NCBI GenBank assembly: GCA_963756875.1
Contig: CAVWPA010000001.1
Span: 448,001 to 512,000, forward strand
From: an uncultured Verrucomicrobiae bacterium
Lineage (GTDB): Bacteria > Verrucomicrobiota > Verrucomicrobiia > Chthoniobacterales > UBA10450
Direction of reading: 5' to 3'
Length of the DNA: 64,000 nucleotides
In this document: piece after piece, positions 1 through 64,000 of the stretch
Layout: the number at the start of each line of letters is the position of its first letter
Numbering within the stretch: position 1 is the stretch's first letter
Translations under genes and position numbers: made by a program
Notes under the pieces: model-generated
Seen by the model: the letters and a program-made list of their open reading frames with translations, nothing else
Told to the model about the DNA's origin: nothing
Database searches by the model: none

Positions 1-563
1 TGTCGGGCGCGCCGTTCCGCTGCCGTCATTTCGTGCGGCTGCAACACATCCAGCATCAACATTCCACGCGCGACGGCAAAAATTAGCTCGGACAATTCGT
101 CGGGCTTGAAACCGTGTGATGCCGTTTGCGCTTCCGGCGAACGCGCGATCAGATCCCTCACGCCGTTCATTGACGTTTGCAGGACGTCGCGCACCAGATC
201 GGCCACCTGTGGATTGCGCGAGGCCTCGGCGTAAAGGTCGACAACGAAGGCCGAGGTCAGCCGCGGTTCGTTCTCGCAGCAATGCGCGGTGAAAAGAATC
301 TCCAGCGACTCGAGTAACGTTGGCGCCTGTCGCGCGCGTTCCAGCACATTCGTGATTTCCTTTTTATGCCGGTTGGCCATTGCCGAAATGACGGCCTCCT
401 TGTTCTCGAAATAGCGGTAGATGAGCCCGACGCTAATGCCGGCCTCGGCGCTGATATCGTGCATGCTGGCCTGGTGGAACCCCCGCTTGGCGAAACAGGC
501 GAGAGCGGCCCGCATGATTTGCTCGTGGCGGTCTGGAGTGACCTCTGTCTGGGACTGAGCCAT
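1..563 (-). CDS. TetR/AcrR family transcriptional regulator (3' end runs off the window)
   Basis: Not in the ORF track. Manual translation from ATG at 563: MAQSQTEVTPDRHEQIMRAALACFAKRGFHQASMHDISAEAGISVGLIYRYFENKEAV, a classic TetR HTH. Confidence 0.92.
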   Translation of the reverse strand, partial: MAQSQTEVTPDRHEQIMRAALACFAKRGFHQASMHDISAEAGISVGLIYRYFENKEAVISAMANRHKKEITNVLERARQAPTLLESLEILFTAHCCENEPRLTSAFVVDLYAEASRNPQVADLVRDVLQTSMNGVRDLIARSPEAQTASHGFKPDELSELIFAVARGMLMLDVLQPHEMTAAERRAR

Positions 564-571
564 GAAGCCAA

Positions 572-599
572 GACAATGAATGAACGTTCATTCATTGTC
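572..599. promoter_or_regulatory. Perfect 28-bp palindrome, probable TetR operator overlapping the tetR promoter
   Basis: GACAATGAATGAAC|GTTCATTCATTGTC; on the minus strand TTGACA (601-596)-17 nt-CATTGT (578-573) brackets it. Confidence 0.8.
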
Positions 600-615
600 A
601 AATAGCCCCCCTGTC

Positions 616-822
616 TTACGAAGCAGCGTGGTGTACCACTGTGCCTTGAGTCGTCATGTGAACCTGGCTCAGTGGTAACGAACTCGGTTGCTCCGCGAAT
701 TGCCAGAACGCGAGGACTGCAGTCAGGATGAAAAGCGCGAATAGCGCGGTTTCCAGAATGTCCCGACTCCTTTCCTTTGAGTGGACCACAAGGGCGTACG
801 TGTATTTCCTTCGGCTATTCAT
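616..822 (-). CDS. Small single-pass membrane protein (68 aa)
   Basis: MNSRRKYTYALVVHSKERSRDILETALFALFILTAVLAFWQF...; AGGAG upstream; one hydrophobic segment. Confidence 0.5.
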   Translation of the reverse strand: MNSRRKYTYALVVHSKERSRDILETALFALFILTAVLAFWQFAEQPSSLPLSQVHMTTQGTVVHHAAS

Positions 823-995
823 ATTCGATTTTTGACTCCTGTGTAGCTGTTCGCGTTCGTTGTTAATGTTAAAATTTGATTTTCGCCTTACCTTTCGTCC
901 GGCGATCTCCGACTCCTCGTTAAGATCTTGTATGCGCGTGAAATCGGTGACTCGCCTCATAAGTGAAGACGCCGCCGAGTTGGCATTTTGTCTAA

Positions 996-1266
996 GGAAC
1001 CCGCGTTCCAAATAGGGACTGGTGCGCTGAGTTCCGGCGGGCGGCTGGCAAGGCGCGACGAAAGAGCATAGTCTAGCGCTCTGTGATTGAGGAGCAACGC
1101 CGCCCGCCGCCCGCCGGAACTCAGCCCGGAGGGTTGCTCGATCTTTGCCGCTGCTGCTGCGTTGCTCGTCGGTCGAAGATCCATAAAGGATATTCTCTCT
1201 CCTTGCGCCTTGCAGCAGCACCAAATCTCCGGCAACGCACCCGTTCCTATTTGGAGGACGGGTTCC
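996..1266. mobile_element. MITE-like element with ~30-bp imperfect terminal inverted repeats and nested hairpins
   Basis: GGAACCCGcgTTCCAAATAGGGACTGGTGCG (996-1026) pairs with CGCACCCGTTCCTATTTGGAggaCGGGTTCC (1236-1266); internal 20-bp IR 1026-1045/1107-1126. Confidence 0.7.
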
Positions 1267-1326
1267 AAAGTTTGGTGATCGTTGCAGGTTCATGATTGCG
1301 CTTTGAAAATTGGATGCGGCGACCGT

Positions 1327-2361
1327 ATGCATTGGATTCAAATTAAAACGACTTTTGTTCGTGGTTTCCCGCGTGACGAGCGCTACCTCGTGGGCGTTTC
1401 CGGAGGGCGCGACTCGGTTGCGCTGCTCGATTGGCTCGTAGAGAGCGGCTACGGGAAATTGATTGTCTGCCATCTCAATCATCAACTTCGCGGAGGCGCC
1501 GCCGCGGCCGATGCGCGTTTTGTGGAAAGACTCGCCGCCAAATACGACGGGAAGATTGTAGGGCAGGCGCTCCGCCTGCCAAATCCGAAAAACGGCAAGC
1601 GAAGCGCTTGCCCTACAACTCAGACGGCGCATATCGACGTTGAAATCGGAACAATCAACGTCCGCGCGCTGGCCGCGAAGCGGAAAATGTCGATCGAAGC
1701 GGCGGCGCGTGAAGCTCGCTACAAATTTTTCGCACGCACCGCCGCGCGGAAACGATGCCGCACAATCTTTTTAGGGCATCATGCGGACGATCTCGTCGAG
1801 ACTTTTCTAATCAATCTTTTCCGGGGCGCAGGAACGACCGGGCTGGCTGCGATGCGCGCCATTTCCGTTCGCAGCATCGACAATGTAAAGTTGCAGATCG
1901 TGCGGCCGCTTCTCGGCGTCTGGCGCAGTCAAATCGACGAGTACCTGCGCAAACGCGGGCTGAAGTTTCGCGAAGACACGTCGAACCAGGATCTCACGCC
2001 GTTGCGAAATCGGATTCGCAGACGCGTGATTCCGTATCTCGAGAGAACCCTTGGCCGAAACGTTCGGCAGAGCATCTGGCGCGCGGCTGCGATTTTTGCC
2101 GAAGAAGAAAGCTGGGTCGACGACCAATTAGTCGATGCAGGCGGTGCGGACCTTTCAGTCTCGAAACTGCGGGATTTGCCTGTTGCGCTGCAGCGCCGCC
2201 AGATTTTGCAATGGTTGCGCGGGCAGGATGTCGCCGATGTTGGATTCGACGTGATCGAACGCGTTCGCCTGCTGCTCGATCACGACTCAGGCGTGGCCAA
2301 AATCAATCTCCCGCGGGACCGGCACGTCCGTCGCCGCGAGGGGAAGATTTGGGTGGAGTAG
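1327..2361 (+). CDS. tilS: tRNA(Ile)-lysidine synthetase
   Basis: PP-loop GVSGGRDS, EAAAREARY, LGHHADDLVET, IVRPLL, EDTSN, RNRIR motifs. Confidence 0.95.
   Translation: MHWIQIKTTFVRGFPRDERYLVGVSGGRDSVALLDWLVESGYGKLIVCHLNHQLRGGAAAADARFVERLAAKYDGKIVGQALRLPNPKNGKRSACPTTQTAHIDVEIGTINVRALAAKRKMSIEAAAREARYKFFARTAARKRCRTIFLGHHADDLVETFLINLFRGAGTTGLAAMRAISVRSIDNVKLQIVRPLLGVWRSQIDEYLRKRGLKFREDTSNQDLTPLRNRIRRRVIPYLERTLGRNVRQSIWRAAAIFAEEESWVDDQLVDAGGADLSVSKLRDLPVALQRRQILQWLRGQDVADVGFDVIERVRLLLDHDSGVAKINLPRDRHVRRREGKIWVE
1556..1618. repeat. GTAG-type REP palindrome inside tilS, in frame
   Basis: TTGTAGGGCAGGCGCTCCGCCTGCC...GGCAAGCGAAGCGCTTGCCCTACAA; related copies near 9423-9454, 12440-12518 and 60969-61030. 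Confidence 0.8.
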
Positions 2362-2368
2362 GTTTTTT

Positions 2369-2428
2369 TGTAGCGGCGGTCTATGACCGTCGCAAAGTTA
2401 GTGCGACGCTCGCAGAGCGCCGCTACAG
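2369..2428. repeat. REP/REPIN, TGTAGCGGCG...CGCCGCTACA family
   Basis: Same family at 4841-4935, 14998-15064, 19705-19785, 54587-54693 and 60412-60470. Confidence 0.85.
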
Positions 2429-2437
2429 TATTTGAAA

Positions 2438-3787
2438 ATGAGCTCCGACATTCGCGTTCGTTTCGCTCCATCGCCCACGGGCTATCTGCACATCGGCGGC
2501 GCCCGCACCGCCTTATTCAACTGGCTCTTTGCCCGACACCATGGCAACGGGAAACTGATTTTGCGGATCGAAGACACCGACCTGAAGAGAAACACCGAAG
2601 AAGCGGCCGAGGCGATCTACGAGGGACTGCAGTGGCTGGGCCTGAACTGGGATGAAGGCCCGCACGTCGGCGGCGATTTCGGACCCTATTTTCAGAGTCA
2701 GCGCACCGAAATTTACGAACGCTATCTAAAGCAACTTCAGAACGGCGGCCACATCTTCGAGGACCAGGGCGCGCTCCGCTTTCGATCGCCGCGCGAGCAT
2801 GTCGTGGTCGACGATCTCGTCTGCGGCAAGATCGATTTCGATCTCACAAATCCCGGAACGCACCCCGACATGACGATTCGCCGCCCGGACGGTTCGTGGA
2901 TTTTTCATTTCGTCAATGTGATCGACGACCTGGAAATGAAAATCTCGCACGTTATTCGTGGCGAAGATCATCTTTCGAACACGCCGAAACATATTGAAAT
3001 ATTTCGCGCGCTCGGCGCGACCCCGCCGCGCTATGCACACATTCCTCTTATTCTAAACCGCGATGGTTCAAAGATGAGCAAGCGCGACGAGGGCGCGCGC
3101 GTCACCACATACATCGAGCAGGGCTACGCGCCGGAAGCGGTGCGCAATTATCTTTGTCTTTTGGGGTGGTCTCCTAAAGACAACCGCGAAAAGCTCGACA
3201 TCGAGGAGGTGGTAAAGCTTTTCGATCTCGAAAAGATCAATCGCCGCAATGCCGCGTTCGATCTGGATAAATGTTTCTGGCTTAATGGCCAATATATCGC
3301 GCAGATGTCGCTCGATCGTTTTGCAGAACTGTCGCGCCCATTCATCGAAAAAGCGCAGATCAACGTTCCCAGCGAGAAATACCTTCGCGAAGTGCTCGCG
3401 ATTGTGAAGGAGAAGATCAAGCTGCTCAAGGATGTGCCCGAATGGACGATCTACTTTTTCACCGAGGATTACGAATTCGATCCCGCGGCGGTTGAAAAGG
3501 TTTTTGGAAAACCCGGGGCCGCCGAACGGCTCATGGCACTGGGAAACGAATTCGCCGGGATTGAAAGGTGGGATCTCGAGACAATCGAAGGAACCCTCAA
3601 ATCGCTTGCGCAGAAGCTTGGCTGCAAGACCGGCGATCTGGTTCATCCCGCGCGGGTGGCGGTGAGTGGCCGCTCAGTCGGGCCCAGCCTGTATCATATG
3701 CTCGAAGTAATGGGAAAAGAGCGTGTGCTTGCGCGGTTCGATCGCGCCGGCGAGAAATTTTCAAAATCGGCAAGCATGTCATCCTGA
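2438..3787 (+). CDS. gltX: Glutamate--tRNA ligase
   Basis: RVRFAPSPTGYLHIGG, RIEDTD, IRGEDH and KMSKR class I synthetase motifs. Confidence 0.97.
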   Translation: MSSDIRVRFAPSPTGYLHIGGARTALFNWLFARHHGNGKLILRIEDTDLKRNTEEAAEAIYEGLQWLGLNWDEGPHVGGDFGPYFQSQRTEIYERYLKQLQNGGHIFEDQGALRFRSPREHVVVDDLVCGKIDFDLTNPGTHPDMTIRRPDGSWIFHFVNVIDDLEMKISHVIRGEDHLSNTPKHIEIFRALGATPPRYAHIPLILNRDGSKMSKRDEGARVTTYIEQGYAPEAVRNYLCLLGWSPKDNREKLDIEEVVKLFDLEKINRRNAAFDLDKCFWLNGQYIAQMSLDRFAELSRPFIEKAQINVPSEKYLREVLAIVKEKIKLLKDVPEWTIYFFTEDYEFDPAAVEKVFGKPGAAERLMALGNEFAGIERWDLETIEGTLKSLAQKLGCKTGDLVHPARVAVSGRSVGPSLYHMLEVMGKERVLARFDRAGEKFSKSASMSS

Positions 3788-3883
3788 GCGGAGCGAAGGA
3801 CCTCACCCACGAAGATTTGTTACGCCGAGTATTGAGAACATTCCAGCACCCTGTGTGAGGTTCCTCACTTCGTTCGGGATGAC
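3777..3883. repeat. REPIN, GTCATCCTGAGCGGAGCGAAGG family
   Basis: GTCATCCTGAGCGGAGCGAAGGACCTCAC...GTGAGGTTCCTCACTTCGTTCGGGATGAC inverted pair; contains the gltX stop codon. Confidence 0.8.
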
Positions 3884-3912
3884 CGCATGCTTGAGCGCTG
3901 GTTCGGAATGAC

Positions 3913-4845
3913 ATGAAAAAGAAACGTGCCAGAGAGATTTACACACTGGCCGACTTGCGAAACTGGCCGGCGCTAACCGCTGACGTGGATCCGCCGATTC
4001 GGCTCGGTGTTTTTGGCGATCCGGCACAGCATTCGCTTTCGCCGCAGATGCAAAATGCGGCGCTGAAACATTGCGAAATCGACATGCAGTACGCGCGATT
4101 CCGCATTTTACCGGACGAATTGCGCGAAGCGCTGAATCTCGTTCGCGAACTGAATTTTGTCGGCGTGAATTTGACTGTGCCTCACAAAATCGCGGCGATG
4201 GAATTCCTGGACGAAACCGTTGATGACACGAAAAAGATTGGTGCCGTAAACACGATCGTGATCGCCGGCCGAAAACTGCGTGGCTTCAACACGGATGGCC
4301 GCGGCTTTTCGCTGGCAATTCGAGAGGAGTTTTCCGTCGATCTTCGCGATATGCGTGTGCTCGTTCTCGGCGCTGGAGGAGCGGGGAGGGCCGTTGCCGT
4401 GCAATGTGCGAAGGAAAGTTGCGAACGTCTTGTCATCGCGAATCGGTCCCCTGAAAAAGCAAAAGATCTCGCAGACGAGCTGCGCGATTTTTTTTCCGGC
4501 CCAAAAGTTTTTGGTCCGGTGCCACGCCTGCAGGCGATTCCGTGGGAGGAATCGGCGATTCGTTTTCAGATCGGGAACGTCGATCTGATCGCAAACGCGA
4601 CTCCGCTCGGATTAAATCGAGTGGACATATCGCCGGTCCCGGCGCGCTTGCTTGCGCCTCACCTGATGGTTTACGACACGATTTATTCAAGCGAACGAAC
4701 GCCGCTTGTCTCGGCGGCGATCGAGGCCGGTGCGCGCGCGGCGAACGGGCTGTCGATGCTGCTGCATCAAGGCGCGCTCGCGTTTGAGATCTGGTTTCAA
4801 CGCGAAGCGCCGCTGGAGATCATGCGCAAAGCGCTTTCGCTGTAG
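3913..4845 (+). CDS. aroE: Shikimate dehydrogenase
   Basis: HSLSP, NLTVPHK, GAVNT, GFNTDG, LGAGGAG, NATPLG and GLSMLLHQG motifs. Confidence 0.95.
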   Translation: MKKKRAREIYTLADLRNWPALTADVDPPIRLGVFGDPAQHSLSPQMQNAALKHCEIDMQYARFRILPDELREALNLVRELNFVGVNLTVPHKIAAMEFLDETVDDTKKIGAVNTIVIAGRKLRGFNTDGRGFSLAIREEFSVDLRDMRVLVLGAGGAGRAVAVQCAKESCERLVIANRSPEKAKDLADELRDFFSGPKVFGPVPRLQAIPWEESAIRFQIGNVDLIANATPLGLNRVDISPVPARLLAPHLMVYDTIYSSERTPLVSAAIEAGARAANGLSMLLHQGALAFEIWFQREAPLEIMRKALSL

Positions 4846-5020
4846 CGGCCCAAAAGCATTCGGGGCCGTTCGAAATAAGTGCGACGCTCATCCGCCTTCG
4901 CGTGGCTACGGCGCGACAGGTAGAGGGCCGCTACAGATTTGTGAGGTCCCTCGCCATCTACGCGGTTCGGTATGACACGGATGGAGCAGTTTGAGAATGC
5001 ACGGCTTTACTCCATATTAG

Positions 5021-6007
5021 GTGATGGTAAGTGCGGGCGTAAATTTCGCTCCGGACCGGGCTGGCGATTCAATCCGGACTGGCGTTGATCTCGCGGAAGA
5101 GTTGCTCGAGCTCAAGCGGGAGCGGAATGCGGTCATTCTCGCCCACAATTATCAGGTGCCCGAGCTGCAGGATGTCGCAGACTACGTCGGCGACTCGTTA
5201 GGCTTGAGTTTTGAGGCAAAGAAAACGGAAGCGGACGTAATTCTTTTTTGCGGCGTCCATTTCATGGCGGAAACGGCGAAGATCATCAACCCGACCAAGC
5301 GCGTGATTCTGCCGGACCTCGACGCAGGCTGCTCTCTTTCGGAATCGTGTCCACCGGATAAACTGGCGCGATTTTTGAAACAACATGCCGAAAAAGACTA
5401 TTACGTCATCGCCTACATCAATTGCAGTGCTGGAGTAAAAGCGCTTGCAGACGTGATCTGCACAAGCAGCAACGCGGACAAGATCGTCCGGTCGGCCCCG
5501 CCTGATCGCAACATTCTCTTCGTGCCGGACCAGAACCTCGGCGCATGGGTGATGGAGCGTACTGGTCGCAAAATGGATTTATGGCAGGGGACATGTTATG
5601 TGCACGTCGAGTTTACGGCGCGCAGTATCAACCGAATTCGTGAGGAATATCCGGGCGCGCCGGTCGTTGCGCATCCGGAGTGCACTTACGCCGTGCGGAT
5701 GTTGGCAGACGAAGTTTGTTCGACTGAAAAGATGGTGAAGTTCTCGAAAGAATCGCCTGCCAATGAAATCATCGTGGTGACGGAAGCGGGGATGTTGCAT
5801 CGGCTGCGCAGAGAAGTCCCGGACAAAACCTTTATTCCCGGGCCGACCGACAATTGCTTCTGCGGCGAGTGCAGGTTCATGAAAATGAACACGCTCGAGA
5901 AAGCACATGCGGCGCTCCTTAACATGGAGCCAGAAATCATTTTGCCGGAACCTGTGCGCAAGCGCGCGGAGCTGCCTATTCTGCGAATGCTCGAACTGAG
6001 CAAATAA
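5021..6007 (+). CDS. nadA: Quinolinate synthase A
   Basis: ILAHNYQ, GDSLGL, FCGVHFMAETAK, AGCSL, YINCSA, CYVH, AHPEC, C-RFMK motifs. Confidence 0.97.
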   Translation: MMVSAGVNFAPDRAGDSIRTGVDLAEELLELKRERNAVILAHNYQVPELQDVADYVGDSLGLSFEAKKTEADVILFCGVHFMAETAKIINPTKRVILPDLDAGCSLSESCPPDKLARFLKQHAEKDYYVIAYINCSAGVKALADVICTSSNADKIVRSAPPDRNILFVPDQNLGAWVMERTGRKMDLWQGTCYVHVEFTARSINRIREEYPGAPVVAHPECTYAVRMLADEVCSTEKMVKFSKESPANEIIVVTEAGMLHRLRREVPDKTFIPGPTDNCFCGECRFMKMNTLEKAHAALLNMEPEIILPEPVRKRAELPILRMLELSK

Positions 6008-6029
6008 ATCGCGCGGGGAACGCGATTTA

Positions 6030-6166
6030 AAGCTCCAAACCCGAAGCTCCAACATCCAGAGAAGCTCTAAACTTCAAGCGGCAGTTCTCAGGACTCCGCG
6101 CGTTCAAGTTTTGGAAACTTGATGATTGGAGGTTCTCTGGAGCTTGGATGTTGGAACTTGGTGCTT
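6030..6166. repeat. Empty inverted short-tandem-repeat cassette (AAGCTCC-type heptamers)
   Basis: Left arm aagctccaaacccgaagctccaacatccagagaagctc, right arm gttctctggagcttggatgttggaacttggtgctt; same family at 13824-13956. Confidence 0.75.
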
Positions 6167-6170
6167 CCGG

Positions 6171-9080
6171 TCAGAAGCTCCAGGTAAATCCGCCGCTCAC
6201 GCCGTTGCTGTTGTAATTACTGCGGCCGAGTAATCCGTCGTAGTAAACGTAGACGGAGAAGGCCCGGTTGAGTTGTGCGCTGGCACCGGCTCTCACCTGC
6301 GCGCCATCACGGCCAACCGTTGGCCCCCTGACCGTGAAGACGTCTCCGGCTCCCGAAGCCAGGCTCGCATCGATCGGATAGGCCTGGTCGTTGTATTCAT
6401 GCAGCCAGGCAACATTCAATTCCGGACGGATGATCACGGTTTTGGATGGGTGCAGATCGTAACTGGCTCTTACCCCCACCGTGCTTTGCAGTGAGTTTTC
6501 GTTCTGGTCCGGGAAATCCAAGGGAGCCAGGGAACCGCGCTCTCCGAAATGATCGATTGAGACATCGGTGTATTGGAAGGTGGCTCTGGGGCCGATGTTC
6601 AAGCAACCAAAGCGCCAATCGTAACCGAGCGCGCCAAGAACATTGTACTGACTGCCTTTGGTGCTACCGATGGCGTCGCCCAAAAGAGCGGCGCGACGCG
6701 TCTTGTAGTCGTTCCAGGTGCCGCCCCCGCTGACATCAACATAAAACCTGTCCCAGAACCAGGTGGCAAATCCGCCCACGTTGCCGCCGTTGGTGGTGAT
6801 CCGTCCGTCGTTCACCAGGTTGGCCACACCGGCATCGTAGCCGCCGTAAATGCCAAAGGCCAGATTGTGAAGGAGCCGGTAATCGATGCCTACGGTGAAG
6901 TTGCCGTTGGAAAGATTGTAACCGGTAGCGTTGTCATCGTCGTCTCCGACGTTAACGAACTGGCCCGAGCCGGTGGCCCAGATGCCCCAGCGATTTTCAG
7001 GGGCCGGAACAAAGGCTGGGGCGGAGTTTTTGTTGAGGACCTCCTTGCCATCGGACTCCTTGGTGTAAGCGTTCGGAGGCATTTCCATCGCAACGGTTGA
7101 ACAAAAACCGGTGGACCCGGCGCGGATATCATCCATGCGCTGCATGAGATTGACCCCTTGCATGTTGGCCTGGGTGAATCCCATCTCGTAAATGGAAGCG
7201 AGTTCTTCGGGCGCGATCAGATCGAAGTCATGCGGAAGATTGCCGAATGGCTCCGTCACGAGGAATGAGATCAAGTCGCTCGCGCGTGGATTGTTTCTGA
7301 CCTCATTTAATTCGTTTGCCACAGCTTTTTGATTCGGAGTCAGACCACCAAGAACGGTAAAAGAGGTTATTTCGAATCGTATATAAACATCGAGGGCTTC
7401 ATCGTAATGAGGGACCGGCTGCAAAAAGCCAGTGAAGGTGCTTGTGACATTGTCAAACATTCCGGTATGTCCGCCCAGGTCGCCAATAATGTTCACGCGA
7501 TCCCCGGGCGCCGGATCAAAATTGTTAATGCGAACAAGTGCTAACGTCCCGCCAAGCGAAGCGCTCCCGTTAACCGCCAAGAAGTCACTTTCCACGCCGG
7601 AGTTCAAGCCGCCGATCTGCAGCTGCAAAGTGCCTCCGGTATTTTGCACATAGTTTCCTCCCACCGCCATTGCGCGCGGCCCGTTAAAGGTCTGAAGAGT
7701 ACCGCCGTTGACAGTGACGTCGCCGGTCCCCATCGCATTCAAACTGCCGATGGCGAGTATGCCGTCCTCGATGCTGGTGCCCCCGGTGTAGGTATTGTCG
7801 TGAGTCAGGGTCAACATACCCGTGCCAACCTTGCTGATCGAACCGCCTGCGTCCGGACTAAGCCCGCCATCCTGGATCACCCCAGAAAAGGTCGTGTCCA
7901 TGTTATTGGTCCCGATGGCAAGATTGTTCGATCCGAGAAAAACATTCCCGTCCCCTTCGAGCGAGCCGATAGTCGTGCCGCCCGAAAAGAGAAAGCTGAT
8001 GTCCAGGTTGCCGTTGCCAAAAACTTCCACCCGCGCGTTTTCCCCATGCGAAAAGAAGATGAATTCAATCCGACCGCCATCGCCGCCACCGGTGCCGCTG
8101 TTGGCGATCAGAGTCGCATTGCCCGCAAACGAGCTCTGAAAAATATTAGCCCCGTTCCCGCTAAATAACGTGAGACCACCGCCGGCTCCGGCCGTGGTGC
8201 CGCCCCTGCTCACGATCATACTGTCGGCCGCAGTCGAGGTATCAAGAAACTCCGTCGAGCCGCCGACTACCCCGTTGATACTCGCCTCATTGTTCGTAAA
8301 CATGCCGTTGGCCGCGGTCGCGCTGTTTTGGAAAATCGTCCGGCCCTGGCCTGCGCCGGCGACCGTGCCGGGGTAATTGGCGAATGTGCCATTAGCAGCC
8401 GTGCCGTTGACAAAATTCGTCGCGCCACCGAATCCGCCGGTGGCCGTAGCGCCGTTGTTGATGAACATGCCGTTGGCGGCGGTTGTGCCGGTATCGAGGA
8501 ATTGCGTGGCGCCGCCGCCCGCCATGGCCGCAGTGCCACCATTATTAAAAAAGGTGGCACTGCCCGCGGAGGAGGTGTCGTAGAAATTTGTGATCCCGGG
8601 CACGGCCGCGACGGTGGCGCCGTTGTTGGTAAACCTGGTATTGATTCCGGCCGTTGCGCTGTTGACGAGGTGTATCTGTCCAAATTGGCCGGCTCCGTTC
8701 ACGGCCGTCACGAAGCGCTGTATGAAGGCTGAAATATTGTCAACGCCTCCGCTGTTGATAGTCAGCGTAAAACCGGGGTTGGAGGTGATGGTGAAGGGGC
8801 TGGCAGCCGGGCTGAAAAAAACTGTGAGCGCCTCCGTATTGGCCGAGAGCGAGACGGCGGTCGTATTCGAAGTATCAAATGTCGCCGTATCGCTGGGGCC
8901 ATTGGGTACCGTTACCGGTGTCCAGTTGGTGGCGGTGTTCCAGTCGCCACTGCCGGGATTGAGCAGCCAAGTGGCGCTGCTGGCAAAGGCCGGCGTGGCT
9001 AAGAGCGTAAACGAGAGCGCAAAGGAAACGACGATGACTCTTACCCGGATTAGTTTCATGAACTTTTTCTCTTCCTTCAT
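6171..9080 (-). CDS. Autotransporter (type Va) with beta-strand-repeat passenger
   Basis: Signal peptide, G/N/T/A-rich repeats, passenger-associated repeat KVGTGMLTLTHDNTYTGGTSIEDG, C-terminal beta-barrel ending in WSF. Confidence 0.92.
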   Translation of the reverse strand: MKEEKKFMKLIRVRVIVVSFALSFTLLATPAFASSATWLLNPGSGDWNTATNWTPVTVPNGPSDTATFDTSNTTAVSLSANTEALTVFFSPAASPFTITSNPGFTLTINSGGVDNISAFIQRFVTAVNGAGQFGQIHLVNSATAGINTRFTNNGATVAAVPGITNFYDTSSAGSATFFNNGGTAAMAGGGATQFLDTGTTAANGMFINNGATATGGFGGATNFVNGTAANGTFANYPGTVAGAGQGRTIFQNSATAANGMFTNNEASINGVVGGSTEFLDTSTAADSMIVSRGGTTAGAGGGLTLFSGNGANIFQSSFAGNATLIANSGTGGGDGGRIEFIFFSHGENARVEVFGNGNLDISFLFSGGTTIGSLEGDGNVFLGSNNLAIGTNNMDTTFSGVIQDGGLSPDAGGSISKVGTGMLTLTHDNTYTGGTSIEDGILAIGSLNAMGTGDVTVNGGTLQTFNGPRAMAVGGNYVQNTGGTLQLQIGGLNSGVESDFLAVNGSASLGGTLALVRINNFDPAPGDRVNIIGDLGGHTGMFDNVTSTFTGFLQPVPHYDEALDVYIRFEITSFTVLGGLTPNQKAVANELNEVRNNPRASDLISFLVTEPFGNLPHDFDLIAPEELASIYEMGFTQANMQGVNLMQRMDDIRAGSTGFCSTVAMEMPPNAYTKESDGKEVLNKNSAPAFVPAPENRWGIWATGSGQFVNVGDDDDNATGYNLSNGNFTVGIDYRLLHNLAFGIYGGYDAGVANLVNDGRITTNGGNVGGFATWFWDRFYVDVSGGGTWNDYKTRRAALLGDAIGSTKGSQYNVLGALGYDWRFGCLNIGPRATFQYTDVSIDHFGERGSLAPLDFPDQNENSLQSTVGVRASYDLHPSKTVIIRPELNVAWLHEYNDQAYPIDASLASGAGDVFTVRGPTVGRDGAQVRAGASAQLNRAFSVYVYYDGLLGRSNYNSNGVSGGFTWSF

Positions 9081-9258
9081 TCTGTTGTTATTCGCTTAAG
9101 GGCGGAGTTTGTCTCAAGCGCCTTCATCGGAAATTGATCGTTGCGTTTCAAATGTCCAGCTGAAATGTGAGAGACCGCCCTATAGTCGGTACAATGACGG
9201 GGGGCGCAGTTACTTGCCTCGATGCATTTGTCCGGCGGCCGCGGACTGCCATCACGGG

Positions 9259-9311
9259 TGCAGGTTCAGAACATAGGTAACACAATAGGTTCAAGACATA
9301 GGTAACACTTT
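9259..9311. mobile_element. Probable IS481-like terminal remnant
   Basis: Two 22-bp direct repeats AGGTTCA(GA/AG)ACATAGGTAACAC at 9262-9283 and 9287-9308; resemblance to IS481 ends is from memory; no transposase. Confidence 0.5.
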
Positions 9312-9340
9312 GCGGTGCAAAGAGGGGGTTGATGCTGGGT

Positions 9341-9401
9341 GCGGAACTGCCGATTCTTCGAATGCTCGAGCTGAGCAAATAGATCGCGCTGGAGCGCGAT
9401 C
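9341..9401 (+). pseudogene. Second copy of the nadA 3' end (AELPILRMLELSK*) plus downstream hairpin
   Basis: Aligns with 5966-6026; coding differences only at third codon positions. Confidence 0.85.
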
Positions 9402-9470
9402 AAAATTCTAGGAACCAGGGCTGGTAGGCTGAGCGCCTGCCCTACAACTCAGACTTGGAAAGCTATCGAG

Positions 9471-12149
9471 TCAGAAGCTCCAGGTAAAGCCGCCGCTTGC
9501 GCCGTTGTTGCTGTAATTGCCGCGGCCGAGCAGCCCGTCGTAGTAAACGTAGATGGCGAAGGCCGGGTTAAGTTGCGCGCTGGCGCCGGCTCTCACCTGC
9601 GCGCCGTCGCGACCAACGTTCGGTCCGTAGACGGTGAAACCGCCAGGGCAACCAATAAAGCCCGCATCGATGGGATAGGCCCGGTCGTTGTATTCATGCA
9701 GCCAGGCGACATTCAATTCGGGGCGGATGATGACGGTTTTGGATGGGTGCAGATCGTAACTGGCTCTTACCCCCACCGTGCTTTGCAGTGAATCTTCGTT
9801 CTGATCCGGGAAATTCAGGGGAGCCAGGGAACCTCTCTCCCTGAACTGATCGATGGTGACGTCGGTGTATTGGAAGGTGGCCCTTGGGCCGATGTTCCAG
9901 CACCCAAAGTGCCAGTCGTAACCGAGCGCGCCAAGGACATTGTATTGACTGCCTTTGGTGCTGCCGACGGCGTCACCCAAAAGGGCGGTGCGCCGTGTCT
10001 TGTAGTTGTTCCAGGTACCGCCCCCGCTGACATCGACATAAAACCTGTCCCAGGACCAGGTGGCAAAGCCGCCCACGTTGCCGCCATTGGTGGTAATGCG
10101 GCCGTCGTTCACCAGGTTGGCTACGCCGGCATCGTAGCCGCCGTAAATGCCAAAAGCCAGGTTGTGCAACAAGCGGTAATCGATGCCCACGGTGAAGTTG
10201 CCGTTGGAAAGATCGTAGCCGGTGGCGTTGTCATCGTCGCCTCCGACATTGACGAACTGGCCCGAGCCGGTGGCCCAGATACCCCAGCGATTTTCAGGGG
10301 TGGGGACGAAGGCCGGAACGGGGTTCTTGTTAAGGACCTCTTTGCCATCGGACTCCTTGCTATAACTTGGGGCGGGCATTTCCATGGCAACGCTCGAGCA
10401 AAACCCAGTGGACCCGGCGCGGATATCATCCATGCGCTGCATGAGGTTGACCCCTTGCATGTTGGCCTGGGTGAAACCCATCTCGTAGATGGAAGCCAGT
10501 TCTTCGGGCGCGATCAGGTCGTAATCGTACGGGAGATTAACCAGCGGCTCGTTGCCAACAAAGCTAATCACCCGGGGCACGCAATTATCCAAAACCGCGT
10601 TGTCCAAAGCCGCGCCCACAGCCATTTGGTTACGGGTCAGGCCCTGGGATTCGAACGTGTTTGAAAGTTCGAAATCCACGAACACGTCGGAGGGATCGTA
10701 AATGATGTAGGGTTGAATCAGCCCGGGGAAATCGTTTGGTGCGATCGTATTGTTCGGCGTGCTGTCCCATTCGTTAACCACGTTGTTCGCGGTAATAATT
10801 TCCACCATGTCGCCCGGGAGCGGGCTAAAATTATTAATCCGCTGGATGAATGGACTGCTGAAATCACCCTGGGAGAGGAACGCTGTATTATTTACCTGCA
10901 TTAGGTCGGAATCGAATCCGGAATTAAGTCCGCCGATCTGAAAGCGTATCGTGCCAAACTCCTGTCTGTAGTTGTTGGCTACATAGAAACTTTGGGAACT
11001 GTTGTCCAACGTTTCCAGAGTGCCGTCGTGTAGGAGGACATTGCCGTTACCCAGCGCATTATAATTATTCACGACCAGCGTGCCGTCGTTGACCCTTGTT
11101 CCGCCGGTATGCGTATTGGCACCGTCAAGTTGCAGCGTGCCCGTGCCAAGCTTGGCAAACAGGCCGCCGGTACCGCCATTTTTTCCGCCGTCCTGGATCA
11201 CCCCGGAAAAAACAGTGTCCATGTTATTGGTGCCTACCCTCAGCGTGCCGCTTCCCAGGAAGACATTCCCGTCGCCTTCGAGCGAGCCGATATTCACGCC
11301 CCCGCTGGGGTGAAAGCTAATGTCCAGATAGCCGGGCCCGGCACCGCCGAAAACTTCAACTCGCGACGTGCCACCATCGGAAGCGTTAGCAAAGAAAATG
11401 GCACCGCCTCCACCGGCGACGCTGCCTGCATTTGCGACGAGCGTGGCATTGCCCGCGGTCGAGGCCATGTAGAATGTCGTGAAACCACCTGCGGCAACCT
11501 CCATCCCGGCCGCCGTGTCGGCGAACGCGGCGCCGTTATTGATGATTAAGGCATCACCAGCAGAGGAACTGTTCCGGAATTGCGTTTCGGCACCGATGCA
11601 GTTGGCCACTGTTTCGGCTTCGTTGGTAATTTTGGCGCTACCTGCCGTAGAGGTGTCGTGGAATAACAGGAAGGCGCTGTCAAAGGTCCCCGTCTGCGTC
11701 GAGCCCTTCAGATCGTACGCCGTCATGGTGCCGGCGGTCGCGCTGTTGAAAAAGTCCATCTCTCCGAAATAAGTGTTACCGGCATCAAGAACGAAGTTTT
11801 GGGTGGCCCCCGAATTGTTGGTGACCCCGGCGCCGCTGACATTAAAGATTACCGACTGATTGACAGTGATGGTAAAAGGGTTGGAAGCGGCGTTGGAATT
11901 AAACACGATGCTGCCGACCGTGGTATTAATGGTGACATGGGGGTCCGTCAGGTTAGACAAGTCGAAGGTGGCCGTCTGTGCAGCGGCTTGGGGATAAGTC
12001 GCCCCCGTCCAGTTGGCGTTGTTATCCCAGTTGTTGTTTGCGGGATTGAGTAACCAAGTACCGCTGGCGGCGCGAGTGGATGCAGGCAGGGCTACCAAAG
12101 CCAGCACTGCCAGCGCGGGAAGGAAGCTGGCGATGAAGCATCTTTTCAT
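9471..12149 (-). CDS. Autotransporter (type Va), paralogue of 6171-9080
   Basis: Signal peptide, KLGTGTLQLDGANTHTGGTRVNDG repeat, near-identical C-terminal barrel ending in WSF. Confidence 0.92.
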   Translation of the reverse strand: MKRCFIASFLPALAVLALVALPASTRAASGTWLLNPANNNWDNNANWTGATYPQAAAQTATFDLSNLTDPHVTINTTVGSIVFNSNAASNPFTITVNQSVIFNVSGAGVTNNSGATQNFVLDAGNTYFGEMDFFNSATAGTMTAYDLKGSTQTGTFDSAFLLFHDTSTAGSAKITNEAETVANCIGAETQFRNSSSAGDALIINNGAAFADTAAGMEVAAGGFTTFYMASTAGNATLVANAGSVAGGGGAIFFANASDGGTSRVEVFGGAGPGYLDISFHPSGGVNIGSLEGDGNVFLGSGTLRVGTNNMDTVFSGVIQDGGKNGGTGGLFAKLGTGTLQLDGANTHTGGTRVNDGTLVVNNYNALGNGNVLLHDGTLETLDNSSQSFYVANNYRQEFGTIRFQIGGLNSGFDSDLMQVNNTAFLSQGDFSSPFIQRINNFSPLPGDMVEIITANNVVNEWDSTPNNTIAPNDFPGLIQPYIIYDPSDVFVDFELSNTFESQGLTRNQMAVGAALDNAVLDNCVPRVISFVGNEPLVNLPYDYDLIAPEELASIYEMGFTQANMQGVNLMQRMDDIRAGSTGFCSSVAMEMPAPSYSKESDGKEVLNKNPVPAFVPTPENRWGIWATGSGQFVNVGGDDDNATGYDLSNGNFTVGIDYRLLHNLAFGIYGGYDAGVANLVNDGRITTNGGNVGGFATWSWDRFYVDVSGGGTWNNYKTRRTALLGDAVGSTKGSQYNVLGALGYDWHFGCWNIGPRATFQYTDVTIDQFRERGSLAPLNFPDQNEDSLQSTVGVRASYDLHPSKTVIIRPELNVAWLHEYNDRAYPIDAGFIGCPGGFTVYGPNVGRDGAQVRAGASAQLNPAFAIYVYYDGLLGRGNYSNNGASGGFTWSF

Positions 12150-12577
12150 AATGGCGGAAGGCGTGTTTCCTTGTGGAACACGAATTTCATCGGTTGTTTC
12201 TCCTGACTATCGTTTAATGCAAGAAGCGTTATTAAGGCGTTTGGCTGGTTTGATAAGAAATCCGTAAGAAGGGGTCAACAAAATAAAGCGAGGGGCGGCC
12301 ACATAATCATCAGAGTTACTAGAAGAACTAGCGATCAGACTGGAGCGCAAATGCGCAAATGGTGACGAAATAAACGACCGATTGTTCCCCAGCGCAGCCA
12401 CACGGCAATGCGTGGCAGATGGCCCATTCGACGACTTTAGCAGGCGATGCGCCCGCCCTACAACGGCTTTCAACTCAGCGGCGGTTATCACGTTGGAGGG
12501 CAAGCGCGCCGCTTGCCAATCGGCCACAAAATCTTTTCACTTGTCACTTATCACCAGTCACTTTTGACTGCTGCCGC

Positions 12578-13822
12578 ATGCAACGACCTTCTCTCTGGCC
12601 CCTTCTTGTCGTTGTGCTCCTTGGCATTTTGTTTCTGCGCGAGCCGCGGTTTCAACGCCTCGAGCAAATTTTCCTGCGTTGGCTCGTCAACAACTCCCGA
12701 CCGATGATGCCGGCTGCGCCACTCACTATTGTGGACATCGGATCGTTGACCTCGGGCAAGGGCAAGGCGACAACCGCTGCCGAGAAACTTCTGCACGGCT
12801 CGGCCAAGGAAATTTCGCCGCTGGAATCCGCGCTTTTATTGCAGGCGGCGCTCGATTTCAAACCAACCGTGATCGCGTTCGAACCGGTCCTGCGATGGAG
12901 CGAGAAGGAAAAAGACCAGGCGCAGATTTTTGTCGATCAAGCGATGCGGGTGCCGAAGCTGGTGATGGGTACGGAATTGACCGCGACGCCGGATCCGGAT
13001 GCGCCGGTTCCCGAGATCCCCGGATTCACGCAGGTGACCGGCAAGCGGGGCGATCTGGTCGAGTTTTCCGGAATTTCGCGACAGCCGGGCGAAGATGTGC
13101 GGATTCTTTCCACTCCCGGTTTTGTTAATTTGCCGAAGGAAGTGGCCGATCAAATTCATGTGCCGCTGCTTTTTCAATATCGCGGCGAGGTGATCCCGTC
13201 GTTCGCTTTGCAATCGGTGTTGCTCTGGATGCGCGTCCCCTTGAACGAGGTTAAGATTGAGCTCGGGTCGCATATTTTGCTACCGAACGGTGAGAAGATT
13301 CCTGTTCGGGCCGACGGCACCCTGTTGGTCAGCCCGAATGCCGCCCGGCGAGCGCGCCACCTCACATTAAACGAATTGCTCCTGGAAGCCGAACAACACG
13401 AGAAGGAGCCGTCGGCTGCAGCTCGCTTTAATAATATCCGAGATCAGATCGTGCTGGCGCGCGCTCCATTGGGCGCAAGGCGGCGAGCGGACATTTTTGC
13501 TGCTGCCATTGCCACGATACAGGCCCATGCGTTTATTCGGCGAGTCAGTTGGATTTACGATTGCATGGTGGTCCTGATCGCGGCGTCACTTAGCGGCGCC
13601 GTCCGGCAATTTTCGCGCGTCGATCTCGTGCTGGGAGGAATCGCCTGTTCCGCTGGCTATTGTCTGATCGCGCTGGCTGTCATCTCGCGCTGGTTTATCT
13701 GGCTGCCAGGATTTCTGCCGCTGGGCGCAGTTTGGGTGCTGGTAATCTATTCCCTGGTCCTTCCGAAAACAAAAGACTCTCCGCGAACTGTCGCCATTGC
13801 CGTTTCGCCGCCGGCGCCATGA
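12578..13822 (+). CDS. Membrane protein with CHASE2-like extracytoplasmic domain
   Basis: N-terminal TM, LTIVDI, GFVNLP, VPLLFQY..VIPSFALQ, three C-terminal TM segments; no cytoplasmic output domain seen. Confidence 0.6.
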   Translation: MQRPSLWPLLVVVLLGILFLREPRFQRLEQIFLRWLVNNSRPMMPAAPLTIVDIGSLTSGKGKATTAAEKLLHGSAKEISPLESALLLQAALDFKPTVIAFEPVLRWSEKEKDQAQIFVDQAMRVPKLVMGTELTATPDPDAPVPEIPGFTQVTGKRGDLVEFSGISRQPGEDVRILSTPGFVNLPKEVADQIHVPLLFQYRGEVIPSFALQSVLLWMRVPLNEVKIELGSHILLPNGEKIPVRADGTLLVSPNAARRARHLTLNELLLEAEQHEKEPSAAARFNNIRDQIVLARAPLGARRRADIFAAAIATIQAHAFIRRVSWIYDCMVVLIAASLSGAVRQFSRVDLVLGGIACSAGYCLIALAVISRWFIWLPGFLPLGAVWVLVIYSLVLPKTKDSPRTVAIAVSPPAP

Positions 13823-13823
13823 A

Positions 13824-13956
13824 AAAGCACCAAAACCCAAGCTCCAACCTCCAGAGAAACTTCAAGTTCCAATATTCAACTTCATCGCGCGTTACAATTT
13901 TGGAGCTTGTGTGATTGGTGCTTCTCTGGTGCTTGGAGCTTGGGATTTGGTGCTTT
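13824..13956. repeat. Empty inverted short-tandem-repeat cassette (AAGCACC/AAGCTCC type)
   Basis: aaagcaccaaaacccaagctccaacctccagagaa...ttctctggtgcttggagcttgggatttggtgcttt fills the intergenic gap. Confidence 0.78.
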
Positions 13957-13964
13957 AGTGGACG

Positions 13965-15002
13965 ATGCCACAAGAACCTATTGAGCAGCATATCGATCGT
14001 TTGCACGCAAGCGGCATTGTCGATCTTCACTTCGATTTGCTGATCGATCTCTATGAGAAGCGCGATCGACCAGGCACGCTCGTCTCGCATTTCCTGCCGG
14101 AGTTCGAGGCGGGCGGGATTGGTGTAATCGGAGCGGCCATCTATATAGAGGACCGATATTTGCCGGAGATGGGATTGCGCGTCGGGCTCGATCAGGTGGC
14201 GCGTTTGTACGCCGAGGTTGAGAACACGAAGCGCTTTGCCGTTTGCAGGAGCTACGACGAAATCGTGCGTGCGCGGGCCGGGAGCAAGATCGCATTGCTC
14301 ATCACCATGGAGGGTGTCGAGCCGTTGGGCGGAGACCTGAATCTACTGCGCGTGTTTTACGAACTCGGTCTGCGCGTCGTTGGATTGACACACGCCCGGC
14401 GCAACGCCGCGGGCAGTGGCGGGATTTTCAAACCGAGCGGTTCGCCGCGTGACGGTCTTACCGAATTCGGCCGGGAGATTGTGCGCGAATGCGAGCGGCT
14501 CGGCATCATCATCGACCTTGCGCATATCAATCCGCAAGGATTCGACGACATTGTCGGCCTAACGACCAAGCCTCTCGTCGTTTCGCATACTAACGCCCGG
14601 AAATTCCACGATATCGAGCGCAACATCAGCGACGAACAAATCAAAGCGATCGGCCAACGCGGCGGCGTGATCGGCATCAATGCGATTCTGGTGAGTTCGA
14701 ACGCGGGAAAAAGCACTCTCGATCATTACGTCGATCACATCGAGCATGTGATTGGTCTCATCGGAATCGACGGCGTCGGCATTGGCTTTGATTTCTGCGA
14801 GTACCTGTTCGAGCAATTGCCGTCAGAGGTGCGACAGGAGCTTGCGGCCAAGCTGACCACGCCGCATTTCATCCCCGACCTGACGAATCATTCGCACGCT
14901 CGGAATCTCACCCGCAAATTGATCGAGCGCGGATTTGCCGACGAGCAGATCGAAAAAATTCTGTATCGAAACTGGATGCGGATTTTGAAAGCTCTTCTGT
15001 AG
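13965..15002 (+). CDS. Membrane dipeptidase (peptidase M19, amidohydrolase superfamily)
   Basis: VDLHFD, ITMEG, GLTEFG, IDLAH, VSHTN, RNISD, GIGFDF, NWMR motifs. Confidence 0.9.
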   Translation: MPQEPIEQHIDRLHASGIVDLHFDLLIDLYEKRDRPGTLVSHFLPEFEAGGIGVIGAAIYIEDRYLPEMGLRVGLDQVARLYAEVENTKRFAVCRSYDEIVRARAGSKIALLITMEGVEPLGGDLNLLRVFYELGLRVVGLTHARRNAAGSGGIFKPSGSPRDGLTEFGREIVRECERLGIIIDLAHINPQGFDDIVGLTTKPLVVSHTNARKFHDIERNISDEQIKAIGQRGGVIGINAILVSSNAGKSTLDHYVDHIEHVIGLIGIDGVGIGFDFCEYLFEQLPSEVRQELAAKLTTPHFIPDLTNHSHARNLTRKLIERGFADEQIEKILYRNWMRILKALL

Positions 15003-15064
15003 CGGCGCTCTATGAGCGTCGCACTAATTCAAGCGACCCCGAATGCTTTCGGGGCCGCTTACAA

Positions 15065-16396
15065 TCAGACGATCGTCAGCTGCGGAAATTTCCTGCCGAG
15101 CACCTTCTCGCTCGGCGCTTTCAGCCATTGATCGAGCACGGTTCCGTAAACGCTGCGGAAATCGACGTTGAACTTCAGATCGCCGCGGTCGAGTTGCGTC
15201 AGACTCGGATATTTTCCGAACAAGCCGGGCTTTACTTTTCCGCCGACGACAAACATCGGCGCGGCCGCGCCATGGTCGGTTCCGCCGTTCGCATTTTCGG
15301 CGACGCGCCGGCCGAATTCGCTGAAAGTCATTAACAAAACGCGCTCAAAGTTGCCCTGTTGTTTCAAATCGGAAACAAAAGCGGCGACGGCGTCATTCAT
15401 CTCGCCCATCAACCGCTCGTGTGCATTCAACTGACCCGCATGCGTATCGAACCCGCCCTGGCTCGCATAATAAACGCGCGTTGTGAGTCCGCCCCCGATC
15501 ATCCGGGCAATGATGTTCAAACTGGCGGCGAGTTGGCCGGGAGGATAGATCACGGTCGATTTGTATTTGCGCGCGATCTCCAAAATCTTGTCCGAGCTCA
15601 TCTGCGCATCGAGCGCTGTCCGCTGCAAAAAATCCAGTGTGCTCATGCTGCTCTCTGTCTTTCCGGCAATCGCGCCGACCGATGCGCCGTCGGAAGCCGC
15701 CAGCGCCGCATCGCCGCCTTCGGATTCGTTGAGCTGGCGAAAGAAAAATTCTTCCGCGCTCATTCGGCCGTTTCTTGGGCCGGATGTGCGGTAGCGAAAT
15801 TGTTCCGGGCGCGAAAATGTAATGCCGGTCGGAGTTTTCGCCGCAAAAGCCTGCGGCATTTCCTCACTGATGGCGATGCCGACCGTTGGGTCCGCGCCGG
15901 AGCAACAGTTGTCGAAGTAGCGACCGATCCAGCCTTCGCTGAGATTGCGGTTCGCGTCTGAAGCGGTCTGCCAGATTTCGGTGGAACGAAAATGCGATCG
16001 ATTAGGGTTCGGATAACCGACGCCCTGTACGACGGCGAGATGGCCCTCATCATAAAGAGACTTCAGACCGGTAAGCTTCGGGTTGAGTCCGGCATAATCG
16101 TTGAGCTTAAGAACGTTTTCCGCGGCAAAGGCGAGACGTGGGCGCGCCCGATGATAGGCGTCGTCGGCGAACGGTACCACCATGTTCAGTCCGTCGTTGC
16201 CGCCCGCCATTTGCAACACGACCAAAATTGTTCCGTCCTTGCCGGTAACAGTTTGGGTGAGCGCGTCGGCGGCCATGGCGTCGAGTGTGAAGAATGTTTT
16301 TTCCAGAAATACGGGCAGCGTCCAGGTCGCGGCTGCGCCGAGCATGGAGGTGCGTAGAAACTGGCGTCGCGTTTGCAGTGTGGGTTCTGGTTTCAT
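15065..16396 (-). CDS. DUF1501 family protein with Tat signal
   Basis: TRRQFLR, GGNDGLN, NRSHFRS, GGFDTH, SEFGRR, GTDHG, DFRSVY. Confidence 0.9.
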   Translation of the reverse strand: MKPEPTLQTRRQFLRTSMLGAAATWTLPVFLEKTFFTLDAMAADALTQTVTGKDGTILVVLQMAGGNDGLNMVVPFADDAYHRARPRLAFAAENVLKLNDYAGLNPKLTGLKSLYDEGHLAVVQGVGYPNPNRSHFRSTEIWQTASDANRNLSEGWIGRYFDNCCSGADPTVGIAISEEMPQAFAAKTPTGITFSRPEQFRYRTSGPRNGRMSAEEFFFRQLNESEGGDAALAASDGASVGAIAGKTESSMSTLDFLQRTALDAQMSSDKILEIARKYKSTVIYPPGQLAASLNIIARMIGGGLTTRVYYASQGGFDTHAGQLNAHERLMGEMNDAVAAFVSDLKQQGNFERVLLMTFSEFGRRVAENANGGTDHGAAAPMFVVGGKVKPGLFGKYPSLTQLDRGDLKFNVDFRSVYGTVLDQWLKAPSEKVLGRKFPQLTIV

Positions 16397-16417
16397 TTTA
16401 TAAAGCTTGCCGCTTTT

Positions 16418-16580
16418 CCGGGGAGCGCACGCGCCTCGCGTGCTGGCGACGACGCCCTCGTCGTCGCGAACTTTTTAAAACGAGACAAGGTCGAGATCGC
16501 GGCTGGCGTTCTATCCGGGAGCGAAAAAGTTCGTCGCGGCGAGGCGCCGCAACCAGCACGCCAGGCGCGTGCGGTCCCCA
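16418..16580. repeat. REPIN, GGGAGCGCACGCG family
   Basis: Inverted arms with internal hairpins; related copy at 59089-59201. Confidence 0.75.
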
Positions 16581-16616
16581 ACAGAAGGCCAATTCTTAGC
16601 GTTCTTAACAACGTGT

Positions 16617-18152
16617 TCATGTCAGTTGAAATCGCGGGGTGCTCATCATCAGGTGGACGAGGCCGCGCATCGTTTCGTCGCTCGTGTCCGGGCTTCGCGC
16701 TTTGAGATATTCCACGAACGTGCCGGCTTCCTTATCCGGCAGGCGACTCTGAAAAAATCTCTCACTCAAAAAGGCGACCAGTTCCCGCGGTTTTTCCCTG
16801 AGCATGTCCGGAACGAGTTTGCCGATGTCGATCGGGTCGCGCCGAATTTGTTCGGCAAACTGGAGCCGGCGACGAAATCCGGGATCGACGCCCTTGCCGC
16901 GGTGCGGCGGGATTCGCCCCAACATGGCGTCGCCATTGATCAGGTAGTTCGCAAAGTTGTAGCGGAACAACAATGTCGATGTGCTGATCCACGCTTTCCC
17001 GCCGTCCCAGCCTTTGACGTTTGGCGGCGCGAAAAGAATCTGGCCCATCTGGCGCATGGCATTTTGGGCGACGATCGGTGACGGCAATTTCGTGTCGAGC
17101 AGCTTTGCCGTCTGCACAATGTATTGAACGGGGCTCTTGATTTGCGTCCGCTTCACGCGGTCCGAATAAAATTCCGCCGAGCTGAAAATTTCGCGTAGCA
17201 CGGGGCGGATTTCATAATTGTGCGAGCGAATGGCGCCCGCCACGGCGTCCACGACCTGCTGTGGCGGGTCGTCTTCAGCGAAGAACCGCCAGAGTTTTCG
17301 TCCAATAAATTGCGCGCAAGCCGGTTTGCTAACCAAGATGTCGATGATGTCGTCACCGTTCAACGCGCCGCTGCGGCCCATGAATGTTTTGTTTTTGTGA
17401 TCCTGCTGGAAAGGCGCGAAGCGAAACTGCTGCGTCGTATAATTGATCCGATATCCGGTGAAGGCGCGGGCCGACGCGCGAACATCCTCCTCGGTGTAAT
17501 TGCCGATGCCGACGGTGAAAAGCTCCATCAACTCACGCGCCCAATTTTCGTTCGGGTGCTCCTCGCGATTTTGCTGAAGATCGAGATAGATCATCATCGC
17601 CGGGTCGCGCGAGATTGTTTTGACCAGCGTCGCGAAGTTTCCAAAGGCATTACGACGCAGGGTGTCGTTTTGCAGCCACATCCAGTACGCGTCCTTCACT
17701 TTTTGCGCACTGGTCGCGAAATGGCCGTGCCAGAAGAGCGTCATCTTTTCCAGCAGCGGCGCCGGTCCGTTCATCATCCGTTCCAGCCACCAACGGCGAA
17801 GATCGAGGAAATTTTCGCCTTCCGTCATTCGCACTTCTCGAACCTTTCCCTGAAAATCCTGGGCCTCAGCCCTGGCGGTCTTGAGCTGCATCCGAATGGC
17901 GCGGATGTTGCGCGGATGCGCCCAGTCGGGCGGGGAGACTTGGGCGGCGTCACCGGTAAGCTCAACGAGTTCCCGCACAGCGACCGCGAGTCCTTTCTCA
18001 TGGGTCGCCTTCACCTCCGCCGGCGTTCCGCCGAACGCGGCGCGGTTCAAAAGATGAGCGGCGTCCGTTTCATCCCAATTTTGCCCTGACAACGGCGCGA
18101 GCACGCCGGATTGAACCGATGAAGTTCGGGGAAGTTGCGAGGACCTTTGCAC
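16617..18152 (-). CDS. DUF1800 family protein
   Basis: HLLNRAAFG, EKMTLFWHGHF, PNENWARELMELFTVG, PPNVKGW; typical partner of DUF1501. Start uncertain. Confidence 0.9.
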   Translation of the reverse strand: MQRSSQLPRTSSVQSGVLAPLSGQNWDETDAAHLLNRAAFGGTPAEVKATHEKGLAVAVRELVELTGDAAQVSPPDWAHPRNIRAIRMQLKTARAEAQDFQGKVREVRMTEGENFLDLRRWWLERMMNGPAPLLEKMTLFWHGHFATSAQKVKDAYWMWLQNDTLRRNAFGNFATLVKTISRDPAMMIYLDLQQNREEHPNENWARELMELFTVGIGNYTEEDVRASARAFTGYRINYTTQQFRFAPFQQDHKNKTFMGRSGALNGDDIIDILVSKPACAQFIGRKLWRFFAEDDPPQQVVDAVAGAIRSHNYEIRPVLREIFSSAEFYSDRVKRTQIKSPVQYIVQTAKLLDTKLPSPIVAQNAMRQMGQILFAPPNVKGWDGGKAWISTSTLLFRYNFANYLINGDAMLGRIPPHRGKGVDPGFRRRLQFAEQIRRDPIDIGKLVPDMLREKPRELVAFLSERFFQSRLPDKEAGTFVEYLKARSPDTSDETMRGLVHLMMSTPRFQLT

Positions 18153-18156
18153 GTGT

Positions 18157-18326
18157 TCTTGCTCTTACTCTTGATCCTGCTCTTGCTCTTGCTCAGTCTG
18201 TGAATGGCAGAGCCGATTCAATCGTTCCATCGCACGATACCTTGATTCCGCAGGAAAGATCGATCGAAACGGCGACTTCCAGCAGAATGATCAAGAGCAT
18301 GAGCATGAGCATGAGCATGAGGAGGA
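18157..18326. repeat. Empty inverted hexamer-repeat cassette (TGCTCT / GAGCAT)
   Basis: tcttgctcttactcttgatcctgctcttgctcttgctc ... gatcaagagcatgagcatgagcatgagcatgag. Confidence 0.75.
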
Positions 18327-18332
18327 GGTTGC

Positions 18333-19709
18333 TTGAAGTTCATTAACCTCACGCGTCACACGGAGATCGGTGCAAACTCATATTATATAGAGGCTGCCGG
18401 CCGGCGCCTGGTCCTCGACTGCGGCATGCATCCCAAATTCGAAGGCGAAGAGGCCTTGCCAAATTTCAAGGCAATCGCCGACCGGAAACTGGACGCGATT
18501 CTCATTTCGCATTCGCACCAGGACCACATTGGAACGCTTCCGGTGCTCATGCGGCGTCAGCCGGGCGCGCGCGTTTTCATGACGGAGCCGACGACCGAGA
18601 TCGGTGACGTTTTGCTGCACAATTCAGTCAACGTCATGACTCGCCAGCGGGAAGAGCTGGGCGCGACGTTGTATCCGCTTTTCACACACCGTGAGACAAA
18701 TCGCGCGACCGATCTCTGGCAACCCTGTTCACTGCGACAGCCGTACAGCTTGTCCGGTGAACGGGTGCGCGCCGCCGGAACGAATACATTGACTTTCGAA
18801 TTTTTCGACGCGGGCCATGTACTCGGGTCCGTCGGAATTCTGTTACGCGCGGAGGGTCGCACGATCTTTTATTCGGGTGACGTTAATTTTTCCGACCAGA
18901 CCGTTTCGCAAGCGGCCGTTTTTCCCGAGGAGAATGTCGATATCCTCATTATGGAATGCACGCGCGGCGACACGCCGATCCCGCCCGGATGGACGCGCGC
19001 CGGCGAGGAAGATCGCCTCGCTCGCGCGATCGACGATGCTTTTGCGCGCGGCGGTTGCGTTCTCATACCAGTCTTTGCGATCGGCAAAAGCCAGGAAATT
19101 TTTGCAATGCTTTACAAGTTTCGCCGCGAGAACTTGCTGCGCGATTTCCCGGTTTATATCGGCGGCCTGAGCGCAAAAATCACCCAGGTTTACGATCGGC
19201 ATGCGGGGATGGCGCGCCGGCAGTTGCGCCGACTGCAACTTCTGGGTGAGTTGCGACCTTTTGTTTTGAATGGACAAAACATTCACGACGCGCCCGCGCG
19301 CCCCGGCCGTGTTTATGCGCTTTCCAGCGGGATGATGACACCCAGGACGCTCTCTAATATTTTTGCGCGCCGCATTGTTCAAAATCCGCGGCATTCGATT
19401 TTTTTTGTCGGTTATGCCGATCCGGAATCGCCCGCTGGAATTTTGAAAAACACATTGCCGGGCGAACGCGTTTCAATAGACCCGGACGAACCTTCGCAGG
19501 CTCTGCGCTGTCACATGGAACAGTTCCAATTTAGCGCGCACGCCTCGCGCGAATCGATCGTGCAATACGTAAATCGACTGGCGCCAAAAAAGATCCTGCT
19601 CGTGCACGGCGATCCTCTGGCAGCGGAATGGATGCGCGCGGTTCTCAGTCCGGATTTGCCAAACTCCGAGGTGATCGTGCCGACACCGGGGATGGAGATT
19701 GAACTGTAG
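18333..19709 (+). CDS. MBL-fold metallo-hydrolase, beta-CASP family (putative RNase)
   Basis: LDCG, SHSHQDHIG, AGHVLGS, YSGD, LIPVFAIGKSQE, FSAHA, LVHGD. Confidence 0.9.
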   Translation: MKFINLTRHTEIGANSYYIEAAGRRLVLDCGMHPKFEGEEALPNFKAIADRKLDAILISHSHQDHIGTLPVLMRRQPGARVFMTEPTTEIGDVLLHNSVNVMTRQREELGATLYPLFTHRETNRATDLWQPCSLRQPYSLSGERVRAAGTNTLTFEFFDAGHVLGSVGILLRAEGRTIFYSGDVNFSDQTVSQAAVFPEENVDILIMECTRGDTPIPPGWTRAGEEDRLARAIDDAFARGGCVLIPVFAIGKSQEIFAMLYKFRRENLLRDFPVYIGGLSAKITQVYDRHAGMARRQLRRLQLLGELRPFVLNGQNIHDAPARPGRVYALSSGMMTPRTLSNIFARRIVQNPRHSIFFVGYADPESPAGILKNTLPGERVSIDPDEPSQALRCHMEQFQFSAHASRESIVQYVNRLAPKKILLVHGDPLAAEWMRAVLSPDLPNSEVIVPTPGMEIEL

Positions 19710-19792
19710 CGGCGCTCTATGAGCGCCGAATCACACATTGGTTACGGACGAAAATTAGTGCGACGGTCATAGACCGCCGCTACAGCGCGTGC

Positions 19793-20557
19793 ATGAAGAT
19801 CGCCTCCTGGAATATTAATTCTCTGCGCAGACGCCAGGATCGTCTTTTCGCCTGGCTCGAAAATTTCAAACCGGACATTGTTTGCCTGCAGGAAACGAAA
19901 TGCACGGATGAGCAGTTTCCCGAGCTCGCACTCCGATCGGCCGGTTACTATTCCGCCTACCACGGCGAGAAATCGTACAACGGAGTCGCAATCCTTTCGA
20001 AAGCGAAACTGCACGATGTGCGCCCGTCTCTTTGCGACGAAGTGGACGATCCGCAAGCGCGGGTAATTTCGGCGACGATCGATCATCTTCGCGTTTACTC
20101 GATCTACGCGCCGAATGGACAGGCGGTCGGCTCCCCGGCATTCGAATACAAACTGAAGTGGTACAGGCGACTGCGCGATTGTCTGGTCAACGAAGAAACA
20201 GCAAAACTGATTGTGTGCGGGGATTTTAACGTCGCGCCGGAAGATCGAGATGTGTACGATCCGGAGCTTTGGCGCGGCGCAATCATGTGTTCGGACTCGG
20301 AGCGTGCCGCCTTCGGGCAAATGTGCGGGATCGGCTTGCGCGACACGTTGAGACTTCATCATCCGGAGACCGGACTTTTCAGCTGGTGGGATTATCGAAT
20401 GCTCGGTTTTCCAAAAAATCGCGGTCTGCGCATCGACGCAGTGCTGGCCGGCGCCGAGGTCGCAAAAAAATGTATCGATGCGGGGATCGATCGCGAAATG
20501 CGCAAAGGGAAGGAAGCTTCCGACCATGCGCCGGTCTGGGCGGAGTTCGCAAAGTAA
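19793..20557 (+). CDS. xth: Exodeoxyribonuclease III
   Basis: SWNINS, LQETK, YNGVA, YAPNG, GDFNVA, WWDYR, GLRID, SDHAP. Confidence 0.96.
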   Translation: MKIASWNINSLRRRQDRLFAWLENFKPDIVCLQETKCTDEQFPELALRSAGYYSAYHGEKSYNGVAILSKAKLHDVRPSLCDEVDDPQARVISATIDHLRVYSIYAPNGQAVGSPAFEYKLKWYRRLRDCLVNEETAKLIVCGDFNVAPEDRDVYDPELWRGAIMCSDSERAAFGQMCGIGLRDTLRLHHPETGLFSWWDYRMLGFPKNRGLRIDAVLAGAEVAKKCIDAGIDREMRKGKEASDHAPVWAEFAK

Positions 20558-20559
20558 GC

Positions 20560-20655
20560 AAACGCCGAACGCCGAACGTCCAACGCCGAACATCGAACTC
20601 GGATTCTGAATTGGACGTTGGGCGTTGGGCGTTGGACGTTGGACGTTGGACGTTT
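20560..20655. repeat. Empty inverted heptamer-repeat cassette (AACGYCS / TTGGRCG)
   Basis: aacgccgaacgccgaacgtccaacgccgaac ... ttggacgttgggcgttgggcgttggacgtt; same family at 46301-46399. Confidence 0.8.
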
Positions 20656-22509
20656 GTGAAGCGAAGCGACCATCTCCACGTTTTAAATCCGCCGCCCAGG
20701 CCGCTCATGATCTGGGATGGCGAATGCCATTTTTGCCGGCGGTGGATTGAGCGCTGGCGCGAGACCACGGCCGGCGATGTCGATTATGCGACCTATCAGG
20801 ATGCGGCCGATCGATTTCCGGAAATCCACCGAGGGCAATTCGAACGCTCTGTTGTTTACATCGACCCAGGCGGCGATGTCTTTCTCGCCGCGGAGGCCGT
20901 TTATCGGTCGTTAGGAACGCGATCTTCGCGCAAATGGCTGCCTTGGAGTTACGATTGTGTCCCCGGTTTCGCGGCAGTTTCCGAGTGGGCTTACAAATCG
21001 ATCGCTAGCCATCGCAAGACTGCTTCCGTAGTCACGCGGCTGTTTTGGGGCGACGATGTTCGACCGCCGACCTACTGCTGGGCGCGAGAATGGTTTCTGC
21101 GCGCGCTGGGCCTTATTTACCTGATCGCGTTCGTTTCGCTCTGGGTGCAGATCGACGGCCTCGTCGGAAGCGGCGGCGTATCCCCAGTCGGCCAATTTCT
21201 GGTGGCAGTGCGCGAGCAATTCGGCGCGCGCGCATTCTCGATATTTCCCACACTATTTTGGTTTAACTCGAGCGATGCGTTTCTGCATTTGATTTGCGGC
21301 GCCGGGGCCGTTGCGTCACTGCTCGTCATCTTTGGAATTGCGCGCATTTTTTGTCTCGTTGCGCTTCTTGTTTTTTATCTTTCGCTCACTGTTGCCGGCC
21401 AAACGTTTCTCAGTTTTCAATGGGACGGGCTGCTTCTTGAGACCGGGTTTCTGGCAATCTTTCTCGCGCCGCCGCGGCTTTGGCCCGGGCACGGACGCGA
21501 ACCACCGGTGTCGCGGGTGGGACTTTTTCTACTCAAGCTTCTGCTTTTCAAACTGATGTTCATGTCGGGCGTTGTAAAGCTGACCAGCGGTGACGATTCG
21601 TGGTGGAACCTGACCGCGCTCGATTATCATTATTGGTCGCAACCGCTCCCGACGATTTTCGCGTGGTACGCGGATAAGAGCCCGGAGTGGTTCAGGCATT
21701 TTTCGGTAGCGTTGTGCCTTGTCGCGGAGATCGTGGCCCCATTTTTCATCTGGGCGCCGCGCCGGCTGCGATTGATCGCGTGCGGGCTGTTAATCTTTTT
21801 GCAAATCGCCATCGCGATTACCGGCAATTACTGCTTTTTTAATCTGCTCACCATCGCGCTCTGTTTATTGCTGATCGACGACGCGCCGGTAGGGACGGCG
21901 CGACTCGCCGTCCTCGGCCCGCGCAGCGCGCGGCCCCTGCCAGAACAATTCTCGACCCTTGCGGCAGTTGCAGTGCTCGTCGTTACCCTGCCGTTGAATG
22001 CATGGCTGATTTTCAGCGCATTCAAGCCGGGCGCCGAACCGCCGGCGATCGTTCAAGTCGTCGAGCCGCTTCGGATTGTGAACGGGTATGGTTTGTTTCG
22101 CGTCATGACAAAAGATCGCGACGAAATTATCATCGAAGGCAGCGCGGATGGCATCGATTGGCGCCCATATGAATTCAAATGGAAGCCGGGCGATGTGATG
22201 CGCGCGCCGGGCTGGTGCGCGCCGCACCAACCAAGACTGGACTGGCAAATGTGGTTCGCTGCGCTCGAGTCACCCAGGCAGAATCCATGGCTCGTTGGTC
22301 TTGTCTTTCGTCTTTTTCAAAACAAGCCCGAGGTGATCCATTTGTTAAATGGCAATCCGTTCCCGAATTCGCCGCCGCACTACATTCGCGCGGAATTTTA
22401 TCGATATCGCTTTACTACGATGGAGGAACATCGAAAGACCGGCGCGTGGTGGAAGCGGCAGTTTCTCGGAGAATATCTTCCAGAAATTCCAATCGAAGCC
22501 GTCCGTTAG
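20656..22509 (+). CDS. Lipase maturation factor family protein with N-terminal DCC1/DUF393-like domain
   Basis: WDGECHFCRRW (DxxCxxC), then FQWDGLLLETGFL, SGVVKL, QPLP, TGNYCFFN, YGLFRVMT, HQPRLDWQMWF. GTG start inferred. Confidence 0.88.
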   Translation: MKRSDHLHVLNPPPRPLMIWDGECHFCRRWIERWRETTAGDVDYATYQDAADRFPEIHRGQFERSVVYIDPGGDVFLAAEAVYRSLGTRSSRKWLPWSYDCVPGFAAVSEWAYKSIASHRKTASVVTRLFWGDDVRPPTYCWAREWFLRALGLIYLIAFVSLWVQIDGLVGSGGVSPVGQFLVAVREQFGARAFSIFPTLFWFNSSDAFLHLICGAGAVASLLVIFGIARIFCLVALLVFYLSLTVAGQTFLSFQWDGLLLETGFLAIFLAPPRLWPGHGREPPVSRVGLFLLKLLLFKLMFMSGVVKLTSGDDSWWNLTALDYHYWSQPLPTIFAWYADKSPEWFRHFSVALCLVAEIVAPFFIWAPRRLRLIACGLLIFLQIAIAITGNYCFFNLLTIALCLLLIDDAPVGTARLAVLGPRSARPLPEQFSTLAAVAVLVVTLPLNAWLIFSAFKPGAEPPAIVQVVEPLRIVNGYGLFRVMTKDRDEIIIEGSADGIDWRPYEFKWKPGDVMRAPGWCAPHQPRLDWQMWFAALESPRQNPWLVGLVFRLFQNKPEVIHLLNGNPFPNSPPHYIRAEFYRYRFTTMEEHRKTGAWWKRQFLGEYLPEIPIEAVR

Positions 22510-22545
22510 GGTCGACAATAATTGACTGTGCAGCTATAATTCGGC

Positions 22546-22764
22546 ATGCCGAAGGAGGAACAAATCGTTACCGAGGGCACCGTCACGGAAGTGTTGCCTG
22601 GCACGATGTTTCGCGTCGATCTGAGCGGACAGCGAAAGGTGTTGGCCCATATTTCCGGCAAAATGCGCAAACATTTTATTCGCATCGTGCCGGGGGACAA
22701 AGTTTCGGTGGAACTTTCGCCTTACGATCTGACCAAGGCGCGGATTATCTTTCGCGAACAGTGA
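22546..22764 (+). CDS. infA: Translation initiation factor IF-1
   Basis: [44 protein letters not shown]. Confidence 0.98.
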
Positions 22765-23004
22765 ACGCGCGCTCCGGCGCGGGATCGAACGTCGAACCGT
22801 TGCCTCCGGCTCCGTAGAACCTCCGGTTTGGAGAGAGACGTCGGAAGAACTGCGTTGATAACCGGCCCCCAACCCCAGGGGAGAAAGAGAAGCGCAGTCA
22901 GGGCGCGATTTCTGTTTCACCGTAAGAGAAGATTTGTTGGTGTGGCGTTTGCTCAAAGAGGGAGAGTGCGGATATTTGAGGCAAAAGAAAACCGGAGGAA
23001 TACA

Positions 23005-23355
23005 ATGGCTGAAGAACACAAAAATAAGGCGTCCTCAATGGGGGACGCGCAGAATAAATTCGAGAGCAGCAAGACACACGCGCGCAAAGCCGCCGAGGAT
23101 TTGCGGGACGCAGCCGGCGCGGTTGCTGGGGAGTATCGTGGCAAGGCGGAGCAGGCCTGGGGCGATGCGCGTGGCAAAGCCGAGCAAGCCTGGGGCGATG
23201 CGCGTGGCAAAGCCGAGCATGCCTGGGACGATGCCAGAACCCGTGTCCGCACGTTTCAGGAAGATACCGAGCAATACGTGCGCGAAAATCCGACGAAAGC
23301 AGTCTTTACCGCGCTTGGAGTCGGATTTGTTCTGGGCTTGATCTTCCGGCGTTAA
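23005..23355 (+). CDS. ElaB/YqjD/DUF883 family tail-anchored protein
   Basis: YVRENPTKAVFTALGVGFVLGLIFRR C-terminus; GGAGG RBS; three 11-aa repeats. Confidence 0.85.
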   Translation: MAEEHKNKASSMGDAQNKFESSKTHARKAAEDLRDAAGAVAGEYRGKAEQAWGDARGKAEQAWGDARGKAEHAWDDARTRVRTFQEDTEQYVRENPTKAVFTALGVGFVLGLIFRR

Positions 23356-23369
23356 TCGCAGCTTGCTGA

Positions 23370-23801
23370 ATGGCTGGCGAGACGATGCGATTCCGCAGTC
23401 GTGCGGGAGACGGCGGTTTGTTTAATAGCTTGTTCGCGCTAATCAGCGCGCTGTCCGGTTTTTTCCGGAGCCGCGCAGCACTGATTGCCAAAGAATCGAA
23501 GGCTGCCGCGATCCAGTGCGTCATCCTGGCCGTCTGCCTTGTGGCGGCGCTCATGCTTTTTGCTTTGGGGTATGTGTTTCTGGTCGTCAGCGTGATCGTT
23601 GGAATCGCACATGCGGCTCAGGTCTCCTGGACTTGGATCGCGCTGGCGGCGGCGGGCTTTCATTTTTTAATTGCGCTCTTTTGTCTGCTTATTGTGAGAA
23701 GTAAAATGACCAAGCCCATGTTTCGCGCGACATCGGCTGAATTAAAGAAGGATGCTGAATGGCTGAAAACTCTCGACGGAGCAAGTCATCCACGGAATTG
23801 A
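23370..23801 (+). CDS. YqjE-like (holin-family) membrane protein
   Basis: Two TM segments, F.ATSAELKKDAEWL tail, follows the yqjD-like gene. Confidence 0.75.
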   Translation: MAGETMRFRSRAGDGGLFNSLFALISALSGFFRSRAALIAKESKAAAIQCVILAVCLVAALMLFALGYVFLVVSVIVGIAHAAQVSWTWIALAAAGFHFLIALFCLLIVRSKMTKPMFRATSAELKKDAEWLKTLDGASHPRN

Positions 23802-24151
23802 GCGACGAAGTCGATCGCTCGCGTGAACGTGTCGCGCAAGAACTGCGCAATCTCCGCGGCGAATTGGATTTGCCGAAACAGATCCGGAGGTCGTTTCGGC
23901 GTCAACCGGTTCTCTGGATCGCTGCAGCAACAGCCGTCGGCCTTGTCGTTACGGTCAGGCTTGGGCGGAGAAAAAAGCCTGAAGTATCAAGTAAGGAAGC
24001 CGGAAAAGCGGAAAACGCATTGCTTGGGGCCGGCTTCATTTTGGGTCTCGTGAAAATCGCCGCTAACCTTTTCAAGCCGTTCATCGTCAGTTTTGTGAGC
24101 GACAAGGTGGGCCGTTACGCGAGCCGCGAGCATTCCCGAAAGAGATGGTAA
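23759..24151 (+). CDS. Hypothetical protein (YqjK/DUF3618-like)
   Basis: Coiled N-terminus plus TM; third gene of a yqjD-E-K-like triad. Confidence 0.6.
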   Translation: MAENSRRSKSSTELSDEVDRSRERVAQELRNLRGELDLPKQIRRSFRRQPVLWIAAATAVGLVVTVRLGRRKKPEVSSKEAGKAENALLGAGFILGLVKIAANLFKPFIVSFVSDKVGRYASREHSRKRW

Positions 24152-24207
24152 GCTCATTTTGAGTTTACGAAGGAACCGCGGCGAATAATGATCCAGGCAG
24201 TTGCGCC

Positions 24208-25317
24208 ATGACTGCCGAGTCCAAAAACAAATCCGACGGGTCTTCGTCGGCGAGCTTCAGCCATGTCGATCAATATCTGGCGGTCGGGCAAAAGGCGGGC
24301 GCGTCCGACGTCCACCTTGGTGTAAATTCGCCGCCGATCTGGCGTTTGCACGGAACGTTGCAACCGATCTGGCCCGATGCGCCGGTTTTCACGAGCGAAC
24401 AAACATTGGCGCTGGCGGAAGGATTTCTCTCCGATTTGCACAAAAAGCAGCTGAACGAGCGCGGCGATACCGATTTTGCGTATGCCAATGAATTCGGCCG
24501 TTACCGGACGAGCGTGGTGCGGCAGAGGCTCGGACTTGAGATCGTCTTTCGCATCATTAATACCAGTGTGCGGACGATGGACGAGCTTGGCTTACCTCAA
24601 CATCTTAAGTTGCTCACCCGCTATCAAAACGGCTTGATCCTGGTGACCGGGTCGGTCGGCAGCGGAAAATCGACCACACTGGCTGCGCTGGTCGAGCAGG
24701 TGAACATGGAACGTCGCGAGCATATCATCACGCTGGAAGACCCCATCGAGTACGTGCTGGAACCGAAGAGTTGCCACATCACGCAGCGCGAAGTCCACAC
24801 CCACACGCTCTCATTTTCGGCGGCGTTGCGAGGTGCTCTCCGGGAAGATCCGGATGTCATCATGGTGGGAGAAATGCGCGACCTGGAGACGATTTCGCTC
24901 GCCATCACTGCGTCGGAGACCGGCCACCTGGTCCTGGGAACGTTGCATACCGGAAATGCGTCGCGCACGCTCGATCGATTACTCGACGTATTTCCGCCCG
25001 ATCAACAGGAGCAGATCCGCATCATGGTCAGCGAATCGCTGCGGGGCGTGATCAGTCAGCAGCTGATTCCGCGCATCGATGGAAAAGGACGGGTGCTCGC
25101 GCTGGAAACTCTAACCAACACACCCGCCGTGGCGAATGTCATCCGCGAAGCGAAAACGTACATGCTGCCCGGGATCATCCAGACCGGGAAGAAACAGGGC
25201 ATGCAGCTGATGGACGATTCCCTGGTCGATCTTTACAACCGCGGCTTGATCAGCGCCGAAGAGGCCTACGCCCGCGCAGAGCAAAAAGCCGAAATGCGAC
25301 AGCATCTGAAAATCTGA
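24208..25317 (+). CDS. pilT: Type IV pilus retraction ATPase PilT
   Basis: ASDVHL, GSVGSGKSTT, TLEDPIE, ALREDPDVIMVGEMRD, ETGHLVLGTLH. Confidence 0.92.
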   Translation: MTAESKNKSDGSSSASFSHVDQYLAVGQKAGASDVHLGVNSPPIWRLHGTLQPIWPDAPVFTSEQTLALAEGFLSDLHKKQLNERGDTDFAYANEFGRYRTSVVRQRLGLEIVFRIINTSVRTMDELGLPQHLKLLTRYQNGLILVTGSVGSGKSTTLAALVEQVNMERREHIITLEDPIEYVLEPKSCHITQREVHTHTLSFSAALRGALREDPDVIMVGEMRDLETISLAITASETGHLVLGTLHTGNASRTLDRLLDVFPPDQQEQIRIMVSESLRGVISQQLIPRIDGKGRVLALETLTNTPAVANVIREAKTYMLPGIIQTGKKQGMQLMDDSLVDLYNRGLISAEEAYARAEQKAEMRQHLKI

Positions 25318-25788
25318 CCACGGATTACACGGATTTAACGGATGAGGAAAATAATTCATGAAGAGCTAAGCGGCATCATTATTGGCATCGCTATGGAGGT
25401 GCTCAATGAGTTGAAGCCGGGACTGGATGAAAAACTGTATGAGCGAGCTATGGCAATTGAATTGAAAAGGCGCGGCCATCCGATTTCGGTCCAGACCGCG
25501 TTTCCGGTTTTTTATCGCGGCGAACTAATCGGAAATTTGGTTCCTGATTTAATTGTAGATAATGCCGTAATCGTTGACCCGAAAGTAGCATCCAGCTTCA
25601 CCGAAGCGCACGTTGCTCAAATGATCGGTTATTTGAACATCACCGGGCTCGATCTGGCGCTCCTGCTAAACTTCAAGAATTCGCGCCTGGAATGGAAACG
25701 CGTTTTGCGACCGCGTGAAGCTGCCGGACAAATCGCCCCTGATCTTCATGGTTGAGTATGAATCCGTGATATCCGTGTAATCCGTGGT
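25317..25788. mobile_element. Putative mobile cassette: 27-bp inverted arms (3 x 9-mer) around a GxxExxY gene
   Basis: accacggat tacacggat ttaacggat (25317-25343) and atccgtgat atccgtgta atccgtggt (25762-25788); TCTG on both sides. Confidence 0.65.
25342..25755 (+). CDS. GxxExxY protein
   Basis: GLDEKLY motif, PDLIVD..IVDPK, HVAQMIGYL, LLLNF. Confidence 0.92.
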   Translation: MRKIIHEELSGIIIGIAMEVLNELKPGLDEKLYERAMAIELKRRGHPISVQTAFPVFYRGELIGNLVPDLIVDNAVIVDPKVASSFTEAHVAQMIGYLNITGLDLALLLNFKNSRLEWKRVLRPREAAGQIAPDLHG

Positions 25789-25794
25789 TCTGAA

Positions 25795-26946
25795 ATGGCT
25801 TATTTGGATCAATTTCTAAAAGTGATCGTCGACCAGGGCGGGTCCGATCTGCACATCGGCGAGGGACAACCGCCCAAGATGCGCAAGCACGGCGATGTGG
25901 CGCCGATTCGAGAGGAGCCGATCGCGCACGACGAAGCGTTGTCGATGCTGAGCGAAGTCTGCGGGCCGCATAATTGGGAAATTTTCGAGGAACGCGGCGA
26001 CCTCGATTTCGCTTACGAGATGGATGCCGCGTCGCGTTTCCGTTGCAACTATCTCAAGCAGGCCAACGGATACGGCGCCGTCTTTCGTTTAATTCCCACC
26101 AGGATTGCTTCGCTGGAAGAGCTGGGCATTCCGCTCGTGGTCAAGGATTTTGCGCACTTGCGCGGCGGCCTCGTTCTCGTGACCGGGCCTACCGGTTCCG
26201 GCAAATCGACGACGCTGGCCGCTCTCATCGATTACATTAACGAGAATTTTGCGAGACACGTCGTAACGATTGAAGAACCAATCGAGTTCGTGCACGAGAA
26301 CAAGCGCAGCATCATTACGCAGCGTGAGGTTCCTAACGATTCGATCACGTTTCCGGTCGCGCTAAAAGCCGCATTGCGCGAGGACGTGGACATCGTGCTG
26401 GTCGGGGAAATGCGCGATCTCGAGACGATTTCGCTGGCACTCACCGCTGCCGAGACGGGCGTGCTCGTTTTCGGGACGCTGCATACCAACAACGCGCGCA
26501 AGACGGTCGACCGCATGGTGGATGTCTTCCCGGCGCCGCGACAGGCGCAGGCGCGCGCGATGCTGGCGAACTCGCTTCGCGGCGTGCTCGCCCAATTGCT
26601 GTTGAAAAAAGCCGATGGCTCGGGCCGGGTCGCAGTAAACGAAATCCTGATCGCCAGCGCCGCGGTCTCGGCAATTATTCGTGAAGGCGCAACGCAAAAA
26701 CTTCAGGACGTCATCGTGTCGGGCAAGGGGCAGGGGATGCAATTCATGGACGACGCGATCTGGGCGCTTCTGCAACAGGGAATTGTCACGCCTCATGAGG
26801 CATTTATGAAAGCCATCGACAAAAATCGATTCAAAAAATTTCTGCCCGCCGAAGAAGAAGCCCTCGGTAATGCGGCTGGCGCCGTTCCGAACGACGAAAA
26901 GCGTGCGGCTGGAAACTATGTTAAACCTGCTCGCCGCGCACGTTGA
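25795..26946 (+). CDS. pilT: Type IV pilus retraction ATPase PilT/PilU paralogue
   Basis: GSDLHI, GPTGSGKSTT, TIEEPIE, ALREDVDIVLVGEMRD, FGTLH. Confidence 0.9.
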   Translation: MAYLDQFLKVIVDQGGSDLHIGEGQPPKMRKHGDVAPIREEPIAHDEALSMLSEVCGPHNWEIFEERGDLDFAYEMDAASRFRCNYLKQANGYGAVFRLIPTRIASLEELGIPLVVKDFAHLRGGLVLVTGPTGSGKSTTLAALIDYINENFARHVVTIEEPIEFVHENKRSIITQREVPNDSITFPVALKAALREDVDIVLVGEMRDLETISLALTAAETGVLVFGTLHTNNARKTVDRMVDVFPAPRQAQARAMLANSLRGVLAQLLLKKADGSGRVAVNEILIASAAVSAIIREGATQKLQDVIVSGKGQGMQFMDDAIWALLQQGIVTPHEAFMKAIDKNRFKKFLPAEEEALGNAAGAVPNDEKRAAGNYVKPARRAR

Positions 26947-27113
26947 AAGCCTCCGCGTGTCGCCGAACACGGGCTGTTTTCACCCAAAGTGCCGGATCTT
27001 GCGTGGCTGGCGGTCCGTTCGGTTCGTTGACAAGGAAAAACGCGAGTGATAATTTCGCGCGATTTTCGACGCTTTGGCGGGTTGAATTCCTGCCGCATTG
27101 AAATATCGACATT

Positions 27114-27725
27114 GTGCACTCGTTACTAAATAGCCAGGTTTTGGTGCTCAACCGTCTCTGGCAGGCGGTGAACATCTGCACGGCGCGACGCGCGTTTTCG
27201 CTCGTTTATGCGGGTCACGCGCACGTTGTTTCGTCCGACGACACAAACAATTTTCTGACGCACGATTTCGAGAGTTGGCGCGATTTTTCGGCTAACGCGC
27301 CCGACCACGAAATGGTTACCACGATTTCGTGGAAGATCCGCGTGCCGCGCGTGATCGTGCTGCTCTTTTTCGATCGTCTCCCGAAGAAGGAAGTAAAATT
27401 TACGCGCCACAACGTTTTCGAGCGCGACAAGAACACATGCCAGTATTGCGGCCACACTTTCGATCGCAGCGACTTAAACCTCGACCACGTTGTGCCGCGC
27501 GATCGCGGCGGAACGACGACGTGGGAAAACGTGGTTTGCTCGTGCATCGAGTGCAATACGCGAGAAGGGAATCGTCTTCCCCGGGAGGCGAGCATGACCC
27601 TGATTCGCAAACCGAAGCGGCCGAAGTGGCGACCGTTTGTGCACGTGACTTTTTCCTCGCCGCAACATGAGAGCTGGCGGCACTTTGTCGATCTCGCCTA
27701 CTGGAACGTCGAGCTGAGCGATTGA
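27114..27725 (+). CDS. HNH endonuclease
   Basis: VLVLN, VPRVI, RDKNTCQYCG, DHVVPRDRGG...WENVVCSCIECN. Confidence 0.92.
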   Translation: MHSLLNSQVLVLNRLWQAVNICTARRAFSLVYAGHAHVVSSDDTNNFLTHDFESWRDFSANAPDHEMVTTISWKIRVPRVIVLLFFDRLPKKEVKFTRHNVFERDKNTCQYCGHTFDRSDLNLDHVVPRDRGGTTTWENVVCSCIECNTREGNRLPREASMTLIRKPKRPKWRPFVHVTFSSPQHESWRHFVDLAYWNVELSD

Positions 27726-27767
27726 GCCGGGCAGAATCCGAACCGCGGATTACGCGGATAACACGTT

Positions 27768-27819
27768 GGTAGGGACGCCGCGCTGCGGCGTCCGGCCGGC
27801 GCAGCGCGCCGACCCTACC
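27768..27819. repeat. GGTAGGGACG-type REP palindrome containing the nuoN stop
   Basis: ggtagggacgccgcgctgcggcgtcc...ccctacc; preceded by a lone 9-mer arm aaccgcggattacgcggat at 27741. Confidence 0.75.
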
Positions 27820-29236
27820 GCTTTAACGCGTTCAGAATCGGCTGCGGATAAATCCCCAGCCAGACGATCGCGACGATCAGCCCGGACATCATCAGCCGCG
27901 ACAAGCCGCTTACCGGGATCGATTCGACGCTCGTCGCCGGCTGCCAATACATCGCGCGGACTACTTTGAGATAATAATAAAAGCCGCAGGCGACCGTGAC
28001 GACACCGACGGCCACCAGCGCGAATTGATGTTGGTGGATCGCGGCCGCGAAAATGAAAAACTTCCCAAAGAATCCGGCGGTAAAGGGCACGCCGGCCAGT
28101 GAAACCATTGCGATCAACATGGCGAAAGCGAGGAAAGGCGCCCGTTTTGCCAGACCGTCAAAATCCGAAATCCGTTCGCCGGTTTGCTGCGCCACAACGA
28201 TTAGGACAGCAAAGCTCAGCAACGTCATCAACAAGTATGCGACGAGATAAAATGCTACCGCTTGTCCCGCGAAACATGCGACGCCAATCAACAAGTAACC
28301 TGCGTGAGCGATGCTCGAATACCCAAGCAATCGTTTGAGATTGGTTTGCGGGAGCGCGGCGAGATTTCCATACACAACAGTGAGAAGGGCGATCAATACG
28401 ATCAACCGCTCCATGTTTGGCAGCATGGTGAACGGTCGGAGCACGCGCAGCAGCACGACGAAGCCCGCAGCCTTGGATCCAACCGACAGGTACGCTGTTA
28501 CCGGTGTGGGCGCGCCCTGGTAAACGTCCGGCACCCAGATTTGAAATGGGACGGCTGCGATCTTGAACCCGAGCGCAACGAGCACGAGAACCGCTCCGAA
28601 AAGAGCGGCATTTGTGTCGATGCCAGGACTTGCCAGGGCCGCGGTAATGCGCTGCAGATTCGTCTCGCCGGTCACTCCGAAAATCCAGGCGATTCCGTAA
28701 ACAAAGAATGCGGTCGAGACTGCGCTAAGAATCAAATATTTCACCCCCGCTTCGAGCGTGGCAGGATTTTTCTTCGTAAAAGCAACCAGGACATAAAACG
28801 AAACTGTCACCAGCTCGATCGCGACAAAGATCATCACGAAATCGATCGCCGAGACGGTGTACATCAGTCCGGCACAGGTAAAAATGGGCACGGCGAAAAA
28901 TTCACCGAGAGCAGATCGACCTTCGTCACCGGCAAAAGCACGCACGACAGGCGCGTAGTCGATCATCATTACGAGAACAAGAATGGTGGTCAGCAACGCA
29001 AACCGCTTGAAGAAGATCGAGAGCGGGTCCGCCGTGTAGAAGCTCCAGAAACCGGTTGCATTGTCAGATGACGAACCTGGTTGGAGAAAGAAAGTCGCGA
29101 CCAGCACGATAACGAGTCCGGCAATCGCCGCGTAGGCGAAGACGCGTTTGTCGATCCTGGGCGCAAATGCTTCGAACATCAGGATGATCATGCCGAGGAC
29201 GAGCACGGCAATTTCGAGATCGGGCGGCGGGATCAT
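27815..29236 (-). CDS. nuoN: NADH-quinone oxidoreductase subunit N
   Basis: EAGVKYL, GFKIAAVPF.IWVPDVYQGAPTP, KRLLGYSSIAHAGY. Confidence 0.96.
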   Translation of the reverse strand: MIPPPDLEIAVLVLGMIILMFEAFAPRIDKRVFAYAAIAGLVIVLVATFFLQPGSSSDNATGFWSFYTADPLSIFFKRFALLTTILVLVMMIDYAPVVRAFAGDEGRSALGEFFAVPIFTCAGLMYTVSAIDFVMIFVAIELVTVSFYVLVAFTKKNPATLEAGVKYLILSAVSTAFFVYGIAWIFGVTGETNLQRITAALASPGIDTNAALFGAVLVLVALGFKIAAVPFQIWVPDVYQGAPTPVTAYLSVGSKAAGFVVLLRVLRPFTMLPNMERLIVLIALLTVVYGNLAALPQTNLKRLLGYSSIAHAGYLLIGVACFAGQAVAFYLVAYLLMTLLSFAVLIVVAQQTGERISDFDGLAKRAPFLAFAMLIAMVSLAGVPFTAGFFGKFFIFAAAIHQHQFALVAVGVVTVACGFYYYLKVVRAMYWQPATSVESIPVSGLSRLMMSGLIVAIVWLGIYPQPILNALKR

Positions 29237-30717
29237 CGTCGGATATCGGCGCTAAGATATGTTTTGAATGCCGGAGTAACGAGACGGACGAAGGTCTGCG
29301 GGAAGAATCCAAACCAAAGCAGCGCGCCGGCGAGAATGGCTACTGGAAGACGCAGATCGGATCGAAGATCGGCGACGTGATTCCAGCGTTCGGGCATCGG
29401 CCCCATAAAGATCCGGCGGTAAGCGCGCAACATGTAAACCGCAGAAATCACGACGCCCCACAGCGCGAGGGTGGTCGCGATCTGAAAGATGTGGAAACGC
29501 TGCATTTCCCAGCCGTTTTGAAACGCGCCGAAGAAAATCATGATTTCCGCGGCGAAGTTGGCAAAACCGGGAAGGCCGATGGCAGCGAACGCGCCGATAC
29601 CGAATGCCAGCCCCGCAAACGGCATGGTTTTGGCGAGGCCGCCCAGCTCGTCAAATACGAGCGTGCCGGTGCGTTTGCGGATCTCCCCCGCCACCGCAAA
29701 AAGCAGCGCAATGGAGAGTCCATGCGCCAGCATCAAGCCGGCGGCGCCGGTTGTTCCGAGAATATTGGCGCTGGCGATTCCGAGGAAAATGTACCCCATG
29801 TGCATCACGCTCGAATAGCCAAGCATCCAATCGAGCCGCTTCTGCGCGATCGTGACGAGGCCGATGTAGATGATATTGCAGAGCAACAGGACGAGCAGCA
29901 GGCCGGTCCAGTGCCGCGCTCCCTCTGGCAACAACGGAATGGCCAGGCGCAAGAAACCGTAAAGGCCGAATTTTTTTAGCACTCCGGCATGCAGCATCGC
30001 GGCCGGCGCGGGGGCCGATGCGTAGGCTTCCGGCGCCCAGGTGTGAAAGGGAAAGAGTGAGACCAGAATTCCGAATCCGATCAACAGAAGCAGGTAGATA
30101 TTGTGCTGCGCCTCGGGTGCGATCTGATGCGCTGCGGTCGCAGCTTGCAGAGCGCGAATATCGAAACTGCGCGAAGCAGCCGGCACGCTTTCGTAAAGCA
30201 AGATCAGTCCGATAAGGAGAATGAAACTGCCCAGCGCAAGATAGATCGTGATTTTCCAGGCCGCCGCGACGCGATTGCCGGTCCCCCAGATTCCAATGAG
30301 CAGAAAAGTTGGAATGAGCGCCAGCTCGTGAAAGGCATAGAAGAAAAACAGGTCGAGCGAAGCAAACGCACCGAGCGCACCGCCGGATATGAACAGCAGA
30401 CAGGCGTAAAACGCCGGTTCGTATTTGTCGATCTTCCCGGCGAACCAGATGCTCGCCAGAGTCACAATCGCCGCGAGCAGGACCAGCATGAGGCTGAGGC
30501 CGTCGAGACCGGTCGCAAAATGGATCCGCCAGTCCGAAGACATCGTGAAGGAATTGACGAACTGAAAGCCGGACTGCAACCAGTCGTACTGGCTGTACAC
30601 TAAAAGCGTCAGGAGAAATGTAGCGCCTGCCGCGAGCAATGCGGTCAACCGCGCAGGCGCCCCGGCGATGATCAAAATTGCCGCAACAATCGGGCAGAAA
30701 ATAATTAAAAGAAGCAT
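29233..30717 (-). CDS. nuoM: NADH-quinone oxidoreductase subunit M
   Basis: GLDGLS, FHELALIP, FPFHTW, GYSSVMHMG, GLPGFANF. Confidence 0.95.
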   Translation of the reverse strand: MLLLIIFCPIVAAILIIAGAPARLTALLAAGATFLLTLLVYSQYDWLQSGFQFVNSFTMSSDWRIHFATGLDGLSLMLVLLAAIVTLASIWFAGKIDKYEPAFYACLLFISGGALGAFASLDLFFFYAFHELALIPTFLLIGIWGTGNRVAAAWKITIYLALGSFILLIGLILLYESVPAASRSFDIRALQAATAAHQIAPEAQHNIYLLLLIGFGILVSLFPFHTWAPEAYASAPAPAAMLHAGVLKKFGLYGFLRLAIPLLPEGARHWTGLLLVLLLCNIIYIGLVTIAQKRLDWMLGYSSVMHMGYIFLGIASANILGTTGAAGLMLAHGLSIALLFAVAGEIRKRTGTLVFDELGGLAKTMPFAGLAFGIGAFAAIGLPGFANFAAEIMIFFGAFQNGWEMQRFHIFQIATTLALWGVVISAVYMLRAYRRIFMGPMPERWNHVADLRSDLRLPVAILAGALLWFGFFPQTFVRLVTPAFKTYLSADIRR

Positions 30718-32525
30718 CAGTGGAAAACGGCGAAGTAGATGAGAACGACAATCCCGAGCCCGAACAGAAACGCGTAGGCCTGCAGGTTGCCCACTTGGAT
30801 TAAGCGAAGGATGGCGCCGAATCCCCAGGTGCCGCGACTCGCCCCACCCACCGCGCCGGCATCGATCACCCAGCGATCAAAGAATGCCGCGAAGCGCGAA
30901 AGGTTTTCCTGGGTCGCGTCGATCAGCCAATTGTAGAAATCGTCGATATAGAAGCGGCGTCGAAAAAGCTCGATCCTGATTGGGTCGCTGCTCCGGTTTG
31001 GATAAAGCCATATCACCAACAGGACCCCGAGCAGCATGGCGCCGATGGCGAGCACCGGAACGATAAGAACCGCCTGCTTCTCATGCGGGACGACCAGAAA
31101 TTTCTGCGCGAAAAATGGAGCGCCGCCGACAAGCGCGAGCAGCGCGAGGACAAGCAGCGGGCCGGTCATAACGAGGGGAGACTCGTGGCCCGCCCGGGCG
31201 GCGGGGGTTCGCGGTTTGCCAAAGAAAACGACGACAAGAAGGCGCAGGACATAGAATGCGGTCAGGAACGCCGTCAGCAGCGCAATGGCAAAGATGGCGC
31301 TGTTGCGATCGTAGGCCACGGCAAGAATGGCGTCCTTGCTAAAAAAGCCGCTGAATGGCGGGCAACCGATCAAGGCCAGGGCCCCCACGGAAAATGTGAG
31401 AAATGTGACCGGAAGATATTTCGCCAGGCCGCCCATTTTCCAGATGTCCTGTTCGTGATGCAGCATGACGATGACGGAACCCGCGCCGAGGAAGAGAAGC
31501 GCCTTAAAAAACGCATGAGTGAAGAGATGAAACATGGCCGCTTCGTTTGAAGCGAGTCCAATGGCCATCACCATGTAACCGAGCTGCGAGATGGTGGAAT
31601 AGGCGAGGATGCGTTTAATGTCGTCTTGTTGTGTCGCCATTAAGGCCGCGAGCACTGCTGTGATCGTTCCAATCCAGGCAATCACGTCGAGCGCGGATTG
31701 GGCCGCTTGAATGATGAAGCCGACCCGCACGAGCATATAAACGCCGGCGGCGACCATCGTCGCAGCGTGGATCAAAGCCGAAACCGGCGTTGGGCCTTCC
31801 ATCGCATCCGGCAGCCAGACGTGCAGCGGAAACTGCGCGGATTTCGCGGCCGCCCCGCAGAATATCAGAAGCGCCGCTGCGGTCAGATAACCCGGATTGC
31901 TCGTGACCCGTGACAACTGCGGCACGATGTCGTCGAAGACAATAGTGCCGGTGGACATCCAGACCATGAGAATTCCGAGCATGAATCCGAAATCGCCGAC
32001 CCGGTTTGTGAGAAAAGCCTTCTTCGCCGCTTCGGCCGCCGCGTCACGGTCGAACCAATGACCGATAAGCACGTAGGAAGTGAATCCGACAAGCTCCCAG
32101 AAAATGAACAACATGACGAAGTTGTTTGAGAGCACGATTCCGAGCATGGCGAACATGAAGAGGGAGAGGCCGGCGAAATAGCGCGATTTGCCAGGGTCGT
32201 CCCGCATGTAGCCGAGCGAATAAATGTGAATGAGCGAGCCAACCCCCGAGACCACGAGGAGCATGGTCCTGCTCAGTTGATCCAAAACGAAACCGAACGG
32301 AACGGTGAAAACCCCGCGCGCATCGATCCAATTATGCTCCGGCGCGGAAAGGTCCAGTCGTCCGAAGATCAGACAACTGCAGACAAAGCTTCCGAGAACC
32401 GCGCCGACTGAAATGTAACTGCTCAATGTTTTTGCCCGACCGGTCAAAACGGTGATGATGCCCGCGGAAAAAAGCGGCAAAAGCAGCGCATACCAGGGAA
32501 GCAGGGTGTTGGTGGTAAAGTTCAA
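30717..32525 (-). CDS. nuoL: NADH-quinone oxidoreductase subunit L
   Basis: KSAQFPLHVWLPDAMEGPTPVSALIHAATMV, HAFFKALLFL. Confidence 0.97.
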   Translation of the reverse strand: MNFTTNTLLPWYALLLPLFSAGIITVLTGRAKTLSSYISVGAVLGSFVCSCLIFGRLDLSAPEHNWIDARGVFTVPFGFVLDQLSRTMLLVVSGVGSLIHIYSLGYMRDDPGKSRYFAGLSLFMFAMLGIVLSNNFVMLFIFWELVGFTSYVLIGHWFDRDAAAEAAKKAFLTNRVGDFGFMLGILMVWMSTGTIVFDDIVPQLSRVTSNPGYLTAAALLIFCGAAAKSAQFPLHVWLPDAMEGPTPVSALIHAATMVAAGVYMLVRVGFIIQAAQSALDVIAWIGTITAVLAALMATQQDDIKRILAYSTISQLGYMVMAIGLASNEAAMFHLFTHAFFKALLFLGAGSVIVMLHHEQDIWKMGGLAKYLPVTFLTFSVGALALIGCPPFSGFFSKDAILAVAYDRNSAIFAIALLTAFLTAFYVLRLLVVVFFGKPRTPAARAGHESPLVMTGPLLVLALLALVGGAPFFAQKFLVVPHEKQAVLIVPVLAIGAMLLGVLLVIWLYPNRSSDPIRIELFRRRFYIDDFYNWLIDATQENLSRFAAFFDRWVIDAGAVGGASRGTWGFGAILRLIQVGNLQAYAFLFGLGIVVLIYFAVFH

Positions 32526-32539
32526 GGTTTTAGAATTCG

Positions 32540-33021
32540 TCCGCTAAACACGCTAAAAGACGCCAAAATTCAGAGATAAATCGGTTCATCGGATTCGACG
32601 TTCCGGTGCGTTTTTGCGATCCGCTCATATTGCAGCTTTGGATAATGGCCAAAGTTGAGAAGCAAGCCGAGGTCGAAGCTTCCAGCCTTGAGATAGTTCA
32701 AAACCTGCGCGCGGTGCTCGTCTTTTATTTCCGCAACGGCTTTTAACTCGACTACGACTTTTCCAAAGCAAACGAAATCGGGAAAGTAACTTTGAGTGAG
32801 GACCTGGCCGCGATACTCAAGAGATAAGCCGGGTTGTCCAATTGCCGGAATGTGGCGATGCGCGAATTCAATACCGAGACATTCTTGATAAATTGGCTCG
32901 TGAAAGCCGCATCCTTTGTCTTTGTAAACTTCAAAGCACGCGCCAAGAATCGCATAGCATTCATCCTTTAAGATTAAATCCGGTGCCATTTTTTTTGGCG
33001 TCATTTGGCGTGTTTGGCGGA
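32540..33021. mobile_element. Putative mobile cassette: 29-bp inverted arms (~10-mer units) around a GxxExxY gene
   Basis: tccgctaaacacgctaaaagacgccaaaa (32540-32568) and ttttggcgtcatttggcgtgtttggcgga (32993-33021). Confidence 0.62.
32570..32989 (-). CDS. GxxExxY protein
   Basis: GFHEPIY motif, PDFVCFGKVVVELKAV, HRAQVLNYL, GLLLNFG. Confidence 0.93.
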   Translation of the reverse strand: MAPDLILKDECYAILGACFEVYKDKGCGFHEPIYQECLGIEFAHRHIPAIGQPGLSLEYRGQVLTQSYFPDFVCFGKVVVELKAVAEIKDEHRAQVLNYLKAGSFDLGLLLNFGHYPKLQYERIAKTHRNVESDEPIYL

Positions 33022-33024
33022 TAG

Positions 33025-33345
33025 TCAAAATTTCAGTGAGTTAATGTCTTCGACGTGTGTGGTTTGGCGGATGCGATAGAGGGCTACGATGATGGCCAGG
33101 CCGACGGCCACTTCCGCGGCTGCAACGGTGATGATGAAAAAGACAAAGACCTGGATGTTGTAAGCGGGCATGCCCGCGGCATCGACATGAAACCTGGAAA
33201 AGGCGACCAGCGACAGATTGGCCGCATTCAACATTAGCTCCAGCGACATGAAAATAATGATGAGATTGCGCCGGAGCATGACGCCTGCAAAGCCGATCGC
33301 GAAAAGCGCGCCACTGACAATGAGATAATCGCCGAGCGTGATCAT
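33025..33345 (-). CDS. nuoK: NADH-quinone oxidoreductase subunit K
   Basis: [31 protein letters not shown]. Confidence 0.96.
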
Positions 33346-33359
33346 TCTATTTTTCTTTG

Positions 33360-33475
33360 CCCACGAAACACGCGAAAGGACGCGAAAGGACGCGAAAGAT
33401 TCGGAGAGAATCGGACGGCTTTGCAAATCGGCCGCATCTCTTTTCTCTTTCGTGTCATTTCGTGTGTTCCGTGGG
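33360..33475. repeat. Empty inverted ~10-mer cassette between nuoJ and nuoK
   Basis: cccacgaaacacgcgaaaggacgcgaaaggacgcgaaag ... ctttcgtgtcatttcgtgtgttccgtggg. Confidence 0.8.
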
Positions 33476-33481
33476 TTGAAA

Positions 33482-33985
33482 TCATCGAAGCTCGCGCCTG
33501 CTTAGGACAACGACGCCAATTGTGGCGACCAAAACGACCACGCCGATGATCTGGAACGGCAGGGTATAATGCGTGAAGAGCAAAATGCCGATCTGATGGA
33601 CGTCGTCGGTCGTCGGTTTGGCCAATGGAGGCATCGATCGGTGCGCGGCCTTGAAATTACCGATCACGTAAAGAATCTGGACGAAAAAAGCGAGGGCGAC
33701 GGCCACTCCGCCGGCTGAAGCAACCCAGTTGATCTTGCGCAGTTCTTCCGCCCGCAAATCGAGCAACATGATGATGAACAAGAACAGGACCATGATGGCT
33801 CCGGCATAAACGAGCACCTGAATGATTCCGATGAAATAAGCGTCAAGCGACATGAAAAGGACAGCCAGACACAGAAATGAAACCACCAGGCTGAGTGCGC
33901 TCGCCACCGGATTGCGGTTGATGACGACCGCCGCGCCGAACACCAGCATCATCAAAGCAAAAATCCAGAATAGAAAAGCAGGCAT
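33482..33985 (-). CDS. nuoJ: NADH-quinone oxidoreductase subunit J
   Basis: [27 protein letters not shown]. Confidence 0.96.
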
Positions 33986-33993
33986 TTTATTAG

Positions 33994-34072
33994 GCCACCG
34001 ATGAACACAGATGAAACACGGATACGGAATTGAGATCAAAAAAATCTGCGATCATCTGTGTCAATCTGTGGC
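33994..34072. repeat. Empty inverted 9/10-mer cassette between nuoI and nuoJ
   Basis: gccaccgatgaacacagatgaaacacggat ... atctgcgatcatctgtgtcaatctgtggc. Confidence 0.8.
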
Positions 34073-34073
34073 T

Positions 34074-34604
34074 TTACTTTTTTTCGTTCCATTTGAGCAC
34101 GACGCCGTGCATGACGCCGCCCATCTCCAGCAATTTGTCCTTGTGATGCATCATCTCTTCACGGGTGAATCCGGTGATGGCGTAGTCTTTTCGTAGAAAA
34201 ATTGCCTGTTCGGGGCAGACCTCCTCGCACATTCCGCAATAAATGCAGCGGACCATGTCAATGTCGAATTCCTCGGGATGCTTCTCGACTTTGGCGAACC
34301 GGTTGGTTGAGGGAATTTCGCCGGGAATGATTTTGATGGCGCGTGGCGGACAAATGAATTCGCAAAGCTGGCAGGCGACGCAACGGACGCGGCCAGCGGC
34401 ATCGCGCACGAGAGCAGGGGCGCCCCGATAATAATCGGGCAGGTTGGCGTCCCATTTCTCTTCCGGGTACTGCATCGTCACTTTCGTGCGACCAAGAATC
34501 ATGTTCTTGAAGTGCTTGATGGTAATGAACATGCCCGCAACGATCGCGGGCAGGTACATGCGCTCGCGCCAGTTCAATTTCGGACGTGGAACAGTGATCG
34601 CCAT
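34074..34604 (-). CDS. nuoI: NADH-quinone oxidoreductase subunit I
   Basis: Two CxxCxxCxxxCP motifs (CVACQLCEFICP, CIYCGMCEEVCP). Confidence 0.96.
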   Translation of the reverse strand: MAITVPRPKLNWRERMYLPAIVAGMFITIKHFKNMILGRTKVTMQYPEEKWDANLPDYYRGAPALVRDAAGRVRCVACQLCEFICPPRAIKIIPGEIPSTNRFAKVEKHPEEFDIDMVRCIYCGMCEEVCPEQAIFLRKDYAITGFTREEMMHHKDKLLEMGGVMHGVVLKWNEKK

Positions 34605-34606
34605 TT

Positions 34607-34690
34607 TGCTTTAACTCCTGCTCTTGCTCCTGATCGTGATCATGATCGATCCGCCTCGATCAAGAGCATGATCACGATCACGATTAAGAA
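34607..34690. repeat. Empty inverted hexamer cassette between nuoH and nuoI
   Basis: ctcctgctcttgctcctgatcgtgatcatgatc ... gatcaagagcatgatcacgatcacgattaaga. Confidence 0.75.
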
Positions 34691-34702
34691 TAGGCGCCGC
34701 GA

Positions 34703-35764
34703 TCATTGTGGAAAATAAGCGATGACGATGGCGGTGATAAAAATGTTAACGAGCGCGATTTCAAAGAAGAAGAGCCAGCCCAAACGCATCAACTGATCGT
34801 AGCGAAAGCGGGGCAGCGTCCAGCGTACCCACATGAATATAAAAATCAGGGCCGCAACCTTTGTGAAAAAAACCGCGATATTGATAAGTCCGAAAATCCA
34901 GCCATGCGAGCCGTCGGGAATTCCCGGAAAATGCCAACCCCCCAGGAAAAGCGTAACAATAACGGCCGAACCGGTGATCAGGGCCGCGTATTCGCCGAGA
35001 AAAAAAAGAGCGAATTTCATCGAGGAATACTCGGTGTGGTAACCGCCGGCCAATTCTTGCTCGGCCTCCGGCAAATCAAAAGGCAGCCGGTTCGTCTCGG
35101 CGAACATCGCAATCATGAAGACGAGAAATGAAATGGCCATGGGAATGGCCAGGAGCCATTTGCCGAGATTGGACCAGTCGCCGACGAACGGCACGATCAT
35201 CCACCCGTGCTCGATTTGATAGCGGACCACGCTGGTCAGGCGCAAATTTCCGACGACGAGAAAAACCGGGATAACTGCAAGCGCAAGCGAAAGCTCGTAG
35301 GAAATCATCTGCGAACTGGAACGAATGCCGCCGAGGAAAGGGTATTTGGAATTTGACGCCCAGCCGGCCAGGACGATGCCGTAAACGCCTAACGAAGCGA
35401 TGGCGAACACAAAAAGAATGCCGACATTGACGTCGGCGATGACCATTGGTACGCCAAAAAGCGTGCTGCCGAATGGGACCACGGCGATGGTGGTCATCGC
35501 GGGGATCATGACGAGGCACGGTGCAAGCCAGTAATAAAAAGTGTTCACGCTCGCGGGCGTGAAATCTTCCTTGAGGAGAAACTTCGCAGCATCTGCGATC
35601 GGCTGGAATAACCCGGCTGGTCCCACCCGGTTCGGCCCGAGACGGTCCTGAATCAGCGCGCTCACGCGTCGCTCCGCATAAACGGCGTAGGAAACCATCG
35701 GCAGAATCACAACGAAAATGATGCCGATGATTTTCAGGAGCGACGTTGCGATGAAAAAGATCAT
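34703..35764 (-). CDS. nuoH: NADH-quinone oxidoreductase subunit H
   Basis: ERRVSALIQDRLGPNRVG, AETNRLPFDLPEAE, PRFRYDQLM. Confidence 0.97.
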   Translation of the reverse strand: MIFFIATSLLKIIGIIFVVILPMVSYAVYAERRVSALIQDRLGPNRVGPAGLFQPIADAAKFLLKEDFTPASVNTFYYWLAPCLVMIPAMTTIAVVPFGSTLFGVPMVIADVNVGILFVFAIASLGVYGIVLAGWASNSKYPFLGGIRSSSQMISYELSLALAVIPVFLVVGNLRLTSVVRYQIEHGWMIVPFVGDWSNLGKWLLAIPMAISFLVFMIAMFAETNRLPFDLPEAEQELAGGYHTEYSSMKFALFFLGEYAALITGSAVIVTLFLGGWHFPGIPDGSHGWIFGLINIAVFFTKVAALIFIFMWVRWTLPRFRYDQLMRLGWLFFFEIALVNIFITAIVIAYFPQ

Positions 35765-35777
35765 GTCGGTTGCGCGG

Positions 35778-37508
35778 CTAACGTCCTGGTGGTCTTTTGG
35801 CTTCCGCCCTTTCGATTTCGTGCATTTCCGGATCGACAGGCGGAGGCGGCGACTTACTGGCCCGGATCACTTGCACACCGCGGTCGCCGATTTTGCTCAA
35901 GCTCAATCCCGCGAACTCCGGAATGGCTTCGCTCATTTGCCGAAAAACGTCCTCGATAGAATAGATTCCATCACTCCCCGTGAGCGCTTGCAGCAGGTCG
36001 CGCAAAATTTCCCAATCGTCGCGCGCGTTCCCGGGCCCGCGGACCGCGCGATTCAAGCGTTGCACCCGTCCGTCGCCGTTGATCATGGAGCCGCGCTTTT
36101 CGGCGAAGCCAAACGAAGGAAGCACCGCAGTCGCTTTCTCGGTCGCATCGTTCGACAAAATGTCCATAACGACGAACGCCGGCAGTCGTGTCAATTGCTC
36201 CTCCGAAATTCCGAATGAAGTTGGATTTTCACCCAGGACGACCAACGCCTTCACTTCTCCCGACCGGATTGCCTGCACAATGCCCGGCAATTTTTCACCC
36301 GGATTGGCATTCAACGCCAGGACCAGGCGCGCGCCGTTTGCGTTGGGATTACGGTCTTCGCTCAGCAAAATGTCATCGAACGGCCCGTGCCGGGGCACGA
36401 TGTCCATCCATTGAACGCCGAGCGTTTTTGCGATCTGTGAAGTCAACCAAAGCTCTTCATTCGTCATTCTTCCGGATGCCACGACGGCGATTTCCCAGCC
36501 GGAAAAGTGTCGCAATTGCAGAGCCACGTTTGTAATCGCCGTCTTCCAATCTGCGGGAACCAGTTTGCCGTCTGAAAAAATGCGCGGCTCGAGCAATCGG
36601 CGCTCCGATTCGAGATAAGCGAAATTGAGCCGGCCGTAATCGCACATCCAGCACGAGTTAACGTCGTCGTTTTCGCGCGGGGTCTGGCGGTAGATCACGT
36701 CCTCGCGGGAGCCGATGATGGTGTTGCAACCGGTCGCGCAACTGGTGCAGATGCTTTTGGTTTCCTTCAAAAACCAAACGCGCATCTTGAAACGAAAATC
36801 GGTCGAGGTCAGCGCACCGACCGGACAAATGTCGACGGTATTGAGCGAGTAGTTGTTTTCCAACCGCTTTCCGGGGTGCGCGGTAAGGACCGTGTGACTG
36901 CCGCGATCGACAAAGCCGAGCACGTCGTCATGGGCGATTTCCTGGGAAAAACGAATGCAGCGCGAGCAAAGAATGCAACGCTCGTCGTCAAGCGTGACAC
37001 GCGGTCCCAGCTCCACGTTTTTCGGCTTCTTAACCTTGTTATCGAGAAAACGGGAGGCGGCCGCGCCGTACTCGACGCTGAATTCCTGCAGCTCGCATTC
37101 ACCGGCCTGATCGCAAATCGGGCAATCGAGAGGGTGATTGATCAGCAGGAACTCCATCACGCCGCGCCGGCACTCCTGGGCCAGCGGCGAATTGGTGCGA
37201 ACGCCCATTCCTTCGGCGACGTCCTGCGCGCAGCAAATCTGGGGACGCGCCATCCAGTTGATCACCGGTTTGCCATCGGGGCCGAGCTCCGGTTTGCGGT
37301 CGGGGCCCATTTTCGGCATGCCCATTTCGATCAAGCACATCCGGCAATTGCCCGGGGAGCTCAGTTCCTTGTGATAACAATATCGCGGGACATAACTGCC
37401 GGCCTCCGCGCACGCTTCGATCACTCGCGTGCCCTTGGGAAATTGATGCCACACGCCATCAATCTGGACGTTGAACATTGGCCCTGGAGGCTCCCCGGCG
37501 GCGCTCAT
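35778..37508 (-). CDS. nuoG: NADH-quinone oxidoreductase subunit G (short form)
   Basis: CYH...GNCRMCL, NHPLDCPICDQAGECELQ, RCILCSRCIR, DICPVGAL, CTSCATGC. Confidence 0.93.
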   Translation of the reverse strand: MSAAGEPPGPMFNVQIDGVWHQFPKGTRVIEACAEAGSYVPRYCYHKELSSPGNCRMCLIEMGMPKMGPDRKPELGPDGKPVINWMARPQICCAQDVAEGMGVRTNSPLAQECRRGVMEFLLINHPLDCPICDQAGECELQEFSVEYGAAASRFLDNKVKKPKNVELGPRVTLDDERCILCSRCIRFSQEIAHDDVLGFVDRGSHTVLTAHPGKRLENNYSLNTVDICPVGALTSTDFRFKMRVWFLKETKSICTSCATGCNTIIGSREDVIYRQTPRENDDVNSCWMCDYGRLNFAYLESERRLLEPRIFSDGKLVPADWKTAITNVALQLRHFSGWEIAVVASGRMTNEELWLTSQIAKTLGVQWMDIVPRHGPFDDILLSEDRNPNANGARLVLALNANPGEKLPGIVQAIRSGEVKALVVLGENPTSFGISEEQLTRLPAFVVMDILSNDATEKATAVLPSFGFAEKRGSMINGDGRVQRLNRAVRGPGNARDDWEILRDLLQALTGSDGIYSIEDVFRQMSEAIPEFAGLSLSKIGDRGVQVIRASKSPPPPVDPEMHEIERAEAKRPPGR

Positions 37509-37517
37509 TGTTTGGTC

Positions 37518-37964
37518 TTACTCTTTCTCTTGCTCATGCTCTTGATCGCGCTCGTAACCGAATTCAAAGTCCGACTCCTCGCGTGCCATTGCCGTTCTCG
37601 AATCAAAGCTGTAGCCGAGTCGTTTCAGCAACCCCATAAGCATATTTACGATTTGTACCAGCTGCTCTTTCGCTGCTGCAACGTGAGCCTCTGTCGTTAG
37701 TTTGCGCGAAACCAAAACGTCCAGACTCGCTGCTGATTCCAGTGCCGATCCGCGTGCAATATCAAAAAAGCGCGCGCGATCTCTCGTAGAAAACTTTCCG
37801 TTTCCTTCGGCGATATTCAGCGGAACACTTGTTGCAGCGCGATCAAGCTGATCTTTTGCCGCAGCCTTTGCATCGATCGAGGAAAGGAATTCGCCGACCC
37901 ACCCATTAAAGGCGAGTGATACTTGATAGACATTCAATTTTTCGTGGTCGAAGTAAGCTTTCAT
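37518..37964 (-). CDS. Four-helix-bundle protein (23S rRNA IVS protein-like) flanked by inverted hexamer arrays
   Basis: FDHEKLNVYQ, DQLDRAATSVPLNIAEG, RFFDIARGSALE; arms at 37517-37547 and 37974-38003. Confidence 0.9.
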   Translation of the reverse strand: MKAYFDHEKLNVYQVSLAFNGWVGEFLSSIDAKAAAKDQLDRAATSVPLNIAEGNGKFSTRDRARFFDIARGSALESAASLDVLVSRKLTTEAHVAAAKEQLVQIVNMLMGLLKRLGYSFDSRTAMAREESDFEFGYERDQEHEQEKE

Positions 37965-38013
37965 TTTCAGATTGAGCATGAGCAAGAGCATGAGAAAGAG
38001 TAGGAATAAGGGT

Positions 38014-40008
38014 CTAAATCGTTCCTGCCGCTCCGGCTCTTTCCCAGCCGGGATCGTGGGCCAGTGGTGCGGTGGGGATTTGTTTTTCCTTGATCAGTTC
38101 TTCCGGCGTGTATTCGGGCGGTAACGGTGGCGGTACCGGTTTTGTGGCGTGCGCGGCGAATTCCTCAGGAAATTTTTCGACAAAACTTTGGGTCGGCCAG
38201 GCGCAAGCTTCGCCGAACGCGCAAATGGTGCGTCCGGCGATGTTGTCGCCGATTGTTTTCAATGTTTTTGGATCCTCGACTACGCCACCGCCGCGCAGCA
38301 TGCGTTCGGTGATTTTTTTCATCCAAAGCGATCCTTCGCGGCACGGAGTGCATTGTCCGCACGACTCGTGCGCGTAAAATTCATTGATATTGTTCAGCAC
38401 CCAAACGACATCGCGCGAATCGTCGAGTACGATCACTCCACCCGATCCCGCCATCGAGCCGGCCGCCGCCAGCGAATCGAAATCCATGGGAATTTCATCG
38501 AGCGACATCTCTTGCTCGGCGGTCGATCCGTCAGGTTGCTTTTGTTTGATCTTAAATCTTTCGTCCGCGCGCAAAACCTTGGCCGAACTGCCGCCTGGAA
38601 TTACCGCCTTGAGCGTGCGACCCGGTCTCAAGCCGCCGGCCATGTCGTAAATGAGCTGTCCCATGGTCACCGCGCCGAGCTCGATTTCGAAATAACCGGG
38701 GCGCTGGACGTCGCCGCTGACGCAGACGATGCGTGTACCGGTGTTGTTAGGCCGGCCTAGTTGCGCGTATTTTGCGCCACCCATCGCGATGATGTGCTTC
38801 ACGGCGCAAAGCGTTTCCACGTTGTTCACGATTGTGGGACACATGTAGAGGCCAAGAACGGCCGGGAAATAGGGCGGCTTGATCCGGGGATAACCGCGCT
38901 TCCCTTCGAGCGACTCGATCAGGCCTGTTTCTTCGCCGGAAATGTAAGTCCCCGCTCCGCGATGAATGTAAACCTCGAGATCGAATCCCGTGCCAAGAAT
39001 GTTGCGACCGAGAAAATTGTGTTCGCGCGCCTCTTCGATGGCGCGTTCGAGGATTTTCGCGCCGTGAGGAAATTCTCCTCGTATAAATATGTACGCCGTT
39101 CTCGCGTTCACAGCGAAGCAGGAAATTATCATGCCTTCGAGCAGCTGATGTGGATCTTCGTGAAGGATGTAACGGTCTTTAAACGTGCCCGGCTCGGATT
39201 CGTCGGCGTTGGCAATCAGGTAGATCGGTTTCTTTTCCTCCGGTTTGATGAAACTCCATTTTACTCCGCACGGGAACCCGGCGCCGCCGCGGCCGCGCAA
39301 TCCGGAGGTTTTGACTTCGTTTACAATGTGCTCGCGCGACATGGTGAGCGCTTTGCGCAAGTCCTCGTAGCCGCCGTCGCTCAGGTAGCTGTCGATATCG
39401 GTGTTCCAATCGGAACGCCCGATGTTTTTGAAAATGAGGCGGTGCTCGAGTGGATGTGGAGGATTGCGGTAGGGCTTCTCCGGCGGTTGCGATAAGATCG
39501 ATTCCGCATTTTCCGGCTGCACCCTTTCATGCAATTCGTCGTTTACCATGCAGACTGGCGCGGTGCCGCAGCTGGCCAGGCATTCGACGAACTCGATGCT
39601 GTAATTTCCGTCCGGACTCACAGAAATGGGGTTGTGCATTCCATTGGAGCCGTTCTCGCGATTGGATTTGCGTTGGATCCCGGTTGCGGCGCGCAAGCTC
39701 TCCATCAGCTGATAACCGCCGGCCATGGCGCAGCTGAGCGTCCGGCAAACGCGGATGTGCGTTTTGCCCGCGCGCTGATGGCGAAACATGGGATAAAACG
39801 AGACCAGCTCGAGAATGTTAATTGGCTGCAGCCCGAGCTTCGCCGCGATCCAGGTTATCGCCTCATCATCGATCAGACCGAAGTGCTCCTGCCATAGATG
39901 CAGCAGGGGCATGGCCGCGCTGCGTTTGTGATCGGCCGGGTAACGCCCGATGGCCTCGTCCATTTTCCGCTCTAACTCGGCGGGAACATTTGTGCTCGTC
40001 GAGTCCAC
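38014..40008 (-). CDS. nuoF: Fused NADH-quinone oxidoreductase subunits E and F
   Basis: N-terminal NuoE (SFYPMF, CRTLSC, ECLASC), then NuoF (SGLRGRGGAGF, NADESEPG, ESCGQCTPCREG, TICAFG) in one ORF. Confidence 0.92.
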   Translation of the reverse strand: MDSTSTNVPAELERKMDEAIGRYPADHKRSAAMPLLHLWQEHFGLIDDEAITWIAAKLGLQPINILELVSFYPMFRHQRAGKTHIRVCRTLSCAMAGGYQLMESLRAATGIQRKSNRENGSNGMHNPISVSPDGNYSIEFVECLASCGTAPVCMVNDELHERVQPENAESILSQPPEKPYRNPPHPLEHRLIFKNIGRSDWNTDIDSYLSDGGYEDLRKALTMSREHIVNEVKTSGLRGRGGAGFPCGVKWSFIKPEEKKPIYLIANADESEPGTFKDRYILHEDPHQLLEGMIISCFAVNARTAYIFIRGEFPHGAKILERAIEEAREHNFLGRNILGTGFDLEVYIHRGAGTYISGEETGLIESLEGKRGYPRIKPPYFPAVLGLYMCPTIVNNVETLCAVKHIIAMGGAKYAQLGRPNNTGTRIVCVSGDVQRPGYFEIELGAVTMGQLIYDMAGGLRPGRTLKAVIPGGSSAKVLRADERFKIKQKQPDGSTAEQEMSLDEIPMDFDSLAAAGSMAGSGGVIVLDDSRDVVWVLNNINEFYAHESCGQCTPCREGSLWMKKITERMLRGGGVVEDPKTLKTIGDNIAGRTICAFGEACAWPTQSFVEKFPEEFAAHATKPVPPPLPPEYTPEELIKEKQIPTAPLAHDPGWERAGAAGTI

Positions 40009-40019
40009 GGAAAGGAAAA

Positions 40020-40310
40020 TTAGTCCGACAAAGTGCTCTGCTTCTCCGTGACCTTGTCGTCTTTAAAAACGATCGTCACCGTATCATTGTCCTGGCGGTA
40101 AACGTAGGTCGTCTTTTTCATGACAATAAAGTCCTTGTTGTCGATCGTTGTCGGCGGCCCCAAGATCGATTCGACCTGCTTTTTCGACATTCCCTCCGCT
40201 ACTTCGTCCACGTTCGCCTTGCTGAGTCGCCTGCCGGCGCAGGAGACCGCGAGCACGACCAGAAGCAGGAGAACGAATCGCGAGATGGTTCGCAAAATCG
40301 GCATGTTCAT
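40020..40310 (-). CDS. Small lipoprotein, SmpA/BamE-like domain
   Basis: Lipobox LAVSC, GMSKKQVESILGPP; ATG overlaps the nuoD stop (ATGA). Confidence 0.75.
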   Translation of the reverse strand: MNMPILRTISRFVLLLLVVLAVSCAGRRLSKANVDEVAEGMSKKQVESILGPPTTIDNKDFIVMKKTTYVYRQDNDTVTIVFKDDKVTEKQSTLSD

Positions 40311-41563
40311 CTGTCGCATTCGCCCATGACAAAGTCCAGACTTCCGAGCACGGCCGTTACGTCGCTTACCATGCAACCCGGCAGGATTTCCGGCAAGATG
40401 CTCAGGTTCACAAACGACGGCGAGCGAATCTTCAACCGGTACGGAACGCCTCCGCCTTTGCTGTTGATGTAAAAGCCGAGCTCGCCTTTTGGATTCTCCG
40501 CCGCGAAATAGACTTCACCGGGCGGCGCGTCGAGGCCTTCCGTCACAACGATGAAATGATGGATGAGCTCCTCCATCTTCGTCATCACCCGCGATTTTGG
40601 CGGCGTCATGTTTTTCCAGTCCGTCAAATTAATCGGGCCGCCTGGCAATTTGTCGATCGCCTGCCGCAAAATTCGAACGCTCTGCCGCATTTCTTCCATG
40701 CGCACCAGGTAGCGATCATAACAATCGCCCGCGCTGCCGATGACGACGTCGAAGTCGTAACGGTCGTAATCGAGGTACGGATGTTTACGCCGCAAATCGT
40801 GCTCGACGCCGCTTCCGCGCAGGTTCGGCCCGGAAAGCGCGTAGGCAATCGCGCGGTCTTTCGAAATTATCCCCACGTCTTTTGTGCGATCGACGAAAAT
40901 GCGGTTCCGGCTCAGCAGTTTGTCGCATTCGTCGAGGCTTGGCTCAAAATCGTCCAGGAACTTTTGCAGTTGCGGAATAAACCGTTCCGGCAGATCGCGG
41001 ATCTGCCCGCCGACCCGCGTGTAGGAGGTGGTAAAGCGCGCTCCGGTTAGCAGCTCGAACAGGTTGTAGAGCTTTTCGCGTTCGGTGAACGTGTAAAGAA
41101 ATACTGTCATGGCGCCGAGATCGAGCGCCATGGCGCCGACCCCGATCAGGTGCGACGAGATCCGCGATGTTTCGCAGCAGATGGTGCGGATGGTCTTGCC
41201 GCGCGGCGGAATCTCCCAGCCCATGAGTTTTTCCACAGCAAGCGCGTAGGCGACATTGTTTGAAAGCGGTGCGAGATAATCGAGCCGGTCGGTGTACGGC
41301 ACGAACTGGTTGTACTGCATGTTTTCAGCGATCTTCTCGTCGCCGCGATGCAAAAACCCGACGTCGGGTGTCGCCTTGGTGATGGTTTCGCCATCGAGTT
41401 CGAGCACCAGCCGCAAAACACCATGCGTCGCGGGATGGGACGGGCCCATGTTCAAGACCATCTTCTCGCCGATATCGTCGTCGGCGTGACGCAGCTTCGC
41501 ATCGGCCGCAACCACTCGCGTCACCGGATCAGGCGATTCAATTTCACGCACCGTGAAAGCCAT
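40307..41563 (-). CDS. nuoD: NADH-quinone oxidoreductase subunit D
   Basis: LNMGPSHPATHGVLR, GFLHRG, DRLDY, ENPKGE, SLDFVMGECDR. Confidence 0.97.
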   Translation of the reverse strand: MAFTVREIESPDPVTRVVAADAKLRHADDDIGEKMVLNMGPSHPATHGVLRLVLELDGETITKATPDVGFLHRGDEKIAENMQYNQFVPYTDRLDYLAPLSNNVAYALAVEKLMGWEIPPRGKTIRTICCETSRISSHLIGVGAMALDLGAMTVFLYTFTEREKLYNLFELLTGARFTTSYTRVGGQIRDLPERFIPQLQKFLDDFEPSLDECDKLLSRNRIFVDRTKDVGIISKDRAIAYALSGPNLRGSGVEHDLRRKHPYLDYDRYDFDVVIGSAGDCYDRYLVRMEEMRQSVRILRQAIDKLPGGPINLTDWKNMTPPKSRVMTKMEELIHHFIVVTEGLDAPPGEVYFAAENPKGELGFYINSKGGGVPYRLKIRSPSFVNLSILPEILPGCMVSDVTAVLGSLDFVMGECDR

Positions 41564-41782
41564 AGGAAGGTTAAATGCTAAAAGGGTTACAACGTTAAAA
41601 CGAAACTGGCGATTGCTTTTACGCTGGCGAGTCAACCACCGCGTGCAAGCAAATTTCGATTTTACCGGGTAGCGTACGCGTCGGCGCTTTTCTGATCTCT
41701 GGGGAACATGGGCTGGCAGCCTGTGCTCCCCGGAAACACGATCCTGCTCGCGCTGGTAAAAGAACGCGATTAATTAATCGGC

Positions 41783-42709
41783 ATGCAAAAGAAGATCGGT
41801 CTGCTCTTTGCCGGGCAAGGTGCGCAAGTTGTCGGGATGGGAAAGGAGTTGGCGGAAGAGTTTCCTGTCGCCGCGGAATTGTTCAGGCAGGCGGATGAAA
41901 TTCTCGGCCGGAAGCTGAGCGAGATCGCATGGAATGGGCCGATTGAGGAGCTAACCAAGACCTCGAACTGTCAGCCGGCATTGTTCGTACACGGCCTTGC
42001 TGGTCTTGCGGTCTTGCGCGAGCTGGCGGGTGAATTCCCTATTGCCGGCGGGGCGGGCCTGTCGTTGGGCGAAATGACGGCGCATGCCGCGGCTGGAACG
42101 TTTGATTTTGCAAACGGACTGACGCTTGTGCAAAAGCGCGGCCAATTCATGGATGAAGCCTGCGAGAAAACTTCGGGAGCCATGGCTGCGATGATCGGGG
42201 CTGATGAAAGCGCCGTACGGGCGCTGGCCGCGGATGCGGACGTCGATGTGGCAAACATCAACGCACCGGGACAGATCGTGATTTCAGGGGAACGGGCAAA
42301 AGTGGAGATTGCTGTCGGTCTCGCCAGGGAACACGGGATTCGACGCGCGACTTTATTGAATGTGGCGGGCGCTTATCATTCGCGTTTGATGGAGAGCGCG
42401 TACGGAAAATTGGGCGAAGCACTTCGCGAAGTGCCGTTGCAGACCCCGCGATTCCCAGTTGTCAGCAATGTCACCGGCCGCGAAGTAAAAACGCCCGAGG
42501 AAATCCGGAGAACGTTGCAAGATCAAGTGACAGGCACGGTGCGTTGGACTGATTGCATGGAGCGATTGATCGCTCTCGGTTGCGACTTCTTCGTCGAGCT
42601 CGGGCCTGGTGGCGTGCTGGGTAGCTTATTGAAACGCATTCGAAAAGATGCCGATATTGCCTCGGTGAGCGACCCCGGGTCGGTCCGCGACTGTATCGAA
42701 CGGATTTAG
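41783..42709 (+). CDS. fabD: Malonyl CoA-ACP transacylase
   Basis: FAGQGAQ, QPAL, GLSLGE, ANINAPGQ, AYHS, VELGPG. Confidence 0.95.
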   Translation: MQKKIGLLFAGQGAQVVGMGKELAEEFPVAAELFRQADEILGRKLSEIAWNGPIEELTKTSNCQPALFVHGLAGLAVLRELAGEFPIAGGAGLSLGEMTAHAAAGTFDFANGLTLVQKRGQFMDEACEKTSGAMAAMIGADESAVRALAADADVDVANINAPGQIVISGERAKVEIAVGLAREHGIRRATLLNVAGAYHSRLMESAYGKLGEALREVPLQTPRFPVVSNVTGREVKTPEEIRRTLQDQVTGTVRWTDCMERLIALGCDFFVELGPGGVLGSLLKRIRKDADIASVSDPGSVRDCIERI

Positions 42710-42767
42710 CATGCTACGAAATCCGACAGGTAATTCAGGTTGGTGACCGGGAGGTCCCGTTTTCCTT

Positions 42768-44555
42768 GTGCGAGTGGCGCCTCTCACGACCCAGGTTTCA
42801 GATCCGGAATCTTCTGCTGCATTCTGGCGTTGCTCGCCGCTCTTGCGACGTGGCCGCGATTACTTCGGCGTGCCGGGGTCGTTGGAGTTCGTCCTCGCGA
42901 TGACGCTCCTCCTGTTCCTGATCGCGATAAAGATTCTGAACCTTTTTCATCAACGCTTCGACAGCGATGAACCGCAGCATCTTCACGTCATTTGGGGCTG
43001 GACGCAGGGACTCGTCCAATACCGGGACACCTTCGATAACCATATGCCGCTGTTTCAGATCATGCTGGCCCCGATCGTTGGATTGATTGGTGAACGGGCG
43101 ACGATTCTCTACTGGGCGCGGTTCCTCGTCTTTCCGATGTATCTCGTCGCGGCCTGGTGCACTTACCAGATTGGGACTGTGCTTTTTTCCCGGCGCGTGG
43201 GCCTTTGGTCGTTTATCGCGGTGGGCTGCTATCCAGCTTATTACTCCGTTACGTCGGAGTTTCGTACCGATAATCTCTGGGCACCTCTCTGGTTGCTGTG
43301 TGTGCTGGTCCTGATCCGTGGCGCAATGAACGTGCGCCGCGCACTCGTCGCGGGTCTTCTTCTGGGGTTGTGCTTCGGCGTTTCCATGAAATCGACAGTT
43401 TTCCTGCTGGCATTGCTTGTGAGCGTTCCTTTGGCACTTATTTTGGTCGGCCCCAGGAGATTGAATGTGTCCGGAAGTTATCTTGCCCGGTGCGCCGCGG
43501 TGTTTCTTGCCGCGACTGTTCTGATTCCCGCGGTGATTGCCGCCTTCTTCGCGCTCAAAGGAGTTTGGCGCGATTTTTGGTACGGCGTTTTTGGACACCA
43601 GCTGACCTCGAGTCTTTACGAGAAGAAACAGATCGTGTTTTTGATCCTCTCCCTGGTTCTGTTCCCCGCGGTTGCTTATGCAGCGCGCCGGGTGGCCATG
43701 GCCACCTCGGATCCTCATCTCGCTTTTCGTCGCGGGTTTATCTTACTGGTCGCTTCTTCTTATTTTCTGATTCTAAGAGGCTTCTGGCCCGTACTCTCCC
43801 ATGACGACTATCCGCCACTCCATCCGCTGGTCTTTGTCCTGTTGGTCGGTTCTTTGTTTGCCTTTTCCGACAAGCTGCTCCGCTCCGGTTGGCGCGTCGG
43901 GAGAATGTTTCGGTCAGTGCCGGCGGCCGGATTCATCGTAGTCGCGGAGTTGCTGCTCCTGATAGGGATGCGGCCGTTCTGGGTCGACAAAACCCGGGAT
44001 GAAATCAATCTGGTTCGCGACGTCCTCGTGTTGACGACACCTCGCGATTACGTTTTCGATTGCAAAGGAGAAACAATTTTCCGCCAGCGATGTTTTCGTC
44101 CCGTTCTGGAAACGATCACCATAAAGCGCATCCAGCACGGACTCATGCCGGATACCATTGCGCAGGATTGCATCAGAACCGGCACCTGCGTGGCTGCGAT
44201 ACTGAAGACAGAGACCTACAGATTACCGACTGGTGCGCTCCAATTCATAAAGCGAAATTATTTACCTGTGGCGGATAACCTGCGCGTCGCCGGTATGGTA
44301 CTGACACCATCAACGAATAATCCGCGCCGGTGCGATTTCGAGGTGGTCATTCCTGCCAGCTACGAGATCATTTCCCAGGGCCAGGCTGTGTCGGGAACGC
44401 TGGATGGCTCTCCATACAACGGCGCACGATTTCTGCCCGCGGGTCCGCACATGCTTGAGACAAACATGGGAGCGAACGATCTCGTTCTCTTATGGGCGCA
44501 GGCAGTCGATCGGCACTTCACGTCATTTTACCGTCATACTTTGTCTGACAGGTAA
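42768..44555 (+). CDS. GT-C fold membrane glycosyltransferase (ArnT/PMT-like)
   Basis: DSDEPQHLH..W...GLVQYRDTFDNHMPL, EFRTD, multiple TM segments. Start uncertain. Confidence 0.75.
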   Translation: MRVAPLTTQVSDPESSAAFWRCSPLLRRGRDYFGVPGSLEFVLAMTLLLFLIAIKILNLFHQRFDSDEPQHLHVIWGWTQGLVQYRDTFDNHMPLFQIMLAPIVGLIGERATILYWARFLVFPMYLVAAWCTYQIGTVLFSRRVGLWSFIAVGCYPAYYSVTSEFRTDNLWAPLWLLCVLVLIRGAMNVRRALVAGLLLGLCFGVSMKSTVFLLALLVSVPLALILVGPRRLNVSGSYLARCAAVFLAATVLIPAVIAAFFALKGVWRDFWYGVFGHQLTSSLYEKKQIVFLILSLVLFPAVAYAARRVAMATSDPHLAFRRGFILLVASSYFLILRGFWPVLSHDDYPPLHPLVFVLLVGSLFAFSDKLLRSGWRVGRMFRSVPAAGFIVVAELLLLIGMRPFWVDKTRDEINLVRDVLVLTTPRDYVFDCKGETIFRQRCFRPVLETITIKRIQHGLMPDTIAQDCIRTGTCVAAILKTETYRLPTGALQFIKRNYLPVADNLRVAGMVLTPSTNNPRRCDFEVVIPASYEIISQGQAVSGTLDGSPYNGARFLPAGPHMLETNMGANDLVLLWAQAVDRHFTSFYRHTLSDR

Positions 44556-44617
44556 TTGTGTTGCCGCCCGTCCTTGTTTCCATCTATTAACGGGAGTTGC
44601 GGCGTATAAAACTTACG

Positions 44618-45721
44618 ATGTTTCAATCAACCTCGAGATTACTGCTGGTTGCGCCGCACCCGGATGACGAAGCGCTTGCTTGCAGCGTCGTTTTGCAACA
44701 GGCGGTTCGGGCCGGAGCTGCTGTGTGCGTGGTTTATGCCACGGACGGAGACGACAATCCCTGGCCACAGCGGGTTTTGGAACGCAAGTGGCGATTGAAT
44801 TCAGTTGACCGCAGGCGATGGGGAAGGCTGCGGCGTGCAGAGGCGCTCGCGGCGCTGCGCGTCCTCGGCGTGGATCCATCAACGACTTGCTTTCTCGGCC
44901 TGCCGGACCAAAAACTGACAGCTTTGCTGGTGCGAGATTGCGAATCGGTTCTTCAGAGGCTTTCGGAAATCATCGGCGAATTTGGTCCCACCCATCTTCT
45001 CGTTCCTTCGATTTCCGATACGCATCCCGATCACAGCGCCTTGGCGGTGATGCTTCGGCTGGTTTTGGGCGAGCTCTTTTCAGACGAAGCGGTCATGTCC
45101 ATATGGAGCTATGCCGTGCACGGCACAAGTTCCGCGTTCCTCGATCGCGCGCATGCGGTTCGACAATCAGACGTTGAAACAGCGACCAAGATTCGGGCGA
45201 TTCGTTGTCATAAAACCCAGATCAAGTTATCGAACAAACGCTTCCTTGGTTATGCCGCGCGGCCTGAGCGCCTGGTGAAGTTAGGCAGATTGGAAGCGAT
45301 CGTGTCCGATGGTTGCATTCGCTCACTCTCCAGGCAATCGCACATTCTTCGCCTGACCCTTCGGCTTTCCGTGAAGCCGACTGCGACGGAGCCGGAGCTT
45401 CTTGTTCTGGGCCACGATGAAAGCGGCGCGTTGCGTTGTGCCACGCTGCAACTGCCCGCGCGGCCTTCGCGTGTTGAAATGCGGGATTGCATTACTGGAA
45501 CGCGGCTCGGGATTGCGCGATATCGCGGAAACGCGTTCGCCGCCGAACTCTCAATTCCTGTCGAAATCTTTTCACCTGCTCGCGAGCTTTTCGTTAAACT
45601 CAAGCGACGCGCTTGGTTCTTTGACGAGGCCGGTTGGCTGGAAGTTCCGGCGGCTCGCGTCGAACGGGTCGCCACGCCGAGACGCGGTCTGGTCGAAGAA
45701 AGCCCGCTGGTTCTTCGTTAG
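44618..45721 (+). CDS. PIG-L/LmbE family deacetylase
   Basis: APHPDDE, ATDGD, RRAEA, DTHPDH, HKTQ. Confidence 0.88.
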   Translation: MFQSTSRLLLVAPHPDDEALACSVVLQQAVRAGAAVCVVYATDGDDNPWPQRVLERKWRLNSVDRRRWGRLRRAEALAALRVLGVDPSTTCFLGLPDQKLTALLVRDCESVLQRLSEIIGEFGPTHLLVPSISDTHPDHSALAVMLRLVLGELFSDEAVMSIWSYAVHGTSSAFLDRAHAVRQSDVETATKIRAIRCHKTQIKLSNKRFLGYAARPERLVKLGRLEAIVSDGCIRSLSRQSHILRLTLRLSVKPTATEPELLVLGHDESGALRCATLQLPARPSRVEMRDCITGTRLGIARYRGNAFAAELSIPVEIFSPARELFVKLKRRAWFFDEAGWLEVPAARVERVATPRRGLVEESPLVLR

Positions 45722-45848
45722 GCTGTAGCCGTTCGCTCTGCGAAGCGTTGCGCCAATGTATTTGGGCAGCCGCCAGTGTAGTGTTGTGTTGCGGCGAGGC
45801 GATGCCTGCAATATCGACAACCGCATTCGGACGTTTTAACTTCTGCGC

Positions 45849-46301
45849 GTGAATCTTTCCCAACGTATTGATGAAGACCTGAAGGAGGCGATGCGTGCGA
45901 AAAACGCGATCAAACTCGGCGTTCTCCGCATGCTCAAATCGGCGCTCAAATATGCGGCGATCGAAAAATCGGGCAGCGAAGCCGATCTGAACGACGCCGA
46001 AGCCACGCAAGTCCTCCGCAAACAGGCGAAGCAACGCCAGGATTCGATCGAAAGCTTCGAGAAAGGCGGTCGCGCCGAACTGGCGGCAAAGGAAAAGGAA
46101 GAACTCTCGATCTTGCAGTCGTATTTGCCGCAGGCGATGAGCGCGGAAGAGCTCGCGAAGGTTGTCCGCGAAACCATTGCCGAAACCAGCGCTACTTCAA
46201 AAGCGCAAATGGGTGCGGTCATGAAAGCATTGCAGACAAAAGTTGCCGGCCGCGCCGATGGCAAGACGCTGAGCGCGGAAGTACAGAAACAGCTGCAATG
46301 A
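45849..46301 (+). CDS. GatB/YqeY domain protein
   Basis: DLKEAMRAK, KQRQDSIESF..GGR, YLPQ, MGAVMK, GRADGK. Confidence 0.93.
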   Translation: MNLSQRIDEDLKEAMRAKNAIKLGVLRMLKSALKYAAIEKSGSEADLNDAEATQVLRKQAKQRQDSIESFEKGGRAELAAKEKEELSILQSYLPQAMSAEELAKVVRETIAETSATSKAQMGAVMKALQTKVAGRADGKTLSAEVQKQLQ

Positions 46302-46399
46302 AGCAAAGGCCGAACGCCCAACGCCGAACGCCCAACGCCCAACTCAGACGATCCGGGTTCGAAATTGGACGTTGGACGTTGGACGTTCGGCGTTTGCTT
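46301..46399. repeat. Empty inverted heptamer cassette (AACGCCS / TTGGACG)
   Basis: aagcaaaggccgaacgcccaacgccgaacgcccaacgcccaa ... ttggacgttggacgttggacgttcggcgtttgctt. Confidence 0.8.
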
Positions 46400-46407
46400 T
46401 GTTCCCC

Positions 46408-47094
46408 ATGCTAACTGCCATCCTCGTCGCCGCAGGCAGCAGTCGCCGCATGGGTTTCGACAAGCTCTTTTCTGTCATCGCCGGCAAGCCGGTAATCGCG
46501 CATACCATTGAGGCCTTCGAACGCACTCAGTCTGTAGGCGGTATCATCATCGTCGCGCGCGAAGATCGGCACGGCGAATTTGAGCAACTCGTGCGCGACC
46601 AGAAATGGCGAAAGATTGAAGCGCTGGTCGGCGGCGGCGAGCATCGTCATGATTCGGTACGCGCAGGCCTGAAACGACTGAACGCTGACGCGATGTATGT
46701 TGCTGTGCACGATGCCGCGCGTCCGCTGATTACGCCGGAACAAATCGAGCGCGTTTACGAGGCCAGCCGGAGTAGCGGCGCGGCGACACTTGCCGAGCCG
46801 GTAGCCGACACGCTCAAGCGCGCCGATGTAAATCTCGTGGTAAGCGGTTCGGTTGATCGACATCAGCTCTACGCGATGCAAACCCCGCAGATCTTCGAGC
46901 GCCAGTTACTCGAGAAGGCTTATCGCGCCGTCAGCGAGAAGAAGATTTCGGTTACCGATGAAGTCTCCGCGGTCGAGCTTCTGGATCACAAAATCGCCCT
47001 GGTCGTGAACGACGATTTCAATTTCAAGATCACCTACCCGCGCGACCTGGCATTGGCCGAATTTGTTCTTCGGCAAAGGACGGCCGGGGGATAA
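46408..47094 (+). CDS. ispD: 2-C-methyl-D-erythritol 4-phosphate cytidylyltransferase
   Basis: AAGSSRRMG..K, GGEHRHDSV, VHDAARP, QTPQ, TDE, NFKITYPRD. Confidence 0.95.
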   Translation: MLTAILVAAGSSRRMGFDKLFSVIAGKPVIAHTIEAFERTQSVGGIIIVAREDRHGEFEQLVRDQKWRKIEALVGGGEHRHDSVRAGLKRLNADAMYVAVHDAARPLITPEQIERVYEASRSSGAATLAEPVADTLKRADVNLVVSGSVDRHQLYAMQTPQIFERQLLEKAYRAVSEKKISVTDEVSAVELLDHKIALVVNDDFNFKITYPRDLALAEFVLRQRTAGG

Positions 47095-47103
47095 AATTCC
47101 GAC

Positions 47104-49089
47104 GTGTCGGATCAAATCGACAAGCTGCTTCAACGCGCCGCCTCTGCCGGCCTCGCGGAATTAATGTCGATCTGGCGGTCGTGCGCTTCGGAGGAGGGAT
47201 CGCGTTCTCCAGAGTTGTTTCGGCGCCTGGGCGAACGCGTTCTCGCGCAGGGGGAACCGTTGCTGGCTTACGACATTGTAAGCGCTGGATTGGCAATCTG
47301 GCCGAAAGATACGCGCTTGCGAGAACTACAAGGCCTGGCCCTGGCACGCAGTGGAGCGGCAGAACGCGCGCACGCTATTCTCGAAGATTTGCGCAGGGAA
47401 GGACACGCGACCGAAGAAACGCTCGGAATGCTGGGACGCACTTACAAGGATCTGGCCGCGGCGGCCGCGCCGGACCGCCGCCAGGAGTACTTGAAACGGG
47501 CCGCCGAAACTTATGGAGAGGCCTACCGAACGACCGGCGGTTATTGGACCGGAATCAACGCCGCGACGACGAATTTGCTCGTCGGCGAAACGACCCGCGC
47601 GCGCGAGCTCGCCGGAAAGGTGCGCGATCAATGTCTGCCAGGGGTTAAAGAGCCGGGCGGCGATTTATATTGGAAGCTCGCGGCCCTTGGTGAAGTGGCC
47701 CTGATCTGCCGCGATCTGACGGAGGCGGGAGAATGGTATTCGCGCGCGGCCGGGGAGGGGAAGAACCGGTTTGGCGATCTCAACTCCAGCCGGCGCAATG
47801 CGCGGCTGATTCTGGAACATTGGAACGAGGACCCGGGTTGGATCGACAAATATCTGCGGGTTCCGAGCGTGATCGTTTTTGCAGGGCACATGATCGATCG
47901 GCCCGACAGAAAAACGCCGCGATTTCCAAAAGAACGCGAAAGCGTTGTCGCGGAAGAGATCCAACGGAGGATCGAAAAGTTGAAACCGGGCTTTGGCTTT
48001 GCGTCAGCCGCGTGCGGCTCGGATCTTTTATTTCTCGAGGCGATGCTGGACCGCGGCGCCGAAATCTCGGTGGTGCTGCCCTACAGCGAGGAAGAATTTA
48101 TTCGCGACAGCGTCGAGTTCATTCCTGATTCCAATTGGCGGGCGCGTTTCGATCGCGTTTTGACGCGAACCGCCCGCGTGGTCACGGCGTCGAATCAACG
48201 GCTTGATATCGGCGGCGTGTCCTACGAGTTCTGCAACCAAATGCTTTTGGGTCTTGCAACGATCCGCGCGCGTCAGCTCGATACGACGCTGGTGCCGATG
48301 GCGGTCTGGGACGGGATGTCCGGCGACGGTCCCGGCGGCACAGCGAGCGTGATCGAAACCTGGCAATCGTTGGGTTACGGTCCGGAGATTATCGGTCTTA
48401 AAAAAGTGGAGGGACGCGCGCCGTCGCGTCCCAAATCGAGGGCGCCGACAGCGCGGACGCCCTCCAAAGAATCTGGATTCCGCTCGCGCATCGTAGCGAT
48501 CCTTTTTGCCGACGCGGTCGGCTTCAGCAAACTGAGCGAACCGGAGGTGCCGCGGTTTGTGCAGCATTTTCTCGGTGGAATCGCGGCGTTAACCGAAAAA
48601 TTTCGCGAGAAGATCATCGCGAAAAATACCTGGGGTGACGGCCTCTATTTTGTGTTTTCCGACGTCGATTTCGCCGGCAAGTTCGCGCTCGAGCTGGCGG
48701 ATTCGATCGTCGCGACAAGATGGGAAGAGAAGGGGTTGCGCGCCGGGTTGAATCTGCGGATCGCGCTCCATGCCGGGCCGGTTTACGAATTTGACGATCC
48801 GATCACCGGGAACCGGAGCTACAGCGGCACGCACGTAAGCCGGGCGGCGCGGATCGAGCCGATCACTCCGCCGGGTCAGGTTTACGCGAGCGAAGCCTTC
48901 GCGGCCCTGGCCGCAGCCGAACACATGCACGCTTTCACCTGCGATTACGTTGGTCAGACGCCAATGGCCAAAGGCTACGGATCTTTCCCCACCTACCACG
49001 TGCGACAAAGTCCTTGGCGTCGAACATCCGAACACGCTCAGGACCCGTTACAATCTGGCCCGCACGCTGGCAGGCAAAGGCGACTATGA
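47104..49089 (+). CDS. TPR-sensor (TRAF-binding-like) + SLOG-like + class III nucleotide cyclase fusion
   Basis: ETLGMLGRTYKD/YWTGINAAT helical part; VFAGHMID, ASAACGSDLLF middle part; FADAVGFS, WGDG, RIALHAGPV, SRAARIEP, PGQVYASE cyclase part. Confidence 0.8.
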   Translation: MSDQIDKLLQRAASAGLAELMSIWRSCASEEGSRSPELFRRLGERVLAQGEPLLAYDIVSAGLAIWPKDTRLRELQGLALARSGAAERAHAILEDLRREGHATEETLGMLGRTYKDLAAAAAPDRRQEYLKRAAETYGEAYRTTGGYWTGINAATTNLLVGETTRARELAGKVRDQCLPGVKEPGGDLYWKLAALGEVALICRDLTEAGEWYSRAAGEGKNRFGDLNSSRRNARLILEHWNEDPGWIDKYLRVPSVIVFAGHMIDRPDRKTPRFPKERESVVAEEIQRRIEKLKPGFGFASAACGSDLLFLEAMLDRGAEISVVLPYSEEEFIRDSVEFIPDSNWRARFDRVLTRTARVVTASNQRLDIGGVSYEFCNQMLLGLATIRARQLDTTLVPMAVWDGMSGDGPGGTASVIETWQSLGYGPEIIGLKKVEGRAPSRPKSRAPTARTPSKESGFRSRIVAILFADAVGFSKLSEPEVPRFVQHFLGGIAALTEKFREKIIAKNTWGDGLYFVFSDVDFAGKFALELADSIVATRWEEKGLRAGLNLRIALHAGPVYEFDDPITGNRSYSGTHVSRAARIEPITPPGQVYASEAFAALAAAEHMHAFTCDYVGQTPMAKGYGSFPTYHVRQSPWRRTSEHAQDPLQSGPHAGRQRRL

Positions 49090-49363
49090 CGCTGCGGAAG
49101 CGGAATTTCGCGACGTTCTCGCGCTCGACGAAAAGGTACTCGGGCCCGAGCACCCGGACACATTGCGAACATGTTTAAGGTTTGCCGATTGCCTTGCCCG
49201 TGCCGGAAAAATCGAAGAGGCCAGCAGCTTTGCGTCGCGTGCGCTGGAAGGCATGCAAAAAGTCTTTCGCCCGGGACATCCCACCACGCGGGAAGCTGAA
49301 AAGCTCCACGAAGACTTGGAAGCGAAGCGAGCATCGGGTCGACATGCACGATCGGGCGAATGA
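49000..49363 (+). pseudogene. TPR (kinesin light chain-like) gene fragment overlapping the cyclase 3' end out of frame
   Basis: KVLGVEHPNTL, KVLGPEHPDTL, GHPTT repeats; no convincing start codon. Confidence 0.65.
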
Positions 49364-49507
49364 GTTTGGCCAGGTGGATGTGTTCCGAACGCTTTCGGGG
49401 GCGTTACTGGTAATCTGGCTTCACCGCCTCATTTATCATCGAATTCGCCACGGAGCGAATCCGTCCGCAGACGGACAAGGGACTGCTCGATCCACCTGCA
49501 ATCGAGC

Positions 49508-50491
49508 TCAAACCAGCATCGGATCGATCGGCACGAGGGGGCGGATGAGTTCGACCAGCGCGGGCACGTCTTTCGCCTTAAAAGCGCGGCCGCGTCTTTT
49601 TAACTTTGTGGTTTCCAACTCGCTGACCCGAACAATTTTTGCGTGCTTCCAAGTCCAGGCGTCGGGGTTGTAGGGGCCGACGCGGCGGGGATCGGTCCAG
49701 GTGTGGATCGATAACAGCCGATCGTTGACCGCCGCGGCGATGTGCATCGGGCCGCTATCGACGCTAATGACAAAACGCGCCACCCGGATTAGGCGGATCA
49801 ATTGCAAAAGCGATGTCTGGTTTGTGAGCTCGACGCAGTTGTCAGCGACGTCCAGTTTGCGCTTCGATTGGCCGACGACAACGACCCGTGTCGGTGCGAA
49901 AGCGCGGCAGATCTCCTGGATCACTTTGTTCGACAGCGATTTGCCGTCGCCGCGCGCGAACGGATGTAACAGGATAAATGGGGGATACTCATCGAAACGG
50001 GGCAGGGCGTCGCCGGTTGGAAGCGGACACCGCAAAGCGTCGCCAATTTTCGCTCCCGCAAGTTCCGCGAGTTTGAGATAGCGTTCGACCGCGTGTTCGC
50101 GGCGATTGACTTTCGCGGTGCGACTGTAAAGGAGACGCGATCCTTCGCGAGCGTCGCTCATTCCGAAAACCTCCTTTGCGCCGCTGATTCTTGCGATCAA
50201 TCCGCTGCGTAGAAGGCCTTGAAAATCGAGCGCAAGATCGGGACGGATCTCCCGTGTCTTTTTTATCCACGGCCACAGGCTGCGCGGCGCGCCGAGACCG
50301 CGGAATTCACCGCGCGGGAAAATGTGAATATGATCGACATCGGGATTTCCGCGCAGGAGCGGTATGAATTCGGGATTAATGACCCATGTAATTCTGGCGC
50401 GTGGGTGTGCATCGCGAACCGCCGCCACCGCGGGCAGGGTATGGACGATGTCGCCGAGGGAGCTCGGTTTGATGATGAGAATGGAGTTCAC
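49508..50491 (-). CDS. Glycosyltransferase family 9 (LPS heptosyltransferase-like)
   Basis: IKPSSLGDIVH, LDFQGLLRS, HAVERY, SVDSGPMHIAAA. Confidence 0.92.
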   Translation of the reverse strand: MNSILIIKPSSLGDIVHTLPAVAAVRDAHPRARITWVINPEFIPLLRGNPDVDHIHIFPRGEFRGLGAPRSLWPWIKKTREIRPDLALDFQGLLRSGLIARISGAKEVFGMSDAREGSRLLYSRTAKVNRREHAVERYLKLAELAGAKIGDALRCPLPTGDALPRFDEYPPFILLHPFARGDGKSLSNKVIQEICRAFAPTRVVVVGQSKRKLDVADNCVELTNQTSLLQLIRLIRVARFVISVDSGPMHIAAAVNDRLLSIHTWTDPRRVGPYNPDAWTWKHAKIVRVSELETTKLKRRGRAFKAKDVPALVELIRPLVPIDPMLV

Positions 50492-50493
50492 CG

Positions 50494-50594
50494 GAAAGTA
50501 GAAAGTAGAAGTTAGAAAGTAGAAAAGCGGAAGCCAGAAGCGGAAATCAAACCTTAAATCCGTTTTCCAATTTCTATTTTAGAATTTCTACTTT
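50494..50594. repeat. Empty inverted heptamer cassette (AAAGTAG / CTACTTT)
   Basis: gaaagtagaaagtagaagttagaaagtagaaa ... tttctattttagaatttctacttt. Confidence 0.7.
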
Positions 50595-50598
50595 TGTC

Positions 50599-51321
50599 TC
50601 ATCTTCCGATCGCAAGCCGCTCCGCGAGCAACGGTGGCAATCCCGCTTTGACGATTTTCTTTTGCGCCGTGGCCAGGTCGTATTTCACCCGCCGCTGTTC
50701 GACCACGTTGCTGTCGATGTGATAAATGCAATAGGCGGCGTGCCAGTCGCCATCGCGCGGCTGGCCGACGCTGCCGGTGTTGATAAAGTATTTCTTGCTC
50801 GGCTCGATCCGGAGCCGCTCGATCTTTATTCGCTTTACGCCGTCGTCCCGGACAAACGCCATCGGCACGTGCGTATGGCCGAAAAAACAAACGGTGGTGT
50901 GCTGATAGGTGAAACTGGCAGCGGCATCGAGATTATTGAAGACGTATCCCCATTGCTCCGGTGTATCGAGGGTAGCGTGGACGATTGTGAAATCGCGCAC
51001 CTGCCGTTGCAAACGCAGTTCGCGCAGCCATTTCTTGTCCTCTTCTGTCAAATTATCGCGCGTCCATTCGATCGCCTGTTCGGCCATTTCGTTGAAATCG
51101 CGCGACGACTCAACCAGCGACGCCTGCTCGTCGTGGTTGCCTTTCACGATTGGGCAATCCATTTCGCGGACGCGCTCGGCGCACTCGTGCGGATTGGCGT
51201 TGTAACCGACCACATCGCCAAGACAAACAAAGTGGGTGCATTTTTGCTCCCGCGCGTCTGCCAGCACGGCGTCAAGCGCCTCGAGATTGGAATGAATGTC
51301 ACTAAAAACCGCGAATCGCAT
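50599..51321 (-). CDS. Metallophosphoesterase
   Basis: SDIHSN, GDVVGY, GNHD, GHTH, NTGSVGQPRD. Confidence 0.93.
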   Translation of the reverse strand: MRFAVFSDIHSNLEALDAVLADAREQKCTHFVCLGDVVGYNANPHECAERVREMDCPIVKGNHDEQASLVESSRDFNEMAEQAIEWTRDNLTEEDKKWLRELRLQRQVRDFTIVHATLDTPEQWGYVFNNLDAAASFTYQHTTVCFFGHTHVPMAFVRDDGVKRIKIERLRIEPSKKYFINTGSVGQPRDGDWHAAYCIYHIDSNVVEQRRVKYDLATAQKKIVKAGLPPLLAERLAIGR

Positions 51322-51328
51322 GGCTTAA

Positions 51329-51428
51329 GAGTTAAAACAGTTACAAAAGTTACAAAGTTAAAACGAAATAGGAGGCACGCTTCAACCTTTAAACAATGTA
51401 ACGCTTGTAACGATGTAACTCTTTTAAC
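51329..51428. repeat. Empty inverted cassette (GTTACA/GTTAAA ~8-9-mer units)
   Basis: gttaaaacagttacaaaagttacaaagttaaaacg ... tttaaacaatgtaacgcttgtaacgatgtaact; lone arm of the same type at 41570-41602. Confidence 0.7.
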
Positions 51429-52212
51429 GTCCGCTGTCGCGAATGCGTTGCCCTTGGGGGATGTCCAGTTTCTGTTCGAGAAACTTCAGCCGTTTGATCA
51501 AGGTGGGCAGCCGCTCCTTTTCGCCCATTTCGTAAAGTTGATGCAACCGTTCATACGCCTCGCGCTCGTGGCCTGGACAATAAGAGAGCTCATAAGCGGC
51601 AAATCTTTTGTCGTAACTGGGCGCGCCCGGTAATGCCGCTGCTTTGGCATAATATTCCGAAGCCCGTTCGGGGTCCTTGTATTTCTGTTGGTACAGCCGG
51701 GCAAGCGACTCATAAAGCTGCGGCTTGTCCGGGTTGTTTTTGATTCCGCGTTCCAGAAAATCCTTTGCCATGGCAAAGGATTGGCGCTGCGCTTTGATTC
51801 GCAAAGCAAGGCGCGGTTGCGTCGGATCGTTCAATGCGGCGACGCTTGCGTTCCATCCCATGTGCCAGGCAGCCATGTCCCAAAAGAGGACTGAGCGCGG
51901 TTGCAACGTTGTGACCTGGCGGAACAAGAGAAGAACGCGGCCCCATTCCGTTCGTTCCCACGCCACGTGCGCTTCGATGAAGAGAGCGTCGGCGACGATT
52001 GCCCGGAATCCGCTCAACGCCGCGACGAAACTGAGCTGCCCGATTTGTTCGCGCAAACTGAGATTTAATTCGACTTTGCGGAAATGGAGTTGCTGCCGTT
52101 GCCGGAAGAGCGCGCGCTCGGCCGGGAGTTTGATCGCTCCGAAGAGAAAGATCGCCCCGACCACAAGCACCAGTTTTCGGAGGGCCACGGTCTGGAAGGC
52201 AAGGCGCATCAT
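51424..52212 (-). CDS. Hypothetical membrane-anchored helical (TPR-like) protein
   Basis: N-terminal TM, FLERGIKNNP...LYESLARLY; translationally coupled to the ABC permease. Confidence 0.75.
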   Translation of the reverse strand: MMRLAFQTVALRKLVLVVGAIFLFGAIKLPAERALFRQRQQLHFRKVELNLSLREQIGQLSFVAALSGFRAIVADALFIEAHVAWERTEWGRVLLLFRQVTTLQPRSVLFWDMAAWHMGWNASVAALNDPTQPRLALRIKAQRQSFAMAKDFLERGIKNNPDKPQLYESLARLYQQKYKDPERASEYYAKAAALPGAPSYDKRFAAYELSYCPGHEREAYERLHQLYEMGEKERLPTLIKRLKFLEQKLDIPQGQRIRDSGR

Positions 52213-53096
52213 AGCTCTTTGCCGTAGAAGGCGAACGCTGCCAGCGACGTATAAAACGCGATGTAAAATACTCCAAGCGCCGCCGTTTTCACGAACAGGA
52301 CCGAAGGAATCGCTGTGCCCGCAACGATATCGTCGACGAGGTTAAACGCCTGCAGGTCTGGGAAAGCCAGCGCAACGATTGCCAGAAAGAAGCGTGCGAT
52401 CCAGCCGGCGGCTTTTTCCTGCAACCAATACTCGCGAGCCGTCGCCTCCAGGTGGCCGATGAAGTAAATACAAAACATGACCATCACGGTGAAAATATTC
52501 GTGCTCGCGAAAGTGGAAATGAAAAGGGTGAGGGCGGCGAGCAAACACGCTTTCAGGTAAATGATGGTGATGCCCGGGAACAGGTCGATGGTGATGGCGG
52601 ACGAGCGCACCGCGCGCAATGCCTCCTCGAGTTGCGCGCGCGGAGCATGCGCGAACTGACGCGCTGTTTCGCCCAGCACCGTTTGCTCGCGCATATAAAG
52701 AACGGCAATAAACATGGCGCTCATGAGCAGGATGCTGATCCCAAGCAGCAGGAGCACGCCGGCAAGTTTCCCGAGCAGATACTCAAATCGCGGCACCGGC
52801 TTGGCGAGAATCGTGTAGATGGTCCGGTCCTCGATGTCTTGTGGAATCAGGCGCGCTGTCCCGAGAATCGCCAGCAGCGAGGTAAAGATCGACATGGCCC
52901 CAAGCGAAATATCTTTGAGGATCTGAAACTCCTGCTGAAAGCTGAAGCGCGCCATGAACACAGAACTGCCGATCAGGAGCAGGGCGAAAATGAGCAGGAA
53001 GTAGAAAACCCTCTGCCGCGTTAGCTCAGTCAGTGTGTTGGACGTGATGGCGCTGATCCGCGCCGGCGAAAAAGCACGATGCTGTTGTGCAGTCAT
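52209..53096 (-). CDS. ABC-2 type transporter permease
   Basis: DIEDRTIYTILAKPVPR.EYLLGK, several TM segments. Confidence 0.88.
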   Translation of the reverse strand: MTAQQHRAFSPARISAITSNTLTELTRQRVFYFLLIFALLLIGSSVFMARFSFQQEFQILKDISLGAMSIFTSLLAILGTARLIPQDIEDRTIYTILAKPVPRFEYLLGKLAGVLLLLGISILLMSAMFIAVLYMREQTVLGETARQFAHAPRAQLEEALRAVRSSAITIDLFPGITIIYLKACLLAALTLFISTFASTNIFTVMVMFCIYFIGHLEATAREYWLQEKAAGWIARFFLAIVALAFPDLQAFNLVDDIVAGTAIPSVLFVKTAALGVFYIAFYTSLAAFAFYGKEL

Positions 53097-53101
53097 AGAC
53101 T

Positions 53102-53270
53102 GAATGACGAATGACGAATGACGAATGACGAAGGAACTCCGAATGACAAAAACAGAACTCGCGCATGATACGTGGTGCAGTAGTTCGTCATTCGCCTGCC
53201 GCGCCGAAGCTGAGCGAAGGAGGGAGCTTCCTCATTCATTCGTCATTTGTCCTTTTGAGCTCCGTCATTC
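53102..53270. repeat. Empty inverted heptamer cassette (GAATGAC / GTCATTC)
   Basis: (gaatgac)x4 ... ttcgtcattcg ... cattcgtcatttgtccttttgagctccgtcattc; the ABC ATPase C-terminus runs into the arm. Confidence 0.78.
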
Positions 53271-54106
53271 CCCGTCGCTTCCAGAAACAGGCGTTCCAGT
53301 GTGGTGGTCGATCTTCTTCGCTCGATCAATTTTGCGTTGGATCTGGAGGCGAGCTTTTCGATTTCACTCACCAGTGCGTCCGAAGCATTTTCAAGGATTA
53401 GTTCTGTTCGTTGTTCGATCGCGATCAATTCATCTAGACGGCCCTCCCGGACGAGAGCGCCATTCGCCAGGATGCCGACCCGGTCGCATACTTCCTGGAC
53501 CTGCGCGAGTAAATGCGACGAGAGCAGCACTGTGATTCCGCGTTGTTTTAAATCGATAATCAAATTTCGAATCCGATGCGATCCCGCCGGATCGACACCT
53601 GCGGTCGGTTCGTCCAACACGATCACTTTGGGCTCGTTAATCAACGTCTGGGCGAGCCCGATCCTTTGCAGCATTCCCTTGGAATAAGTGCCGAGCCTGC
53701 GGCTGCGAGCATTCGTTAGGCCGACCAGATCGAGCAACTCGTCGATTCTTTTTTGCAGGCGCCGGCCGCGCCATCCGCAGAGCTTTCCAAAAAAGCGGAG
53801 CGTCTCTTCACCGCTGAGAAACTTATAAAAATAGGGGTTCTCGGGTAAAAAGCCGACCGCCTCACGGCTCTCCACCAGTCGGCTGTCGCAGCCGAAAATT
53901 TCCGTGCTGCCGCGCGTCGGATAAACGAGGCCCAGGATGATTTTGAGGGTCGTGCTTTTTCCAGAGCCGTTCGGGCCGAGTAATCCGTAAATTTCGCCGG
54001 CCTCGACGCGCAGATCGAGGTCGCGGACGGCTGTAATCGGTTCTCGATGAAACGGGACCGGGAAGACCTTGGTCAACTTGTGGACCGCAATCGCAGCTTC
54101 AGTCAT
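53243..54106 (-). CDS. ABC transporter ATP-binding protein
   Basis: GPNGSGKST, YSKGMLQR, LDEPT, SSH. Confidence 0.95.
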   Translation of the reverse strand: MTEAAIAVHKLTKVFPVPFHREPITAVRDLDLRVEAGEIYGLLGPNGSGKSTTLKIILGLVYPTRGSTEIFGCDSRLVESREAVGFLPENPYFYKFLSGEETLRFFGKLCGWRGRRLQKRIDELLDLVGLTNARSRRLGTYSKGMLQRIGLAQTLINEPKVIVLDEPTAGVDPAGSHRIRNLIIDLKQRGITVLLSSHLLAQVQEVCDRVGILANGALVREGRLDELIAIEQRTELILENASDALVSEIEKLASRSNAKLIERRRSTTTLERLFLEATGNDGAQKDK

Positions 54107-54374
54107 GGCGAATCTCGAATCCTTGCGCCGCCATCGGTTCCGGCAATTTCGATTCGGTCTGTTTGCGAATGTAGGCGCGCAACTCGCTTTGCCCGATCGC
54201 CTCCAGAAATGCGCGCACTTCCTCCTCTTCGCCGCTTATTTGCATTTCAACGCGACCATCGATCAAATTCCGCACCCAACCGGTGACGTCGAAACCCTTG
54301 GCGATGTGTCGCACCGACCACCGGAAGCCGACGCCTTGGACGCGGCCCTCGTAAAGTACCTGGAACGAGATCAT
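54099..54374 (-). CDS. acyP: Acylphosphatase
   Basis: GRVQGVGFR, GWVRN..DGRVE. Confidence 0.93.
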   Translation of the reverse strand: MISFQVLYEGRVQGVGFRWSVRHIAKGFDVTGWVRNLIDGRVEMQISGEEEEVRAFLEAIGQSELRAYIRKQTESKLPEPMAAQGFEIRHD

Positions 54375-54714
54375 GCAAATTATGGCAACGAAAGCGTTCC
54401 GTGGGCGGGCGATAAATGCAAGCCGGAGAGTGGCTGCTCTCTCTTCCGTTGATATTAGCAGGTCGACAAGATGACCGACGGGCCGTTTGGAAACAACCGC
54501 CGTGGAAAAATCGTCTGAAGCTCTTCGTGCCATCGTCTGTCACCGGATTTTGTGGATCAGACCGTTAACTGACGCACGGTGTTATCTGTAGCGGCGGTCT
54601 GCGACCGTCGCTCGAATTCATCTGCAGCATGATATTTGCGACGGTCATCCGCCTTCGCTCGGCTACGGCGCGACAGGTAGACCGCCGCTACAGCTGGTGC
54701 GTCGATCAGCCTGA

Positions 54715-55173
54715 CTAATTACCCAGCGGCAGCGGAACCGGAATCGGTGTCGGCTCGATCGTTGGATCTGAAACCGGCGCTGGTGACGTTCCTGATCCCG
54801 AATCGATATCACCAAGCGCCGACGGCGCTGGCCGCGACGCTTCCGAAGATGCAGTTTTGGCGCTGGCGAGCAATCGTGCCGGCGCGGGCTGAATGTCGTT
54901 GGCTGCGACGTAGCCTTCTTCTCCCGTCTCCAATCTTACCTTGCACAAGCTCCATGAAGCGCGGGTCAGCGTCATGAGGGTGTCTTTTGGCAAAACTCTG
55001 TTTGGGCCGCTGGCTTGCCGCGGTCCGTAGTAATAAAACGCGGTCGAATCCGTCGCTACCGCATACGATTTCGCGCTGTTCTCCGCGCTGAGGGAACTCA
55101 GGGCCGAGCACCCGCACAAAATCGATGCCGTGGCGACCGATGACAGGATGACCAAAATCATTCTCGCTTGCAC
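54715..55173 (-). CDS. Putative lipoprotein with SH3-like domain and Pro-rich tail
   Basis: ILCGC lipobox, KVRLETGEEGYV. Confidence 0.65.
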   Translation of the reverse strand: MQARMILVILSSVATASILCGCSALSSLSAENSAKSYAVATDSTAFYYYGPRQASGPNRVLPKDTLMTLTRASWSLCKVRLETGEEGYVAANDIQPAPARLLASAKTASSEASRPAPSALGDIDSGSGTSPAPVSDPTIEPTPIPVPLPLGN

Positions 55174-55209
55174 CCAGGCGAGTAAAGCTTAAGCCGTTCC
55201 AGGGTGCGT

Positions 55210-55728
55210 TTACTTGTACGAATAAACGAAGCAAACGCTGCTCTCGTCGCCTTCGCTCAGCGAAACCCGGATGTAATACTGCCCGCTGTTGGCGGGTGAA
55301 AATCCGGCTGCGGCTTTTTGGTCCGCATTGTAACTCTCGGTCTGGACACGTTTCCCAGTCTCGTCGTAAACATCGACCGCGAGTTTTTTCGCCGTGGGGG
55401 TGGCGCCTACCGAAAACCAATATTGATTGCCCGCGTATAGATTCACGGCGATGAGGGCATGTTCGTGCGGTTTGATGACGCCGCACCAGTGGCCGTCCCG
55501 GGTTTTGAAACCGTCGTTTGAAAACGCGCCCGCAAGATCGAGCGCCACTTTGCGTGCCTCGACTTCCTGGTCTGTTTCGGCGGCCCTCACAAGCATCGGA
55601 GCGGCGATTACGAACAGCATCGACGATAACGAAATCAACGCCGGCATCGATCTGCCCCGGACAATCTGCACTGCGGAGCGGGAAAAGGTTGACCAGACGG
55701 AAGGCGAACTAGTCCGGCGCCGTTTCAT
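55210..55728 (-). CDS. Hypothetical exported protein
   Basis: Hydrophobic leader and beta-rich domain; overlaps the upstream gene's stop by 4 nt. Confidence 0.7.
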   Translation of the reverse strand: MKRRRTSSPSVWSTFSRSAVQIVRGRSMPALISLSSMLFVIAAPMLVRAAETDQEVEARKVALDLAGAFSNDGFKTRDGHWCGVIKPHEHALIAVNLYAGNQYWFSVGATPTAKKLAVDVYDETGKRVQTESYNADQKAAAGFSPANSGQYYIRVSLSEGDESSVCFVYSYK

Positions 55729-56543
55729 TTCTTTGCGTCCGTCTTGCTTTGGATCTCGTCCATCATTTTGCCGACTGCTTGATTGACTTTGCGCACGTCA
55801 TCAGCGCTCGGCGCCTTGCCCGGAGGCAGCGAGACGAGTTTCTCGACCCCATTCAACTGTTCGCTCACTTCTTTCACCAGCGGCTGGCTTTGCACTTCGG
55901 GCGAAATGTCGGTCATCTTTGAATGGATGTAGGCGACCAGCGCCGGTTGTCTCAACACCTTCGCGCTTCGCTCGTCGTAATTTTGCATGATCGACGCGCT
56001 CACCACTTGCGTGCCGCGAATCCATCCGCCCACGCTCACCAGAATGATCAGGTCCTGGTCCTGGTGCGATTTCATCGACGACTTCACCTCGTTCTGGGTG
56101 GCTTCGAGTTCTTCCTGAAGCGCGTCCCAATCGTTGTCTTCCGCGAATTCGTTGATGCTCTTGCCGCGACTCAGAACGTTCTCGCTCACGCCCAGGGCCT
56201 TGGCGAGCTTGATGACATCGCCGCCGATATTTTTAACTTGCTGGCTGTCCTGCGCTTCGACTGCGATGAAGCCATCGGCGATCAGCCCGCCCAGGTTGAG
56301 CGCGATCTGGGCGCGATTGCTGTAGGTCATGGAGATGGGACCGCGATATTGGCTGGTCCAGTTTGGCTTGCCCGGTTTCTCAAGCGCCGCGAAAAGTTCG
56401 CCCGGAGTCGGGATCGTGATCGAATCGCTACGGATCGCGTCGGTCAGTTGATGTGTTGTTAATTTTGGCGACTCGGCACCGGGCGCCGTTGCGAGCAACG
56501 CGAGCAATAGAATCGGAAAGGCGACACGGCCCCAAGCAAACAT
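55725..56543 (-). CDS. Hypothetical exported helical protein
   Basis: Signal peptide, IPTPGELF, ALNLG, GGWIRG. Confidence 0.75.
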   Translation of the reverse strand: MFAWGRVAFPILLLALLATAPGAESPKLTTHQLTDAIRSDSITIPTPGELFAALEKPGKPNWTSQYRGPISMTYSNRAQIALNLGGLIADGFIAVEAQDSQQVKNIGGDVIKLAKALGVSENVLSRGKSINEFAEDNDWDALQEELEATQNEVKSSMKSHQDQDLIILVSVGGWIRGTQVVSASIMQNYDERSAKVLRQPALVAYIHSKMTDISPEVQSQPLVKEVSEQLNGVEKLVSLPPGKAPSADDVRKVNQAVGKMMDEIQSKTDAKK

Positions 56544-56722
56544 AGGCGCAAAATTAACCTGCCCGGAAAACTATGCCAGCGGGAATCATCGGCCAAGCTA
56601 ATAATAATTTACGGGAAAATCGATAATTTCTATCTTGACCTGGCGGGTGGAAATTTGGTAACGACTATCTAATGGCGCCCCAGGGGCGTGGCTGCAACCG
56701 CAAGTCATGGTATTCTTCCGCC

Positions 56723-57058
56723 ATGACACTCAAAGCTTGGATTTTGTTGCTCGCGGTTTTCGGCATGGTATCACTCGCGCCCATTTCTTTCGCTCAGGAG
56801 GTAGATGGCAGCGAACTGCGTCGAGAAGTACGCGAACAAAACGAAAGAGTCAGCAAATTGTCGATTGAGGAGCAGCTCAAACTGCGCGCTGCGGAACAAA
56901 AGGCGGCGGAAGATCCGGCTGTAAAGGCCGCGTTGGAAAAACGAAACAAGGCGATCCAGGAATTTCGCGCCACGCTGCGGACGAGCATGATCAAGGCCGA
57001 CCCGACCGTCGAACCGATTCTGGCGAAAGTGGCGATCCGCGCAAAGCGGAACCCATAA
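56723..57058 (+). CDS. Hypothetical exported helical protein
   Basis: Signal peptide ending SFA-Q; charged helices. Confidence 0.65.
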   Translation: MTLKAWILLLAVFGMVSLAPISFAQEVDGSELRREVREQNERVSKLSIEEQLKLRAAEQKAAEDPAVKAALEKRNKAIQEFRATLRTSMIKADPTVEPILAKVAIRAKRNP

Positions 57059-57151
57059 AGCGTCATCCTGTGACCGTCTCACTCTGCGAACCGCGGCGGT
57101 GCGATGATTAAAGTCGAAAACTTGATTGTCAGCGCGCCGCAACTGCACTAA

Positions 57152-58446
<1,295 letters not shown>

Positions 58447-58447
<1 letters not shown>

Positions 58448-58720
58448 TGTTGTGCAACCGGTATGGCTTGCCAATCGTTGAATTCAAAATGGCCCGCCGC
58501 CAAGGCGCGACGAGAGAGCATGTCTTCTGCGACCTGTGATCGAGGAGCAACGCAGGTGCCGGGGCATTTTCAATTCAACCCTTCGGGCCGCAGTTCTTTG
58601 AACGAATTTCTACGTCGCTCGCTTGGCCTGTATCGCAGCGGATACAGGCGCTTTGCTTGCTTCTCGAAATTCGCCCAAACTCTTCGCGGCGATTGGCAAG
58701 CCATACCGGTTACACAACAC
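58447..58720. mobile_element. MITE with 31-bp terminal inverted repeats and TA target duplication
   Basis: GTGTTGTGCAACCGGTATGGCTTGCCAATCG / CGATTGGCAAGCCATACCGGTTACACAACAC (1 mismatch), TA on both sides. Confidence 0.85.
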
Positions 58721-58724
58721 TAAA

Positions 58725-59084
58725 GTGGATCAGACCTACGGTGATTTCCGTGCGCGCCGCGAGGCCACAGTTTGGCAGCGCATGAACCGGCTCCTTCGAG
58801 TTCTGCTCGTTCTTGCGGTCTGGTTGGTAATGATGAGTCTGTTCGCTCCGCCTTACAAAAAATTGAAGCAGAGTCACGCTGAGATCGATCGCCTTCAGTC
58901 GCGGGTGAACGAGCAGAAAACCTTGCTGGCCAGGCAAACCCGGGAAGTGAGCCTGCTGAAGACGGATCCGGCTTATCTCGAAACCATTGCGCGTGATCGT
59001 CTCGATTTGATGAAGCGGGGCGAAACGATTTTTCGCCTCGAGCCGCCGCGGGATGTGGCCAAGGGAAATCCCGCGAGGAAATAA
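58725..59084 (+). CDS. ftsB: Septum formation initiator (FtsB/DivIC family)
   Basis: TM plus coiled coil, LKTDPAYLETIARDRLDLMKRGETIF; follows eno. Confidence 0.8.
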   Translation: MDQTYGDFRARREATVWQRMNRLLRVLLVLAVWLVMMSLFAPPYKKLKQSHAEIDRLQSRVNEQKTLLARQTREVSLLKTDPAYLETIARDRLDLMKRGETIFRLEPPRDVAKGNPARK

Positions 59085-59088
59085 CTTC

Positions 59089-59201
59089 GGGGTAGCGCAC
59101 GCGTCTCGCGTGCTGGCGTCGGCGCCTCGCCGACGCGGACTTTTGGGAAAGCTTGTTTCCGCGAGACGCGCAAACCAGCACGCGAGACGCGTGCGCTACC
59201 C
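59089..59201. repeat. REPIN, GGGTAGCGCACGCG family
   Basis: gggtagcgcacgcgtctcgcgtgctgg ... ccagcacgcgagacgcgtgcgctaccc perfect arms. Confidence 0.85.
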
Positions 59202-59278
59202 AGAGATAGCATGCGCGTAGCCGCCACGGAAGTCGCGTTGCTTTTGCATGCGGCGCCTGGTTCTATTATCTTCCTCAC

Positions 59279-60416
59279 ATGCCAACCGAAATCTCCACCA
59301 TCGACGCTGAAGGCTTGAAGTCGCGCCTGCACGAGCTGCGGAGGTTTCTTTGACCTGCCCAAATTGCAGGAAAAGTTAGGCGCGCTGGAGGCGCGGATGA
59401 GCGCGCCGGATTTTTGGAGCAATCGCGAGCGCGCACAGCAGGATGTGGATGAAGTTTCGCGATTGCGTTCGCTCATCAACCCGTTTCGTGAGCTGGAAAG
59501 CGAGGTGGACGATTTCGAAGCGCTGCATCAGCTGGCAGCCGAGGAAAAGAACGAAGCGCATCGCGCGCAAGCCGAGCGTGAGGTCGCGACGGAGCACGAT
59601 CGGCTTCTTCATAAGGTGGAGGAATTCGAGCTGCGCCAGTTTCTCGCCGGCGAGAACGACCGCGGCAACGCCTTTCTCACGATCCACTCGGGGGCCGGCG
59701 GCACAGAGTCGTGCGACTGGGCCGATATGCTGTTGCGCATGTACCAACGCTGGATCGAGCGTAGCGGTCTCAAATCGCAAATCGTCGATGTCCAGACTGG
59801 TGAAGAAGTTGGAATCAAGTCGGTCACGCTGCTGGTGAGCGGCGAGTTCGCCTACGGCTATCTCCAGACGGAGCGCGGCGTTCATCGGCTGGTGCGCATT
59901 TCACCATTCGACGCGAACAAACGGCGGCATACATCGTTCGCCAGTGTCGATGTTGTCCCGGAAATCGCCGAAACAACACCTGTCGAAATCAATTCTGCTG
60001 ATATTGAAGTCGGCACCTTCCGCAGCGGCGGGAAGGGCGGACAAAACGTCAACAAGGTCGAGACGGCCGTTCGCATTTTGCACAAGCCAACTGGCATTGT
60101 TGTTGCCTGTCAGGCCGAGCGCAGCCAGGGACGAAACCGCGAGCTCGCGCTTAAAATGTTAAAGGCGAAACTTTATCAGCTCGAGGAAGACAAAAAGCGC
60201 GCGGAAATCGATCGACAATACGGAGAGAAAGGCGAGATCGCCTGGGGCAGCCAGATTCGATCTTATGTTTTTCAGCCATATCAAATGGTGAAAGACCACC
60301 GTACCGGCGCCGAGACGAGCAACGTTCAGGATGTAATGGACGGGAACATTGACATGTTCATTCAGGCAAAATTACGCGGGCAGAAGAATACGAAAGGCGA
60401 TAAAGACGAGCTGTAG
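59279..60416 (+). CDS. prfB: Peptide chain release factor 2 (programmed +1 frameshift)
   Basis: ORF1 MPTEIS...RRFL ends at CTT-TGA-C (59348-59354) with GGAGG 3 nt upstream; the +1 frame carries the SPF and GGQ motifs. Confidence 0.97.
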
Positions 60417-60452
60417 CGGCGCTCCATGAGCGTCGGACGAATAATGCGACGG

Positions 60453-61172
60453 TCACAGACCGCCGCTACAGGGAAGCACCCGTAACCGAAACCGCGCGTC
60501 GAATTTTCCCCGGTTATGCGCGCGACAACACGCCAGACAGGCGACCGCACGCCGCACGCGACGCACTCGCGGGAAAATCTGGCGACAATTCGGGCAGCGA
60601 TAAATAAAGCGCGCCGCATAAGTACGCTTTGCGAATGGAAGATTGTGACAGCGCTTTTCATTGCCGATTCCCAGGTCCCGGCAGGCCTGGCGCCATTCAT
60701 TCCCGTGCGGCAAAATCCGGCGCCGCCCGGCGCGGAACTGCGCGAGGAAATGAGCGAGTTCGTGTCGCAACGTGCGATCGATTTCATCGGCGTGATGAAT
60801 CAGCTGCGGATTTAGCGTGATCAGTTTCTTCCGATAATCGGCGCGTCCGGCGCACGTTTTCAAACGTGAGTTCCACTCGACGCGAATTTCATTTGCGATT
60901 CGGCGCGCGCCGTTGGCGTGTAAAAGCTGGCGCACTGTCGACTCCAGCTCCGCGTCGCGACCATGAAATTGTAGGGCAACCGCCTCGGTTGCCGTTTTTG
61001 AGGCCGGCAGGCGGAGCGCCCGCCCTACAACAACAGCATCGCCATTGTGTGATTGGCGCTCGACGCTGCCCTCGCCGTGCGACTCCGTCGTCCGCCTCTC
61101 CCTCAGGGAGAGGACTGAGGTGAGGGCTTTCGAGTTTACAAATGCCAACTCAAGTTGCTCAGGCGACCGCAT
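60453..61172 (-). CDS. SprT-like zinc metalloprotease
   Basis: WNSRLKTCAGRA, HELAH, HGNEW, CPNC...CLAC; N-terminal region largely repeat-derived. Confidence 0.85.
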   Translation of the reverse strand: MRSPEQLELAFVNSKALTSVLSLRERRTTESHGEGSVERQSHNGDAVVVGRALRLPASKTATEAVALQFHGRDAELESTVRQLLHANGARRIANEIRVEWNSRLKTCAGRADYRKKLITLNPQLIHHADEIDRTLRHELAHFLAQFRAGRRRILPHGNEWRQACRDLGIGNEKRCHNLPFAKRTYAARFIYRCPNCRQIFPRVRRVRRAVACLACCRAHNRGKFDARFRLRVLPCSGGL

Positions 61173-62328
61173 GTTCGGCGCTTTTCAGTTTTTCAAGTCG
61201 ACCAAGAACGCGGCCGATGGCTTCCCCGGCACGATCGATTTCTTCCGTCGACGTCCATTTGCCTAACGAAAAACGGACCGCCGATCCCGCCCGTTCCATT
61301 GGCAGACCCATCGCGAGCAGGACATGCGACGCAACCACTGAGCCGACCATGCAGGCGGATCCGCTCGAAGCGCAGAGGCCTTCCACATCGAGCGCCATGA
61401 GCATTGTTTCTGAGTCGATCCCGGGAAAACTTACGTTTAGCGTGTTCGCGAGGCGGCGTGGGACATCGGCGTTTTGCCGTGCTGCCGGGAAACGCTTCGC
61501 GATGCCGGTCCACAATTTGTCGCGCAATTGCGCTTCGCGGTCCTGTTCGATCTCATGATCGCGCAGTACCCATTCGGCAGCGGCAGCCATGCCTGCGATT
61601 GCGGCGACGTTTTCCGTCCCGGGCCGCCGCTCGTTTTCATGCGCGCCGCCGAACAGGATTGGTTGAATCGACAGTCCGCTTTTCAAAAGAAGGAATCCCG
61701 CGCCTTTCGGTCCGTAAAACTTGTGCCCGGCGAAACTGGCCGCATCGACCAGTCCCACGCTTTCGGGATCGATATCGATTTTTCCGAACGACTGCACCAT
61801 ATCGCTGTGCAGAGGGACGCCATGTCTGCGGCAGATTTCCGAGATCTCGCGGATCGGCTGGATCACTCCGGTCTCGTTGTTTGCCGTCATAATCGAAATA
61901 AGCCGCGTCTCCGGCCGGATCGAGTCGTCGAGCTGATCGACATCGACAATTCCATTTTCCGAAACATCGAGCCAGGTCACCTCAAATCCTTCTCGCTTTT
62001 CCAGATGTTCGACCGCGTTGAGAACCGCGTGATGCTCGGCCTTGTTTGAGATCACGTGACCGCCGGGTGACGATCCGTTTCGCGCCAGGCCCAGTACGGC
62101 GAGGTTGCACGACTCGGTGCCGCCGCTCGTGAAAATGATTTCGCTGGGTTTGGCGTGCAGAAGCGCGGCCAGCTTATCGCGCGCGTTGTCAATCGCCGCG
62201 CGCGCCTCCCGTCCTGCGGCATGAACACTCGAAGGGTTCCCGAAGTATCGCTCCAGATACGGCAGCATCGCTTCGCGCGCCGCATCGCAAAGCGGTGTCG
62301 TCGCGTTGTAATCGAGGTAAATCATCAA
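61159..62328 (-). CDS. iscS: Cysteine desulfurase (NifS/IscS family)
   Basis: YLDYNATTP, GNPSS, FTSGGTE, ANNETG, GHKFYGPKG, SSGSAC. Confidence 0.92.
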   Translation of the reverse strand: MMIYLDYNATTPLCDAAREAMLPYLERYFGNPSSVHAAGREARAAIDNARDKLAALLHAKPSEIIFTSGGTESCNLAVLGLARNGSSPGGHVISNKAEHHAVLNAVEHLEKREGFEVTWLDVSENGIVDVDQLDDSIRPETRLISIMTANNETGVIQPIREISEICRRHGVPLHSDMVQSFGKIDIDPESVGLVDAASFAGHKFYGPKGAGFLLLKSGLSIQPILFGGAHENERRPGTENVAAIAGMAAAAEWVLRDHEIEQDREAQLRDKLWTGIAKRFPAARQNADVPRRLANTLNVSFPGIDSETMLMALDVEGLCASSGSACMVGSVVASHVLLAMGLPMERAGSAVRFSLGKWTSTEEIDRAGEAIGRVLGRLEKLKSAEHAVA

Positions 62329-62395
62329 CGCGTCTTCTTACTCCTGCTCCTGCTCCTGCTCATGAGCTTTGTCACGGCGCGTCCGACTGTCGCGC

Positions 62396-63322
62396 TCATT
62401 CATGAAACTCATTTTCTTGTGTAGCGGTCTCCCCATCTTTCCGTTTCGGCACGATTCGCAATTGTTTTTCTTCGTAGTAAGCAAGCGAATCGGGCGGCAC
62501 ACTTTGCATTAGGAAGACGTTGCCGCCGATTGTCGTTCTCGCGCCGATGACCGTTTCGCCGCCGAGGATGGTCGAGTTGGGATAGATCGTGACGTCGTCT
62601 TCCACGTTTGGATGGCGTTTACCGCCTTTCTTAATCTTGCCGCGCTCGTCTTTTTGGAAGCTGCGCGCACCGAGAGTCACGCCGTGATACAATTTCACAT
62701 GCGAGCCAATTTCCGAAGTCTCGCCGATCACAACGCCTGTTCCATGGTCGATAAAGAAATGTGAGCCGATTTTTGCGCCGGGATGAATGTCGATCCCGGT
62801 ACGGCTGTGTGCCCATTCCGTCATGATGCGCGGGATCAGCGGCACTTTTTCATATAAGAGATGCGCCATGCGGTAAATGGCGATGGCTTCCAGAGCCGGA
62901 TAAGCCAGAATGATTTCCTCGTAGCTTTTTGCCGCAGGATCGCCTTCATAGGCGGCGTCGATATCTGTCCAGAGAACGCGGCGCAGGCGCGGCAGTTCCG
63001 CCATAAAAAAGGAAAGAATCTGTTCCGCCTCGGCCTCAGTGGTTTCGTTAGGCGGTATCTTGCCGAGGCTCCTGCAAATCTCGGTTTTGAGCCGGGCATG
63101 CAGATTTCGCACCCGGATCCGCGTTGTCTCGGCCAGATCTTCGGAGCTGACGAGCGCCTCGCTGCGGAAGCCAGGAAACATCAAGCTCATCAGTTCGGCG
63201 CAAGCCGCCTCGATAGCCAGCCGCGAGGGCAACGTGGCTGCTGCGTCGAGATAATTGATTCCCCCGGTTTCCCCGTAGGTTTCGAGCAGATCATCGACTG
63301 CGTCTCGCGCGGTTGTTTGCAT
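62396..63322 (-). CDS. cysE: Serine O-acetyltransferase (EpsC type)
   Basis: GDPAA, TGIDIHPGAKIG, IDHGTGVVIGET, GVTLG, KRHP. Confidence 0.93.
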   Translation of the reverse strand: MQTTARDAVDDLLETYGETGGINYLDAAATLPSRLAIEAACAELMSLMFPGFRSEALVSSEDLAETTRIRVRNLHARLKTEICRSLGKIPPNETTEAEAEQILSFFMAELPRLRRVLWTDIDAAYEGDPAAKSYEEIILAYPALEAIAIYRMAHLLYEKVPLIPRIMTEWAHSRTGIDIHPGAKIGSHFFIDHGTGVVIGETSEIGSHVKLYHGVTLGARSFQKDERGKIKKGGKRHPNVEDDVTIYPNSTILGGETVIGARTTIGGNVFLMQSVPPDSLAYYEEKQLRIVPKRKDGETATQENEFHE

Positions 63323-63450
63323 CAGAGGCAAAAGTACGCGACGCAGAAGGAGCAATCAAAGTGAATCGTTGCGTCGCTTACACGCAGCGGTAACCGGATT
63401 GAACGATAGAATCAAGACGATGGAACAACTTAACCGTTCACGAATGCCGC

Positions 63451-64000
63451 ATGAAACCTTTTGAAGTAGCAGGCCTGCCTCCGGATGAATTGAACAGCTT
63501 TCTCTCCGGCACGCATGCCGATCCGTTCCGTATCCTCGGACCGCACCGGGTGGCAGACGATCTTACCGTTCGCGTTTTCCGTCCCGACGCGAAGAAGATC
63601 GAGGTGGTGCGCGGCCAATCTTCTTCAAGCGGATCGGAGGCAGGAGCCGGGACGGCTGCGATCGAAGCGGAGAAGATTCATCGCGACGGTTTTTTCCAGG
63701 CGACCGTTCCAAATGCCACGCGCGATCTCGATTATCATTTGCGCATCACAAATTGGGACGACTCCGAGTATTCGATGCGCGATCCGTATCAGTACGGGCC
63801 GATCATGGGCGAAATCGATCTGCATCTTTTCGCCGAAGGCCAGCACTGGCAGATCTACGAAAAACTTGGGGCGCACCTCCGCACGATTGGCGATGCGACC
63901 GGTGTTTACTTTGCGGTCTGGGCACCGAACGCGCAGCGCGTGAGCGTGGTCGGCGATTTCAACGGCTGGGATGGCCGCGTCAATCCGATGCGAAAACTTC
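63451..64000 (+). CDS. glgB: 1,4-alpha-glucan branching enzyme (5' part, runs off the window)
   Basis: Not in the ORF track. Manual translation: MKPFEVAG...HADPFRILGPH...DPYQY...DLHLFAEGQH...LGAH...FAVWAPNAQRVSVVGDFNGWDGR. Confidence 0.93.
   Translation, partial: MKPFEVAGLPPDELNSFLSGTHADPFRILGPHRVADDLTVRVFRPDAKKIEVVRGQSSSSGSEAGAGTAAIEAEKIHRDGFFQATVPNATRDLDYHLRITNWDDSEYSMRDPYQYGPIMGEIDLHLFAEGQHWQIYEKLGAHLRTIGDATGVYFAVWAPNAQRVSVVGDFNGWDGRVNPMRKL

Follow-up and report, generated by a model that had tools for sequence, protein, structure and literature searches.

Inverted tandem arrays between genes

The window, by which we mean the whole analysed stretch of 64,000 nucleotides, comes from a soil bacterium of the Chthoniobacterales (Verrucomicrobiota) with a genome completeness of 87.6%. 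All 14 loci named in an earlier note on this DNA show the design described there, inverted arrays of 6-10-nt units (Table 1). Three of them are filled, as had been claimed: inverted arms of 27-29 nt enclose an interior of 418-438 nt with a small gene. The genes at 25342-25755(+) and 32570-32989(-) match the GxxExxY models TIGR04256 (121 and 126.4 bits, cut-off 35) and PF13366 (PDDEXK_3; 117.3 and 127.8 bits, cut-off 22), with E values of 3e-35 and 7e-37. The gene at 37518-37964(-), whose ORF tail is formed by the 3' arm of its cassette, encodes a four-helix-bundle (4HB) protein of the kind found in 23S rRNA intervening sequences (IVS). It matches TIGR02436 / PF05635 (S23p, Avd-like four-helix bundle) with 72.6 bits (cut-off 24) and 75.2 bits (cut-off 33.8) and an E value of 3e-20, and the protein matches PDB entry 2gsc in sequence (E 3.5e-7). 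Both family names given to these genes in the earlier note were correct. Searches of Pfam and NCBIfam gave no match between the cargo proteins of the window and any transposase family, and the term transposase-free could be kept for the cassettes in this sense.

The first GxxExxY cassette is located between the co-directional genes 24208-25317 and 25795-26946, and its inverted-repeat score of 44 exceeds the 95th percentile of the null (29.5). The second one has orthologous cassettes in three relatives (L001, L004 and L224). The other 11 loci, described earlier as empty, each correspond to one long hairpin (MFE -23.0 to -65.2 kcal/mol over 79-170 nt). The arm class of the hairpin between nuoI and nuoJ is present at the same junction in L208, L220, L260 and L270, and the inner segment of the hairpin at 53102 is common to copies in relatives (L004, junctions H>I, J>K and L>M). 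The genome contains 17 paired copies of the AACGYCS family, whose termini are conserved. For the commonest gene-less classes, AACGYCS, AAGCWCC and GAATGAC, no filled partner was found in this 87.6%-complete genome, and among the three a filled relative was found only for AACGYCS (in L101).

Table 1. Inverted-array loci of the window
Feature	Position	Strand	Junction	Arms and remarks
Gene-less hairpin	6030..6166	.		heptamer AAGCWCC arms
Gene-less hairpin	13824..13956	.		heptamer AAGCWCC; 35-nt arms, 32 paired
Gene-less hairpin	18157..18326	.		hexamer GAGCAW arms
Gene-less hairpin	20560..20655	.		heptamer AACGYCS arms
GxxExxY cassette, filled	25317..25788	+		inverted arms, three 9-10-nt CACGGAT-type units each
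GxxExxY cassette, filled	32540..33021	-	nuoK>nuoL	29-nt arms, 10-nt CACGCCAAA-type units
Decayed GxxExxY cassette	33360..33475	-	nuoJ>nuoK	arms kept, remnant of ORF start
Gene-less hairpin	33994..34072	-	nuoI>nuoJ	10-nt CACAGATGA-type units, GxxExxY-type arms
Gene-less hairpin	34607..34690	-	nuoH>nuoI	hexamer units, 4HB-type arms
4HB cassette, filled	37517..38003	-	nuoEF>nuoG	hexamer (GAGCAW) arms
Gene-less hairpin	46301..46399	.		heptamer AACGYCS arms
Gene-less hairpin	50494..50594	.		heptamer GAAAGTA arms; occupies spacer between co-directional gene pair
Gene-less hairpin	51329..51428	.		8-9-nt GTTACAAA-type units; occupies spacer between co-directional gene pair
Gene-less hairpin	53102..53270	.		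heptamer GAATGAC arms; inner GC-rich segment conserved

A scan of the genome detected 272 short-period arrays, compared to two in a block-shuffled genome. Inverted pairing is clearly above chance, since 84 of the 272 arrays have a reverse-complement partner within 700 nt (score of at least 24) and only 8 of the 272 have one when the partner is searched 5 kb away. Altogether 64 paired array loci were identified. The array-based scan found the loci at 33360, 34607, 51329 and 53102, all of which were missed by an exact-seed inverted-repeat scan. With crude gene calls, 45 of the 64 paired loci and 198 of the arrays are intergenic, whereas 23% would be expected under random placement. Period 7 is dominant among the arrays, which include intergenic tandem heptanucleotides able to form hairpins. 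Solo arrays and array islands are also present, many solo arms being unable to form a hairpin, and the copy number of arrays ranges from 3 to about 45 units (L101, L165). A separate set of GTAG-type REP hairpins coexists in the genome, and six weak matches to PF01797 (Y1_Tnp) lie outside the cassettes.

Arms and enclosed genes

A cassette consists of one small gene, for either the predicted GxxExxY nuclease or the 4HB protein, with an arm of about 30 nt on each side, the two arms being inverted (medians of 30 and 31 nt, respectively, in 82 cassettes of the bacterial family). Each arm is a tandem array: around GxxExxY genes it contains about three units of 8-10 nt, around 4HB genes four or five of 6-7 nt. 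The cassette starts a few bases past one stop codon (the arm lies a median of 4 nt from the stop codon in the family loci) and ends just ahead of the next start. Cargo orientation is that of the operon in all 33 hits at metagenome nuo loci, and at 55 of 57 unambiguous family loci the neighbouring gene downstream has the same direction.

All eight cargo genes of this genome (five GxxExxY and three 4HB) lie between inverted arrays. In the bacterial family, bracketing exceeded the 95th percentile of a mismatched-flank null at 66 of 72 GxxExxY and 32 of 43 4HB loci. The same was found across phyla for 61 of 75 4HB loci (80 were fetched and five dropped for short flanks). The proposal that arm class follows cargo held for the bacterial family, where 115 loci were compared: the arms around GxxExxY genes had a period of 8 or more in 51 cases and of 7 or less in none (15 were too weak to score), while 4HB arms had a period of 7 or less in 29 cases and of 8 or more in two (one weak). 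The corresponding Fisher p value of 4e-20 is overstated, since the compared loci are related and the counts are not independent.

Between orthologous cassettes, nine of 27 pairs had a computable dS, and in these the dN/dS of the cargo was 0.02-0.13; the other 18 were saturated. The identity of the arms (0.87-0.93) equals that of codon positions 1 and 2 (0.88-0.90) and lies far above that of position 3 (0.41-0.50). Purifying selection acts on cargo genes and arm sequences alike. The saturation of synonymous sites implies that many cassettes are old residents, and the junction pattern could be due in large part to losses and not to gains. Mismatches in the arms show no enrichment of sense-strand G-U (sense versus antisense 46 versus 69, 41 versus 53 and 47 versus 67, with 110, 128 and 170 transversions in the same sets), which speaks against the RNA stem as the sole target of selection.

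Among 32 GxxExxY sequences, residues E31, Y34, E41, D71 and K83 do not vary, and E81 is conserved in at least 90%. The structure model of the protein (pLDDT 89.5) has the fold of a PD-(D/E)xK nuclease and is most similar to Cas4 SSO0001 (E 7e-5, TMq 0.47) and to lambda exonuclease. By catalytic residues and modelled fold, GxxExxY is a predicted PD-(D/E)xK nuclease.

Filled, decayed and bare junctions in relatives

Filled, empty and absent alleles, the polymorphism anticipated for a mobile system, were found when orthologous nuo junctions were compared among 12 genomes and 80 metagenome contigs. The junction nuoEF>nuoG could be scored in the window and in 11 of the 12 relatives. In the window it holds the 4HB cassette, and in L004 a deleted 4HB cassette of 212 nt whose arms are the same. 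Four relatives have GxxExxY there, flanked by different arms, and six have 24-45 nt without any element; these states are scattered over the nuo protein tree. At nuoH>nuoI, the 67 scorable metagenome loci comprised 12 filled with a 4HB gene flanked by hexamer arms, one with a fragment, 39 with a short occupant and 15 bare ones. Furthermore, a GxxExxY subclade with one arm type occurs at J>K, K>L and L>M and is intermixed on the protein tree. Thus, related genera differ by gain or loss of cassettes, a single cassette lineage is found at different junctions, and the same junction can hold either of the two cargo types.

The stop-to-start spacers inside operons are filled by hairpins, and these might be RNA elements of the host that act within the operon as processing or stabilising stems of the STRR type, with the small genes as passengers or unrelated neighbours. 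Such stems could allow segmentation of the mRNA by RNase III, protection of 3' ends or translation coupling. RNase III is encoded in the genome, stems of about 30 bp resemble those of the RNase III-cut intervening sequences described in the excerpt of PMC4990558, and hairpins of cyanobacterial STRR are proposed as transcript stabilisers or translation couplers in the excerpt of PMC2670836. Only 4 of 55 short hairpins contain a T run, and thus they are not terminators, as this explanation would have it. However, the junctions are bare in close relatives (15 of 67 loci at H>I and 35 of 58 at K>L), so that the hairpins are not needed by the operon, and at least five unrelated arm classes were found at one junction in different relatives. 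An RNA function also does not account for a period determined by the enclosed gene, for conservation that covers the arm sequence and not pairing alone, for the missing sense-strand G-U signature or for the many solo arms without hairpin capacity. We therefore regard host RNA elements as an unlikely explanation.

At nuoJ>nuoK, a series of nested deletions leads from an intact cassette of 495 nt (L193) to 328 nt (L010), 174 nt (L002), 139 nt in the window and 124 nt (L211), showing that filled cassettes are converted into gene-less hairpins by internal deletion. The locus at 33360-33475 indeed lacks an intact gene, but it is not merely empty, being an end member of these deletions. Similarly, the earlier suggestion of autonomous and non-autonomous members was correct in that one family includes gene-carrying and gene-less forms; short forms mobilised in trans found no support, and at two junctions they are relics of internal deletion.

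A general target-site duplication is absent: of 121 occupied junctions, 9 scored above the 95th percentile of the null, and 2 scored above the 99th. The lack of both a duplication and a wobble signature would fit passive by-products, with slippage making the arrays, quasi-palindrome template switching keeping the arms alike and the association with small genes being accidental, without function or mobility. The variable copy number and the solo arrays and array islands would fit as well. Accidental association is, however, difficult to reconcile with the bracketing of cargo genes in independent samples that cover, among others, many phyla, with a cargo-specific period and with cargo that is co-directional with its surroundings, nor would slippage explain arms far better conserved than third codon positions or related cassettes at three different junctions. 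A purely passive origin is in our view very improbable.

Known systems and a proposed selfish cassette family

The 23S rRNA IVS of Coxiella and Leptospira resemble the cassettes in several respects, as far as the excerpt of PMC4990558 describes them: both measure about 430-490 nt, have terminal inverted repeats that give a stem of about 28-30 bp, carry a four-helix-bundle ORF in the loop (the 4HB gene of the window belongs to the same Pfam family, PF05635), occur sporadically among relatives and lack a transposase. In the same excerpt, the Coxiella IVS has a terminal stem of 28 bp, an S23p ORF in the loop and an RNase III cut midway along the stem; the arm lengths in the window and in the family agree with such a stem around an ORF. 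In contrast to IVS, the elements of the window lie between protein-coding genes of operons and not in an rRNA helix, and scans of the single 23S gene of this genome (C1:202042-205086) found no tandem array or long inverted repeat. Moreover, each arm is built from short units in tandem, the same design recurs with a different period around a second and unrelated cargo (the predicted GxxExxY nuclease), and gene-less copies are numerous.

The STRR of filamentous cyanobacteria are 7-nt intergenic tandem repeats that form hairpins between genes of one operon (PMC2670836, excerpt). Intergenic tandem heptamer arrays able to pair as hairpins are found here as well, in a different phylum. The excerpt of PMC2670836 links no enclosed gene to STRR, whereas here and across phyla heptamer arrays bracket 4HB genes. 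The earlier description of the system as undescribed has to be divided: cassettes at gene junctions are apparently undescribed, but the architecture of the 4HB elements is that of 23S rRNA IVS and intergenic heptamer hairpins are known as STRR.

REPINs are doublets of REP sequences, which carry a conserved GTAG tag, and are associated with RAYT, a Y1 HUH transposase. Transposons with multiple subterminal binding repeats, like MITEs, have terminal inverted repeats of several units, and they give rise to gene-less deletion derivatives. Dispersed intergenic hairpins without a gene, families with conserved termini, a single-gene master flanked by the same repeats and the absence of a target duplication are reminiscent of REPIN/RAYT, and inverted arms of several repeated units with gene-less deletion derivatives are reminiscent of MITEs. 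A conventional transposase with its gene elsewhere in the genome could then move the hairpins in trans, and the six weak Y1 matches might be candidates. These matches, however, belong with the GTAG-type REP hairpins, which have no tandem arms, and the GTAG tag was not found in the tandem-arm sequences examined. The enclosed genes belong to PF13366 and PF05635 and not to a known transposase family, no target duplication of fixed length is seen, and the elements are inserted only into stop-to-start spacers, in the direction of the host operon. We consider REPINs or MITEs a most improbable explanation.

The same junctions being filled, decayed, empty or bare in related genomes, we interpret the loci as an apparently undescribed selfish family, consisting of two sister kinds of small, IVS-like, transposase-free gene cassette together with their relics, with a probability of roughly 0.7. 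The 4HB protein is not known to have enzymatic activity, which counts against this interpretation, as does the missing filled partner of the commonest gene-less classes. Like iterons or terminal repeats, the units of an arm would be read by the cargo protein of the same cassette, since the period goes with the cargo type and the unit sequence with the cassette lineage. By analogy to the intervening sequences of 23S rRNA, the hairpin would render the insertion harmless in the host transcript: the RNA stem of about 30 bp may be a substrate for RNase III, and it may bring the upstream stop beside the downstream start. As to the DNA step, we would most readily assume that an extruded hairpin or cruciform is cut at its base and rejoined in a structure-dependent manner, without target duplication.

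A wider proposal is considerably more tentative, and we think it rather doubtful as a whole. GxxExxY and 4HB would be sequence-specific readers of the arms, GxxExxY also the cutter, and together with the arms they would constitute a new class of transposase-free mobile elements across phyla, which moves via a hairpin or cruciform without target duplication and hides in transcripts as a self-excising or stop-start-bridging stem. If this is true, three long-unexplained features, the 23S rRNA IVS, the heptamer arrays of cyanobacterial STRR and the tandem-arm hairpins of soil bacteria, would have one common origin.

Tandem arrays and hairpins

The genome (2.69 Mb in three contigs, C1 and C3 among them, 56.8% G+C, 87.6% complete), of which the window is C1:448001-512000, contains 272 tandem arrays with a period of 5 to 12 nucleotides, compared with two in a block-shuffled copy. 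Searched within 700 nucleotides at a score of at least 24, 84 of the 272 arrays had a reverse-complement partner; control searches 5 kb away gave one for 8 of 272. At a score of at least 32 the numbers were 43 and 2, showing that inverted pairing is above chance. This array-based scan, which gave 64 paired loci, took the place of an exact-seed inverted-repeat scan that had missed four of the 14 loci named in the earlier note. Judged by our own crude gene calls, 45 of the 64 paired loci and 198 of the 272 arrays are intergenic, versus 23% on random placement.

The 14 loci are present as the earlier note had described them. Each of the eleven called empty is predicted to form a single long hairpin (minimum free energy -23.0 to -65.2 kcal/mol), and the three called filled have inverted arms of 27-29 nucleotides around a gene, with an interior of 418-438 nucleotides. 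The arms are imperfect tandem arrays of 10-nucleotide CAC-type units around the GxxExxY genes and of GAGCAW hexamers around the gene for the four-helix-bundle (4HB) protein; units of the other hairpins in the window are heptamers (AAGCWCC, AACGYCS, GAAAGTA, GAATGAC) or 8-9-mers. No Rfam family matched within the window at gathering thresholds. We dropped the reading that the hairpins are intrinsic terminators, since a T run follows only four of 55 short hairpins.

Paired copies of the AACGYCS family number 17 genome-wide. In the 15 copies examined the termini are conserved, and the loops and unit numbers vary, as in a MITE-like family; its gene-less hairpins are oriented 7 versus 6 relative to transcription, a split too even to be informative. 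Solo arrays are also numerous, some of them in islands of several unit classes. In three islands with long spacers, GGACAGA, AACGCCS, GAKCAT, GAATGAC, AAGGGSN and GGAGCAN arrays follow one another in series, mostly without a partner arm. Two host genes considered as cargo, rplS and a gene for a small membrane protein, merely have a hairpin on either side, the two being separate members of one class. GTAG-type REP-like intergenic palindromes without tandem arms occur in the window, and six weak matches to PF01797 (Y1_Tnp), associated with this separate set, lie elsewhere in the genome; a classical REP/RAYT-like system may therefore exist beside the tandem-arm cassettes.

Locations of elements and related features in the window and in contigs C1 and C3
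Location	Feature	Remark
Window 27815-41635	nuo operon, minus strand	six of the elements
Window 32540-33021	GxxExxY cassette	arms joined at 32567/32992 in a soil contig that may be another locus
Window 37518-37991	4HB cassette	3' hexamer arm codes for acidic tail of the protein; arms partly translated
Window 33360-33475	gene-less hairpin, J>K	GxxExxY type by period rule; 139 nt
Window 33994	gene-less hairpin	GxxExxY type by period rule
Window 18157	gene-less hexamer hairpin	4HB type by period rule
Window 34607	gene-less hexamer hairpin	4HB type by period rule
Window 6030	gene-less heptamer hairpin	4HB type by period rule
Window 13824	gene-less heptamer hairpin	4HB type by period rule
Window 20560	gene-less heptamer hairpin	4HB type by period rule
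Window 46301	gene-less heptamer hairpin	4HB type by period rule
Window 50494	gene-less heptamer hairpin	4HB type by period rule
Window 53102	gene-less heptamer hairpin	4HB type by period rule
Window 62331-62370	solo CTCCTG hexamer array	between two minus-strand ORFs; no partner within 700 nt at threshold
Window 2369-2427	GTAG-type palindrome	
Window 16420-16579	GTAG-type palindrome	
Window 19704-19785	GTAG-type palindrome	
Window 59090-59201	GTAG-type palindrome	
Window 60411-60471	GTAG-type palindrome	
C1:107534-108055	rplS	rejected as cargo
C3:564889-565343	small membrane-protein gene	rejected as cargo
C1:677500-689500	array island	terminates at 4HB gene preceded by eleven GGACAGA units
C3:625500-632000	array island	
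C3:1549000-1559500	array island	

Cargo genes and their arms

Two GxxExxY genes (TIGR04256 / PF13366) and one 4HB gene (TIGR02436 / PF05635) are enclosed in the window. The whole genome has only five and three such genes, respectively, and inverted arrays enclose all eight. In the bacterial family GxxExxY is present in 34 and 4HB in 37 of 41 genomes, a tally that takes in the unpublished genomes G002, G007 and G014; the sampled loci come from other genomes. With mismatched flanks as null, the flanking inverted repeat exceeded the 95th percentile in 66 of 72 GxxExxY loci of the family and the null maximum in 37 of them. The 4HB loci exceeded the 95th percentile in 32 of 43 cases and the maximum, which very long shared arrays inflate, in only two. 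A cross-phylum sample comprised 80 4HB loci from many phyla; of the 75 with sufficient flank, 61 were above the 95th percentile, and in almost every case the period was 7.

GxxExxY and 4HB arms have median lengths of 30 and 31 nucleotides. The unit period follows the cargo: for GxxExxY it was 8 or more in 51 loci and 7 or less in none (15 were too weak for scoring), for 4HB it was 7 or less in 29, 8 or more in two and weak in one. The Fisher p value of 4e-20 is overstated since the loci share kinship; the rule also holds in the independent cross-phylum sample. Thus, the proposal that arm type tracks cargo holds for unit period and class, and since period follows cargo, a cargo type can be given for gene-less hairpins (see table). 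One relative carries a 4HB gene bracketed by AACGYCS arrays (locus L101, G033:C1), and for the other heptamer classes no filled copy was found in the genome and the relatives sampled. One arm of L101 is overgrown, with about 45 heptamers upstream of the gene, and in a 4HB gene of the Planctomycetota (L165) each flank holds an array of about 35 units; unit number in the arms is highly unstable.

Selection acts on both gene and arms. Orthologous cassette pairs have a dN of 0.04-0.17; of the 27 pairs, 18 have a saturated dS and the other nine a dN/dS of 0.02-0.13, showing that the GxxExxY and 4HB proteins have been kept functional over long times. Identity is 0.88-0.90 at codon positions 1 and 2 of the cargo, 0.41-0.50 at position 3 and 0.87-0.93 in the arms, which are thus level with positions 1 and 2 and well above position 3; the arm value is perhaps somewhat high since repeats align easily. 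The wobble test for an RNA stem was negative: arm mismatches showed no enrichment of sense-strand G-U (46 versus 69, 41 versus 53 and 47 versus 67) and transversions were as many. Taken together, these findings say that the sequence of the arms is read and not solely their stem. Since each cargo family has its period and each cassette lineage its unit sequence, we infer that the most economical reader of the arms would be the cargo protein itself. In CAGGAAA-armed cassettes of relatives, the 5' arm starts with the ATG of the GxxExxY ORF.

In GxxExxY, residues E31, Y34, E41, D71 and K83 are invariant in 32 aligned sequences and E81 is conserved in at least 90%. The structure model (pLDDT 89.5) has an alpha/beta nuclease fold; its nearest structural matches are lambda exonuclease and, as the closest, Cas4 SSO0001 (E 7e-5, TMq 0.47), which rank nearer than the Holliday junction resolvase Hjc (E 0.03). 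TM-scores of about 0.5 do not allow a substrate to be named. The 4HB protein of the window matches PDB 2gsc, the Xanthomonas S23p protein, a homopentamer of four-helix bundles according to PMC4990558.

Orthologous nuo junctions

Comparison with 12 related genomes, suggested in the earlier note, revealed filled, deleted, short and bare states of the spacers between consecutive nuo genes; the cassettes are polymorphic among relatives. The nuoEF>nuoG and nuoK>nuoL junctions were each scorable in 11 of the 12. At nuoEF>nuoG the window has 508 nucleotides with the 4HB gene, and one relative (L004) has 212 nucleotides with the same arms and the ORF reduced to its first part. Four relatives (L001, L002, L006, L010) carry a GxxExxY gene with unrelated 8-nucleotide CAGGAAA arms there (460-515 nucleotides), and six others have 24-45 nucleotides and no element. 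At nuoK>nuoL the window and four relatives carry GxxExxY, and seven relatives have spacers of -1 to 21 nucleotides. These states are scattered on the tree of seven concatenated Nuo proteins (genome G017 is filled, its sister G011 bare), and nuoEF>nuoG alone requires at least five events. A sample of 80 metagenome contigs of the same bacterial family, with NuoI 79-90% identical and thus too distant for dating single events, contained all four states; at H>I alone, at least five arm classes are represented among the short forms. Either repeated insertion at the same stop-start spacers or clean loss took place, and both imply a site-precise process.

States of four nuo junctions in metagenome contigs
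Junction	Filled	Fragment	Short-occupied	Bare
H>I	12 (4HB)	1	39	15
J>K	1	0	3	59
K>L	6	2	15	35
L>M	2	0	4	29

When 25 GxxExxY proteins encoded at nuo junctions were placed in a tree, members of J>K, K>L and L>M were intermixed in a subclade with CCCACGAAACAC... arms, showing that this lineage has changed junction. Decay is visible at J>K, where an intact form of 495 nucleotides is accompanied by forms shortened by nested internal deletions to 328, 174, 139 and 124 nucleotides, which retain the arms and the first and last bases of the ORF; the alignment of the EF>G 4HB cassette has a like pattern. Thus, at least some of the hairpins are relics of filled cassettes: the one at 33360-33475 is gene-less as the earlier note had it, but it belongs to this deletion series and is not simply empty.

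Placement follows transcription. The cargo has the operon's orientation in all 33 metagenome nuo matches and wherever a junction in the 12 genomes is filled; of 57 unambiguous family loci, 55 have a co-directional downstream neighbour (30 were ambiguous and one had no neighbour). In the family sample a median of 4 nucleotides separates the upstream stop codon from the 5' arm. Target-site duplication, suggested by eye in several cases as an apparent repeat of the upstream gene's end (L209, L227 and L244 at L>M, L001/L002 at K>L), is not a general feature: in a systematic test the null's 95th percentile was exceeded by nine of 121 occupied junctions and its 99th by two. The sole clear duplication among the 121 is a diverged copy of the nuoK 3' end (27 of 33 nucleotides) downstream of the GxxExxY cassette at K>L of L001 (G017). 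Retro-mobility was rejected, as no PF00078 reverse transcriptase was found in the 87.6% of the genome represented.

Among the contigs of three soil runs, one 3x contig from run X1 joins the arms of a GxxExxY cassette of the window, with 31 different letters where the gene would stand; since the shorter flank match is only 29 nucleotides, it may represent another locus, another organism or a gene-less copy elsewhere, and it was set aside as evidence of excision. The 304-nucleotide nuoM>nuoN spacer of L004 (G012) folds into a single, very long and almost perfect hairpin (-149 kcal/mol). Its arms lack a tandem-array structure, so this operon also holds a palindromic insert of another kind.

Known relatives and meaning

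[quoted passage not shown] The 4HB cassettes resemble it in having their ORF between terminal inverted arms; no IVS was seen in the 23S gene of the window's genome, and an RNase III gene is present. STRR repeats of 7 bp form hairpins between cyanobacterial genes, with function unknown according to PMC2670836. A full-text literature search, mostly outside subscription journals, found no statement of a general cassette rule, and among the listed papers naming GxxExxY none on an inverted-array cassette architecture.

The earlier reading was largely right as regards a transposase-free element family with two cargo types, and needs correction in that at least some empty hairpins are deletion relics. 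We read the elements as IVS-like, transposase-free cassettes with two cargo types, accompanied by deletion relics and gene-less copies in operon junctions. PF13366 (PDDEXK_3), listed as unknown by Pfam in one survey (PMC3424549), and PF05635, with no known function according to PMC4990558, are two very widespread small families, which here gain a concrete candidate for a nucleic-acid partner, their own arm units. If the proteins truly read 6-10-nucleotide units in a programmable, lineage-specific way, they would be of interest as nucleic-acid recognition modules. For annotation, tandem-arm hairpins make up much of this genome's 'non-coding' DNA. The design would unite STRR repeats with rRNA intervening sequences and with the hairpins found between genes in many uncultured soil bacteria, and would account for the harmless wedging of genes into tightly coupled operons.

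Follow-up and report, generated by a model that had tools for sequence, protein, structure and literature searches.

A small gene with a nuclease fold is wedged between two pilT-family genes of an uncultured Verrucomicrobiae bacterium, enclosed by inverted repeats and bordered on both sides by the same four bases, TCTG. This locus raises the question whether a mobile element has recently duplicated its target here, as an earlier note proposed, and what binds the enzyme gene to the repeats around it. Positions given below refer to the window, that is, the whole stretch of 64,000 nucleotides analysed.

The upstream ATPase gene, pilT1 (24208..25317, plus strand; TIGR01420, 415 bits), ends with AAA ATC TGA, its stop codon lying at 25315-25317, and the downstream one, pilT2 (25795..26946, plus strand; TIGR01420, 427 bits), begins with the ATG at 25795. 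Between them is a GxxExxY/PDDEXK_3 gene coding for 137 amino acids (25342-25755, plus strand; stop codon at 25753-25755), in which the catalytic E, D and D-x-K are present. The layout described in the earlier note was borne out: arms are 27 bp long and consist of three 9-nt units, and TCTG is found outside both of them. The left arm (25317..25343, plus strand) carries the word CGGAT in its units ACCACGGAT TACACGGAT TTAACGGAT; the right arm (25762..25788, plus strand) is its inverted copy. The outer 18 bp form a perfect inverted repeat (C1:473317-473334 / 473771-473788), and 25 positions pair across the whole 27 bp (score 21). The left TCTG (25313..25316) falls in the Ile and stop codons at the end of pilT1, whose TGA abuts the left arm or overlaps it at its first base. 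The right copy (25789-25792) belongs to the flank TCTGAA (25789..25794). As also noted earlier, the last repeat unit supplies the start codon of the cargo (cggATG), the ATG at 25342-25344 overlapping the left arm. An inner stem is present as well: CATGAAGA (25357..25364, plus strand), which encodes HEE, is complementary to TCTTCATG (25733..25740, plus strand), made of codons of the conserved C-terminal DLH.

The element is about 470 bp long, with a single ORF of nuclease fold and without a transposase gene. It occupies a stop/start junction and breaks neither pilT gene, in agreement with the earlier note; both flanking proteins are full-length members of the PilT/PilU family (TIGR01420 positions 3-343 and 2-341 of 343). 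Such wedging is general, since co-directional ORFs are found on both sides in 30 of 36 cassettes.

The protein matches TIGR04256 (E 3e-35, 121 bits, cut-off 35) and PF13366 (E 6e-34, 117.3 bits, cut-off 22), the latter being its sole Pfam match. Its motifs are GLDEKLY, PDL and VDPK. Residues E30, Y33, E40, D69 and K81 are invariant in 34 aligned family sequences; in this alignment D69, D79 and K81 fall on the D/E column and on the two invariant columns, D and K. That IVDPK stands here for the more usual VELK, a peculiarity pointed out previously, holds against most paralogues; it is simply the (D/E)xK motif in its D form. The PDLH tail is kept in most orthologues and variable in some. An AF2 model of the protein (pLDDT 91.6) has PD-(D/E)XK nucleases as Foldseek neighbours, among them the Holliday-junction resolvase Hjc, with splicing endonucleases among the weak matches. 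The fold is generic (TM ~0.5), and with a best TM of ~0.55 Foldseek did not separate exonuclease, Cas4, Hjc and splicing-endonuclease types. Sequence search of solved structures returned only chance ankyrin matches (E at least 0.1). GxxExxY/PDDEXK_3 is a large protein family, entered as function-unknown in a 2012 survey of the PD-(D/E)XK fold (PMC3424549). Full-text literature search on GxxExxY, PDDEXK_3, PF13366 and TIGR04256 yielded no description of repeat arms.

Comparison with relatives supports the claim that the cassette was inserted. Uninterrupted pilT-pilT junctions of related genomes are compact, with a TAATG overlap or 1-6 nt between the genes: AAAATGTAATGG in L014 and L018, TAAcGTG in L022, and 2-6 nt in L019, L024, L026, L027 and L031. 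The pilT1 end aaaatcTGA is also present in cassette-free L017 and L011. The same cassette was detected at the pilT junction in 6 of 29 resolved related genomes and at 19 of 65 resolved metagenome junctions; pilT flanks it on both sides at 29 of 79 loci of the genome collection. It is common to many related soil bacteria.

The locus had been called the clearest insertion event of its kind. As a clear or recent event this was not borne out: orthologues at this junction share only 67-80% DNA identity, as against 73-84% for pilT2. Synonymous sites are saturated (median pS 0.79), dN/dS is about 0.05-0.1, with 0.04-0.12 where defined, and the ORF is retained in 22 of 25 copies of full size. Mean identity over the outer 17 nt is 90% for the left arm (24 orthologues) and 88% for the right arm (25 orthologues). 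Because these values are far above those of saturated synonymous sites, the words themselves are constrained. Among 76 proteins no recent gene copies were found; identity within a genome reaches at most 80% in amino acids, and no pair between genomes reaches 90%. Cassette carriers are scattered on the pilT tree, the closest pair (the window's cassette and that of L012) agrees in both trees, and cassette divergence tracks that of neighbouring host genes. Judged from these comparisons, the cassette is an old resident and not a fresh insertion. It appears to have entered the junction in an ancestor of many Chthoniobacterales and to have been inherited with the operon since then.

The same junction also preserves remnants. 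In L008 arms and 22 codons remain, L025 has a second, internally deleted copy of the cassette, and a single terminal word is left in L138 and L195. The closest gene-lacking metagenomic relative of pilT2 has a longer junction, TAA CCGCGG TCCTGCTT ATG, which we regard as a scar. In some relatives, hairpins of other word families occupy the site. Such sequences show that internal deletion has repeatedly reduced the cassette to hairpins without a gene and to scars of one word. The pilT junction represents a natural time series of full cassettes, remnants, one-word scars, other-word replacements and compact junctions, in which the origin of gene-less palindromes from gene-bearing ones can be followed.

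Under the insertion model that goes with the earlier note's 4-bp target duplication, a cut-and-paste enzyme would have made a staggered 4-bp cut and TCTG would have been duplicated. This model draws on TCTG (TCTGA with the first A of the arm) directly outside both arms, on the outcome of removing the cassette with one TCTG, a stop codon separated from the following start by one base as in TAAcGTG of L022, and on partly similar flanks of L144 and L152. The match is not kept by orthologues at the same site, whose flanks read TCTA/TCTG, TTTG/TCTA, TTTA/TCAA and TTTA/TCGT. When exact boundaries were determined in this genome, 20 of 21 elements had no duplication of at least 2 bp, and only the present one had at least 4 bp. 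The same cassette is the only one of 36 in the family with at least 4 bp, and duplications of at least 5 bp are found in none of 53 relatives of this clade. A 4-bp match is seen in 3 of the 53, probably palindromic TTAA. With shuffled pairings of left and right flanks as the null, boundary duplications of at least 4 bp arise in 4 of 420 pairings for the genome's elements and in 19 of 1260 for family cassettes; the TCTG match is real but not significant after multiple testing.

The composition of the flanks points in the same direction. TTC or TTCTG behind the right arm is also seen in orthologues, in copies located elsewhere and in one that lacks the gene. Here the last T of the arm (25788) and the flanking TC together spell the TTC seen behind the right arm of orthologues and off-site copies; given this recurrence, the right-hand TTC is part of the element and not duplicated target. 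Moreover, TCTGA differs only by its central base from its own reverse complement, so that an extension of the inverted arms mimics a direct repeat. In L025 the only change relative to this genome is TAA for TGA, which by itself abolishes the perfect match. As for relatives' junctions, compact ones exist, but that of the nearest gene-lacking pilT2 relative is the longer scar. Such a longer gene-lacking junction, and no duplication at other cassettes, are the two outcomes that the earlier note itself named as speaking against its proposal. The TCTG "duplication" is therefore most likely a coincidence of sequence, and the model of a 4-bp cut, which we consider very improbable, is already largely refuted. 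An apparent target shared by L065 and this cassette (ATCTGA ... AATG.CTT) was rejected as well, its likeness being explained as arm extension by the flank logo of 53 loci. For annotation in general, a perfect 4-bp flank match next to an inverted repeat with near-palindromic ends is no evidence of transposition.

Further, we examined the distribution of arms. The arm pattern CCRCGGATTACNCNGAT, with at most one mismatch, has 25 matches in the genome and none for the reversed control; the CGGAT arm is a non-chance feature. Only the longer pattern is informative, as the 7-mer CACGGAT is not enriched in the window (10 observed, 9.5 expected). One of the matches found by arm-pattern search is a solo CGGAT-family arm without a gene, CCGCGGATTACGCGGAT (27743..27759, plus strand; C1:475743), and every other word family of the genome has gene-less copies or hairpins too. 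Arms consist of three words at 9-nt spacing, beginning with AACC; no GTAG/CGTC-tagged single stem-loops were seen. Inverted word arrays surround all 78 gene copies examined. Arms are plentiful in genomes in which no cognate gene was found (86 matches in G021, 44 in G035 and 33 in G017), and G016 and G030, with 34 and 24 arm matches, have no TIGR04256 match at all. The gene is thus not needed for persistence of arms.

The window contains two sibling cassettes. A second GxxExxY cassette (32540..33021, minus strand) has arms of CGCCAAA/CGCTAAA words and lies between nuoK and nuoL. Between nuoE/F and nuoG, a cassette of the same design (37527..37988, minus strand) holds a 23S_rRNA_IVP gene, coding for a four-helix bundle; this one is 12 kb away from the pilT junction, and two more are found elsewhere in the genome.

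Protein clade and arm word match in 38 proteins. At L065, which is not a pilT site, arms are of CGCGGAT type and the protein is sister to the pilT clade. L134 lies at cdsA/dxr; it shares 80% identity with L005, located elsewhere, and both have CACGAAT words; in six other genomes cdsA/dxr harbours a different clade with a different word. Relatives from Opitutaceae and Planctomycetota (63-71% amino acid identity) still have CGGAT arms. In total, 48 of 79 loci of the genome collection lie at other sites. Shared descent confounds this agreement of clade and word to a large extent, few cases being independent of site. Taken as they stand, these sequences indicate that gene and arms are a unit that has sometimes moved as one to other junctions and other phyla. 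Literature search on the IVS protein and palindromic repeats in Verrucomicrobia found no description of such cassettes.

What, then, does the enzyme do with its repeats? By analogy with REPIN/RAYT systems, the cassette may be an old element of about 470 bp in which a PD-(D/E)XK (GxxExxY) nuclease gene, set in inverted CGGAT arrays, is a partner of its own repeats; we give this reading an even chance. Since each protein clade keeps its own word, the nuclease may recognise its words, probably in arms folded into a hairpin or cruciform. By cutting or resolving the base of this structure it would maintain the arms and occasionally mobilise them, an upkeep akin to that of REPINs by RAYT on another catalytic fold. 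In the operon mRNA, pairing of the arms would hide the start codon of the cassette and bring the upstream stop beside the downstream start. That tight operons tolerate such cassettes would be accounted for in this way. Word arrays specific to a clade, and kept even across phyla, provide a concrete and testable substrate for GxxExxY/PDDEXK_3 enzymes. Several observations count against such a partnership: no recent copies were found among the 76 proteins, arms abound where no cognate gene was found, and only a generic nuclease fold is recognised. Also, the occurrence of 23S_rRNA_IVP in the same cassette type would fit autonomous arms with the ORF as mere cargo.

The cassette could alternatively be an RNA element similar to rRNA intervening sequences (IVS). 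Arms would then form a long stem in the transcript, to be cleaved by RNase III or the cassette's own protein, the ORF would be expressed from, or regulate, the processed RNA, and spread in DNA would be incidental. Arms do pair in both MFE and centroid RNA folds (z = -2.4); in the predicted fold they enclose the whole cassette, pairing reaches the first and last codons, and the inner stem is paired as well. The 23S_rRNA_IVP family, found here in three cassettes of the same design, is described as known from rRNA intervening sequences and without known function (PMC11270868). Cassettes share the orientation of their operons, and some PD-(D/E)XK folds cut RNA, which accords with the splicing endonucleases among weak structural matches. 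However, arms conserve sequence beyond mere pairing, and a cis role on one transcript does not account for the dozens of gene-less or solo arms at unrelated positions. At the variable A/G arm position, 24 orthologues comprise 18 concordant pairs, 3 G.U and 3 A.C, small numbers which are confounded by descent and bear no RNA-specific signature. We consider the IVS-like explanation unlikely. Somewhat less likely still is a host-side keeper, a retained host nuclease that resolves hairpins or cruciforms, limits damage and controls but does not mobilise the arms, the word-array palindromes spreading or persisting by other means. Long and strong purifying selection, mostly vertical descent with each clade single-copy, thriving arms in gene-lacking genomes, one-word scars suggestive of clean hairpin removal, and the structural neighbour Hjc all agree with this role. 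It is opposed by the constant position of the gene within its own pair of arms and by the joint movement of gene and arms between sites and phyla, which is more typical of an element than of a host gene.

More tentatively than the nuclease-repeat partnership itself, GxxExxY and 23S_rRNA_IVP cassettes might belong to one class of "operon-junction" elements that spans phyla and comes with two kinds of cargo. Their transcript palindrome would close over the cargo, and the nuclease would coevolve with its own word, seeding and pruning gene-less hairpins. Closure would restore stop-start contact and so allow very long residence in essential operons (pilT, nuo, cdsA-dxr, gap-pgk). If true, rRNA intervening sequences, which have long lacked an explanation, would be connected with a broader group of mobile DNA whose enzyme fold had not been associated with the propagation of repeats before.

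Among known systems, REPIN/RAYT shares several features with the cassette: one enzyme gene per repeat family, its own palindromic repeats on both sides, numerous palindromic copies without a gene in the rest of the genome, and no target duplication seen. Long persistence and mostly vertical inheritance, reported for REPIN/RAYT (10.1101/2022.05.22.493013, 10.1101/2021.07.10.451892), are also common to both, with a single copy per family and, here, few relocations. In contrast, the cassette enzyme has the PD-(D/E)XK fold (PF13366) and is not an HUH Y1 transposase, and its arms are three-word arrays beginning with AACC instead of the single stem-loops with GTAG/CGTC tag described for REPs (PMC3733652). 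Further differences are that the gene lies inside one hairpin wedged into operon junctions and that cassette-type arms are abundant in genomes without the gene. The 23S rRNA IVS with a 23S_rRNA_IVP ORF is likewise a small ORF of unknown function between inverted repeats able to form a closing stem; the product of its host gene stays functional after insertion, and a sibling cassette in the window holds the very same gene type. The pilT cassette differs in being placed between protein-coding genes and not in an rRNA helix, in its nuclease-fold cargo, and in multi-word arms with many gene-less copies.

Palindromic ends, absence of target duplication and conserved bases directly outside the ends are reminiscent of IS200/IS605 elements. 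Unlike these, the cassette has no TnpA or TnpB, its ends are true inverted repeats of each other, and no recent multi-copy gene-bearing cassettes were found among the 76 proteins. From IS and DDE-type transposons it differs by the lack of a transposase gene and of a fixed-length duplication (1/21, 1/36, and 0/53 at 5 bp or more). Homing endonuclease genes are similar as small nuclease genes that fill the same site in many lineages and leave host function undisturbed. The cassette, however, is not of LAGLIDADG, GIY-YIG or HNH type, does not reside in an intron or intein, and is present at many other sites as well (the 48 of 79 loci mentioned above). Its divergence runs parallel to that of its neighbours, which agrees better with descent than with repeated homing.

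The pilT cassette is seated between two genes whose products are both complete PilT/PilU-family ATPases. The first, pilT1 (24208-25317, plus strand), ends in AAA ATC TGA and is directly followed by a 27-nt left arm of three 9-nt units, ACCACGGAT, TACACGGAT and TTAACGGAT. The third of these units contains the ATG of the cassette ORF (137 codons, 25342-25755, plus strand). Six bases separate the ORF stop from the right arm, an inverted copy (25762-25788, plus strand), behind which come TCTGAA and, directly, the ATG of pilT2 (25795-26946, plus strand). Compared as inverted repeats, the arms pair at 25 of 27 positions, the outer 18 bp being perfect. The anatomy given in the earlier note, i.e. three-9-mer arms with perfect outer 18 bp, TCTG flanks and a start codon formed by the last unit, is thus borne out. 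An HNH endonuclease gene (PF14279/PF01844; 27114-27725) lies 170 nt downstream of pilT2, with a solo CGGAT arm (27743-27759) after it.

Profile searches assign the ORF product to the GxxExxY/PDDEXK_3 family, and judged from sequence its predicted catalytic residues are all present. The family alignment confirms that it reads IVDPK in place of VELK, and so has D at the D/E position of the (D/E)xK motif. Five further members of the pilT-junction clade share this D, as do L065 (a non-pilT locus of genome G036) and L005 (a paralogue in the window's genome, G000). The AlphaFold model (pLDDT 91.6) has the PD-(D/E)XK nucleases LHK-Exo, Cas4 SSO0001, lambda exonuclease and Hjc among its structural neighbours (TM about 0.5); a sequence search of solved structures found no relative. 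In the predicted RNA fold, the cassette is closed by its arms together with an inner stem in which the first codons pair with the last (CAUGAAGA/UCUUCAUG; z = -2.4). In the transcript, such a stem may hide the cassette start codon and bring the pilT1 stop back to the pilT2 start. Many GxxExxY paralogues carry a short acidic-hydrophobic C-terminal tail just 5' of the right arm (DEISL, DEIYL, DFSL, DVSL, PDLHA). This tail may serve as a peptide motif, or its sequence may be dictated by base pairing to the first codons.

TCTG on both sides had been taken for a 4-bp target duplication. With exact inverted-repeat ends, the pilT cassette is the only one of 21 G000 elements showing a direct duplication of at least 2 bp; with 2-nt slack, 4/21 reach 4 bp versus 42/420 shuffled pairings. 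It is likewise the only one with a 4-bp duplication among 36 family cassettes (19/1260 in the null); two loci from unpublished genomes are left out of this set, and L054 and L059 enter none of the counts. In 53 loci of the pilT-cassette protein clade, with ends set at CCRCGG...CCGYGG, exact direct repeats of 5 or 6 bp are absent; 4-bp repeats at three of them (not named in the output) were read as palindromic TTAA. The right-hand bases recur in orthologues: TTC follows the right arm in 8/8 pilT-junction orthologues and remnants from genomes, TTCTG in many metagenome orthologues, and TTCAA in a gene-less copy elsewhere in G000. These tallies and this recurrence do not support the duplication. 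In the flanks of the 53 clade loci, position -1 is A in 52 and position +1 is T in all 53; further out come complementary AT-rich bases, TT(T/G)(A/G)A before the left CC and TT(A/C)(A/T)A after the right GG, so the arms reach past the part first recognized. The left TCTG spans the Ile codon and the stop of pilT1, and relatives without the cassette (L017, L011) have it too. TCTGA matches its reverse complement everywhere but at the centre, so the near-palindromic arm end mimics a direct repeat; in L025 (genome G012), TAA in place of the TGA of G000 abolishes the perfect flank match by a single change.

The pilT1-pilT2 tandem is conserved, with a pilT2 match in 58/61 genomes (a tally that includes the unpublished G002, G007 and G014). 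Thirty loci were fetched and 29 were readable, L013 stopping at a contig end. The same CGGAT cassette occupies six junctions (the window's own, L012, L016, L025, L028 and L032). Remnants persist in L008 (arms and first 22 codons) and L030 (unpublished genome G007), and L011 holds a vestige with hairpins of other words. Gene-less hairpins or solo arms of other words account for nine junctions, and spacers of 10-29 nt for three. The remaining eight are compact (up to 6 nt), with a TAATG overlap in L014 and L018, TAAcGTG in L022, and 2 nt, read by eye, in L019. In the latter (G023), an apparent pilT1 frameshift sets the pilT1 end in the pilT2 frame, giving a 785-aa open frame, whether through misassembly or through a genuine gene fusion.

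Of 80 metagenomic pilT2 loci, 65 junctions were resolved: 19 contain a full-size CGGAT cassette, 6 a remnant or scar, 21 a CGAATGACGAA hairpin, 4 a CCAAG-type hairpin, 9 a short TCTGAC/CTTAC array and 4 other sequence, and 2 are compact (3-4 nt). When species-representative genomes were searched with the cassette protein, 79 loci were retrieved: 29 have pilT on both sides and 2 on one side, and 48 lie elsewhere. Compact, uninterrupted alleles, which the earlier note named as a sign of insertion, exist in 8/29 genome loci. The closest full-length metagenomic pilT2 relative without the gene (L138, 92%) has a longer, scarred junction, TAA CCGCGG TCCTGCTT ATG, and not TCTGAAATG. L195 reads TAA T CCGCGG TTTCTGCC ATG, and one terminal arm word is left in each. 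The CCGCGG at the very end of the arms is palindromic, so the two cassette ends repeat each other in direct and in inverted orientation alike; this would offer a simple route to one-word-scar deletions. L025 carries a full cassette, a spacer resembling the pilT2 start and pilT1 end, and an internally deleted second cassette; in L012 (G010), a truncated first copy precedes a string resembling the end of pilT1 and then a complete cassette. These tandems, with 15-25 nt of both flanks, argue for duplication/deletion around the hairpin rather than clean transposition.

Compact junctions in relatives and full-length PilTs uphold the claim of an insertion leaving both genes unbroken; the event is ancient, however, not recent. 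Orthologous cassette genes share 67-80% DNA identity, versus 73-84% for the adjacent pilT2. The 21 intact orthologues have a saturated median pS of 0.79 and a median pN of 0.19; dN/dS is 0.04-0.12 for pairs with the window's gene where dS is defined. Among 25 full-size cassettes, 21 have a complete ORF, one lacks the PD...D segment and three are broken. In each arm the outermost 17 nt average 88-90% identity, so the words themselves are constrained beyond the need of pairing alone. On the pilT tree, bearers are scattered among genomes in other states, and the closest bearer pair (G000 and L012) is also the closest in the cassette tree. The junction's history is most simply read as a single old insertion that was later lost or replaced many times; old lateral re-seeding may also have contributed.

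Several findings indicate that gene and arms belong together as one movable unit. Inverted word arrays surround all 78 family gene copies examined (38 + 40), and protein clades match words. This link is confounded by descent, since 74 cassettes occupy about 20 sites and most clade members share one; in three cases it holds irrespective of site. The arms of L065, which sits in an intergenic region away from pilT, are of the CGCGGAT type, and its protein is sister to the pilT-site clade (support 94/88). L134 (G012), between cdsA and dxr, is 80% identical to L005 at another site in G000, both with CACGAAT words. In six other genomes (L044, L045, L053, L055, L100, L101) cdsA/dxr holds an ACAGAAT-word cassette of another clade, pointing to independent occupation or replacement in different genera. 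AACCACGGAT-type arms are kept in Opitutaceae, Gemmataceae, Phycisphaerae, Bremerella and other relatives (63-71% amino acid identity to the window's protein). Within one site lineage words drift in concert (CACAGAT to CACGGAT; CGCCAAA to CGCGAAT to CGCTAAT). Co-directional ORFs lie on both sides of 30/36 family cassettes, orthologues among them and hence not independent; ORFs of at least 80 aa had to end -25 to +12 nt from the left arm, and another to start -8 to +45 nt from the right arm.

Several observations count against a simple dependence of repeats on the enzyme. Many arms occur in genomes in which the search detected no cognate gene (G021, 86; G035, 44; G017, 33; G008, 28; G025, 25), and G016 and G030 have 34 and 24 arms, yet no TIGR04256 match at all, at 63-98% completeness; tallies include the unpublished G002, G007 and G014. 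Unrelated cargo, 23S_rRNA_IVP (rRNA intervening-sequence protein), occurs in the same cassette design. Young gene copies are likewise absent among 76 proteins compared: within-genome amino acid identity peaks at 80%, and between genomes no pair reaches 90%.

The closest known analogues are the REPIN/RAYT partnership in population behaviour (10.1101/2022.05.22.493013; 10.1101/2021.07.10.451892) and rRNA intervening sequences with an IVP ORF in anatomy (PMC11270868). Enzyme class, word-array arms and operon-junction habit of GxxExxY cassettes differ from both. In a 2012 survey the family is entered as one of unknown function (PMC3424549). The literature searched full-text contained no description of GxxExxY, PDDEXK_3, PF13366 or TIGR04256 arms, though papers beyond it could exist; the system, whose mechanism we infer, is apparently undescribed so far.

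The G000 assembly (2.69 Mb, 3 contigs) encodes five GxxExxY genes, each flanked by inverted arrays of a distinct word (CGGAT, CGCCAAA, CACAGAT, CACGAAT, ACGAAG). One lies between nuoK and nuoL (window 32540-33021, minus strand), with arms of CGCCAAA/CGCTAAA words; six other genomes have cassettes at this junction, with words drifting through CGCCAAA, CGCGAAT and CGCTAAT. Three 23S_rRNA_IVP genes (TIGR02436, four-helix-bundle) are likewise bracketed by inverted arrays, of CTCATG/CTCTTG, GGACAGA or GATCATG words, at nuoE/F-nuoG (window 37527-37988, minus strand) and gap-pgk; the two outside the window are at C1:688023-688343 and C3:103925-104236. The scan detected 28 clusters of inverted word arrays, including gene-less hairpins for all five GxxExxY words and some clusters of words without any gene in the assembly. 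The CGGAT arm pattern has 25 matches versus 0 for the reversed control, mostly solo arms or short hairpins, often beside other repeat families. Solo arms often adjoin (C3:1120105, C3:1258032) the TGTAGCGGCGGTCT family and the abundant inverted repeats GGGGAGCGCACGCGCCTCGCGTGC..., whose loops measure about 60-130 nt (e.g. C1:507090-507201, C3:1630445-1630589). Near-perfect short palindromes with a 1-nt loop, AAACTTGACTGCTT and AAGCAGTCAAGTT, are clustered at C3:1782799-1784088, every ~150-280 nt, and occur as single copies at C1:126094, C1:238572 and C1:390409.
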